The translations under genes were made by a program, and so were the position numbers. Positions 1 through 64,000 of a DNA stretch of 64,000 bases are shown here, piece by piece (positions within the stretch are counted from its first letter, which is position 1; each line of letters begins with the position of its first letter). The stretch spans positions 12,774,001 to 12,838,000 of the forward strand of contig NC_087245.1 in the NCBI RefSeq assembly GCF_037042905.1. The letters are read 5' to 3'. The notes below the pieces were generated by a model. The model ran no database searches. It saw only the letters and a program-made list of their open reading frames with translations, and was not told where the DNA came from. The DNA is from Lytechinus pictus (taxonomy: Eukaryota).

Positions 1-787
1 CAGATACAACTTCAACTGCAGTTATTCCATATGAAGGAGTACGTGCATAGTACACAAAACGGCACTGCCTTGTTTACTACACCGGGACCGAATACCCCCC
101 GGTGACGTCACACTCAAAGAACACCCGTCTCGGTAGGCATTGCAGGAGCGAACTCAGGGAAAATGGGTAGGGATAAATCGTTCAAATTCACTATTTTGAA
201 AAAAGAAAATGGGGGGTCGAATCACCTATTAGTGTTTGGGGGGTTGTAAGGTTGCTATTAATGTAAATATCTCAATATTTGGAATCGTCTTCTTAATTCA
301 ACTTTAAACAAAATAATGAGAAAATTGAAATATACACTACATGTACATGTATGTATCATACTACAGAATACAAAAGAAATTAGAGTGCGTGTGTGACATA
401 ATCGGTTCTGTAATTTGCACATCGACCAAGATGTGCATATAATCATTTTAGGCAAAATAGTCTTTTTTTGTATTCGCATCAAAGTTTTTATGAAATTTTC
501 TGTATACTTTCTGATTATTTTTCTTTCAGTTTATAATAAATTGTTGGGATGGTCTTCCCCTTTACTATTTACATGTACATGTTCATGGAATGTAGGGAAT
601 GCAGAGCAATATTCATGAACAAAATTGTCTAAAAAATATGTAAATCAGTAACTGGACACATGTTCACTTTCCTTTCCTTCAGGCCACTCCTTCACATCCA
701 CCAGTCTTCCAGTCTAATAACAAAAATAATGAATTATAATACCATCACACAACATTCACAGTGCTTCACAATGAATATTTCACCTTT

Positions 788-2987
788 GGGCGATTCCACA
801 CTAGAACTTCAAAAATATCATAAATATTAACATGCTTTCAATAAGTCATAAGTAGTGTAATATTTTACTATGATACCGAAATTTTATGAAAATAATGAAT
901 TTTAACCAAAAGTGAAGTCAGATATAGTTTTTTTAGGGGCGAACAATGGAATTTTCAATTTTCAATAATTTTGCTGAATAAATAATCAAGTACAAACACT
1001 GCCTGAAACAATTATTGGCAAAGCACGAGAAGATTGAAAATATTGCAGGTCAATGGAATAATGTATCATTGAATGTTCCAAATAATATCTACAACATTTT
1101 CATGATCCATAATAGGGGCAGCCCTGATTTTTCCGAACCTATTTTTGGCAATGTCCCGTACGACACATGAAAGTGCAAAAGTTTTTCCTACAATTTTATT
1201 TTTGATGATGCAATTTCACAAAATCAGTTTCTCTATCTTTGACCCATGGGTGATCGATTTATCCCATAAGGATCTAATTACTGCCCTTCATTTTTCAATA
1301 AATGTCTTATTAATAGTTGTCCCGTATGACACACAATATATAACGCATTCAATTACAGGATTTGGATTCAGAAACTATAGATAGTAGGCCTATTTTAATT
1401 CAAGTAATTGATTTGACATAAAGTGAACTGAAAAAGTACTTTTTTATCTCCATAGAACATGAAATAGGTTATTCTAACCATTTTAATTGATTTCATGTAG
1501 GCGTATTTTTGTGAATCCCTCCAGCTAAACTGGTGATTTTCACTGGTCAGGGCAGGTTAATTTCTTTGTCATTGAGCATGAAAAGAAAACCTTTATAATT
1601 GATTCACCCTAGCCTGGAAGATGACTTCCTCTTGCATGCTAATGTGGAATTATTATAAGAAAATTAAGATGTGAAAAAAATTACATATCAATCATCTATT
1701 TGGACTTCTCTTGAATAATCACTTACTTTTTTATATACAGTATTGAAACTCCTTACTTTTTTCATGTTGTAAAAAAACTCTGGAAAATAAGACAAGCCAT
1801 GTTGTTCACAAAAAATCTGGAAAATAAGACAAACCATATGGTTTCATGAAATGCAGAAAGGTTTAAAAAAGTAGAACCGCATTTCTTTAGAAAAAAATAT
1901 TTTGTGGAATTACAAGTGACAGTTGTGACATATATCATATGTATACATACATTTTATATGAAAATTTTTAACATTTTAGCCCCATAATTTACACAAACAG
2001 TTTCATTCATTCATTCATTGTTTAAATAGTGTATTGGAAATCATCAATTAATTCACTGAATATAACTTCACACAAAACCTCAAGTTTTTCAGCTCGTAAA
2101 AATGCTTTGAACCCTTGTACATTTCCCATCATGAAAAAAAAAAGATAACATATTGCTCCCGATTGTATATATTGAGGTTACTTAATTATATTGTCCTGAA
2201 TGACTACTTATTAAAAGACTTTTCATTAAAAAGGAAGAATTTAGGGGCAATGCTCCCCTTCTGATTGATAAAAGTTCATTGTTTTATTCAGGCTGCAGAG
2301 TGCAACACGCAAGTGCCTGTACAACACACAAGTGTCCCGTACGACACACAAGTGTCCCGTACGACACAGAAGTGTCCTGTACGACATACAAGTGTCCCGT
2401 ACGACACATTATTTTGTTTATGATAATTGACAGAAATATTCAGCCAATTGCGGTTTCTAACATAATGAATGTCTTTAGTTTGATAGGATTATCATTATCA
2501 TCAGCCAAATAAAGTGATTGAAGAAGTCAAAGAGACATAAAGTAAGAAAGTTTGGCTTCAATTTAGAGATGTCCCGTACGACACATTTTGAGTGTCCCGT
2601 ACGCCACAATGTTCTCGAAAATTGCAATTTGCTTTATTTATTCATAAAGGTTTATTTTGCTTTCTTTCATAGATGTGTTTGTTCTTAGGTAATTGAATAT
2701 CAATTTGAGTTCAGTTTCTATAAAAATTATCTGTCCAACTCACAGACTTTAGAGTACAAACTTGAGGTTTCTAAAAAAGCCACTTTTTCTGCGTCCGTAC
2801 GACACATTACTATTTTAAATCTGTATTATACAGGATGTGAATTCAAGTCATGTTAAGTCTTGGTTTTCCTAACACTGTGGTAGTACTTGATGATCACCTT
2901 TAGTTACTGGAATATTTTTATGTTTTTCTTGTCAAAAAACTGTCAAATGTTCTCTAAATGTCCCGTACGACACGTATGGAATCACCC
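788..2987. mobile_element. Non-autonomous TIR element, Sola-like (4-bp TSD)
   Basis: TIRs GGGCGATTCCACAC / GTATGGAATCACCC with CTTT on both flanks. Internal motif TGTCCCGTACGACAC recurs about ten times. Confidence 0.7.
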
Positions 2988-4162
2988 CTTTGTTCATACA
3001 TGCAATAAATATTGTGGAAAAAAAAAACAAGGCGTAACCACATTCAATTACCATGTATGTAAGGACAAATATATTATACCTTTTGAACACTTAACCTTCA
3101 GCATGTAAGATAACTGATAAGAGTTGCTAACAAAATATGTTCATAGAGCATTGCAAGAAACTTACGTTCGATTGCAAATTGAGCGCAAGTCTCAAAGTCA
3201 AATTCAAAGGTTGAGTTGTAATTGCAAATCAACTTCATGTTTGCGTTCAATCAAAGGACTTACCCTTGATTTTGGGACTTACCCTTGATTGAGTAGGAAT
3301 TTAATGCAAATTTCTTGCTACATGTATGCCCTATTACTAACATTGTGTTGAAATTGTGAAATTTTGTGTATTCTTATATTTGTCAAGCTGTATTCCTGTC
3401 CAAGCCAGTGTTCTTTATTAGTCTTCCCCAAAACTGTGCTCTAAATTGTTGTTTCCAATATCGATATTAAAAGATGATGTCATTGTCATACTCAGTAGTA
3501 AAATCAATAACTCCAGGAAAGCTAAGAGTGATAGAAGAAAAAAAGTGACTCAAGAGTGACCATGTCCAAATCACAGTTTACATATGATGGAACCTCCCAG
3601 AATGAAGTACATGTAGCATTATAATCTACTCTATCACTCAGCGAGTAGAGACCAGAGTCAGCAAGTGTGCAGACCTGTGTGTAAAAGAGACCCCAAAAAA
3701 GGAGATAAAATAATTATTCATAATATGAATTTGAGTAATGTTGTTGATTATGAGAGACTAATAATGTCTGCAACAGCCACAATTTTTGTGAACAAAATGG
3801 TTTCTAAATACTATGGAGTATGGTGGTACCAGACTTTTTAGTTTATCTTTAAAATGTTTATACATGTAGTCTAGAGACTGAGCTGATCATCATCTTCATT
3901 CTTAAAATTGATCTTATTTTCATGATACTAACTAGAAAAATTCTCAATTATCAGTTCCTACAGAGTACATAATGATGAACAATATCATTGCTATTCAATT
4001 TAAATTTTGAATCAATAAGATACATAAATAATCAGATATTATATCTAATACAGATTTAGATGAAAACATAGTCTAAGAAAACCTTGTACATGTAGGTGGG
4101 GCACCACCATGATGCAATATGAATCAAGGTAAAACATACAGAAAAAACTGCAAACGACATTC

Positions 4163-4327
4163 ATACCTCAGTCACATTTGCTCTACGATGGCCGCACGGC
4201 GAATCGAAAACAGCTGTTTTAACATTTTTTTTTTACCAGAGGGCTATAGGTGGTTTGAATACAAATGAATAAACGGCCATTTTCAACTCGCCGTATAGCC
4301 ACTGTAGAGCAAATGTGACTGAGGTAT
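4163..4327. mobile_element. Palindromic MITE
   Basis: ATACCTCAGTCACATTTGCTCTAC ... GTAGAGCAAATGTGACTGAGGTAT, with imperfect pairing continuing inward. Confidence 0.7.
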
Positions 4328-4668
4328 AAAGCACACTGCAAACATACTGTTGAATTGTTCAGCTTCAAGCACTTCTGCTCAGGCCTAGTTTGCAGGTACA
4401 GACCCTGATCGAAAATTTGATCAACAAGTGGGTCACCACGCAAAGACTAGCAAATATAAAACTGGCTGTTTTTTTAACAGTACACAATGTAGGCTGCACT
4501 TTCAGACCCTTAACTTGAATGAAGAGTTTGCACAGCAGACTAGCGCAGGCCCCAAAATAAATTGCTTTAAACAGATGTAATTACTATGCCCTAAATTCAA
4601 ATACATGTACATGTACACACAAAGTAAGCTTTCCACTTTACTGCAAACAAAATGCAGGTGGAGGCTGA

Positions 4669-5347
4669 TTTTTGTCTCGCCCACTGGAGGTGAAGGCGAG
4701 ACTTAGGGATCCAAATGTCGTCCGCGTCTGTCCGTCACAAACCTTATGACACAAAACTCTGCAACCATAAGTCACTTTTCAACCAAACTTGGGTGGTAGA
4801 TGGACTTGGGGAACCTGCCTGTTATGCTTCAGTCGGACTCAGAGGTCACATGGTAAGGTCAAAGCTCATTTTCAGGTCAACGTTTAAGTTTACATGCAAG
4901 ACTCTCTTATGACACCTAACTCCGCAACCATAAGTCACTTTTCAACCAAACGTGGATGGTAGATGGACTTGGGAACCTGCCTGTTATGCTGCAGTCGGAG
5001 GTCACATGGTAAGGTCAAAGGTCATTTTCAGGTCAACGTTTAAGTTTACATGCAAGACTCTCTTATGACACCTAACTCCACATCCGTAAGTCACTTTTAA
5101 ACCAAACTTGGGTTGTAGGTGTACTTTAAAGACCTGCATGTTATTGTGTTCGGAGGTCACAAGGTATGGTCAAGTTCATTTTGAGGTCAACATTAAAGTT
5201 TATGGGAAGACTCTTATGACAAGTGTTATTCCATCCCAGTCATTTCACAATGAAGTTTTGATACAATTCTGTTGCGTGCCGTCGCAAATCACAATATTTC
5301 TGGTTATTTTCATAAGTGGGCGAGACACAAAATCGCTTATGCCTTGA
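4669..5347 (+). mobile_element. Helentron-associated (HINE/DINE-like) element with ~155-bp internal tandem repeats
   Basis: T-run + TGTCTCGCCCAC, a nearby inverted GGCGAGAC, a short GTCY tract, three ~151-163 bp repeats, and a 3' subterminal GTGGGCGAGACA. Confidence 0.7.
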
Positions 5348-5625
5348 TAAAAAATTATTTCTGCATTCACACCTCCAAGAAACATACCCTTTAGGATAAG
5401 TTCCTTTATTAAAGTTACAAGCATGTGCAGTATGATCTGTTAAGCAAGCAAGGTGCGAGATTAAAAATCGCTAGCCCAGCAGCCTTCCACGGCGTCGTGC
5501 TGGGGTAAAAGTTCCAGTAATTTGCTTTCACACTGCCAGAATACCTGCGACCTTGGAAAATCCCCACGAAAGTTCTGGAATTTTGACAAGTACCTACATG
5601 TACTATTTAGTGGGTATTTTCTCTT

Positions 5626-6043
5626 GGGGGGGTACTTTGATTTGGTTTGGACAGGGGTGTGCGGCTGAAGGTTTAAAACCCATATTTACGGGTCATTTTG
5701 GCTAAAAAGGTACCCATTATTAGGGATTTATTACAGGGGCGGATCCAGAATTTTCCAGGGGGGGGGGCACATTTTCCCCTGGAAAATTTGACAAGCAAAA
5801 AAAAAAAAGGTTATCACCCAAAATGTAAGGTAATTTCGTATTTGCACGGGTCTAGGACATTGGAGGAGAATATGGACTCATGTTTTTAAGGCCAGTATTA
5901 TCTATAAAAAAAAAATGTGGGCCATATTTAGGGATACTCCAGCATAAGACCATACCCCGTGTTTAAGGATTTCTTCCAAAAAAGCGACCCATTCCAGCGG
6001 CACATCCCCATATGCCTTATTTTGTGAGTACCCCCCCCCCCCG
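5626..6043. mobile_element. MITE with poly-G/poly-C termini nested in another repeat
   Basis: GGGGGGGGTACT ... AGTACCCCCCCCCCCCGG with near-identical flanks ATTTTCTCTT / ATTTTCTTTT. Confidence 0.5.
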
Positions 6044-8007
6044 GATTTTCTTTTGGAGAGATTACGCGTTATTTGCTTTCACACTGCCAAAATTACCTGG
6101 TATCTTCTAATCGGGGTAAATTTCCTGAGCAGAAAAAACCTGGAATTTGGGATCTTTGAGGTGGTCTGAAACCACCTCTTGTGACAATCGACTTTAAAAA
6201 AAATAAAAAGGTATGCATACCACTTTGTATCTTTATATTTTGAATGGTACATGTACATGTATGGCATTCCTTTTTTCTGTGTAAACTGACAATTTTATTA
6301 GTTTGGAATTTGAAATTTCCTTAATTCATTTAACTGACATTTTTACAAGATTATAATTATTTCTTTCATGCCATTTTCTATACATTACATATTATTATGT
6401 AGGCTACTTTAATAGGCTATCCATACTTGTCCATGTATTACATTGTAGGCTTGGGCATAATTATTCTGAGACATGAGAAATGAGAATCCGTGATTTGGCT
6501 GACTCTATATTCTTATTGTACTAAATACCAATTGTGGTTTGTATTTGTAGTCTGTACTGTTTATGCAGGTAATGTACATGTAACCGACATGCATACCACC
6601 GACATGTACTCTGCACTGTACATTACATGCATGCTGCATCAATCCCATTCCCCAGTGCACTGATTTGACAATATGCACATGCTTCCCACGCATAAAATAG
6701 GGCCTGTCTGCACTGACACATATAATCCAGTCATGAAAACAGTATAGAATTGATGGAAAAAAAAGAATATTAGGTCAAATACAGAGAATTATAACAATCA
6801 CCTCATGTTTGGTTATGGATGCACATTAACTAAAGGACATGTTCATACCAGCACAGACTATATGTTGGTTATTGTTCAGTAATGTGAATGTGTAGGTTTG
6901 CTAGAGTAACTGTGGGCCTCTCAAGCTCTGTGGTCTGAATGATTATGTGATACTAGTGGTTACATTCTGCTTTTACATCAAGGATAGAAAGGAAATAAAA
7001 GGGGAAAATCAATATCAGGTGTGTTATTTTTACTGGCAGTACAATGTGGCTTGACTTCTTATACATGTACAAGGAGTAAGTTTTTATCAATACATGGAAA
7101 AGTAAACAACATGTAGAAAGCGAGTACAGTTTTTTTCATTTCGTCTACATTGACTCAGGAATTGACTTTTTATGTGTTATTAAAAGATTTTAAAAAAAAT
7201 AAAAAAAACCCAAATTTTTAAAGTTCATTTTCGCAATCATCAACATTTAAATATTTACTTTTTCGTAGTTTGGAAGGTAATAGAAAAGTTAATGCCTTTC
7301 ATAAAGTGAAACCTGAGATAAAGAAAAAAAAATTGTCAAGGTCTGTATAGAACATGTACTGTATATACTGATACAAGACATTAAAAAGACCATCAGAAAC
7401 AAACCTGATGTACTAGTGTACTGGTATATAATCAACATCAATATTACACACAAAGGAGATTTCAAGTTATCTCCTTTTATCGGTTGAGGACTTCAGGCGA
7501 TCATTTTCTTAGGTTGTGAGGAGTAATAAGTGTCCTTTATTATTGTGTTCTCTGTTTGTTTACATACATGTACATGAAGCGTTTTCAAGTAGTATAACTA
7601 TAAGGTAGTACTACATGTACATGCAATATTCAAGTGCTTTTCCCCCCATACTCGATTGTAGTACTATATAAAAGTACATGCTATAGAGCAAATATTTTCT
7701 ATTGTCAGGGATATTGAACTCAATTCGTTCTCTGTTTCCCTATACCTGTACACAGATTTTATTAACTGTCATGGTGGCAATAAATTATCTGAATTGTTTG
7801 TGCCACAGTACTGTTCACTAAATAACTGGTACATTTTGAAGTTTTCAGGAATTTCAGCTGTGTATAAAAGCTATATGTAATGTTTTTATCTTTAATATTA
7901 ATATTAACTAATGCATTTTGTTCACATCCCTATGCTATTTACATGGACTAGTTGCTTTCCGATGGATTAATATTTATTTCATCTTTTTGTCTTTTTTTAA
8001 TCAATAG

Positions 8008-8159
8008 CTGCATTCCTGACACAGACAGTTTGTCTCGATGACACAACGGTAAAGTTTGAAATCTGGGACACAGCCGGACAAGAGCGTTACCACAGCTTGG
8101 CACCCATGTACTACAGAGGAGCACAGGCAGCAATTGTAGTTTATGATATCACAAATCAA
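8008..8159 (+). CDS. RAB5: Rab5 small GTPase, internal coding exon (first coding exon not found in window)
   Basis: Flanked by AG and GTAAGT. Translates (A)[50 protein letters not shown], the Rab5 switch II/G3 region. Confidence 0.97.
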
Positions 8160-9240
8160 GTAAGTGTAATTGTAAGACATTCTTTTGGGGGCAATGTTCC
8201 ACATCCCACATGCCATGTACAGTACAAGCTTATTCTGTAAATGATGCATACTGTAACATGTTTATCTGCTTTAGATTAAAAAGAAAAGCAGCTGATTTTG
8301 TTAATGTGATTTTTTTTTTTTTCTCCATTCAGTAATTCTTCTTTAGTTTGATTTATGTATAAATTATAGTTTACTACAAAATACTTATGAGCAGAATATT
8401 TTGAGGTTTGTACATGTACTGTACATGCATGCTATAAAGGTTGAATATTGAGGGCATGAGTCACTAATGTTACCATTTGAAGGGAAAGTAGTGTCATGTT
8501 CTGTAACAGCTGTTTTCAGTGATATATTTGGAATATCTTGTTGTTTTATAACAGCCATGGAGAGATCAACCAATAGTTAATTGAACTGTTAGAAGAAAAT
8601 AAAAAAATATATAGTTTCTCTGTTTCACATAATTGAAAGACAACTGCAGACATTAAACAACTTTTTATTTATTTTTTGTTTCATTGTGTGTATCAAGAAA
8701 TGTGTAATATTATTAAGATGAGGAATAGGGGATACCAAATGCATTAGCACTTGAATATAAAGAAGGAGCTTTTATGAAACCTAAGTAAGTCATATTCTAT
8801 TCAAATATTTAATATTTGCTACCTTTTGTTTGAAAGACTTGTTTGAAAAAGGAAGATCAAATTTCAAAGTTGAATAAGAAATTGGAAGAATATTCCTTTT
8901 CTTTGTAAAGAAACAGAAAAAGGGAATTTCCAATTAAGTACTCTTCAGAAGATTTTGCATGGTTGTCATTTGATTTTCATACCCAGGATAGTTGTATTCG
9001 GCACCGACTGAAGGCAATCATGATGAATTTGCAACCACAGTTTTCACATTTACAGTAATTATCATACAGAAATAGTTGAGCTGATTGATAATTTTTTTTA
9101 TTTTAGATCTTAAGGATTGCAGACAACTCTGTATTCATACACAAACATTGTTGAAGTAATGTCATCACTACGATTTCTGAACATGCTATGAATGGCAAAG
9201 GAAATATTCATTACATGTACTAGTTATTGCACTTTTATAC

Positions 9241-9744
9241 CAGGGTTCCCAGCCCATCAGGGAAATCAGGGAAAATTGTTTTACTTTTTTCCAGTCATGG
9301 AATTTGATATAAAAAAAGCTGGAAAAAAATATAACAGTCTGACTGAATACCATGCTTTCAACTTTTGGGTCGATCAAAATCCAGGAATTTTGATCGACCC
9401 AAAAGTCAAAAGCGTGGTATTCAGTCAGACCTTTCGACCATGCTTTCGACTTTTGGGTCGATCAAAATCCGGGAATTTTGATCAACCCAAAAGTCGAAAG
9501 CATGGTATTCAGTCAGACTGTTATATTTTGTTGCATATCAAAACAACATCCATTGAATGACTGGTTATGGTGGTACTAATTAGTTTTATATTACAGTTTT
9601 TATACTGAAAATACATGTAATTCACTGCAACAACTTTAAAAACATATGAAACTTGGAATAGGTTTAAACGATTATCAGGGAATTTTTAAACTTAATCAGG
9701 GAAATATCAGGAAATTTTTTTTTCTTGAAAAGCTGGGAACCCTG
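9241..9744. mobile_element. MITE with 13-bp TIRs carrying a nested double-hairpin insert
   Basis: CAGGGTTCCCAGC ... GCTGGGAACCCTG with TATAC on both sides. Confidence 0.7.
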
Positions 9745-9819
9745 TATACTGAATTCAAGTACATGACTCTCTCTTTATCTCTCTCACTCTTGCTCACTGC
9801 ATTTTCCCCTTTTGTCTAG

Positions 9820-9942
9820 GAGACCTTTGGAAGGGCCAAAACGTGGGTAAAAGAACTGCAAAGACAAGCCAGTCCCAACATTGTCATAGCACTAGCTGGA
9901 AACAAGGCAGATCTTGCCAACAAGAGAATGGTCGAATTTGAG
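9820..9942 (+). CDS. RAB5: Rab5 coding exon
   Basis: Pyrimidine tract+AG acceptor, GT donor. [41 protein letters not shown] contains G4 (NKxD). Phase matches the previous exon. Confidence 0.97.
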
Positions 9943-10196
9943 GTACGTTGTTTTTTTCTTCTTTGGGTTTTTTTTATCAGTGATCCTTATTTCTACAGAG
10001 CATTTAGAATCAATTCTTCAACGATTTTGTCAAGAAGATATGTAATTTTTCAGTTACCTTTAATTCATTTTTGCTTTAAATTTATTTTAAGAAAAATCAA
10101 CACATGTTATTTCAACAATTTGGAGTTTTTATGATTCATTCCTTCTGTTTTTCAGTCAAACTAGTGTTATGAATTCTAAATTTGTCTCATTTTCTA

Positions 10197-10944
10197 GGGG
10201 GGGGTGGGGGCCTCGGAGGCCCCCCCCCTCAACGATTCGCACAATATTTTCGCCGCGCAAATTTTTTTTACTGCGCCGCTCGCTGACTTTTTACTTTCAA
10301 GTCTTGCGCAACTTTTGAGACCAATTTTGCCTCACGTGGTTCCGAAATTACGCAACATTATATAAGTGCACGTCAGACCAAAAATTGCTCAAAAACGTGA
10401 TTTTGTGTACAAAGTCAACGCAAATTGTGTTCTCAACCAAAAATCATAAATGTATAATAATTTTTAGATTTGCTGGTCTAAATGTATTTATTTTTTATAC
10501 TTTTTATGATCTCAGAAGAGTCCCCAACAAATTTCATTGAAAAAACAATGAAAAACAAAAGGTAATAAAAACAAAGAAATACATAAAAAATTACAAAAAA
10601 CAATATAATACAGAAAATGATTTGATATCACAATTTTGTTAATGTACACTTGCTAAGAACACCACAAAGAGTTTCAATTCCAAAAATTAGAACATTTGGA
10701 GCTTTATTTAGGGAGTTAGAGGAAAAAGTATGATTTCGCATACTAATTAAGCATAAATTAGCATAATCACTTAATAGCAATTCGCATTAAATAAATTACT
10801 TTACAATTTCCCAGACAACCCGCGTGCAAATTTTCGGCGCGATCGTGCAGTCGACGGCCAAGATCTCAAGGAGGGGCCTGGGAGGTCCCCCCCCCCCCCC
10901 TGGCCATATGAACTCCCAAAATACCCCGGCCTAGATAGGGTTAA
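10197..10944. mobile_element. Truncated piggyBac-like non-autonomous element
   Basis: Ends ...CTAGATAGGG-TTAA. The same terminus appears inverted at 17412-17455 (TTAACCCTATCTAGGCC). Left end not intact. Confidence 0.55.
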
Positions 10945-11130
10945 ATATCTGCTTAAAGATCTTGACAAGACAGGTACTTGTACATTATACTCTCAATTAC
11001 AAAATTACTCAGCTATCATCCAGGATTCTCCCCCATTTTGTGGTTTGTTATAAGCAATGACATTTCATTGTCGGTGTTTAGACAATTAGATTAAGGGAAT
11101 CTAATGGCATTGTGTTGTTCTAATTCACAG

Positions 11131-11224
11131 GAGGCCCAAGCATATGCAGAAGAGAACAGCTTATTGTTTATGGAGACATCTGCCAAGACTGCCATGAATG
11201 TCAATGATATATTCCTGGCAATAG
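11131..11224 (+). CDS. RAB5: Rab5 coding exon
   Basis: CAG acceptor, GTGAG donor. [31 protein letters not shown] contains G5 (ETSAK). Confidence 0.97.
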
Positions 11225-11707
11225 GTGAGTAAAATAAAAGAATAAAAACACCTTCCACACCATAAGCAATTTATTTTGAATGTGAAATATTAAAATAAAC
11301 TAAAGGGGATATTTTCATTTGTTTATTGGAAATCGAATATTTTGGTGGAGCCTCCCTACATGTAAATAGTTTTGTTTAATTTTTTTGTACACAAATTCAG
11401 GCTTGGATTTCAAACAAGAATAAAAGCAGGCAGTTTCAATTTTAATTGTCTGAATGGAAACCATTCAAAGTTTTCTTTGTGATTTTTAATTCATTTTGTC
11501 AATGCATGATTTTCAAAGTTGCATTTTTTGTGTATGTAGATGTGAGTAGCTTGCAGTAATAGACAATGTACCTTTCCCAGATATAATTCGTTCTATGAAA
11601 TTTTCTTTTCGTTTCACACCAAATGAAGTGATTTTCTTGTAATGAGTCAGTGGTGAATAGCATTTGGTTTTCACATGTCCATCGTTCTCTCTATTTCTTT
11701 ATAACAG

Positions 11708-11829
11708 CCAAGAAGCTTCCAAAGAATGACCAAGTTGGAGGGCCCAGTAGTGGACAAAGGGGCACAAACAGGGGTGTGGACCTAACAGAGAGTAACCAGC
11801 AATCATCAGGGGGGTGTTGCAAAAACTAA
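11708..11829 (+). CDS. RAB5: Rab5 last coding exon
   Basis: (A)KKLPKNDQVGGPSSGQRGTNRGVDLTESNQQSSGGCCKN* ends in a CCxx geranylgeranylation motif. TAA at 11827-11829. Confidence 0.96.
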
Positions 11830-14800
11830 CGAAGGCTGCCAGTCTCATCATGAAATGTTGCATATTATTTTGAAAGACAGAAAGATTGGGGCAGCCAAAG
11901 GTCTTGCCCTGTGCTCTGAAGCTAGAGACATACCTACAAAAAAAAATCCAGAAATTCATTTAATCAGAACATAGTTGGCAGAGGTGGTTTAGGCTGTTCC
12001 CACTGCTTTACTCTTGAGTTCCTTTCTGCTGCTATCTAGACCTTCCTCGGTGATGCGCATACGTAGTGTAGCACAGCAATGACCGTCGGTGAGAACAGCC
12101 TTCTATTGTGTGGGTACGAACTAGTGCTCTGTCTGTAAGGTTTATATCATGAACTCTACAGAACTGAATGTGAAATATGTGATATGCAAATGATACACAT
12201 CACTTAATATATTGGTAAGAATTACCCACACAAGTTGTCTTAAATAGTTAACTTCCCACACCTGATAGTTGAGGGTGTGTATACCATGTTGAAAGTACCA
12301 TGTGTGGGTCATTATGCCAGAAGAAAGTGATATGTTTTATTTGTTTTATGAACTAATGGTATGGATTATCATTGTTTGATAAATTGCCCTCATTTAAAAA
12401 TCATGACTCGTTATTATACTTACGATCGGTCATCACTTATCGTAAGTAAAATTTCATTCGAGGCAAAATGAGTGGATGGGCACACAAATGCTCCTAACCA
12501 ATGATTTAATGAAGAAACACTTTATGATCTCATAAATCCATTTTCTTTATCTATGACCAGTCACAAACAAATATACCATGGGATACTCTTCAATATGTGA
12601 AGAAATAATAGCCAGAAGATAAATGAACCCAAAGCTGACATTATAAAAACAAATGTGACATAGGCTTACCATTTATGAATTAATTCTGATATGAAGATAT
12701 TTGGAACCATACATTATAAACCATAGAATCAAAGTTATGTCAAGCTATTTTAATTTTGGGTATAAACTGAGTAGAAGCAAGGCTTGCACTTTGTTCAAAT
12801 CATGGAATTTTTCCTGACCAATTAAAAAATAATTTTAAAAAGACACATAATTTTATAACAAGGTACTGTACAAGAAATCTCTCATTAGAACATTTCCCGT
12901 TTTGTGGTAACTTTAAAAAACTTGAGTGGTATTGTAGGAATTTATTTTCTTCAAAATGTTCCATGCATTATGCTTCATTCCAGCTGGCATGATTTATCCT
13001 CTTGTGATGTCATTTTGCCATCACAATACTATTTTGATTTTACATACAAGATTTACTGCCTCACAACCCACAATAAATCACTAGGCAAGGTCTTCTGAAA
13101 TAATTTAAAATAGTAGTTTAGTCTTTATGAATCAAATTAGAAAAGAAGGCCAGCTCTTCTGGAAGAGGGATTCTTCTTTTACTTTCTGTCAGTTTGAATC
13201 CATTAAGTTAATTCAGGTACAAGAGTTTCTTTGATACCATTTCTTTTTCTTTGGACGGCTGAGAGTGATTCTTCAAATTTCAAACTTCCAATTTCTCATT
13301 CTTTTATCTCTCCCTAAAATCTTTCTGCATTGTATCAGAAATTAGTTGGGTTATTGTTAATCAATTTTGAAAAGCTATGTATCATTTTAAAGCCTATGAT
13401 CTACTCTTTCAATGAGAATTGATAAATATGAAGAAAAAAATGGTTAAAATGAAGGTGAGTGGTCTTGTATCTTTCAAGAGTGTGTAGATGACTCTCATTT
13501 GTAGTGATGAAAATTAATTTAATTGCCTCTAATTGAAGAATTCAGGAAATTCATGTTTAGTGTTCAAAATTTGATGGTATGGCTATATAGGAAATACACC
13601 TGGCAGTGTACAATTTCTTTTACTAGTTACACTTAATAAAACTGAAGATGCCAATAGTGTTTCGAGTGAGCATGGAAACCAATCGGTGTGGAGGACAGTA
13701 AGTCTAGTTCATATTACAATGTATGTACATAAGGATACTGTGATGTACATTCACACAAATCCATCCAAGCATCAATTTTATCCTTTTATTATGAAAAAAA
13801 AAGACAAATATTATGTTCATGAAAACAACTTGTATGATAAGAATAATACTAACTATTGTAATGGTTGTGAATTATAAATAAGTGAATACAGAAACTAAGT
13901 AAATGTTATTGTAAATATGGATTATATGCTTATTATTTGTATCATGTGTTCCAACATTTTTGTTAATCTTGTCTCTTTCATAGTTTTATTATCTCAACCC
14001 AGGTGTCTAGTATTTTCTCCAGTATATTGTTTCACATGTATGTAGTCGGAAGGCAACTCGTTTATTTACAGCACTTATAGTTGATCTAGTTATTTACGGG
14101 AAATGTGCCCTGGTATATGATAAATCAATCACTTTATGAAGTATGATAAGTAGGTCAGATAATTCTAGTATTTGATTTCTCTTATTTACAAGGGTAGTCT
14201 TTTACTCTTGTAATTTACAGAGTATCCTGTCACAGAGTGATTTTTTAGCATGTATACTCACATCTGATTAATAATTAGCAAGGTATATTACCATTGTAAT
14301 AAAAATATGGTCACAGTATGATAATGAATGTCAGGAAATTATGTTTCCAGGGTATCGTAGAAGGGGCTGTGGCACCCCAAGGAATTCAACCAAGACTTTT
14401 TTTCACTGTTGTTGATTGCACGTGATACCGAATTAACTTGCACTAATATGTAGGCTTGCTACTAAACATATATTTTCCTCGCAGGACTGCTTGCAACACT
14501 CTCAGTTGTTGACTTCAGCCATTACTCTGAACACCTAAACAAATTTAAGCAATATTGAGTTCTTATAATTATGTAAACATGTATTCATTTGACTTGACAA
14601 TTGTTAGTAAGCTAAATCATATGATCAATGTTTATACAGTTGTACATCCATTTGATTGTGTGTGCTTTGGTACAGTCAAATTGGGTTTTATTATTGATGT
14701 GAATCTTGAAGTCATGTTTTATTAGCTTTATTTATCCACATCAAAAAAAGGTAATAGTAAAGATGAAAAAAGAGAATAAGATACAAGAAAAATACATTAA

Positions 14801-15554
14801 TCATAAGAATTGAAATATGAATGAAGTCTTTGTATATAAGATTCTTATTGCCCTTTAATTTTAACATAACCTAGAATTGCGACTTTGTTCATTGGGGACA
14901 CTTGTTTAAAAGAAATTGTCATTTTTCTCTGTTGAATTTTTCTTTCTCATGTTATTGCTTCTTGAATAAGCTTTGTATTAGCACAGTTGTACAATATTGT
15001 TCAGGTACAAGATACTTCTTGTAGCAACATATTTATAACACTTTACATATATATACAAATCTGTCTTGGATTGACATAATAACTCTAGTCTGTATAATAT
15101 CTTTCTCTCTTCATTTATGCAAGATGTCCCATTTTGCATGTTGTACTCTAGTACATGATAATGCTAGTTAGTGTGAATCTCAAGCTTACTTTTCGATGAA
15201 ATGCTCAAGTTCATTATTGTTTATTTAATAATTCTTGCAAGAGGTGTTAACTTTTTATTATAAACTGTCGGACATTTATCGGTGAAGTCTAACCCTTCGG
15301 AAAAAAAATAAACCAACTATTTTCACTACTGAAATATGTGATAACTGGGCAATGTGTACTTCATACTTGCATTATCAGATGAGGTAAGAAAGGGTGCTTT
15401 ATCTGTACAAATCTATTGAATTAGCACCCTTTAGTTCCTGATCTGGGTGTAAGATACTCTTCAATAAACCAATTTCCAGTAAAAATGGGCAGTGTCTACT
15501 AGAATCAATGTTGATTAGAAATGCAATATCTACATCTAGAATGGATTTTTTTAT

Positions 15555-15715
15555 CAGGGGCCCTGTTTCATAAAGTCACAACTGTTGTGACTTTGCCATA
15601 ATGGCAACTACCATGGCAACAGGGCTCAGCAGCCAATCAAAATCAAGGTTACCATGGTAGTTGCCATAATGGCAAAGTTACAACAGTTGCAAGTTCTTTA
15701 TGAAACGGGCCCCTG
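15555..15715. mobile_element. Palindromic MITE, PIF/Harbinger-like termini; second copy at ~59418-59576
   Basis: GGGCCCTGTTTCATAAAG ... CTTTATGAAACGGGCCC with CAG/CTG flanks. Confidence 0.7.
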
Positions 15716-17000
15716 AAGTATGCTATCAGTAGTACATATTGGAAGATACAAATTCCATTTATGTAGTTTGTATGAATGGCTAACGTTTGCTTGATGTGAA
15801 AGAATTGTCACTGTGCCGTCCTCAGTGTACCGGTATATGTTAAATTGCCACATCTTGTTTTGGATGATGTGTAGCTGGAGTCGTACGTTGGTATAAAGCG
15901 ATGTAAGTATATGAAAGATGGTCTCGGATGCCTGTACATCTGTTATTATTCATGGGAAAAAACTTAATATATCTAATACAAGATTATTTTTGGATCATGT
16001 TGCAGTCATGATATTTTAAGTCATCAGCTTGAGGTTTTATAAAATTGTGTAGAGTCAAATATCGTTTTTTTTTTTTTTTTTTTTAAGAGAAGGCTGGGGT
16101 TTGAATCATCCCAATAATTCTGTCATATGAACTTATTTTATGAATGTACTTTATTTGTAGGAGTACTGCGATGCAGTATACATTTTCAGCATGTCAAAAC
16201 TGTTGAGTAGAATAGGCTGAGCTGCTGCTGCTTGGCGGATACTGTAGTTACAGGGAAACTTTGGGACTCTCTTGGCAAACTATAAAGCCACTAGACACAC
16301 ACTGGTCTAGTAAAAGTACACTGTCTTGTGAGTGTGCTCATTAGTCAGTGTATGTACTGTGTTAGGAGACATGGCTACACTTTGGCTAGAGGAAGAGGTG
16401 ATAAGTTGATATCGCATCAGGCAAAACACCAAAGTGTAGCCATGTCTCCTAACTGGCTAGAGGAAGAGGTGATAAGTTGATATCGCATCAGGCAAAACAC
16501 CAGTTAGTGTCTTGGGGTCAAGTTAGCCAAAATGACACAGTAAATTTCCTTTCTGTAATGTGGATTAAATCTTTGGGTTTTTTTTTCTTCTGCTAAGCCA
16601 AAATTATAGGAATGCTTATAAACAGTATATATTATGACTTCATAAAAAGCAAGGGCAATTTTTAGACTCCTTTATCGCTTAAAAAGTAAACATTTCCAAC
16701 TTTAAAACTTATTCAATGTATTATTTAGTCCTTTTGTGTTGTTCCTAAAGCTGTGTAGCTTATTACTACATCTGGAATAACTGGGTATGCTTTCAGTTTA
16801 TATAATATATAAAGTATAGACAGAGGTTGTTATTCTGGTTTGTAATTTTCATTATCATTTTGTTATTGTGTAAAGTTGATGATCATGCCTGTTTTATCCC
16901 AAAAGATGAAGATGTAATTAAAGAAAATGGATGAATACGTAATATGTGTATACTATTTACCATGTACAATGGCATATGTGTACTCTATTCACAGTGCAAA

Positions 17001-17011
17001 AATAAAATAAA
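17001..17011 (+). promoter_or_regulatory. Candidate Rab5 polyadenylation signal (would imply a ~5.2 kb 3' UTR)
   Basis: Overlapping AATAAA hexamers followed by a T/GT-rich tract. Other AATAAA copies exist upstream. Confidence 0.35.
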
Positions 17012-17861
17012 ACAATTTTGCTATGGAATGATTTCATTTTTTTGTTCTGTTTGTCCACCTACAGGCTCATATTCTAAAGTCTGGTTTCACTTACCGTTGT
17101 CTAACTGCTAAAATTTTGGGAAGTGGAAAATGTAAGAAATTTGCATACATTGTATATTTCTAATATTTGCTATGCTCTAGTCATGCTTTAATGATGAAGA
17201 AAACCGTTTTAGATATTCCAGATAATGAGCAGATAAATTGAACCTGCACAGTAAGATATGTGTGCCACAATTGGCTATCCATAGTTAAACCAAACTTTAG
17301 ACCAGCACTTAAATTAAGCCCGATTTTAGAATACTATACGGACCACAGAGTTAGCTCAATTTCATATTTTTGTTATAACAATGTACTGCCTAAATGTTCA
17401 ACAGTTTTATCTTAACCCTATCTAGGCCAGGTTATTTTGGGAGATCATATGGCCAACATAAAAATGAAATCAAAAATGAAATCCATGATAAGGTGAATAA
17501 GATATAAATCATTTGCCCATGCTGAAAAAATTATCTGCGATTCACGATTTCCCCTTTTTTGGTGGGACACACTGTAATACAAATGCATGTAAATGAATAC
17601 ATCAGCTTTGTGAAATGTCAAGATTTAAATTTAATCCAGAAAGATCTGCACACAAACAAATCATTTATAGAATCTAAATATTGCATAAAAAATTGTGTTT
17701 TTTTTTATTGGAAAAGGACGGAAATAGGAACTCATGACAAAATTTACAACATAGAATACTAGAAATTCAATGCCAAAATAGTGAGCATCATAGAGATATA
17801 TAATTATATGCACAAGCACTCAGTCACTTTACACACATATTTTACTTGAAATTGAAAAGGC

Positions 17862-18137
17862 CAGGGCCCCATCTAACAAAGAGTTACGATTGATCCAATC
17901 AATCATAACTATGGAAATCATAACATCGGTGTCATAATTTTTTCTACAGGAAATTTGCAGAATGTCCTTTGTAAACACAGGCAAACGCACCAAATTGTCA
18001 AGAAAATGATGAATGTATGAATATACATCATATCTACAATTTTTTTTTAAAGGTGCATTTTAGAGGTAGGCATTGCAGGCTTTCCATAGTTGGGGGTTGA
18101 TCAGATCAATCGCAACTCTTTATACAACAGGGCCCTG
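17862..18137. mobile_element. MITE with GGGCCC termini; related copy at ~62088-62293
   Basis: CAGGGCCCCATCTAACAAAGAGTTACGATTGATC ... GATCAATCGCAACTCTTTATACAACAGGGCCCTG. Confidence 0.6.
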
Positions 18138-19138
18138 ATTAGGATAAATGTCCTAAAATTGGTAAACTATGGAATGTATGCTGACATTACTCTTGCATTA
18201 TTTGCACACCCGAGTAATAACTTGTAGACATCAATATCTCGTTCTGTATATAATGGTTTGTCCATATAAAAAAATGTGTGCTTGCGACCAAAGTTCTTGA
18301 AACTGCAAAGTTCACTCACCCTGAACAATTTTTTTTGAGGGAATGAATGTTTTGGAAGAGCAAATCAGTGGAACTTTGCACCATTCAACGTTGCTGCAAA
18401 CACCAACCATTTACAGTTAAAATGAATTGAATACCTTCAGAACAAGACCCATCCCAGTTTAAATCATTGCTACCATTCCTTGCAATACAGCATTTTAGAA
18501 TTTCACAGAACAAATTCCTCCTAGGTACCTATTTGCAATGCCTCGACTAAATGTGGCATATCTAAATTAGTGATGATAGGATTTGAACCCCAAACTCCAT
18601 TCGTACTAAGATGACTTGGTCACTTGACTCTACTACTACACATTGATGATCTTTATACTTTTAAAATGACCTTTTACTAAACATAGAGGGGGCAGTGCTA
18701 CTCAAGGGAGTGTTGTTTGAGAATATTTCTACGAGCAATTTTTTGGGTGGTCTTCATTGACAAACTTCATTTGTGGAATGAAAATATTTGCTTGGTAGAA
18801 ACAATAACATAAAATGACTGTTTTTGATTGACCCCATTCTGTTAGTCAACCATTAGCTTGTTCAAATTGTGCTTATTTTTCTGTTATTCTATTCAAAACT
18901 GAAATCGGGATCATTGCTCAAAACAAATACTAAATTTAAAGAGAGTATACAATTGTGGATATATCCTTTGTGGAAAGTTTTAAGCACAAACTGATAATAA
19001 AAATAACATTCTGTTTGACAGAATAGAAAACAATACACAGGATAAAATCTTAAGCCAGAATATTTCCACTTGTAAATTTGTTGCTTAAAATATATGTAAA
19101 TCAATTTTAATTCTTACCAATATACTGATAGATATTAT

Positions 19139-19553
19139 CAGGGTGCTACAACATTTTTAGAAGCACTTGCCCTTTCGGGCAAGTACATTTTTAAATAGTT
19201 GGAATATACTTGCACGAAAATCTTTCTCACTTGCCCGAAAAAATCCTTGAAAAAAAAGTTTTACCTCTTCAAAAGAAAGTATTGCGATTTCATAAACCAT
19301 TGACCTTTTTTTCTCTTTTGACATGAACTGATCTACCTTTATTGCATTTCTTTTTCCAAAGTGATTTTATTTTGCCCGCCATGATCAAATTTAGGGTCGA
19401 TAAATCATATCGACCCTAATTTTGGTCATTCTACTCTGAGAATTTTGCTTGCCCAATTCGGGTAAGTAGAGTTTATCTTTACTTCAGAACACTTGCCCGA
19501 CTCTAACTTTTACTTGCCCAGGGCAATCGGGCAAGTGCTTATGTAGCACCTTG
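19139..19553. mobile_element. MITE with CAGGG termini (hAT-like)
   Basis: CAGGGTGCTACA ... TGTAGCACCTTG with multiple subterminal ACTTGCCC / GGGCAAGT motifs. No clean TSD. Confidence 0.6.
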
Positions 19554-20659
19554 TACATCATCTAACTAACTCCTTAAAATTCACAAATGTTAAGAAAAGA
19601 ATAAAAGTTTGCACATTAAACACACACATGTAAGTCCCACCCTGGCATGAATACAGGGGACGAAATTGGACGGAATACTATGAATATAATAGCAATACTG
19701 CATCTGGCAAAAGCAGAACAATTGTATTTCTCTGAACTGAATGCCAAAAGGAAGATCCTCCCCAGTATCCTAAAATGGTACTTTGCTGCAGAAATTATTA
19801 GAGCAAAAACAAAAACAAACAAAAAAATAATACTGATTTACAAATTAGTGGGTGTTCCTACTCTTACTGATCAAGTTCTGCCAGAAAATGAAATTGATTC
19901 ATTTCATTCTAGAGTGAGGACATGCTTTTCAGAAGCCAAGTTATTTAAAAGTCATTTGGAGACTTCATTGTCTGGTTTACATAGTACATATCCAAACACT
20001 TTATATGTGCTTGCGTGGTTAGGCAAATTATTATTTACAAGGGCATTTTGATATTGATAATAAGCTTTTGTCTGATGCTGTAATCTAAAAAATATTTTCA
20101 GAGGTGCATAATGATCATTACCCCTTTTTCAGCTGAAGTTTCCTTTTTAGCTTAAAGCATTCTCCAAATTTACATGCTCCCTTGGCAAGGTAACCCTTAT
20201 TCCTTGATATGGCATAGTCATTAAGATTTACTGCATTGCTTTGGTCAATATTCTTTCATTCAATTTCCTGTTTTTCCTCATAATATACTAGTATGATTAT
20301 GAAGTGTTACAGTGTAAGACTGGAAGATCAAACTAAATGCTCTTTGATATAAACTATTTGACATAAGCCAAACAGTTTAAAAAAGTTAAGTGGCATGTGA
20401 CACATAACTAGCATTGAAAAGCAACTCAGGGGGCATTAATTGAAACTTGAAAATCAGTAAATCCAAAGTTGAACATAGGAATTTGTGTTTGATTTTCAGG
20501 CATTTTAGACATTCAAAATCATTTTTTGTGAAACAGGCTAATAAATTAAATATATATTAATTTCTGCATTTACAAACTTGTCTCACGTAAGGATTCTTTA
20601 AAAAGCAAAAATTAAAATGAATGATATACTTCATACTTCCAAGTTTTGAATTGAGCAAT

Positions 20660-21735
20660 TCACAATTGGCAACCATGAAGAAGAATGACCATAATAGTGA
20701 TATTATCCCTTGAGCCAGCCAATAAGGCACTCTGAACTAGTCTTTCACTGATCATTTCCGCAGTTAATCTATACTCTTCCTTCTTATCTACAATACTACG
20801 TCCATCGGAAAGCCGGGACTTTGCATAGAAGGTGTGGAGCTCTGTCAGAGTTTCAACATCTGCTTCATTCCCATCCTCACAGAGTGCAGAAATCAGGCTT
20901 TCAAAGTCTGTCTTCATGCTTGCATTGTCGTTGAATTCTTCCTTGTAGTTTTTCATGTCAGAGACCGTCTCGTTTTCGCTCTCTGCCTTAGCATCCACAA
21001 CACCTTTCACCCTGATACTTTTCTTCTGATTGTTCCCTTCATTGGATGTTGTTTTCTGATGATCATCAGTGTCCTTATCAGTAAGAGGTTCATTCCAGTT
21101 TATCTGTGACTTGCTGTTGGCATCATCATCACCATCATCTTCATCATCGGCATCCTCCTTCAATGACTGAAGTGGATTTCTAAACTGCTTCTTCTGGACA
21201 TTGGCCTCGTCTCCCTCAGCAGCATCTATGTCAATGACTGATGATACTGTATTGTCAAATCCTGCCTGGTCGTAACTGGTGCCCAACCCTGTCACATATG
21301 ACTCACCAAGGAAATCCTCTCCATATGTTGTATCGTCTGACAACCCATAGCCACCAAATCCGTCCGGAACATTCTCCGCCTCTGTTCGTGACTGGCGAAT
21401 GGCAAGGGTCTGCTTGACCAATGAGATGACCTCCTCATCGGTCAGTACATCCCACAAGCCACAGGATGCCATGACAATAAACTCAGCATGCTGATCAATC
21501 TTGATGCTGGTTGTGTATGGATCAGGGATGACTGCCTTCTTGAGTTGTGGGTCTCCATAGTTACCTAGACCTCTTGTGGTGTCCAGGATGCCATTGACCC
21601 GCCCATTTGGACCCCCTGCATGGATTGATGCACCTGTCTTCTCCACACGTGACCTCTCCTGTTGATTTCCAGGAGTGTGATCTTTTGATAGACTATATGC
21701 CTTCCCAGCTCTGCAGAGGACTGCTTGGGTATTTC
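20660..21735 (-). CDS. PP2D1: PP2C-like domain protein (PP2D1 type), last coding exon
   Basis: TTTTAG acceptor. In-frame splice gives ANAG|NTQAVLCR, then DHTP..ERSRV, TTRGLGN, MASCGLWDVL and GSRDNIT. Joined CDS is 2349 nt (782 aa). Confidence 0.9.
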
Positions 21736-22375
21736 CTAAAACATATGAGGTAACAAATTCATACAAGAAATTAATCCCTCTCTTGGGTTTAATAAACTAA
21801 ATCATACAAAGAATACTTTACCAAATAATGAAAATTACCCAAATGGCATATTATTAAGAGACAATTTTCAATAACGACCTTAATCACATTTCCCCCTCTT
21901 CTTTTAATTTTGGTTTCATTATTCTTCTGATATTATTCCAGAGGGAATTAAACTTGCAAAAAAATATAATGTGAATGCTTAAAATACTGCTGCTGATTTG
22001 GCATTGCATAATTCAATCTTATTTGGTTCAATTGGTTGACATTAAAAGTCCTAATTAAAATAATTTAGAACATGTAAATAAGAAGCATAGCCAACAAAGA
22101 CTAGAATAATTAAATCAAACTAGATATCATGTTCACTCAAATATGATTTATGAGCTCTGTCAAAGGTATTGTGAAACATACAGACAAGATTAAACATGTA
22201 CATGGAAAGCGAGATAGTTCCTTCCAAGTGACCCAATCGGGTGAACGTTATACAAAACCATCTAGTGTAGTTCACACCAAATAGTTTGATGTAAAAGCCA
22301 ATGATCAATCACTTATCTGTAAGGTTTCATTCCACTGCACTACCTCTCATCAAAACAAGTAATGAATTCACTCAC

Positions 22376-23648
22376 CAGCATTTGCAATGTGCAAAACACC
22401 AAGCTCTTCCAGCAGAGCATCATCTTCTTTGGTTTCCTTTTCTGGATCCTCTGATGCACTGCCTTTTTCACCCTCTTCAGTCTCCTTCTCTCCATCTTTC
22501 TTTTCTTCTGTTGCTTCATTATCATTTGGAATGTCTTTATCTTTATTACCAACTTTGTTTCCATCCTTTCCATCCTCAACTCCAACATGTTCCTCACTAC
22601 TTATGAGAAGAGACAGAGCTGAACATCCACTCCAGCGAACCAGTGAGGTTTCATTAATTCCATATGAAAGATACTGATCAAGATATAGGTAGGTATTATG
22701 GTAAGCCTGGGAAACCTTCTCATACTCAGGATTTTTATTTTTCTTCTTTCGCATAGGCCTGTCTCTCTGTGATAGCTGGCTGTCATCATTGCTTATCTTC
22801 ATCAGGTTGCTCTCACATGTATGCATGATCTGTTGGATGATGTTGACGCTTTCTTCATGTAATATGTGACGGATGCTGTCACTCCGCACGATAGGAGAGC
22901 CTCGCTCAAGCTGATAGTCCGTCAGATCATTCTTATCGGCAAGGTTAACGGCGCAAGTACAGGAGACCTTATCATCAACCTTCTGAAGCTCATTAAGGAA
23001 GACATGGTGAAGGTCATTTGCAGCTACGTCTGCAGCAAACCTACCATTATAGCCATCATAAATACCAAAGAAACATTTGTTAACATCATTGCCATAATAG
23101 TCTTGGAATACTCGGGTATCCTCCATCTTTGACTTCCAACGGCTATTATCATTGGAGCAAATTCCCACTGCCCTCACACATGGGGCGCTGCAGTTCAGAG
23201 ATATACCTTGACAGTCATAGATGAAATTCTCCTTACTGTGGATCAGTTCTTCATAAGTTTCCTCAAGATGGGATTTTACAAGCTCAAAAGCCTCATTGAT
23301 CTTCTGCAGCCTGTTCAAGGATACAGGTCTGTCTGGGTTGCTTTTCTTGTTTAAAGCAACCATGAGCTCTTGTCTCTTTTTGAGCAGGCCCTTCACACTT
23401 TCAGGTTGTTCCTTGCCGGTGTAGCCAAGCACAGTAAGAGCACTGTGGAAGTTCCTGTGTTCTTGGGTGGCTCTTACACTGATGAACTCATGGCATTTCT
23501 CACAGAATATGCTGATATCTGGGTCATTAGGCCTATCAGTTATCATTGTCTCTGGGGTTGGTGGCCGAACAAGATGACGGGTCTTGATCTGAAGGACAGA
23601 AGGGGCCACACCCCCACCTCCAGACACAGAGGAAATATCACTGCTCAT
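22376..23648 (-). CDS. PP2D1: PP2C-like domain protein (PP2D1 type), first coding exon
   Basis: Inside ORF 22368..23729. Acceptor AG at 23665-23666 (minus), first ATG at 23648 (start inferred). Has a CxxC..H..H motif and PP2C motifs KMED, FFGIYDGYNG, GCSA and LHIANAG. GTGAG donor after 22376. Confidence 0.88.
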
Positions 23649-24809
23649 CTTGGTGCTATGGGATCTAAATGAAAAACACATATATATATGTATATATTTA
23701 ATAAAGGCCACACCTACAACATTGTTCATCTCAGCATAGAAAATCTATTACTTTCAAATAAGATTTATTATCAAAAGAAGGTCATCTGAGGTAGCAAGTT
23801 CAAATCAAAAGTATAACAAACTATAAGTATAAGATCTGTCAGTGTTGCATTTTGTCTGGTTGGGATAGAACTATCCTCACCCAAGAGAATTCTGCTTAAT
23901 AGACAAAACAGCCCAAGATCCTGAGACAATATCTTCAAACCATTTTTTTTTCAACTGTATACTGGTGGATTGCCTCATGAAATTTGAAGATTGGTAAAAG
24001 GGGTGATGCCTTGCTAGATAATGGCTCACCAGTCACAAACCCTTTAAACAACTTGTCAGGGCACATATTTGATACTTAAGAAGTAGGCCTACTTTAGTCA
24101 GACTGCAGGTCCCTATGCTAATGTGCTAGCAAATGAGCAAGATTTATCAAAATCCTCTTGTGGCTGAATTTACATCAATGCAACAAAATCTTGTGAATTG
24201 TGAGGCTTTCTTTCTCAAGAAATTAACCACTTTATCTCATGTAAAATTGAACATTTTGTACCATATGAAAATGTTACTCTTCTATATTGGTAATTTCTTT
24301 AAAAAAACATTTTGATAAATTAAAGAATTTCAGGCATGAAAAGATGACTCTAATTGTGCAAAACCTTTACTTTGAACCCGAATACTATCTATATCATCAG
24401 AAAGCTCAAACTCTGTACTTTCTCACAATATCACTCTTGATATGTGGCACCTTTTAGATGGCGCAAGAGCCATCTTTCCCATTAAGATACAAGACAAGAT
24501 TTCTGAAATTTCTGAGTAGCATTAAATCAAGAGTTCTGGTTGGCTAAATAATGCTTCAAAACAACAAGCGCAGGTAATTTGAAGAGATTACCAAATAGTG
24601 AGTGTGACTTTGGAGAGGCCCCAGCATGGAAACCGTTGGATTTTGGGTGGGTGTGTTGTATCTTTCACCAATCAGAGTGCAGTATTCTTGTTTGCAAGCT
24701 GTTAAATGAACTTGGCCTATGAAAAACTGGAAGCTGACTCATCTAAAATACCTCTTCTTATAAAACCTATATCATATCAAAGCTTAGATCTTCAGCTTTA
24801 TTTAAAACT

Positions 24810-25990
24810 CATTTGGGCTCAAACTAACACATCAATGATGTGGAGCTCATCTGGCATCTTGCAACAAAATTTAACACAAATTTTAATTTCAGCCCAGTTG
24901 ACGCTGTAGTGAATTATATTGGTGACATAAATTGAGGAAACAATTGAAATTGATGAAGAAATGTCAGAGAAGCATGTTTATTTGATTGATGAATAAATTT
25001 CATATAAAGTAGCATAAATAATTTTCTTGTCAAAATGTCTAAATTCTGTGTAGAACCTTGGTGAACCTCAAGTAGCTCTCAGATGGAACAAAAAACTAGC
25101 ACATCAATGATGTGGAGCTCATCCAGCATATTGTGACAAATTTTAATAAAATTTTCCATTTCAGTTCAGTTGACACTATAGTAAATTATTATCCCTGAAT
25201 TATATTTGTGACATAAATTGAGAAAGCAGAATTGAAATTGATGAAGAAATGACAAACAAGCATTTTTGGTGATTAATGAATAAATTTAGTAGAAAATTAG
25301 CATAGATAATTTTCGAGTCAAAATTTCTAAATTATGTGTAGAACCTTGGTGAACCTCATGCAGCTCTCAGAGACTCAGATGGAACAAAAATAAAATCAAA
25401 ATCAGTTAAAAAATAAGCATTTTTTGTGAGTTTTGAAAAATATGCATAAATTAGCATATTTAATGAGTTTCAACATTTTGTGTAGAAATTTTGTATCCCC
25501 ACCTAGAGCTTTCATATAAAGCAAACAAAATTGAAATTGATCGACAAATGAAGGAGAAAAGCATTTTTTGTGATTTATGAATAAATTTTGCATAAATTAG
25601 CATAAATAATTTTCTAGTCATATTTTTCAAAATTCTGTGTGGAAGTTTGGTGAACCTCATGTAGCTTACCAGATGGATGAAAAAAAAATCCTAATTAGTC
25701 AACAAATAAAGAAGAAGCATTTTTGATGATTATGAATAAATTTTGCATAAATAAGCACAATTTTCTAGTCAAAATTTCAAAATTTGGAGTACAAGTTTGG
25801 TGAACCTCATGAAGCTCTACTACATGTAGATGGAAGCAAAAAAAAATCAAAATCGGTCAACAAATAAAAGAAGCATTTTTTGTGAATTTTAATGTGCATA
25901 AATTAGCACATTTAATGAGTTTCAAATTTCTTTGTAGAAGTTTTTAATCCCCCACCTAGTGACTTGAAATGACGAAGAAGCATTTTGAAA
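24810..25990. repeat. Degenerate tandem repeats (~180-310 bp), probably transposon-derived, in the PP2D1 5' intron
   Basis: Recurrent TGGTGAACCTCA, CATAAATTAGCATA and GAAGCATTTTT blocks. Confidence 0.55.
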
Positions 25991-27359
25991 TTGTGGACGG
26001 ACGACTTTGCAACATCCTTCCAAAGGGAACTTGAATAGAAAGATGATCAAAAATGGTCAAAAATACATTTTCAAAGTCTTTATATTCTCAGGATAATAAA
26101 ATATTGTAAGACTAGCTCATCAGTGATGTTGTTGTTTTCTCAACTTTTCCCATAGAAAACACACATTCGGTAATACGGTACCATTTTCAAGTGACCAAAA
26201 TATTTCACATGGGAACAGGAGTCCGATTCGAAGCTAATATCGTAAAAAGGAAAAACGATTTCAGCAAAATGTTTACAAATTTATATTTTGTAGGTAATTG
26301 TGTATTTATGGTGAAAGTTTGGTGAATTTTACGAGAATAATGTGTTTGATATGATTGAATTCATGAAAAGTGTTCGGTAATACGATCCACTACCATACGA
26401 TCCAATAGTTTACCATACCCATCCATACACAACACACATCTTACTTCAGATCATAGACAGCTGGCAGCCGTCTGTTTCGAGGAGTTTTTAAACATTTTTT
26501 ATTTTTTTAATTTCTCCTCATACACAGACGGCTCGCTATCGTGCAGCCACCATTAGGGGACTTACAATGCAAAATCCCCCCGTCGGGGCTCTTCAATTTG
26601 TGTCTTTAATGAATCAAACTTTTGAAAATTAACGCGACCGAAATGCGAATTAATATTCCCTCTTGGCATTAATTGCCAAAAAACAGGGAAAATCAAGTTA
26701 AAAGGAACAAAAACAGTGACTTACCTTGGCTGTCGCGCAGCTTCATTGCCCTGTTTTATCCGAACTTAATACACATAAACATATGGCCATTGAGTCCCCT
26801 GTACAGATCGCGCTAGAACTTCGGTCTCTGTATTTGGTGAGTGAAGCCAACGGAGTTCAGCTGAACAACCAACATAACAGAGACCGAAGCTTTTGGTCTA
26901 TTCAGATCAAAGACAAAATTCAGTAGGTCCCTAGCCTAGGTAAGAAGTCAAGACCTTTGTCTTTGAACAAATACATTTATAAGGACCTGGACAATGGTCT
27001 TTACCTTCTAATCTTTCACAAATTTTATTTAAAAAAAACAATGACTATGTTGAAAATGTCTCTTCTTAGCTTTTATCTTTTGGTCAACCCATCTTGACTC
27101 GGGAACCGAATTAGCATCACAACGGCAAAAGAAAAACGCCAAGTTGAGGTTACGATTTTAAGTGTTTCTCACCAAAATAGAGGTCTAAATCAAGCACTGA
27201 CTCCCCTGATTATGAAGTTAGAGAAGAAATAAGATTAAGAAACAGTCCTTCGTTGGGCTCAACTGCCATAACTGCAGATTGATTCAAGAGTAAAGGCCGA
27301 TCTCGAACAACGGCCGTTCAAAGTCCCAGCGCTTTGTCGTTTGGTGCTAGCTGGCATGG

Positions 27360-28180
27360 ACCAGGCTGAAGCCAGCGCACAAACCCAGCGCACAGAATAT
27401 ATTGAAGCAAGCCAGCGCACAAACCCAGCGCACAGAGCTATCGCGATACAAACCGCCCTACACCGTATGCATAGTCTAATAGTTGCAGACCCTAAATACA
27501 GCTTAAATTCAAACGTCTCGAAGATTGTCATAATGCGCACGAAAAATGGTATTAAGATAAAAGGCATAGTTATCCAAACTTACAGATGGCTGAAAATATG
27601 GAATTTCAATAATGCACTATTCCACAATATGATTGCTTCAAATATTAGTATATGACTGATTTGTATAACATTTGAATATATTAAGAATTAAAGGGAGTAT
27701 GTTTCTATATGACATGGCATGAATGCAGCTGAAAGTAGAAGAATCAAACAAATTTGGTAAAATGTAAACAAAATCGGACAAGGATAACAGAGTTATGATA
27801 TTCTAAAGATCCGCATTTCGGCCAGTTCTATATGCCTTAAATTTCTTCTTTAACATTCATTGGAGAAAAGTAATCTCTCCTGTATATTCCATCTTTTTTA
27901 ATCATATGAATTTATGAATATTCAAATTTCCTCCCCCTAGAATAAAAAATATTGTATCAAACAAAATTTAATGCATTTGTTCATTAATTCATGGATATTA
28001 TCTTAATATAAGAGACATTACATGATTTAAAAAACGACTTCATGTAAGAACATTTTATAAGCGAAACGAAAGTTGGAACACGACATCATGATAACTTCAA
28101 ATGGATAGTCATGACTGCGTGCATTTTATTTTCACAAAATACTGCTGACCTCAAAATTCTCTTTTGTAAATTTGACTCTT
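27360..28180 (+). repeat. Left outer inverted arm
   Basis: Reverse-complement alignment to ~54430-55283. One mismatch in the first ~105 bp, more diverged inward. Confidence 0.92.
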
Positions 28181-28412
28181 TTGTAAATGATGTCTCTATT
28201 AGTATATTATGATGAAAGAAGTTGCAACAACAAATAACTGAAGTACTGAATCAGTTCCAACTGTTTTAGTCCCAGGTAAAAATAAAGTGGTAGAAAATCA
28301 TATAATAAAATACAAAAGTCCGAGTGGGGATAACCGATATGATATCATCAGCCCACCTAATGAATATTCATGAAGACATTAATATCTATATCAAATTCTC
28401 AATAAAAATTAC

Positions 28413-31400
28413 ACCCCCTGCATTTTGGGGCATCGTAGACCCCGTCCCCCTTTTCTGTGCACCAATGTTCACCCCTAGATCGATGAAGTGATTAATAAAG
28501 ATCAATTTGGTTGATTTTCAAGACATAAAATCGTGATTTCGATTAGCGGCGAATTTATTACAAGACCAAAGTGGAATTGTTGGAATACACGTATATAATA
28601 CATATATAGCACGCGCTATATTTTCGTCCTTGCACCCCCTACCTCTCGGGGCATCGTAGACCCCGTCCCCCTTTTCTGTGCACCAATGTTCACCCCTAGA
28701 TCGATGAAGTGATTAATAAAGATCAATTTGGTTGATTTTCAAGACATAAAATGGTGATTTCGATTAGCGGCGAATTTATTACCAGACCAAAGTGGAATTG
28801 TTGGAATATACACGTACATAATATAGCACGCCATAATAGCAGGCGCCGTATTTTCGTCAATGCACCCCCACCTTTCGGGGCATCGTAGACCCCGTCCCCT
28901 TTTTCTGTGCACCAATGTTCACCCCTAGATCGATGTAGTGATTAATAAAGATCAATTTGGTTGATTTTCAAGACATAAAATTGTGATTTCGATTAGCGGC
29001 GAATTTATTACCAGACCAAAGTGGAATTGTTGGAATACACGTATATAATACTTACATAGCACGCGCTATATTTTCGTCCTTGCACCCCCTACCTCTCGGG
29101 GCATTGTAGACCCCGTCCCCCTTTTCTGTGCACCAATGTTCACCCCTAGATCGATGAAGTGATTAATAAAGATCAATTTGGTTGATTTTCAAGACATAAA
29201 ATTGTGATTTCGATTAGCGGCGAATTTATTACCAGACCAAAGTGGAATTGTTGGAATACACGTACATAATATAGCACGCCATAATAACAAGTGCCGTATT
29301 TTCGTCAATGCACCCCCACCTTTCGGGGCATCGTAGACCCCGTCCCCCTTTTCTGTGCACCAATGTTCACCCCTAGATCGATGAAGTGATTAATAAAGAT
29401 CAATTTGGTTGATTTTCAAGACATAAAATTGTGATTTCGATTAGCGGCGAATTTATTACCAGACCAAAGTGGAATTGTTGGAATACGCGTACATAATATA
29501 GCACGCCATAATAACAAGTGCCGTATTTTCGTCAATGCACCCCCACCTTTCGGGGCATCGTAGACCCCGTCCCCCTTTTCTGTGCACCAATGTTCACCCC
29601 TAGATCGATGAAGTGATTAAAATAAAGATCAATTTGGTTGATTTTCAAGACATAAAATTGTGATTTCGATTAGCGGCGAATTTATTACCAGACCAAAGTG
29701 GAATTGATGGAATACACGTATATAATACATATATAGCACGCGCTATTTTTTCGTCCTTGCACCCCCTACCTCTCGGGGCATCGTAGACCCCGTCCCCCTT
29801 TTCTGTGCACCAATGTTCACCCCTAGATCGATGAAGTGATTAATAAAGATCAATTTGGTTGATTTTCAAGACATAAAATTGTGATTTCGATTAGCGGCGA
29901 ATTTATTACCAGACCAAAGTGGAATTGTTGGAATACACGTACATAATATAGCACGCCATAATAACAAGTGCCGTATTTTCGCCAATGCACCCCCACCTTT
30001 CGGGGCATCGTAGACCCCGTCCCCCTTTTCTGTGCACCAATGTTCACCCCTAGATCGATGAAGTGATTAATAAAAATCAATTTGGTTGATTTTCAAGACA
30101 TAAAATTGTGATTTCGATTAGCGGCGAATTTATTACCAGACCAAAGTGGAATTGTTGGAATACACGTACATAATATAGCACGCCATAATAACAAGTGCCG
30201 TATTTTCGCCAATGCACCCCCACCGTTCGGGGCATCGTAGACCCCGTCCCCCTTTTCTGTGCACCAATGTTCACCCCTAGATCGATGAAGTGATTAATAA
30301 AGATCAATTTGGTTGATTTTCAAGACATAAAATTGTGATTTCGATTAGCGGCGAATTTATTACCAGACCAAAGTGGAATTGATGGAATACACGTATATAA
30401 TACATATATAGCACGCGCTATATTTTCGTCCTTGCACCCCCTACCTCTCGGGGCATCGTAGACCCCGTCCCCCTTTGTGCACCAATGTTCACCCCTAGAT
30501 CGATGTAGTGATTAATAAAGATCAATTTGGTTGATTTTCAAGACATAAAATTGTGATTTCGATTAGCGGCGAATTTATTACCAGACCAAAGTGGAATTGT
30601 TGGAATACACGTACATAATATAGCACGCCATAATAACAAGTGCCGTATTTTCGCCAATGCACCCCCACCTTTCGGGGCATCGTAGACCCCGTCCCCCTTT
30701 TCTGTGCACCAATGTTCACCACTAGATCGATGAAGTGATTAATAAAAATCAATTTGGTTGATTTTCAAGACATAAAATTGTGATTTCGATTAGCGGCGAA
30801 TTTATTACCAGACCAAAGTGGAATTGTTGGAATACACGTACATAATATAGCACGCCATAATAACAAGTGCCGTATTTTCGCCAATGCACCCCCACCTTTC
30901 GGGGCATCGTAGACCCCGTCCCCCTTTTCTGTGCACCAATGTTCACCCCTAGATCGATGAAGTGATTAATAAAGATCAATTTGGTTGATTTTCAAGACAT
31001 AAAATTGTGATTTCGATTAGCGGCGAATTTATTACCAGACCAAAGTGGAATTGTTGGAATATACACGTACATAATAATTATAGCACGCCATAATAGCAGG
31101 CGCCGTATTTTCGTCAATGCACCCCCACCTTTCGGGGCATCGTAGACCCCGTCCCCTTTTCTGTGCACCAATGTTCACCCCTAGATCGATGTAGTGATTA
31201 ATAAAGATCAATTTGGTTGATTTTCAAGACATAAAATTGTGATTTCGATTAGCGGCGAATTTATTACCAGACCAAAGTGGAATTGATGGAATACACGTAT
31301 ATAATACATATATAGCACGCGCTATATTTTCGTCCTTGCACCCCCTACCTCTCGGGGCATCGTAGACCCCGTCCCCCTTTTCTGTGCACCAATGTTCACC

Positions 31401-34400
31401 CCTAGATCGATGTAGTGATTAATAAAGATCAATTTGGTTGATTTTCAAGACATAAAATTGTGATTTCGATTAGCGGCGAATTTATTACCAGACCAAAGTG
31501 GAATTGTTGGAATACACGTACATAATATAGCACGCCATAATAACAAGTGCCGTATTTTCGTCAATGCACCCCCACCTTTCGGGGCATCGTAGACCCCGTC
31601 CCCCTTTTCTGTGCACCAATGTTCACCCCTAGATCGATGAAGTGATTAATAAAGATCAATTTGGTTGATTTTCAAGACATAAAATTGTGATTTCGATTAG
31701 CGGCGAATTTATTACCAGACCAAAGTGGAATTGTTGGAATACGCGTACATAATATAGCACGCCATAATAACAAGTGCCGTATTTTCGTCAATGCACCCCC
31801 ACCTTTCGGGGCATCGTAGACCCCGTCCCCCTTTTCTGTGCACCAATGCACCCCTAGATCGATGAAGTGATTAATATAAAGATCAATTTGGTTGATTTTC
31901 AAGACATAAAATTGTGATTTCGATTAGCGGCGAATTTATTACCAGACCAAAGTGGAATTGATGGAATACACGTATATAATACATATATAGCACGCGCTAT
32001 TTTTTCGTCCTTGCACCCCCTACCTCTCGGGGCATCGTAGACCCCGTCCCCCTTTTCTGTGCACCAATGTTCACCCCTAGATCGATGAAGTGATTAATAA
32101 AGATCAATTTGGTTGATTTTCAAGACATAAAATTGTGATTTCGATTAGCGGCGAATTTATTACCAGACCAAAGTGGAATTGTTGGAATACACGTACATAA
32201 TATAGCACGCCATAATAACAAGTGCCGTATTTTCGTCAATGCACCCCCACCTTTCGGGGCATCGTAGACCCCGTCCCCCTTTTCCGTGCACCAATGTTCA
32301 CCCCTAGATCGATGTAGTGATTAATAAAGATCAATTTGGTTGATTTTCAAGACATAAAATTGTGATTTCGATTAGCGGCGAATTTATTACCACACCAAAG
32401 TGGAATTGATGGAATACACGTATATAATACATATATAGCACGCGCTATATTTTCGTCCTTGCACCCCCTACCTCTCGGGGCATCGTAGACCCCGTCCCCC
32501 TTTTCTGTGCACCAATGTTCACCCCTAGATCGATGAAGTGATTAATAAAGATCAATTTGGTTGATTTTCAAGACATAAAATTGTGATTTCGATTAGCGGC
32601 GAATTTATTACCAGACCAAAGTGGAATTGTTGGAATACACGTACATAATATAGCACGCCATAATAACAAGTGCCGTATTTTCGCCAATGCACCCCCACCT
32701 TTCGGGGCATCGTAGACCCCGTCCCCCTTTTCTGTGCACCAATGTTCACCACTAGATCGATGAAGTGATTAATAAAAATCAATTTGGTTGATTTTCAAGA
32801 CATAAAATTGTGATTTCGATTAGCGGCGAATTTATTACCAGACCAAAGTGGAATTGTTGGAATACACGTACATAATATAGCACGCCATAATAACAAGTGC
32901 CGTATTTTCGCCAATGCACCCCCACCTTTCGGGGCATCGTAGACCCCGTCCCCCTTTTCTGTGCACCAATGTTCACCCCTAGATCGATGAAGTGATTAAT
33001 AAAGATCAATTTGGTTGATTTTCAAGACATAAAATTGTGATTTCGATTAGCGGCGAATTTATTACCAGACCAAAGTGGAATTGTTGGAATATACACGTAC
33101 ATAATAATTATAGCACGCCATAATAGCAGGCGCCGTATTTTCGTCAATGCACCCCCACCTTTCGGGGCATCGTAGACCCCGTCCCCTTTTCTGTGCACCA
33201 ATGTTCACCCCTAGATCGATGTAGTGATTAATAAAGATCAATTTGGTTGATTTTCAAGACATAAAATTGTGATTTCGATTAGCGGCGAATTTATTACCAG
33301 ACCAAAGTGGAATTGATGGAATACACGTATATAATACATATATAGCACGCGCTATATTTTCGTCCTTGCACCCCCTACCTCTCGGGGCATCGTAGACCCC
33401 GTCCCCCTTTTCTGTGCACCAATGTTCACCCCTAGATCGATGAAGTGATTAATAAAGATCAATTTGGTTGATTTTCAAGACATAAAATTGTGATTTCGAT
33501 TAGCGGCGAATTTATTACCAGACCAAAGTGGAATTGTTGGAATACACGTACATAATATAGCACGCCATAATAACAAGTGCCGTATTTTCGTCAATGCACC
33601 CCCACCTTTCGGGGCATCGTAGACCCCGTCCCCCTTTTCTGTGCACCAATGTTCACCCCTAGATCGATGAAGTGATTAATAAAGATCAATTTGGTTGATT
33701 TTCAAGACATAAAATTGTGATTTCGATTAGCGGCGAATTTATTACCAGACCAAAGTGGAATTGTTGGAATACGCGTACATAATATAGCACGCCATAATAA
33801 CAAGTGCCGTATTTTCGTCAATGCACCCCCACCTTTCGGGGCATCGTAGACCCCGTCCCCCTTTTCTGTGCACCAATGTTCACCCCTAGATCGATGAAGT
33901 GATTAATATAAAGATCAATTTGGTTGATTTTCAAGACATAAAATTGTGATTTCGATTAGCGGCGAATTTATTACCAGACCAAAGTGGAATTGATGGAATA
34001 CACGTATATAATACATATATAGCACGCGCTATTTTTTCGTCCTTGCACCCCCTACCTCTCGGGGCATCGTAGACCCCGTCCCCCTTTTCTGTGCACCAAT
34101 GTTCACCCCTAGATCGATGAAGTGATTAATAAAGATCAATTTGGTTGATTTTCAAGACATAAAATTGTGATTTCGATTAGCGGCGAATTTATTACCAGAC
34201 CAAAGTGGAATTGTTGGAATACACGTACATAATATAGCACGCCATAATAACAAGTGCCGTATTTTCGTCAATGCACCCCCACCTTTCGGGGCATCGTAGA
34301 CCCCGTCCCCCTTTTCCGTGCACCAATGTTCACCCCTAGATCGATGTAGTGATTAATAAAGATCAATTTGGTTGATTTTCAAGACATAAAATTGTGATTT

Positions 34401-37400
34401 CGATTAGCGGCGAATTTATTACCAGACCAAAGTGGAATTGATGGAATACACGTATATAATACATATATAGCACGCGCTATATTTTCGTCCTTGCACCCCC
34501 TACCTCTCGGGGCATCGTAGACCCCGTCCCCCTTTTCTGTGCACCAATGTTCACCCCTAGATCGATGAAGTGATTAATAAAGATCAATTTGGTTGATTTT
34601 CAAGACATAAAATTGTGATTTCGATTAGCGGCGAATTTATTACCAGACCAAAGTGGAATTGTTGGAATACACGTACATAATATAGCACGCCATAATAACA
34701 AGTGCCGTATTTTCGCCAATGCACCCCCACCTTTCGGGGCATCGTAGACCCCGTCCCCCTTTTCTGTGCACCAATGTTCACCACTAGATCGATGAAGTGA
34801 TTAATAAAAATCAATTTGGTTGATTTTCAAGACATAAAATTGTGATTTCGATTAGCGACGAATTTATTACCAGACCAAAGTGGAATTGTTGGAATACACG
34901 TACATAATATAGCACGCCATAATAACAAGTGCCGTATTTTCGCCAATGCACCCCCACCTTTCGGGGCATCGTAGACCCCGTCCCCCTTTTCTGTGCACCA
35001 ATGTTCACCCCTAGATCGATGAAGTGATTAATAAAGATCAATTTGGTTGATTTTCAAGACATAAAATTGTGATTTCGATTAGCGGCGAATTTATTACCAG
35101 ACCAAAGTGGAATTGTTGGAATATACACGTACATAATAATTATAGCACGCCATAATAGCAGGCGCCGTATTTTCGTCAATGCACCCCCACCTTTCGGGGC
35201 ATCGTAGACCCCGTCCCCTTTTCTGTGCACCAATGTTCACCCCTAGATCGATGTAGTGATTAATAAAGATCAATTTGGTTGATTTTCAAGACATAAAATT
35301 GTGATTTCGATTAGCGGCGAATTTATTACCAGACCAAAGTGGAATTGATGGAATACACGTATATAATACATATATAGCACGCGCTATATTTTCGTCCTTG
35401 CACCCCCTACCTCTCGGGGCATCGTAGACCCCGTCCCCCTTTTCTGTGCACCAATGTTCACCCCTAGATCGATGAAGTGATTAATAAAGATCAATTTGGT
35501 TGATTTTCAAGACATAAAATTGTGATTTCGATTAGCGGCGAATTTATTACCAGACCAAAGTGGAATTGTTGGAATACACGTACATAATATAGCACGCCAT
35601 AATAACAAGTGCCGTATTTTCGTCAATGCACCCCCACCTTTCGGGGCATCGTAGACCCCGTCCCCCTTTTCTGTGCACCAATGTTCACCCCTAGATCGAT
35701 GAAGTGATTAATAAAGATCAATTTGGTTGATTTTCAAGACATAAAATTGTGATTTCGATTAGCGGCGAATTTATTACCAGACCAAAGTGGAATTGTTGGA
35801 ATACGCGTACATAATATAGCACGCCATAATAACAAGTGCCGTATTTTCGTCAATGCACCCCCACCTTTCGGGGCATCGTAGACCCCGTCCCCCTTTTCTG
35901 TGCACCAATGTTCACCCCTAGATCGATGAAGTGATTAATATAAAGATCAATTTGGTTGATTTTCAAGACATAAAATTGTGATTTCGATTAGCGGCGAATT
36001 TATTACCAGACCAAAGTGGAATTGATGGAATACACGTATATAATACATATATAGCACGCGCTATTTTTTCGTCCTTGCACCCCCTACCTCTCGGGGCATC
36101 GTAGACCCCGTCCCCCTTTTCTGTGCACCAATGTTCACCCCTAGATCGATGAAGTGATTAATAAAGATCAATTTGGTTGATTTTCAAGACATAAAATTGT
36201 GATTTCGATTAGCGGCGAATTTATTACCAGACCAAAGTGGAATTGTTGGAATACACGTACATAATATAGCACGCCATAATAACAAGTGCCGTATTTTCGT
36301 CAATGCACCCCCACCTTTCGGGGCATCGTAGACCCCGTCCCCCTTTTCCGTGCACCAATGTTCACCCCTAGATCGATGTAGTGATTAATAAAGATCAATT
36401 TGGTTGATTTTCAAGACATAAAATTGTGATTTCGATTAGCGGCGAATTTATTACCAGACCAAAGTGGAATTGATGGAATACACGTATATAATACATATAT
36501 AGCACGCGCTATATTTTCGTCCTTGCACCCCCTACCTCTCGGGGCATCGTAGACCCCGTCCCCCTTTTCTGTGCACCAATGTTCACCCCTAGATCGATGA
36601 AGTGATTAATAAAGATCAATTTGGTTGATTTTCAAGACATAAAATTGTGATTTCGATTAGCGGCGAATTTATTACCAGACCAAAGTGGAATTGTTGGAAT
36701 ACACGTACATAATATAGCACGCCATAATAACAAGTGCCGTATTTTCGCCAATGCACCCCCACCTTTCGGGGCATCGTAGACCCCGTCCCCCTTTTCTGTG
36801 CACCAATGTTCACCACTAGATCGATGAAGTGATTAATAAAAATCAATTTGGTTGATTTTCAAGACATAAAATTGTGATTTCGATTAGCGGCGAATTTATT
36901 ACCAGACCAAAGTGGAATTGTTGGAATACACGTACATAATATAGCACGCCATAATAACAAGTGCCGTATTTTCGCCAATGCACCCCCACCTTTCGGGGCA
37001 TCGTAGACCCCGTCCCCCTTTTCTGTGCACCAATGTTCACCCCTAGATCGATGAAGTGATTAATAAAGATCAATTTGGTTGATTTTCAAGACATAAAATT
37101 GTGATTTCGATTAGCGGCGAATTTATTACCAGACCAAAGTGGAATTGTTGGAATATACACGTACATAATAATTATAGCACGCCATAATAGCAGGCGCCGT
37201 ATTTTCGTCAATGCACCCCCACCTTTCGGGGCATCGTAGACCCCGTCCCCTTTTCTGTGCACCAATGTTCACCCCTAGATCGATGTAGTGATTAATAAAG
37301 ATCAATTTGGTTGATTTTCAAGACATAAAATTGTGATTTCGATTAGCGGCGAATTTATTACCAGACCAAAGTGGAATTGATGGAATACACGTATATAATA

Positions 37401-40400
37401 CATATATAGCACGCGCTATATTTTCGTCCTTGCACCCCCTACCTCTCGGGGCATCGTAGACCCCGTCCCCCTTTTCTGTGCACCAATGTTCACCCCTAGA
37501 TCGATGAAGTGATTAATAAAGATCAATTTGGTTGATTTTCAAGACATAAAATTGTGATTTCGATTAGCGGCGAATTTATTACCAGACCAAAGTGGAATTG
37601 TTGGAATACACGTACATAATATAGCACGCCATAATAACAAGTGCCGTATTTTCGTCAATGCACCCCCACCTTTCGGGGCATCGTAGACCCCGTCCCCCTT
37701 TTCTGTGCACCAATGTTCACCCCTAGATCGATGAAGTGATTAATAAAGATCAATTTGGTTGATTTTCAAGACATAAAATTGTGATTTCGATTAGCGGCGA
37801 ATTTATTACCAGACCAAAGTGGAATTGTTGGAATACGCGTACATAATATAGCACGCCATAATAACAAGTGCCGTATTTTCGTCAATGCACCCCCACCTTT
37901 CGGGGCATCGTAGACCCCGTCCCCCTTTTCTGTGCACCAATGTTCACCCCTAGATCGATGAAGTGATTAATATAAAGATCAATTTGGTTGATTTTCAAGA
38001 CATAAAATTGTGATTTCGATTAGCGGCGAATTTATTACCAGACCAAAGTGGAATTGATGGAATACACGTATATAATACATATATAGCACGCGCTATTTTT
38101 TCGTCCTTGCACCCCCTACCTCTCGGGGCATCGTAGACCCCGTCCCCCTTTTCTGTGCACCAATGTTCACCCCTAGATCGATGAAGTGATTAATAAAGAT
38201 CAATTTGGTTGATTTTCAAGACATAAAATTGTGATTTCGATTAGCGGCGAATTTATTACCAGACCAAAGTGGAATTGTTGGAATACACGTACATAATATA
38301 GCACGCCATAATAACAAGTGCCGTATTTTCGTCAATGCACCCCCACCTTTCGGGGCATCGTAGACCCCGTCCCCCTTTTCCGTGCACCAATGTTCACCCC
38401 TAGATCGATGTAGTGATTAATAAAGATCAATTTGGTTGATTTTCAAGACATAAAATTGTGATTTCGATTAGCGGCGAATTTATTACCAGACCAAAGTGGA
38501 ATTGATGGAATACACGTATATAATACATATATAGCACGCGCTATATTTTCGTCCTTGCACCCCCTACCTCTCGGGGCATCGTAGACCCCGTCCCCCTTTT
38601 CTGTGCACCAATGTTCACCCCTAGATCGATGAAGTGATTAATAAAGATCAATTTGGTTGATTTTCAAGACATAAAATTGTGATTTCGATTAGCGGCGAAT
38701 TTATTACCAGACCAAAGTGGAATTGTTGGAATACACGTACATAATATAGCACGCCATAATAACAAGTGCCGTATTTTCGCCAATGCACCCCCACCTTTCG
38801 GGGCATCGTAGACCCCGTCCCCCTTTTCTGTGCACCAATGTTCACCACTAGATCGATGAAGTGATTAATAAAAATCAATTTGGTTGATTTTCAAGACATA
38901 AAATTGTGATTTCGATTAGCGGCGAATTTATTACCAGACCAAAGTGGAATTGTTGGAATACACGTACATAATATAGCACGCCATAATAACAAGTGCCGTA
39001 TTTTCGCCAATGCACCCCCACCTTTCGGGGCATCGTAGACCCCGTCCCCCTTTTCTGTGCACCAATGTTCACCCCTAGATCGATGAAGTGATTAATAAAG
39101 ATCAATTTGGTTGATTTTCAAGACATAAAATTGTGATTTCGATTAGCGGCGAATTTATTACCAGACCAAAGTGGAATTGTTGGAATATACACGTACATAA
39201 TAATTATAGCACGCCATAATAGCAGGCGCCGTATTTTCGTCAATGCACCCCCACCTTTCGGGGCATCGTAGACCCCGTCCCCTTTTCTGTGCACCAATGT
39301 TCACCCCTAGATCGATGTAGTGATTAATAAAGATCAATTTGGTTGATTTTCAAGACATAAAATTGTGATTTCGATTAGCGGCGAATTTATTACCAGACCA
39401 AAGTGGAATTGATGGAATACACGTATATAATACATATATAGCACGCGCTATATTTTCGTCCTTGCACCCCCTACCTCTCGGGGCATCGTAGACCCCGTCC
39501 CCCTTTTCTGTGCACCAATGTTCACCCCTAGATCGATGAAGTGATTAATAAAGATCAATTTGGTTGATTTTCAAGACATAAAATTGTGATTTCGATTAGC
39601 GGCGAATTTATTACCAGACCAAAGTGGAATTGTTGGAATACACGTACATAATATAGCACGCCATAATAACAAGTGCCGTATTTTCGCCAATGCACCCCCA
39701 CCTTTCGGGGCATCGTAGACCCCGTCCCCCTTTTCTGTGCACCAATGTTCACCACTAGATCGATGAAGTGATTAATAAAAATCAATTTGGTTGATTTTCA
39801 AGACATAAAATTGTGATTTCGATTAGCGACGAATTTATTACCAGACCAAAGTGGAATTGTTGGAATACACGTACATAATATAGCACGCCATAATAACAAG
39901 TGCCGTATTTTCGCCAATGCACCCCCACCTTTCGGGGCATCGTAGACCCCGTCCCCCTTTTCTGTGCACCAATGTTCACCCCTAGATCGATGAAGTGATT
40001 AATAAAGATCAATTTGGTTGATTTTCAAGACATAAAATTGTGATTTCGATTAGCGGCGAATTTATTACCAGACCAAAGTGGAATTGTTGGAATATACACG
40101 TACATAATAATTATAGCACGCCATAATAGCAGGCGCCGTATTTTCGTCAATGCACCCCCACCTTTCGGGGCATCGTAGACCCCGTCCCCTTTTCTGTGCA
40201 CCAATGTTCACCCCTAGATCGATGTAGTGATTAATAAAGATCAATTTGGTTGATTTTCAAGACATAAAATTGTGATTTCGATTAGCGGCGAATTTATTAC
40301 CAGACCAAAGTGGAATTGATGGAATACACGTATATAATACATATATAGCACGCGCTATATTTTCGTCCTTGCACCCCCTACCTCTCGGGGCATCGTAGAC

Positions 40401-43400
40401 CCCGTCCCCCTTTTCTGTGCACCAATGTTCACCCCTAGATCGATGAAGTGATTAATAAAGATCAATTTGGTTGATTTTCAAGACATAAAATTGTGATTTC
40501 GATTAGCGGCGAATTTATTACCAGACCAAAGTGGAATTGTTGGAATACACGTACATAATATAGCACGCCATAATAACAAGTGCCGTATTTTCGTCAATGC
40601 ACCCCCACCTTTCGGGGCATCGTAGACCCCGTCCCCCTTTTCTGTGCACCAATGTTCACCCCTAGATCGATGAAGTGATTAATAAAGATCAATTTGGTTG
40701 ATTTTCAAGACATAAAATTGTGATTTCGATTAGCGGCGAATTTATTACCAGACCAAAGTGGAATTGTTGGAATACGCGTACATAATATAGCACGCCATAA
40801 TAACAAGTGCCGTATTTTCGTCAATGCACCCCCACCTTTCGGGGCATCGTAGACCCCGTCCCCCTTTTCTGTGCACCAATGTTCACCCCTAGATCGATGA
40901 AGTGATTAATATAAAGATCAATTTGGTTGATTTTCAAGACATAAAATTGTGATTTCGATTAGCGGCGAATTTATTACCAGACCAAAGTGGAATTGATGGA
41001 ATACACGTATATAATACATATATAGCACGCGCTATTTTTTCGTCCTTGCACCCCCTACCTCTCGGGGCATCGTAGACCCCGTCCCCCTTTTCTGTGCACC
41101 AATGTTCACCCCTAGATCGATGAAGTGATTAATAAAGATCAATTTGGTTGATTTTCAAGACATAAAATTGTGATTTCGATTAGCGGCGAATTTATTACCA
41201 GACCAAAGTGGAATTGTTGGAATACACGTACATAATATAGCACGCCATAATAACAAGTGCCGTATTTTCGTCAATGCACCCCCACCTTTCGGGGCATCGT
41301 AGACCCCGTCCCCCTTTTCCGTGCACCAATGTTCACCCCTAGATCGATGTAGTGATTAATAAAGATCAATTTGGTTGATTTTCAAGACATAAAATTGTGA
41401 TTTCGATTAGCGGCGAATTTATTACCAGACCAAAGTGGAATTGATGGAATACACGTATATAATACATATATAGCACGCGCTATATTTTCGTCCTTGCACC
41501 CCCTACCTCTCGGGGCATCGTAGACCCCGTCCCCCTTTTCTGTGCACCAATGTTCACCCCTAGATCGATGAAGTGATTAATAAAGATCAATTTGGTTGAT
41601 TTTCAAGACATAAAATTGTGATTTCGATTAGCGGCGAATTTATTACCAGACCAAAGTGGAATTGTTGGAATACACGTACATAATATAGCACGCCATAATA
41701 ACAAGTGCCGTATTTTCGCCAATGCACCCCCACCTTTCGGGGCATCGTAGACCCCGTCCCCCTTTTCTGTGCACCAATGTTCACCACTAGATCGATGAAG
41801 TGATTAATAAAAATCAATTTGGTTGATTTTCAAGACATAAAATTGTGATTTCGATTAGCGGCGAATTTATTACCAGACCAAAGTGGAATTGTTGGAATAC
41901 ACGTACATAATATAGCACGCCATAATAACAAGTGCCGTATTTTCGCCAATGCACCCCCACCTTTCGGGGCATCGTAGACCCCGTCCCCCTTTTCTGTGCA
42001 CCAATGTTCACCCCTAGATCGATGAAGTGATTAATAAAGATCAATTTGGTTGATTTTCAAGACATAAAATTGTGATTTCGATTAGCGGCGAATTTATTAC
42101 CAGACCAAAGTGGAATTGTTGGAATATACACGTACATAATAATTATAGCACGCCATAATAGCAGGCGCCGTATTTTCGTCAATGCACCCCCACCTTTCGG
42201 GGCATCGTAGACCCCGTCCCCTTTTCTGTGCACCAATGTTCACCCCTAGATCGATGTAGTGATTAATAAAGATCAATTTGGTTGATTTTCAAGACATAAA
42301 ATTGTGATTTCGATTAGCGGCGAATTTATTACCAGACCAAAGTGGAATTGATGGAATACACGTATATAATACATATATAGCACGCGCTATATTTTCGTCC
42401 TTGCACCCCCTACCTCTCGGGGCATCGTAGACCCCGTCCCCCTTTTCTGTGCACCAATGTTCACCCCTAGATCGATGAAGTGATTAATAAAGATCAATTT
42501 GGTTGATTTTCAAGACATAAAATTGTGATTTCGATTAGCGGCGAATTTATTACCAGACCAAAGTGGAATTGTTGGAATACACGTACATAATATAGCACGC
42601 CATAATAACAAGTGCCGTATTTTCGTCAATGCACCCCCACCTTTCGGGGCATCGTAGACCCCGTCCCCCTTTTCTGTGCACCAATGTTCACCCCTAGATC
42701 GATGAAGTGATTAATAAAGATCAATTTGGTTGATTTTCAAGACATAAAATTGTGATTTCGATTAGCGGCGAATTTATTACCAGACCAAAGTGGAATTGTT
42801 GGAATACGCGTACATAATATAGCACGCCATAATAACAAGTGCCGTATTTTCGTCAATGCACCCCCACCTTTCGGGGCATCGTAGACCCCGTCCCCCTTTT
42901 CTGTGCACCAATGTTCACCCCTAGATCGATGAAGTGATTAATATAAAGATCAATTTGGTTGATTTTCAAGACATAAAATTGTGATTTCGATTAGCGGCGA
43001 ATTTATTACCAGACCAAAGTGGAATTGATGGAATACACGTATATAATACATATATAGCACGCGCTATTTTTTCGTCCTTGCACCCCCTACCTCTCGGGGC
43101 ATCGTAGACCCCGTCCCCCTTTTCTGTGCACCAATGTTCACCCCTAGATCGATGAAGTGATTAATAAAGATCAATTTGGTTGATTTTCAAGACATAAAAT
43201 TGTGATTTCGATTAGCGGCGAATTTATTACCAGACCAAAGTGGAATTGTTGGAATACACGTACATAATATAGCACGCCATAATAACAAGTGCCGTATTTT
43301 CGTCAATGCACCCCCACCTTTCGGGGCATCGTAGACCCCGTCCCCCTTTTCCGTGCACCAATGTTCACCCCTAGATCGATGTAGTGATTAATAAAGATCA

Positions 43401-46400
43401 ATTTGGTTGATTTTCAAGACATAAAATTGTGATTTCGATTAGCGGCGAATTTATTACCAGACCAAAGTGGAATTGATGGAATACACGTATATAATACATA
43501 TATAGCACGCGCTATATTTTCGTCCTTGCACCCCCTACCTCTCGGGGCATCGTAGACCCCGTCCCCCTTTTCTGTGCACCAATGTTCACCCCTAGATCGA
43601 TGAAGTGATTAATAAAGATCAATTTGGTTGATTTTCAAGACATAAAATTGTGATTTCGATTAGCGGCGAATTTATTACCAGACCAAAGTGGAATTGTTGG
43701 AATACACGTACATAATATAGCACGCCATAATAACAAGTGCCGTATTTTCGCCAATGCACCCCCACCTTTCGGGGCATCGTAGACCCCGTCCCCCTTTTCT
43801 GTGCACCAATGTTCACCACTAGATCGATGAAGTGATTAATAAAAATCAATTTGGTTGATTTTCAAGACATAAAATTGTGATTTCGATTAGCGGCGAATTT
43901 ATTACCAGACCAAAGTGGAATTGTTGGAATACACGTACATAATATAGCACGCCATAATAACAAGTGCCGTATTTTCGCCAATGCACCCCCACCTTTCGGG
44001 GCATCGTAGACCCCGTCCCCCTTTTCTGTGCACCAATGTTCACCCCTAGATCGATGAAGTGATTAATAAAGATCAATTTGGTTGATTTTCAAGACATAAA
44101 ATTGTGATTTCGATTAGCGGCGAATTTATTACCAGACCAAAGTGGAATTGTTGGAATATACACGTACATAATAATTATAGCACGCCATAATAGCAGGCGC
44201 CGTATTTTCGTCAATGCACCCCCACCTTTCGGGGCATCGTAGACCCCGTCCCCTTTTCTGTGCACCAATGTTCACCCCTAGATCGATGTAGTGATTAATA
44301 AAGATCAATTTGGTTGATTTTCAAGACATAAAATTGTGATTTCGATTAGCGGCGAATTTATTACCAGACCAAAGTGGAATTGATGGAATACACGTATATA
44401 ATACATATATAGCACGCGCTATATTTTCGTCCTTGCACCCCCTACCTCTCGGGGCATCGTAGACCCCGTCCCCCTTTTCTGTGCACCAATGTTCACCCCT
44501 AGATCGATGAAGTGATTAATAAAGATCAATTTGGTTGATTTTCAAGACATAAAATTGTGATTTCGATTAGCGGCGAATTTATTACCAGACCAAAGTGGAA
44601 TTGTTGGAATACACGTACATAATATAGCACGCCATAATAACAAGTGCCGTATTTTCGTCAATGCACCCCCACCTTTCGGGGCATCGTAGACCCCGTCCCC
44701 CTTTTCTGTGCACCAATGTTCACCCCTAGATCGATGAAGTGATTAATAAAGATCAATTTGGTTGATTTTCAAGACATAAAATTGTGATTTCGATTAGCGG
44801 CGAATTTATTACCAGACCAAAGTGGAATTGTTGGAATACACGTACATAATATAGCACGCCATAATAACAAGTGCCGTATTTTCGTCAATGCACCCCCACC
44901 TTTCGGGGCATCGTAGACCCCGTCCCCCTTTTCCGTGCACCAATGTTCACCCCTAGATCGATGTAGTGATTAATAAAGATCAATTTGGTTGATTTTCAAG
45001 ACATAAAATTGTGATTTCGATTAGCGGCGAATTTATTACCAGACCAAAGTGGAATTGATGGAATACACGTATATAATACATATATAGCACGCGCTATATT
45101 TTCGTCCTTGCACCCCCTACCTCTCGGGGCATCGTAGACCCCGTCCCCCTTTTCTGTGCACCAATGTTCACCCCTAGATCGATGAAGTGATTAATAAAGA
45201 TCAATTTGGTTGATTTTCAAGACATAAAATTGTGATTTCGATTAGCGGCGAATTTATTACCAGACCAAAGCGGAATTGTTGGAATACACGTACATAATAT
45301 AGCACGCCATAATAACAAGTGCCGTATTTTCATCAATGCACCCCCACCTTTCGGGGCATCGTAGACCCCGTCCCCCTTTTCCGTGCACCAATGTTCACCC
45401 CTAGATCGATGAAGTGATTACTAAAGATCAATTTGGTTGATTTTCAAGAAATAAAATCGTGATTTCGATTAGCGGCGAATTTATTACCAGACCAAAGCGG
45501 AATTGTTGGAATACACGTACATAATATAGCACGCCATAATAACAAGTGCCGTATTTTCGTCAATGCACCCCCACCTTTCGGGGCATCGTAGACCCCGTCC
45601 CCCTTTTCCGTGCACCAATGTTCACCCCTAGATCGATGAAGTGATTACTAAAGATCAATTTGGTTGATTTTCAAGAAATAAAATCGTGATTTCGATTAGC
45701 GGCGAATTTATTACCAGACCAAAGCGGAATTGTTGGAATACACGTACATAATATAGCACGCCATAATAACAAGTGCCGTATTTTCGTCAATGCACCCCCA
45801 CCTTTCGGGGCATCGTAGACCCCGTCCCCCTTTTCCGTGCACCAATGTTCACCCCTAGATCGATGAAGTGATTACTAAAGATCAATTTGGTTGATTTTCA
45901 AGAAATAAAATCGTGATTTCGATTAGCGGCGAATTTATTACCAGACCAAAGCGGAATTGTTGGAATACACGTACATAATATAGCACGCCATAATAACAAG
46001 TGCCGTATTTTCGTCAATGCACCCCCACCTTTCGGGGCATCGTAGACCCCGTCCCCCTTTTCCGTGCACCAATGTTCACCCCTAGATCGATGAAGTGATT
46101 ACTAAAGATCAATTTGGTTGATTTTCAAGAAATAAAATCGTGATTTCGATTAGCGGCGAATTTATTACCAGACCAAAGCGGAATTGTTGGAATACACGTA
46201 CATAATATAGCACGCCATAATAACAAGTGCCGTATTTTCGTCAATGCACCCCCACCTTTCGGGGCATCGTAGACCCCGTCCCCCTTTTCCGTGCACCAAT
46301 GTTCACCCCTAGATCGATGAAGTGATTACTAAAGATCAATTTGGTTGATTTTCAAGAAATAAAATCGTGATTTCGATTAGCGGCGAATTTATTACCAGAC

Positions 46401-49400
46401 CAAAGCGGAATTGTTGGAATACACGTACATAATATAGCACGCCATAATAACAAGTGCCGTATTTTCGTCAATGCACCCCCACCTTTCGGGGCATCGTAGA
46501 CCCCGTCCCCCTTTTCCGTGCACCAATGTTCACCCCTAGATCGATGAAGTGATTACTAAAGATCAATTTGGTTGATTTTCAAGAAATAAAATCGTGATTT
46601 CGATTAGCGGCGAATTTATTACCAGACCAAAGCGGAATTGTTGGAATACACGTACATAATATAGCACGCCATAATAACAAGTGCCGTATTTTCGTCAATG
46701 CACCCCCACCTTTCGGGGCATCGTAGACCCCGTCCCCCTTTTCCGTGCACCAATGTTCACCCCTAGATCGATGAAGTGATTACTAAAGATCAATTTGGTT
46801 GATTTTCAAGAAATAAAATCGTGATTTTGATTAGCGGCGAATTTATTACCAGACCAAAGCGGAATTGTTGGAATACACGTACATAATATAGCACGCCATA
46901 ATAACAAGTGCCGTATTTTCGTCAATGCACCCCCACCTTTCGGGGCATCGTAGACCCCGTCCCCCTTTTCCGTGCACCAATGTTCACCCCTAGATCGATG
47001 AAGTGATTACTAAAGATCAATTTGGTTGATTTTCAAGAAATAAAATCGTGATTTCGATTAGCGGCGAATTTATTACCAGACCAAAGCGGAATTGTTGGAA
47101 TACACGTACATAATATAGCACGCCATAATAACAAGTGCCGTATTTTCGTCAATGCACCCCCACCTTTCGGGGCATCGTAGACCCCGTCCCCCTTTTCCGT
47201 GCACCAATGTTCACCCCTAGATCGATGAAGTGATTACTAAAAATCAATTTGGTTGATTTTCAAGAAATAATATCGTGATTATGACTAGCGGCGAATTTAT
47301 TACCAGACCAAAGCGGAATTGTTGGAATACACGTACATAATATAGCACGCCATAATAACAAGTGCCGTATTTTCGTCAATGCACCCCCACCTTTCGGGGC
47401 ATCGTAGACCCCGTCCCCCTTTTCTGTGCACCAATGTTCACCCCTAGATCGATGAAGTGATTAATATAAAGATCAATTTGGTTGATTTTCAAGACATAAA
47501 ATTGTGATTTCGATTAGCGGCGAATTTATTACCAGACCAAAGTGGAATTGATGGAATACACGTATATAATACATATATAGCACGCGCTATTTTTTCGTCC
47601 TTGCACCCCCTACCTCTCGGGGCATCGTAGACCCCGTCCCCCTTTTCTGTGCACCAATGTTCACCCCTAGATCGATGAAGTGATTAATAAAGATCAATTT
47701 GGTTGATTTTCAAGACATAAAATTGTGATTTCGATTAGCGGCGAATTTATTACCAGACCAAAGTGGAATTGTTGGAATACACGTACATAATATAGCACGC
47801 CATAATAACAAGTGCCGTATTTTCGTCAATGCACCCCCACCTTTCGGGGCATCGTAGACCCCGTCCCCCTTTTCCGTGCACCAATGTTCACCCCTAGATC
47901 GATGTAGTGATTAATAAAGATCAATTTGGTTGATTTTCAAGACATAAAATTGTGATTTCGATTAGCGGCGAATTTATTACCAGACCAAAGTGGAATTGAT
48001 GGAATACACGTATATAATACATATATAGCACGCGCTATATTTTCGTCCTTGCACCCCCTACCTCTCGGGGCATCGTAGACCCCGTCCCCCTTTTCTGTGC
48101 ACCAATGTTCACCCCTAGATCGATGAAGTGATTAATAAAGATCAATTTGGTTGATTTTCAAGACATAAAATTGTGATTTCGATTAGCGGCGAATTTATTA
48201 CCAGACCAAAGTGGAATTGTTGGAATACACGTACATAATATAGCACGCCATAATAACAAGTGCCGTATTTTCGCCAATGCACCCCCACCTTTCGGGGCAT
48301 CGTAGACCCCGTCCCCCTTTTCTGTGCACCAATGTTCACCACTAGATCGATGAAGTGATTAATAAAGATCAATTTGGTTGATTTTCAAGACATAAAATTG
48401 TGATTTCGATTAGCGGCGAATTTATTACCAGACCAAAGTGGAATTGTTGGAATACACGTACATAATATAGCACGCCATAATAACAAGTGCCGTATTTTCG
48501 CCAATGCACCCCCACCTTTCGGGGCATCGTAGACCCCGTCCCCCTTTTCTGTGCACCAATGTTCACCCCTAGATCGATGAAGTGATTAATAAAGATCAAT
48601 TTGGTTGATTTTCAAGACATAAAATTGTGATTTCGATTAGCGGCGAATTTATTACCAGACCAAAGTGGAATTGTTGGAATATACACGTACATAATAATTA
48701 TAGCACGCCATAATAGCAGGCGCCGTATTTTCGTCAATGCACCCCCACCTTTCGGGGCATCGTAGACCCCGTCCCCTTTTCTGTGCACCAATGTTCACCC
48801 CTAGATCGATGTAGTGATTAATAAAGATCAATTTGGTTGATTTTCAAGACATAAAATTGTGATTTCGATTAGCGGCGAATTTATTACCAGACCAAAGTGG
48901 AATTGATGGAATACACGTATATAATACATATATAGCACGCGCTATATTTTCGTCCTTGCACCCCCTACCTCTCGGGGCATCGTAGACCCCGTCCCCCTTT
49001 TCTGTGCACCAATGTTCACCCCTAGATCGATGAAGTGATTAATAAAGATCAATTTGGTTGATTTTCAAGACATAAAATTGTGATTTCGATTAGCGGCGAA
49101 TTTATTACCAGACCAAAGTGGAATTGTTGGAATACACGTACATAATATAGCACGCCATAATAACAAGTGCCGTATTTTCGTCAATGCACCCCCACCTTTC
49201 GGGGCATCGTAGACCCCGTCCCCCTTTTCTGTGCACCAATGTTCACCCCTAGATCGATGAAGTGATTAATAAAGATCAATTTGGTTGATTTTCAAGACAT
49301 AAAATTGTGATTTCGATTAGCGGCGAATTTATTACCAGACCAAAGTGGAATTGTTGGAATACGCGTACATAATATAGCACGCCATAATAACAAGTGCCGT

Positions 49401-49628
49401 ATTTTCGTCAATGCACCCCCACCTTTCGGGGCATCGTAGACCCCGTCCCCCTTTTCTGTGCACCAATGTTCACCCCTAGATCGATGAAGTGATTAATAAA
49501 GATCAATTTGGTTGATTTTCAAGACATAAAATTGTGATTTCGATTAGCGGCGAATTTATTACCAGACCAAAGTGGAATTGTTGGAATACACGTACATAAT
49601 ATAGCACGCCATAATAACAAGTGCCGTA
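28413..49628 (+). repeat. ~227-bp satellite, forward array (~94 monomers) with 2032-bp higher-order repeat
   Basis: Tandem monomers of 221, 227, 229 and 232 bp containing GGGGCATCGTAGACCCCGTCCCCCTTTTCTGTGCACCAATG. ORF-track copies recur at 227 and 2032 bp spacing. Confidence 0.98.
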
Positions 49629-52600
49629 AGGGGGACGGGGTCTACGATGCCCCGAAAGGTGGGGGTGCATTGACGAAAATACGGCACTTGTTATTATGGC
49701 GTGCTATATTATGTACGTGTATTCCAACAATTCCGCTTTGGTCTGGTAATAAATTCGCCGCTAGTCGAAATCACGATTTTATTTCTTGAAAATCAACCAA
49801 ATTGATCTTTAGTAATCACTTCATCGATCTAGGGGTGAACATTGGTGCACGGAAAAGGGGGACGGGGTCTACGATGCCCCGAAAGGTGGGGGTGCATTGA
49901 CGAAAATACGGCACTTGTTATTATGGCGTGCTATATTATGTACGTGTATTCCAACAATTCCGCTTTGGTCTGGTAATAAATTCGCCGCTAATCGAAATCA
50001 CGATTTTATTTCTTGAAAATCAACCAAATTGATCTTTAGTAATCACTTCATCGATCTAGGGGTGAACATTGGTGCACGGAAAAGGGGGACGGGGTCTACG
50101 ATGCCCCGAAAGGTGGGGGTGCATTGACGAAAATACGGCACTTGTTATTATGGCGTGCTATATTATGTACGTGTATTCCAACAATTCCGCTTTGGTCTGG
50201 TAATAAATTCGCCGCTAATCGAAATCACGATTTTATTTCTTGAAAATCAACCAAATTGATCTTTAGTAATCACTTCATCGATCTAGGGGTGAACATTGGT
50301 GCACGGAAAAGGGGGACGGGGTCTACGATGCCCCGAAAGGTGGGGGTGCATTGACGAAAATACGGCACTTGTTATTATGGCGTGCTATATTATGTACGTG
50401 TATTCCAACAATTCCGCTTTGGTCTGGTAATAAATTCGCCGCTAATCGAAATCACGATTTTATTTCTTGAAAATCAACCAAATTGATCTTTAGTAATCAC
50501 TTCATCGATCTAGGGGTGAACATTGGTGCACGGAAAAGGGGGACGGGGTCTACGATGCCCCGAAAGGTGGGGGTGCATTGACGAAAATACGGCACTTGTT
50601 ATTATGGCGTGCTATATTATGTACGTGTATTCCAACAATTCCGCTTTGGTCTGGTAATAAATTCGCCGCTAATCGAAATCACGATTTTATTTCTTGAAAA
50701 TCAACCAAATTGATCTTTAGTAATCACTTCATCGATCTAGGGGTGAACATTGGTGCACGGAAAAGGGGGACGGGGTCTACGATGCCCCGAAAGGTGGGGG
50801 TGCATTGACGAAAATACGGCACTTGTTATTATGGCGTGCTATATTATGTACGTGTATTCCAACAATTCCGCTTTGGTCTGGTAATAAATTCGCCGCTAAT
50901 CGAAATCACGATTTTATTTCTTGAAAATCAACCAAATTGATCTTTAGTAATCACTTCATCGATCTAGGGGTGAACATTGGTGCACGGAAAAGGGGGACGG
51001 GGTCTACGATGCCCCGAAAGGTGGGGGTGCATTGACGAAAATACGGCACTTGTTATTATGGCGTGCTATATTATGTACGTGTATTCCAACAATTCCGCTT
51101 TGGTCTGGTAATAAATTCGCCGCTAATCGAAATCACGATTTTATTTCTTGAAAATCAACCAAATTGATCTTTATTAATCACTTCATCGATCTAGGGGTGA
51201 ACATTGGTGCACGGAAAAGGGGGACGGGGTCTACGATGCCCCGAAAGGTGGGGGTGCATTGACGAAAATACGGCACTTGTTATTATGGCGTGCTATATTA
51301 TGTACGTGTATTCCAACAATTCCGCTTTGGTCTGGTAATAAATTCGCCGCTAATCGAAATCACGATTTTATTTCTTGAAAATCAACCAAATTGATCTTTA
51401 GTAATCACGTCATCGATCTAGGGGTGAACATTGGTGCACGGAAAAGGGGGACGGGGTCTACGATGCCCCGAAAGGTGGGGGTGCATTGACGAAAATACGG
51501 CACTTGTTATTATGGCGTGCTATATTATGTACGTGTATTCCAACAATTCCGCTTTGGTCTGGTAATAAATTCGCCGCTAGTCGAAATCACGATTTTATTT
51601 CTTGAAAATCAACCAAATTGATCTTTAGTAATCACGTCATCGATCTAGGGGTGAACATTGGTGCACGGAAAAGGGGGACGGGGTCTACGATGCCCCGAAA
51701 GGTGGGGGTGCATTGACGAAAATACGGCACTTGTTATTATGGCGTGCTATATTATGTACGTGTATTCCAACAATTCCGCTTTGGTCTGGTAATAAATTCG
51801 CCGCTAGTCGAAATCACGATTTTATTTCTTGAAAATCAACCAAATTGATCTTTATTAATCACTTCATCGATCTAGGGGTGAACATTGGTGCACGGAAAAG
51901 GGGGACGGGGTCTACGATGCCCCGAAAGGTGGGGGTGCATTGACGAAAATACGGCACTTGTTATTATGGCGTGCTATATTATGTACGTGTATTCCAACAA
52001 TTCCGCTTTGGTCTGGTAATAAATTCGCCGCTAGTCGAAATCACGATATTATTTCTTGAAAATCAACCAAATTGATCTTTAGTAATCACTTCATCGATCT
52101 AGGGGTGAACATTGGTGCACGGAAAAGGGGGACGGGGTCTACGATGCCCCGAAAGGTGGGGGTGCATTGACGAAAATACGGCACTTGTTATTATGGCGTG
52201 CTATATTATGTACGTGTATTCCAACAATTCCGCTTTGGTCTGGTAATAATTAAATTCGCCGCTAATCGAAATCACGATTTTATTTCTTGAAAATCAACCA
52301 AATTGATCTTTAGTAATCACTTCATCGATCTAGGGGTGAACATTGGTGCACGGAAAAGGGGGACGGGGTCTACGATGCCCCGAAAGGTGGGGGTGCATTG
52401 ACGAAAATACGGCACTTGTTATTATGGCGTGCTATATTATGTACGTGTATTCCAACAATTCCGCTTTGGTCTGGTAATAAATTCGCCGCTAATCGAAATC
52501 ACGATTTTATTTCTTGAAAATCAACCAAATTGATCTTTAGTAATCACTTCATCGATCTAGGGGTGAACATTGGTGCACGGAAAAGGGGGACGGGGTCTAC

Positions 52601-53985
52601 GATGCCCCGAAAGGTGGGGGTGCATTGACGAAAATACGGCACTTGTTATTATGGCGTGCTATATTATGTACGTGTATTCCAACAATTCCGCTTTGGTCTG
52701 GTAATAAATTCGCCGCTAGTCGAAATCACGATATTATTTCTTGAAAATCAACCAAATTGATCTTTAGTAATCACTTCATCGATCTAGGGGTGAACATTGG
52801 TGCACGGAAAAGGGGGACGGGGTCTACGATGCCCCGAAAGGTGGGGGTGCATTGACGAAAATACGGCACTTGTTATTATGGCGTGCTATATTATGTACGT
52901 GTATTCCAACAATTCCGCTTTGGTCTGGTAATAAATTCGCCGCTAATCGAAATCACGATTTTATTTCTTGAAAATCAACCAAATTGATCTTTAGTAATCA
53001 CTTCATCGATCTAGGGGTGAACATTGGTGCACGGAAAAGGGGGACGGGGTCTACGATGCCCCGAAAGGTGGGGGTGCATTGACGAAAATACGGCACTTGT
53101 TATTATGGCGTGCTATATTATGTACGTGTATTCCAACAATTCCGCTTTGGTCTGGTAATAAATTCGCCGCTAGTCGAAATCACGATTTTATTTCTTGAAA
53201 ATCAACCAAATTGATCTTTAGTAATCACTTCATCGATCTAGGGGTGAACATTGGTGCACGGAAAAGGGGGACGGGGTCTACGATGCCCCGAAAGGTGGGG
53301 GTGCATTGACGAAAATACGGCACTTGTTATTATGGCGTGCTATATTATGTACGTGTATTCCAACAATTCCGCTTTGGTCTGGTAATAAATTCGCCGCTAA
53401 TCGAATTCACGATTTTATTTCTTGAAAATCAACCAAATTGATCTTTAGTAATCACGTCATCGATCTAGGGGTGAACATTGGTGCACGGAAAAGGGGGACG
53501 GGGTCTACGATGCCCCGAAAGGTGGGGGTGCATTGACGAAAATACGGCACTTGTTATTATGGCGTGCTATATTATGTACGTGTATTCCAACAATTCCGCT
53601 TTGGTCTGGTAATAAATTCGCCGCTAATCGAAATCACGATTTTATTTCTTGAAAATCAACCAAATTGATCTTTATTAATCACTTCATCGATCTAGGGGTG
53701 AACATTGGTGCACAGAAAAAGGGGACGGGGTCTACGGTGCCCCGAAATGTCGGGGTGCGTTGACGAAAATATCGCGCGCGCTATGTGTGTTCGTGTATTC
53801 CAACATTTTCGCTTTGGTGGCCGGGGGCTGGTAATAAATTAGCCGCTAATCGAAAATAACATTTTATGTCATGAAAATTAACCAGAGTTATCTTCATTAA
53901 TCACTTCATCGATTTAGGGGTGAACTTTAAATGGTGCACAAAAAAGGGGACGGCGTCTAAGATGCTCCGAAACGCAGGTAGTGCT
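49629..53985 (-). repeat. Same satellite, inverted array (~19 monomers), homogeneous 227-bp variant
   Basis: Reverse complement of the monomer. The last copies (53700-53985) are degenerate. Confidence 0.98.
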
Positions 53986-54429
53986 TCAAAGTTGTTATGT
54001 AATTTTTTCTGAGAATTTAATGTGGTCTACCCCCCCCCCCCCCTGTTCCAAGGCCCATGCGAGAGGGACTGATCCTTCATATGAAATTAATTAACTGATG
54101 CATTTTATTTAGGGAATAAGCAAAAACTATATTGATACACATAGGAAACTCAGAACACATAAACTGGTTGCATACTCCGCGCTGGAAATAAGATAGGATG
54201 GGAGGTCGGGTGTCCGGACACTTTATATTTTTGAAGCCTTCTTTTTTGTCTTTGGATTACACTAAAAATATGAATTCAATAGCTGTAATCATCTTCTGTT
54301 GTGTTCTTTATATTGTTTCCTAACATTTTGTACTAAAAATTGATGAAACTTCGATCGCTTGTAAATTTTTCAAAATGACTTTCTAAAATTGATCGTCCGG
54401 ACACACAACAACTGGGTATAGTTATTAAT

Positions 54430-55283
54430 AAGAGTTGAATTTACAAAAGAGAATCCGGAAGCAATCATCAAACTCTGATACTGAATTTTGAAGTAAGCAG
54501 TATTTTGTGAAAATAAAATGCACGCAGTCATAACTATCTATTTGAAGTGATCATGATGACGTGTTCCAACTTCGTTTTGCTTATAAAATGCTCTTGCATG
54601 AAATCATTTTTTAATCATGTGATGTCGCTTATTAAAATAATGTCCATAAATTAATGAAAAAATGCATTAAATATTTTTAATACAATATTTGTAATTCTAT
54701 AGGAGGAGGAAATTTGAATAATCATGAATTCATGTGATTAAAAAAGTGGGAATATACAGGAGAGATTACTTTTCTCCATTGAATGTTAAAGAAGAAATGC
54801 ATATAGAACTGGCCGAAATGCGGATCTTTAAAATATCATAACTCTATTAACCTTGTCCGATATTGTTTACATTTTACCAACTTTGTTTGATTCTTCTTTA
54901 TCTGTATTATTTTCAGCTGCACTCATGCCATATAGAAACATACTCCATTCAATTCTTAATGATTATATTCAAATGTTATACAAATCAGTCATATACTAAT
55001 ATTTGAAGCAATCATAATGTGGAATAGTGCATTATGGAAGTTCCATATTTTCAATCATCTGTAAGTTCCGGTAACTATGCCTTTTTACTATACCATTTCC
55101 GTGCGCATTATGACAATATTCGAGACGTTTGAGAATTTAAGCTGTATTTAGGGTCTGCGACTAATAGACTACGCACACGGTGTAGGGCGGTTTGTATCGC
55201 GATAGCTCTGTGCGCTGGATTTGTGCGCTGGCTTGCTTCAATATATTCTGTGCGCTGGGTTTGTGCGCTGGCTTCAGCCTGGT
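54430..55283 (-). repeat. Right outer inverted arm
   Basis: Mirror of 27360-28180. The ORF track shows the same spurious peptide DQAEASAQTQRTEYIEASQRTNPAHRAIAIQTALHR on opposite strands. Confidence 0.92.
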
Positions 55284-58200
55284 CTGGCATGGCACGGGCA
55301 GCGAATTGCAGATTGGCCAGTCCTGATCCTGTCGGGGCGCGGCCGGGCTGCGCGGCGCGAACGTGATAGCTCGGCCAAAAGCTCCAGCAGCTCTTGAGTG
55401 AGCTGCTTGAAAACTAGATGATAATGAGCGAAAGAGGGCTCACCATCAAACAGGATTTCGTTTCCATAACTACGAATTGGATGGATGGTGGCCGGCCGTA
55501 TGATTTCCGCTGGGGTAAAGAAAATTATCGAACTGAGAGAAACATTGCCCAGGCCTGACGTTGCTCCAAATAACAATTATTGCACACTTTTATTTTCATA
55601 AACTGAAATTGCTGGTACTTAATGAAGTCAATACTTGCAAGCAAAAAGGGGGTGCATTTTGCATGTATGAAAAAGTTGACAGAAAACATGAATTTAAGGA
55701 CGATTTTGCTTTCTCCAACAAACCCTCTCATTCCTACCCTATATCCTCACTCCCCCACCCCTCTTACTCACTCATACCCCCTTCTAATTCTCCCTCTCTG
55801 TCACTGCCATCCCTCTACCGCCCCCCTTTCTTTTAATACACCCTCTACCCCTTCCACTCAATTTTTTCAAGTAGGTTGTTGCTATTTATACTATGCAAGT
55901 CTTTATCATTTTTTTTCATTGAAAACGGTCATATTTCTTATTCCGATTTGAATTTCTCTTTATAAAAAATAGATACAACAAACAAAAAAAGTATCTTTGA
56001 CTAAACCAGATTTGCAAGAATTGTTTTTTCACAAAGATATATCAACTCTGTATTTTTAAATGCAGTGCTTGATAAATCAGACCTTTCAAAACACTCATTG
56101 ATATCTGCAATGATCATTCTATTTTTACCAATAGTCAAAAAATATATATATATCATTAATTTGTTCCCATTTTCTTCAAGAGGCACATTACTGTTATTTA
56201 TCTATATTCATTATGTACTTTAAATTCAAAGTTAGCCATACCCAGGCATTTCTCCCAAACCATCAAGCCATCTTTGGTTCTCTAAAATTGATTTTCACAC
56301 TAAAAATCCTGCCTAGGTGTTCATATGAACACTACTAACCCAAATCACATAATATCCTAAATAAGTAATTCAACTAAATAAACAATCAGTCTCCTCATCA
56401 GTTTTCTTTTCTTATAATTGCTTCCATAGTTCACATAAATGAAAGAACAAAAATTAGAGGAAAACAATACAAACAAAATGTAAAATTGACAAATCATTAC
56501 ATAACATTGCATAATTTCATGGACTTGGAAAGTAGACTTTCTTACATCAACAAGCTTTTGAGTTTCAATATTGATGAATAAAACAAAATAGGAATATATT
56601 TCCACATAATTGAAGTACTTCAAAAAAAATTGAGGGGACCAAAAGATGGTGTACAGGGTAGACTTTCTAAAGAGGTGCGAGCAAGCAAAAAAAAATTAAA
56701 ATCAAAATCTAATTTAATGATAGATTATTACATAATATTTTAGAATATCACAGTTCAAACTTTTTCTTTTCCAATTTTCCCCTTTTTTTTGGGGGGGGGA
56801 GGGGGGTCATGAAACTTTCGAGGAGGGGGGCAAAACCCTCCAAGAGGCCAACCCTGGCCTTGTCTCAACACTAACACTGGATTATTTGAGGTGTGGTACG
56901 AGCAAAGTCAAAACACCAATACCAGCTCCAAATACTGAATGTTAAATCATCCAGTGAGCGAGAGGGAGAAATCCATTCTAAATATTATCAAGTCCATTGT
57001 TAAAGGAGCATATTCTTGTTACATTTGATTTAAAACTTTGAACAGTTGATTGGCTAACTCCCGATTCATTCTTGTTAAAGGAAAGTAAATGTCACTAAAT
57101 TCCATGATGACACTACTTTCATTTCAACAAACTTAACTCAGAACATCACTATAATTATAATATAATAGCTAATAACAATATATCACTAAATAATTCAATA
57201 TTCAAGCACCATGATTGTAGCCTATATTTGACATGAAAGCACTCCATGGCTTAAAGGCTATGTTCATCCAAACACATGAAAATTCGAGTATAACAAAAAT
57301 GACTCAAATTAAAAACAAACAAATCACACAAAAAATATCCAAATCCAAGAATAGAATATGCATACAATTGTTAATGACATGGACTGCACAAAAAAAATCA
57401 GTGAGACAATGAATTCATTAAATTCAATACTTTGAATACAGCCCATGTTTAAAAGCTTCAAAATGCCATAAACTTTATAATCTCGTGTTTTGAATTTTGA
57501 TGACAATTTATTGTTGTCTTTAATATGTCATAGGCACTTGAAATGAAACTATAGAAAATAATAAAATGTTAGAGTGAAAAGTGTAAATATACATAATTAT
57601 TTCAACATACATGTAGATGAATCTTAGAAATGGTTAAGTTCTTTGTTTTGAACATTTTTGCACTTTATCACAGCAAAACTCAAACTCCTCTCTTTGGACG
57701 GTAATAATTACTTATAATTAATTAACACTCTTAGTACGTTTATTATATAATACTACTCAGGGTGTATCAATAAAAAAGGAAACCGATTATAAGAAATCAT
57801 CAAAGGAAACTTATATTATTTGAAAGTACAACTTATCAGCATTCCAAAGATACATGAACTGTGTTTTCAGAACCACGACTGGTGAACACTCAAGTTCTAA
57901 AAGCAGTACAAAATAGCAAGGGATTTCAGTTTCACTGCAGATTGAATACAGAAATAGTAAGTGTGTCTCTATGGACAATGGAATTATGTATTTGCTTATC
58001 AATTTTTTTTATGAATATTCATTTTTATGCATCTGAATTAAGATTTACTCAATATGCTCAAAGAGGATTCTTGAATAAAAACAAACACAGATTATGGGAT
58101 GGCAAGAAGTAGTGAGATTTGGTAATTTTCGCGTTCCTTTCAGTTTCATTGTTCACTGTGTCACATGTGTGATCCCAGAAGCATCATCAAGGTACAATAA

Positions 58201-59417
58201 GAATACTAATATGATTTGGTTTTACGGCATAATTATTTTTCTTGTCACTTATGTCAGTTTTCCCTCAGTACAGGAAAATATATGAAATCTGGGTTTCCTT
58301 TTTTCCTGATACACCAATATTGGCGGACACTCATTCCAAAGCTGAGAGCATTTAATTTAATTTGAAATACTAAAAAGTAATATCGGTATTTTCCTTCAAA
58401 AATACATCTTTCACGAGTGTGGATTTTCCTGATTTAGGAATTTTACTCTTTTTCACACATAAATTTTTACAAACAAAATTGTATCACTAAATTCTAAAAC
58501 TTTTCATTGATGCTTGATTCGCACAATAATAATAGAACCCCTCTAATTGGTAATAGATTTTCTGATATATAGTCTGATCAATTATATACAGATTCATACA
58601 AAATATACCACTGTAAGCTTTGGAAATATGAACAGATAGAAACAAAGATATACAAGTCAAATCAAATTAATTACAATCTTAATACAACAAATTTCCACAT
58701 AAACATATAAGACAAGTATTTTTCAAGAAAAGAAATATAAGTCAGGAATTATATACAATATACATGTAGCAATTAGGTAGATTTTTTTAAATATTTCAGA
58801 CAAAAATTAATCTCAATATATATCATATTCCTATATAAGGACACAATATCCAATGATAAGACTACACATTGAAAAGCACACAATGATATGATTTGACAAA
58901 ATGTGATATTTACAATGACATATAGTACCTTGAATGAGCTGACTAGATACCTTTTGAAAATAACCAGCAACAAATATGGGTGTATACAAACACCATTGCA
59001 GCACACATTATATATATTATGAGATGAATCACTATCATAGAAAAGATTTGATATGAGATGTTATTCTTTCCTCTTATTAAAGTACAAAATGGCTATAACA
59101 ATCCAGGCTTTCAAAATAAAAGGGCTGGAATATTTAAATACAAAAATGGTGCTTTTATGAATATAATTAACTTAAAGTTGAAACCGTACCAACTAAACAG
59201 GAATAGAAACATTCACAGTATTTGTAGTAAAATAGACCACTTCTGGGCAGGAAGAAAATCATCATGAAATCTGTAGATAAGACAAGATAGACTAGTTCCA
59301 AACATATACATCAATCACTTTAGAATTAGAAATCCCTTAGTAACAACCCATATGTTCATGCCAAGCCAGTAAATCTGTAGTCCTGTCTAGTGGTGCTGGA
59401 ACATTGTGGGGGGGGGG

Positions 59418-59576
59418 GGGGCCGTTTCATAAAGACTTAAAACTGCACGGTAACTTTACCATTATGGCAATTACCATGGATATATCTCAGTTGTAATTGG
59501 CTGATGAGCCCTGTTACCATAGTAGTTGCCATATGGCAAAGTTTACAACAGAAGTGTTTATGAAACAGGGCCCCAG
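59418..59576. mobile_element. Diverged copy of the 15555 MITE family
   Basis: GGCCGTTTCATAAAG ... TTTATGAAACAGGGCCCC with shared ATGGCAA/CCATGG internal motifs. Confidence 0.6.
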
Positions 59577-61776
59577 ATCAGATGAAAGTTTAAAGGGGCA
59601 AGCCATTGTGTATTAGCAATGGTTACCTCCTCAATTATTTGTCTGATTGGTTTAATTCCAGTGCCATTGTTTTATCTGCAAGTTTCATGAAGATGCACTG
59701 CCTTAAAAGGCCAATGAAATAAGAATTTTCAAAAAATGAATATATTCGAAAAATTAAACACATGTCCAGGGAGAATATTATCTATGTTAGGAAAAATCAA
59801 GGTGATTTGAAACTTGCAGCAGTATTCACCTGCACAGTATACAACATGAAGCCTGTCATGGCTGAAGGCCAAATTTAACCTAGATTAAAATTTCATTTTT
59901 CCCTTTTATAATTGTTCTTTTGTGTACTGTGTCTATAAATTTAGAGTAAAGTAATCTGGAAAATTTAAAACATTCTGTCCATGTAAATTATTTCTCATAG
60001 CAATAATTGTTCACTAAATATCAATAACTAGAATCACACTGAAATCTGCATAACAGGTTGACATAGCTTTGCATAAGGTTAATATTGGCATTTGCTTAAA
60101 TTAAACCAGCTAAACCTTCTCCCATTTTTTAGTCTTGCAGAATGGCAGTTTTTCTTGTTGGTCCTCACAGTTTGGCAGTTGTCTGAGTGATAATCTTTAA
60201 TTTTTATTTTAGACAAAGATTGAGGAAATATTCAGTGAATATCATATCACTGATATCCATTGTGTAGAATTTTTTTTTTCTTCAAATAATTCTTGAATGG
60301 ATTGCAAACCTCTCAATCTATTATTATGAAATCAAAATTCATTTAGTAGTGCTTACAAAAAGATGTGTGGCACACAAAGAATTTTCTAGAAATCAAAATG
60401 TTAGCAGGCCCATTCACACTAGCTATAAAAAACTGCAAACTTAAAAATTATTGAGTTGTCATGGCAACTTCTCCAAGGTAGACTGTTAAGAACCATAGAA
60501 ATTTAAAGAAATCCTTGAGGTTTGTATGAAACATACTGAAATTATGTGTAGAAAATGAATTTCCATTGAAAAAATTGTCTTTTCCATTTCTTTTAAACCT
60601 GTAATACCATTGAAACTTGATCGAAAAATTGATTTTTGGGGGTCATAGAAAAAGTACACAGTACAAACATGATTTGTTCTGCAAAGGTAAACTCAATAAG
60701 GCCCTGATTTATTCATTTTATTCAACTAAACACTGCTTATTCCTTCTTTGAAACAATATCATCATTTACTTGGACATCAATTAATGACCTGCTTTCAATG
60801 CTTTGCTATCCCATACCCCCCCCATGTTCTATTCATCATCACTCTTATCAAGATTTGAACTCAAGTTTATGAAATACATTTTTATTGTCTACTTACTTGT
60901 TTATATTAATAGAATTATCATGGTGAACTGTAATTTTCATTGTTTATTGAAATTAAAATTGTTAATTGATATTTATTTTGTAAATTTGAATTATTATGGT
61001 AAATCCAGATTATTGTAATTTCAAAATGTATTTTTGTTGCAGAAATTATATGCAATTTATATGTTGTTTTTTTCTTCGTCACTGTTAATTCAATGGCAAT
61101 GCAGCCTTCGAGCAGCAATAATTGAATAAATACATCTTGAATCTTGAATAAAGTTTCGAATAATAAGTAGGGAACAAGAACAGATTTTTTCATTATGATT
61201 TCCCAGCAAACAGAAAATCAATGTTCCTTGATGTGTGTCAGAGAGAACCTTGCAAGGAATAAATAACAGCAATGCATAACTACAATAGGCCAAGGATTGG
61301 GCAGCGTAATTATGACCCACTGCAGAACTCATTGTCGACCACTGTGTAAAACATGCTCTATTTTGATGAGGTAGAGGTATATGATTACGAAACAGTGCTG
61401 TCATTATCATTCTCTTCTATCTTGCATGAAATAAAAATACTAAAAGCATGTCAAATTATGATTTTTTTCATGACAAAGTTTATCATGCCTTTTCTGTTCT
61501 AGACATGACCTGTTGAACCACAATATTTTTTTTTAAACACCATTACAACATAAACAATAGATGAATTATGGATGACTTTACAAATAATTGGAATATAGCA
61601 AGCTAGCAACAGATTTCTGAACTGCCTCTAGACAAATTATTTTAGTTGATTTACAGGGATATAATAGTATATCATACCTACATTAGTCATATATTTGTAG
61701 GTAAGGTACATGTAGATATTTCGCCCAGTGTTGAATGATGTAGTTTGGAATATAAAACTGTTTGCTAGGACATATA

Positions 61777-62085
61777 GGCCTGTATTCTGAAGTCGGATTT
61801 AACTTAGACCATGGTCTAACTCTGTGCTAAACTTATGGGAAACCAAACAGATCAAAATTTAGTTTACAGTGAATGCTTCTCATGTTTACTGTGCTCTTTA
61901 CTAAATCTTTAATGGTGAAGACAACTGTCATACGTATCTTTCCAAGGCATTTAATGTTTCTGGAGTCAAATGAGCTGATACATTGAACTTCTTCTGTTAT
62001 AAATTTATGTAACAACTGGCTTTCCATAGTTAAACCACAACTTTAAACCCGAGTTTAAATTAAACCCGAGTTCAGAATACGGGCC
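61777..62085. mobile_element. MITE; related degenerate copy at ~17063-17345
   Basis: GGCCTGTATTCTGAAGTCGG ... CCGAGTTCAGAATACGGGCC. Both copies share CCATAGTTAAACCA. Confidence 0.6.
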
Positions 62086-62613
62086 ATGGACTCCATCTCA
62101 CACAGGAGTGTGACTGATCCAATCAATCTATGGAAAGCCACTGACACCGCAATCATACGTTTGCACACTGCCATGTGATTCTTCTTGTTAAAGGGGATAA
62201 GTGCGTACACTCACAAACAAAGAATGATGGCATTACTGGCTTTACATAGTTGTGATTGATTCAATTGATCACAGTCCTTTCTAAAACAGGGCCATTGATA
62301 AACTTTCAGCCCAAACTTTGGCACTTCACATTCCTGTCATTCTATCAAGCGTACCTTTCAAAACAGCTCCATGAAACACATCCTGGGTTCAATTTCACAA
62401 GACTTATTTTTGAAAGATACCATGCCATGGTATGTGATTGGCCAATAGCAAACTTGTCATACAAATTTTGCATTTGTTGTTATAGCAAGTTTCTACTTGA
62501 TTACTCATACTCTGGTTAGAAAAAATAAATAAGTAGATTAGTCTTTTGGTACAATTCTGCCTGCATACCGACAGTTCAAGTGAAATTTAGGGATGAGAAT
62601 TCATTTGTGAGTC

Positions 62614-62704
62614 TCAACAGCAATCCAGAGCATTACCACTACTATCCATGCTATGAAGAGCTATTAAACTTTCCGACTGATCTTTGTCATCTGACGTTGG
62701 TAAC
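62614..62704 (-). CDS. SLC35F5: SLC35F5-like, last coding exon
   Basis: Phase-compatible CAG acceptor. (R)LPTSDDKDQSESLIALHSMDSSGNALDCC* resembles the recalled SLC35F5 tail (EQCESLISMHS). Confidence 0.8.
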
Positions 62705-63219
62705 CTGGTAAGGAAAACAACAAAAAGAGAAACGAGGAATACGATGGAAACTATTCAAACAGCATTATAGTATTTTGAGGGCCCCTCCAAGCATTTTGGG
62801 TAAGAAAACAGGATTCTCAACAAGCAGTACAATGATTGGGTGAGGAAACAAAGTCTATCCAAGAAGTATCAAACAGAAAAGTTTTTATTTGTAAATGGTA
62901 GCTTCTATATGATTGAAACTTCTCTACACACAATGCAATATTAACCTCCCCCCCCCAAAAAAAAAAAAAAAAATGATATTATAGTTGCAAAACAATTTCT
63001 GCCTCATTGATCATCTGTGTTCAATAATACATGGATGCAAGGTGTGTCCTTATTGTGACTTCACACCTCTGCATAAATCTTGAAAGTTTTTTTTTTTAAT
63101 TTTCCAATCACTTTCAGTGCATGCTATCTGGCAAAAAGTTATTTTAACCACAGGGGAAAGTAGGCCTCCCGTGAAAATGAACCACACACATTTTGGGGAC
63201 GGAATGAGATTTAGCTTAC

Positions 63220-63416
63220 CTGACATGAGGTGTTTTCCTTCTGCATATTGAGCATATCGTGCAGAAGAGGCAGCTTAGTCTATGAAAACAGTAGTAAAGT
63301 CTTTTGATGAGAGCCCATGCAGGATCCCAATCATTGTAATGGGTTAGGATAGCTACCACAATAAATGACACAAACACTGGTATGGCACCTAAGATGAACA
63401 TTAGGGAGAAGTCCAC
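63220..63416 (-). CDS. SLC35F5: SLC35F5-like solute carrier, penultimate coding exon
   Basis: Polypyrimidine+CAG acceptor, GTAAG donor. VDFSLMFILGAIPVFVSFIVVAILTHYNDWDPAW matches the last TM helix and WDP motif of SLC35F5 as I recall it. Confidence 0.85.
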
Positions 63417-64000
63417 CTGTAAAGAAAATGAAAATGAGAGTAGAAATGTCCTGACATGGCGGCACACATATCCTCTGGTAAGGCATGCACTGTTATCATG
63501 GTACATGTAGTTATGTCTATCCAGAACAAGAAAAGACTCTGCATGGAGATGGTTAAAGACCATTAAAGGTTAAAGGTTATTAGTCCTCTTACATGTTTTC
63601 AGAGCTATAATTGTGTGTATCCTGATAATGTATGTTTTTAGGCACCTTGTTTTTATGTCTCAACAATAAGTACTTCAAAAACAATTTTCTATTTAAAATA
63701 AAATGAACCGAACATACTATGTAATATATTTTATCAAACATTTACTAGAATTGCTTTATGTTTACAGGCCTACAAGGGCTACGTTTAATTAAATTATTTC
63801 AGGAAATGACAGGGTATTGCACTCAACTTCCTTGTTAATTGGTGTCAACAGTCATTTCTTAATGCAATAGCAAGTTAATCTAACATGGTGTACATGTATA
63901 TCACATTACATAATAAAATACAGAATTTGACTTACATTATTATAATAGATATCTACAAGGATCGACATGGGGATAGTGAGACTCAAAGAAAGTGTTCCAA

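Follow-up and report, generated by a model that had tools for sequence, protein, structure and literature searches.

A 27.9-kb satellite-bearing element in Lytechinus pictus as a probable copy of a foldback-type transposon family

An inverted satellite array in the sea urchin Lytechinus pictus is probably one copy of a young, non-autonomous, foldback-type family of cut-and-paste transposons, in which arm, array, middle segment, inverted array and arm are mobilised in trans as a single unit. The copy lies in the window, the 64,000-nucleotide stretch of DNA that was analysed. The family layout appears to consist of a 9-bp target-site duplication (TSD), an arm of about 0.8-1.3 kb, an array, a non-coding middle segment of about 1 kb, an inverted array, a second arm and a second 9-bp TSD.

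The window copy is flanked by an exact direct repeat of 9 bp, as the original prediction stated (Table 1). Both copies of the repeat were re-found and are identical, and the chance probability of a single exact 9-bp match is about 4e-6. The left flank ends in ...GGTGCTAG, followed by CTGGCATGG, and the right CTGGCATGG is followed by CACGGGCA... The same prediction described reverse-complementary arms of about 820 bp with near-identical tips. Aligned from 27360 onward against the reverse complement of 55283 backward, the arms match over 800 and 801 bp, and their outermost 64 bp are identical. Overall identity is 89.1% with 20 gap openings, and near-identity is a property of the tips and not of the whole arms. 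No transposase is encoded, again as stated there: the longest stop-free frame between 27360 and 55283 has 97 codons. An Rfam scan of 27000-30500 matched no family.

Table 1. Features of the window copy (positions in the window)
Feature	Position	Strand	Basis
Left TSD, CTGGCATGG	27351..27359	.	Identical to 55284-55292
Left arm, outer domain, type A	27360..28159	+	800 bp at 89.1% to right arm
Subterminal 25-mer CCAGCGCACAAACCCAGCGCACAGA, copy 1	27372..27396	+	Genome motif search
Subterminal 25-mer, copy 2	27412..27436	+	Genome motif search
Inner segment of left end, no counterpart at right end	28160..28422	+	Arm comparison
A-side array, 93.9 monomers of 227 bp	28423..49628	+	TRF, monomer map
10 homogeneous R-type monomers within A-side array	45125..47391	+	Monomer map
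Head-to-head array junction	49628..49629	.	Position 202 of one monomer abuts position 27 of an inverted one
B-side array, 18.2 inverted R-type monomers, 99% internal matches	49629..53771	-	TRF, monomer map
Degenerate edge monomer, 84% to reference monomer	53825..53969	-	Monomer map
Inner segment of right end, no counterpart at left end	53970..54482	-	Arm comparison
Right arm, outer domain, type B1	54483..55283	-	Alignment to left arm; motif; arm clustering
Subterminal 25-mer in right arm	55247-55271; one-mismatch copy 55207-55231	-	Genome motif search
Right TSD, CTGGCATGG	55284..55292	.	Identical to left TSD

Between the arms lies a satellite with a 227-bp monomer, arranged in two opposed blocks that total 25.35 kb and about 112 monomers (TRF). 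Both blocks are oriented the same way relative to their arms, which bears out the description of one satellite family of about 25.5 kb placed symmetrically with the arms. The orientation switch itself is far off-centre, with 21.2 kb on one side and 4.1 kb on the other. The A-side array has a higher-order repeat of 2,032 bp (9 monomers), and its self-identity is 0.76 at a lag of 2032 versus 0.59 at a lag of 227. The R-type block within it shares its variant with the inverted right array and is 99% complementary to 49810-52162. A search for similarity between the monomer and the arms found none. At 49628 the two arrays meet directly, in a junction that is not palindromic and whose two sides carry different monomer variants.

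The character of this junction argues against a fold-back artefact of reads or assembly. The structure could in principle be such an artefact (a fold-back chimera or a collapsed palindrome), or the outcome of palindromic amplification or of a reinserted circle without any transposase. Long inverted satellite arrays are difficult to assemble, and the second haplotype is absent for comparison: the assembly contains the 400-bp left flank once, which leaves no alternative haplotig to set against the window as an empty allele. We nevertheless regard an origin of this kind as highly improbable, since it would have to join two different monomer variants at a non-palindromic junction, produce arm pairs with a duplication of fixed 9-bp length at 15 of 17 independent loci, and account for a short copy (C13) that recurs, with an array of equal length, on another contig (C368). 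Public contigs from four runs were mapped onto 25000-28400. Those of one organism cover the unique flank to about the insertion point; for them the interval 27394-27735 has no cover and is uninformative, and a loose end at 27359/27360 is absent among the alignments listed. Neither these contigs nor the assembly yielded an empty site. Contig depth at 28336-28379 is very high in all four runs. Arm sequence also turns up in public contigs from two organisms, where 200-220 bp align with 1 mismatch.

The recurrence of the arms was established across the 812-Mb assembly. The terminal 22-mer (ACCAGGCTGAAGCC...) has 41 matches, 40 of them exact, against 0 for the control, and a 161-bp tip query has 40 matches. 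The 41 tips resolve into 17 inverted pairs and 7 unpaired tips. Tip-to-tip lengths of the pairs range from 7.5 to 115 kb, and perfect 9-bp TSDs, each different, flank 15 of the 17; the two imperfect pairs share 8 bp (C2b) and 7 bp with a 2-bp offset (C10). Other paired arms with their own TSDs and arrays of variable length, as envisaged in the original prediction, are thus present in the genome. The satellite also forms an inverted inner domain elsewhere in the family, as had been proposed: with a probe for the 49628 junction (18 of 342 candidates scored, the self-match not among them), both array orientations were found in other copies. The family has the traits of the foldback class, namely an outer unique domain followed by inverted tandem repeats, TSDs of fixed length and a non-coding middle domain.

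Full sequence was read for the window copy, for C13 and for 75 kb of C8. At 7.5 kb, C13 is a product of deletion, with its B1 arm truncated at position 649 and fused there to an array that runs in one orientation only. The C8 copy holds at least 270 monomers in the 75 kb read, and single arrays in the family reach about 100 kb. Across the genome the satellite amounts to about 14,700 monomers (~3.3 Mb), of which about 84% lies outside intact copies.

Arms of the family fall into three types, which occur in five combinations. The type A cluster comprises 9 ends with a mean divergence of 1.3%, and the outer ~160 bp of the arm is best conserved. Two copies of a subterminal 25-mer lie in each arm of the window copy, and all 78 matches of this motif in the genome fall within the 41 tips (control, 0). 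The motif is a putative transposase binding site. A transposase supplied in trans would bind the invariant 22-bp tip and the two 25-bp motifs of each arm, excise the whole unit and reinsert it across a 9-bp staggered cut.

The age of the window copy is better judged from its relatives than from its own two ends. It had been called a recent insertion because its TSD is perfect and its tips are nearly identical; the arms belong to two family types, A and B1, and the 11% difference between left and right therefore does not date the insertion. Recency itself is supported by comparison with the C18 copy, whose arms differ from those of the window copy at 3 of 808 and 7 of 820 aligned bases (99.6% and 99.1% identical). 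Arm divergence of about 1-2% suggests recent, possibly ongoing, activity.

Arms, arrays, middle segment and nested insertions travel as one unit. The C5 and C3a copies are on different contigs and have different TSDs, and both carry a nested insertion of about 600 bp at arm position 328. Nested insertions common to copies on different chromosomes indicate that the arms, arrays and middle move together. A 331-bp probe for the boundary between middle and array is matched at full length in 5 paired copies and as a 59-bp-deleted variant in 7 more, and this boundary is in the same monomer register in 12 of the 17 copies. The stretches of middle segment read in copies C5 and C18, to which BLAST and monomer mapping were applied, showed no frame as long as 150 aa. 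The C18-copy middle, used as a query, had no match in the window; the copy there lacks a middle segment, probably through a central deletion.

The arrays are also dynamic after insertion. Recombination between the two opposed arrays inverts what lies at the centre; in the siblings C5 and C3a the middle segment has opposite orientations, with a type A left arm in both. The window copy is 27.9 kb long and its nearest relative on C18 is 20.2 kb long, despite near-identical arms. The arrays gain and lose units by unequal exchange, and this turnover is fast.

Such turnover raises the question of how much satellite is carried in each move. The transposing unit might be small, a few kb as in the C13 copy, with the long arrays grown in place after insertion, so that tens of kb never moved. 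The 7.7-kb length difference between the window and C18 copies, the difference of about 20 kb between the siblings C5 and C3a, and the existence of a copy as short as C13 (7.5 kb) are consistent with growth in place. We think this account rather unlikely, however. In the 12 copies with a located middle segment, even the shorter side from tip to middle is 7-13 kb, and the array/middle boundary keeps a common monomer register. Monomer variants (the R-type, and one whose match to the reference ends at position 175) recur in several copies, and C13 is a deletion derivative. Growth to a similar scale independently at 16 loci, at an arm divergence of about 1-2%, is less parsimonious than movement of long units.

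A broader proposal, that the satellite spread through the genome mainly by cut-and-paste of TSD-bounded blocks of 20-115 kb and that free arrays are decayed or tip-less elements, is tentative, and we hold it with more doubt than belief. If true, few non-autonomous TIR elements known from animals would be larger. The limit on size would perhaps be relaxed by fold-back of the arrays, which joins both tips; intrastrand pairing of the inverted arrays may, speculatively, bring the tips together and let copies of 20-115 kb move. Every insertion would then set a block of potential heterochromatin beside genes.

The enzyme that moves the family can be approached through TSD length, architecture and the transposases present in the genome. 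TSDs of 8-9 bp are made by several superfamilies, including Merlin, and typical lengths are 8 bp for hAT and 7-8 bp for P elements. The 9-bp TSD of the family lies inside the MULE range of about 9 bp (8-11), and the same value is tabulated for Rehavkus and many MULE groups, in the accessible text of PMC6446971. On TSD length and architecture only, the superfamily is most likely Mutator, Foldback/Rehavkus-like, an assignment that we favour with some reservation. This upholds the fit noted in the original prediction, whereas a MULE with the same tips, for which that prediction proposed a search, was not found in the assembly. None of 17 MULE-domain matches in the genome lies inside a copy, and searches with the 22-mer, the 25-mer and a 16-mer returned only tips of satellite-bearing copies or unpaired one-mismatch matches. 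No coding capacity was found in the window copy, the C13 copy or the 75 kb of the C8 copy.

Three candidate sources of a transposase were rejected. At one unpaired tip (locus L050), the frames come from a LINE, with endonuclease and reverse transcriptase, that has inserted in the arm. The 2.6-kb insert of C13 proved to be a nested MITE flanked by TTAA(G), and the 11.9-kb insert of C8 contains no frame that reaches 160 aa.

A separate foldback element is present at G000:C18:17456660-17471426. It is 14.8 kb long, with inverted arrays of a 48-bp repeat, an 8-bp TSD and outer TIRs that match over about 270-290 bp at 83% identity. Its 838-aa frame (G000:C18:17462734-17465247) has a MULE domain at 41.7 bits and a C-terminal PHD finger at 23.8 bits, against a cut-off of 24. 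A single full copy of the protein is present, together with two broken fragments at the same locus (C14) and some weaker relatives; all lie away from the tips of the satellite family. Similarity between the tips of this element and those of the family is no better than chance. The genome thus appears to hold an intact MULE+PHD (Rehavkus-like) foldback element that is unrelated by its tips to the satellite family.

The same mobile unit could instead be served by a non-Mutator transposase (Merlin-, hAT- or P-like, or undescribed), with a foldback shape reached by convergence, as in Galileo of the P superfamily. In its favour are the lack of a MULE gene linked to the tips, the 8-bp TSD of one copy, and the statement in the accessible text of PMC4079207 that foldback structure can arise independently in different superfamilies. 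We consider such an enzyme unlikely, because the TSD is exactly 9 bp at 15 of 17 pairs, the value tabulated for Rehavkus and many MULEs in the part of PMC6446971 available, and because an intact MULE+PHD foldback element of the same architecture is present in the genome.

It has long been asked how satellite DNA comes to occupy new sites on chromosomes. Under the preferred reading of the window copy as one of a mobile family, tens of kb of satellite DNA can travel round the genome as transposon cargo. Spread by transposons has been proposed for Tetris and for Rehavkus-like elements of Tribolium, in the accessible accounts mostly from short-array or rearranged copies. The present family is an unusually clean case, with 17 complete copies, exact TSDs at 15 of them, arrays of tens of kb and shared internal landmarks. 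It provides a natural series for the study of array turnover and of flip-flop inversion in long inverted repeats. It also allows the effect of a satellite block of 20-100 kb adjoining genes to be studied, in a host from a laboratory model group. A literature search conducted mostly without subscription journals found no such element described in sea urchins.

The family can be compared with several known systems. The FB elements of Drosophila are the founding foldback example. In Drosophila melanogaster they have long inverted termini of tandem repeats, a 9-bp TSD and mostly non-coding copies, and belong to the Mutator superfamily. The present family shares the tandem-repeat inverted termini, the 9-bp TSD and the non-coding copies. 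In contrast to FB, with repeat units of tens of bp and termini of a few kb, it has a 227-bp unit and arrays of tens of kb. The TU elements of Strongylocentrotus purpuratus, reportedly described by Liebermann et al. in 1983, are from the same animal class and are said to have long inverted termini in which an outer domain is followed by an inner one of tandem repeats. They reportedly form a heterogeneous, modular family with short TSDs. As compared by reported description and not by sequence, the two families share the outer and tandem-repeat inner domains and differ in scale: TU elements are said to have inner repeats of about 15 bp and lengths of a few kb, against 227 bp and tens of kb here.

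The defining feature of Rehavkus is a transposase of MULE type that has a PHD finger; its hosts include arthropods and annelids, with echinoderms unlisted in the accessible text of PMC6446971. Rehavkus resembles the present family in its 9-bp TSD and in its TIR with subterminal tandem repeats, which here have a unit of 227 bp and occur on both sides. Unlike Rehavkus, which in that account carries the MULE+PHD transposase, the family here has none linked to it. In Tribolium, the satellite TfSat06 forms inverted termini of >11 kb in transposon-like elements, and transposition was proposed as its route of spread (PMC12581902, accessible text). As in the present family, the Rehavkus-borne satellites of Tribolium are spread over several chromosomes in that account. 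Compared with what it describes, the family here has a verified TSD for each of 15 copies and single arrays of up to about 100 kb.

Tetris of Drosophila virilis is a non-autonomous foldback element for which no transposase was found, and it carries the TIR-220 satellite (PMC4079207, accessible text). The host phylum differs, and the comparison is by description and not by sequence. As that text describes Tetris, its outer unique TIR domain reaches 866 bp, against about 800 bp here, and its inverted tandem repeats are of about 220 bp, against 227 bp. Both have a variable non-coding middle domain and repeats that are also found as free satellite arrays, and Tetris TSDs are 8-10 bp. TIR-220 is about 80% similar to the Tetris outer domain, whereas the monomer here has no similarity to the arms. 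Tetris is reported in 3 structurally complete copies with few repeats per TIR, against 17 paired copies here. In the same account, the long Tetris arrays, of up to 66 copies, are taken to have disrupted the element, whereas the window copy holds about 112 monomers and the C8 copy at least 270. In summary, foldback carriers of satellites are already a known kind of element, and the present family adds a new one of unusual size, with clean, TSD-bounded copies.

The window copy belongs to a satellite-bearing family of the foldback kind. Protein matches of a PP2C-like exon in the window place its host among the sea urchins, in Lytechinus or a close relative. In the 812-Mb assembly, where the window is G000:C1:12774001-12838000, the outer 161 bp of its left arm has 40 matches, and the terminal 22-mer has 41 at up to two mismatches, 40 of them exact (reversed-pattern control, 0). 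These 41 tips form 17 inverted pairs, 7.5 to 115 kb apart, and seven unpaired tips, one of which, a duplicate of the C13 locus, lies on contig C368. The 9 bp outside each tip were compared for both ends of all 17 pairs. Perfect 9-bp TSDs, different in each pair, flank 15 of them (14 of 16 including the window, plus C13), and the TSD of the 115-kb C8 pair is perfect. The C2b pair has 8 bp in common outside its tips, and the C10 pair just 7 bp with a 2-bp offset. The main expectation of the original prediction, that other paired arms would occur with their own 9-bp TSDs and varied array lengths, was thus borne out. The best-conserved part of the arm is its outer ~160 bp (34 ends aligned). Each arm also contains two copies of a 25-bp motif, whose 78 genome matches at up to three mismatches all lie within the 41 tips (control, 0). 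The tip and this motif are candidate recognition sites for a transposase.

The exact 9-mer that had been proposed to flank the window copy was confirmed on both sides. Its arms, predicted to be reverse complements over ~820 bp, align over 800/801 bp with 20 gap openings; whole-arm identity is 89.1%, and only the outermost 64 bp are identical. Between them lies one 227-bp satellite with its second block inverted, in agreement with the predicted symmetrical orientation. The longest stop-free frame in the copy is 97 codons.

Typing of the arms over the first ~800 bp of the ends yielded three types: A (9 ends in the cluster, mean within-type divergence 1.3%), B1 (14 ends, 2.5%) and B2 (6 ends, 0.9%). 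Five more ends turned out to be truncated or interrupted A or B1 arms. Between types, the divergence is 9-11%, and the 11% difference between the two arms of the window copy is therefore a family trait and not a sign of age. Ten copies combine A with B1, two A with B2, two B1 with B1 (C2b and C7), two B1 with B2, and one B2 with B2. In C2b and C7, the two ends of a copy are 99.5-99.6% identical over 1.5 kb. The window arms and those of their nearest relative, C18, differ at 3 positions in an alignment of 808 bases and at 7 in one of 820. The arm is also present in public contigs of two coded organisms, with 1 mismatch per 200-220 bp.

In the larger satellite array of the window copy, monomers are grouped by nine into a repeat of 2,032 bp, and the array includes a block of R-type monomers, the variant that composes the entire inverted array. 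The orientation switch is well off-centre, with 21.2 kb on one side and 4.1 kb on the other. It is also non-palindromic, as position 202 of one monomer variant abuts position 27 of a different variant in inverted orientation. A fold-back artefact of reading or assembly would be symmetrical, which speaks against one at this junction. Comparison of the monomer with the arms and with Rfam families revealed no similarity.

Features of the window and of related loci (locations are in the window unless a contig or locus is named)
Feature	Location	Strand	Details
TSD of window copy	27351-27359; 55284-55292		CTGGCATGG
Larger satellite array	28423-49628		227-bp satellite, 93.9 copies (Tandem Repeats Finder)
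Inverted satellite array	49628-53771		227-bp satellite, 18.2 copies in opposite orientation (Tandem Repeats Finder)
R-type block	45125-47391		Ten homogeneous monomers
PP2C-like phosphatase gene exons	20660-23744	minus	~3.6 kb from left end of element
PP2C-like exon	20660-21796	minus	97% identity to Lytechinus pictus protein, 62% to Diadema protein
Left-flank repeat	25000-26937		Very high copy in public contigs of three coded organisms
Tandem duplication	25555-25880		150 bp, inside left-flank repeat
Unique left flank	26938-27359		Only unique part of left flank
Piece of left inner segment	28336-28379		~44 bp; contig depth is very high in each of the four public runs compared, even in the organism without contig cover on the arm; probably another widespread repeat
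Tandem repeat	4743-5202		156 bp, 2.9 copies
Tandem repeat	9349-9518		88-bp unit, 1.9 copies; consensus largely self-complementary; looks MITE-like
Insertion in A arm of C12 copy	L019 (G000:C12:717138 end)		~645 bp; a 9-bp overlap of the arm sequence on its two sides (positions 491-499) suggests a further element with 9-bp TSDs
LINE in B1-type arm	L050 3150-6845 (unpaired tip G000:C8:14552619)		Endonuclease and reverse transcriptase frames; at arm position 416
Nested MITE in A arm of C13 copy	L039 5826-8397 (G000:C13)		Inverted ends GGACGTTCCACA..., TTAA(G) flanks
Boundary-probe match	G000:C16:29144211-29144535		Full-length, outside every tip pair; perhaps a copy that has decayed or has no tips
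Older subfamily	L051 and G000:C6:16387619-16410900		Arms 83-87% identical; satellite units ~237 bp; array at least 23 kb; tip without one subterminal repeat; right-hand tip not found
MULE+PHD foldback element	G000:C18:17456660-17471426 (L070-L073, L053, L075)		14,767 bp; 8-bp TSD GATTTCCA

In the C18 and C5 copies, the inverted arrays are separated by a non-satellite middle segment, of which ~1.1 kb is common to both at 95% identity. In each copy, this segment abuts one of the arrays at position 139 of the monomer. A 331-bp probe spanning this boundary gave 2,329 candidates. Among the 40 that were scored, the full-length boundary occurs in at least five paired copies (C18, C3a, C7, C5 and C3b), and a form of it lacking 59 bp in at least seven others (C16, C8, C6b, C2a, C2b, C21 and C20) as well as on C25 and C332; at least 12 of the 17 paired copies thus carry it. 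The middle segment (loci L074 and L076) shares 82% similarity with the nested MITE of the C13 copy and is probably an old nested insertion. It was looked for in the window and is absent from the copy there, and the head-to-head junction is therefore most simply a central deletion. The C5 and C3a copies, which lie on different contigs with different TSDs, have one insertion of ~600 bp in common, at B1-arm position 328, with 96.7% identity over the surrounding 1.5 kb. These common landmarks, the boundary and the insertion, show that an arm reaches new sites together with its array and its nested elements, all copied as a unit.

The copies vary widely in length (C3a 52.7 kb, C5 32.9 kb, the window copy 27.9 kb and C18 20.2 kb), and the distance from either tip to the middle segment ranges from 7 to 102 kb depending on the copy. 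Arm A is on the left in both C5 and C3a, yet their middle segments are oppositely directed, which fits flip-flop inversion through recombination between the inverted arrays. Such inversion would also account for the presence of R-type monomers in both arrays of the window copy. The C13 copy, 7.5 kb long, derives from a longer one by deletion, and in it a B1 arm cut at position 649 is joined to a single-orientation array; its A arm holds the nested 2.6-kb MITE. All satellite in the 75 kb read from the C8 copy points the same way; a nested element of 11.9 kb that lacks long frames breaks it up.

The satellite is not confined to the paired copies. A 22-mer found in most monomers has 14,732 genome matches at up to two mismatches (10,483 forward and 4,249 reverse; control, 0). 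The 17 copies have a capacity of roughly 2,500 monomers, as estimated from their lengths, which leaves about five-sixths of the satellite at other places, among them the older subfamily on C6.

A MULE DDE transposase flanked by the same tips, which the original prediction had proposed to look for, was not found in the genome, and none of the 17 MULE-domain matches falls within a copy. In the assembly, neither the 22-mer tip at up to two mismatches nor the 25-mer motif occurs in any sequence beyond the 41 tips; a 16-mer tip at up to one mismatch gave 13 extra matches, none of them paired (control, 3). A MULE match led to an intact foldback element on C18, present as a single full copy in the genome. 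Its outer TIRs are 83% identical over the ~270-290 bp that match. A 48-bp unit is tandemly repeated in arrays of about 2.2 and 1.8 kb, with 44 copies on the left and the right array inverted. A frame of 838 aa encodes a MULE domain and, at the C terminus, a PHD finger that scores 23.8 against a Pfam cut-off of 24 bits; a second frame, of 233 aa, has no Pfam match. The architecture is that of Rehavkus, according to a review (PMC6446971). The hosts named there are arthropods and annelids only, whereas the host here is an echinoderm. Similarity between the tips of this element and those of the satellite family does not go beyond chance. The genome thus contains a transposase of a suitable general kind; a link to the tips of the satellite family was not found.

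The FB elements of Drosophila and the TU elements of sea urchins are the classical foldback examples. In Drosophila virilis, the non-autonomous foldback element Tetris combines an outer TIR domain that reaches 866 bp with tandem repeats of ~220 bp, a middle domain that does not code and TSDs of 8-10 bp (PMC4079207). Its repeats also form free arrays of up to 66 copies, just three complete copies were found, and its authors assigned it to Mutator by TSD length only (PMC4079207). For the satellite family, we lean towards Mutator as the superfamily. In Tribolium, the inverted termini of Rehavkus-like foldback elements carry satellites; one satellite makes up inverted termini of more than 11 kb, and another has expanded to 80.5 kb (PMC12581902). 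The satellite family resembles all four systems in architecture and TSD length. It differs from them in its more numerous intact, TSD-bounded copies, in the larger arrays inside these copies and in the internal landmarks that attest to co-mobility, and its host is an echinoderm.
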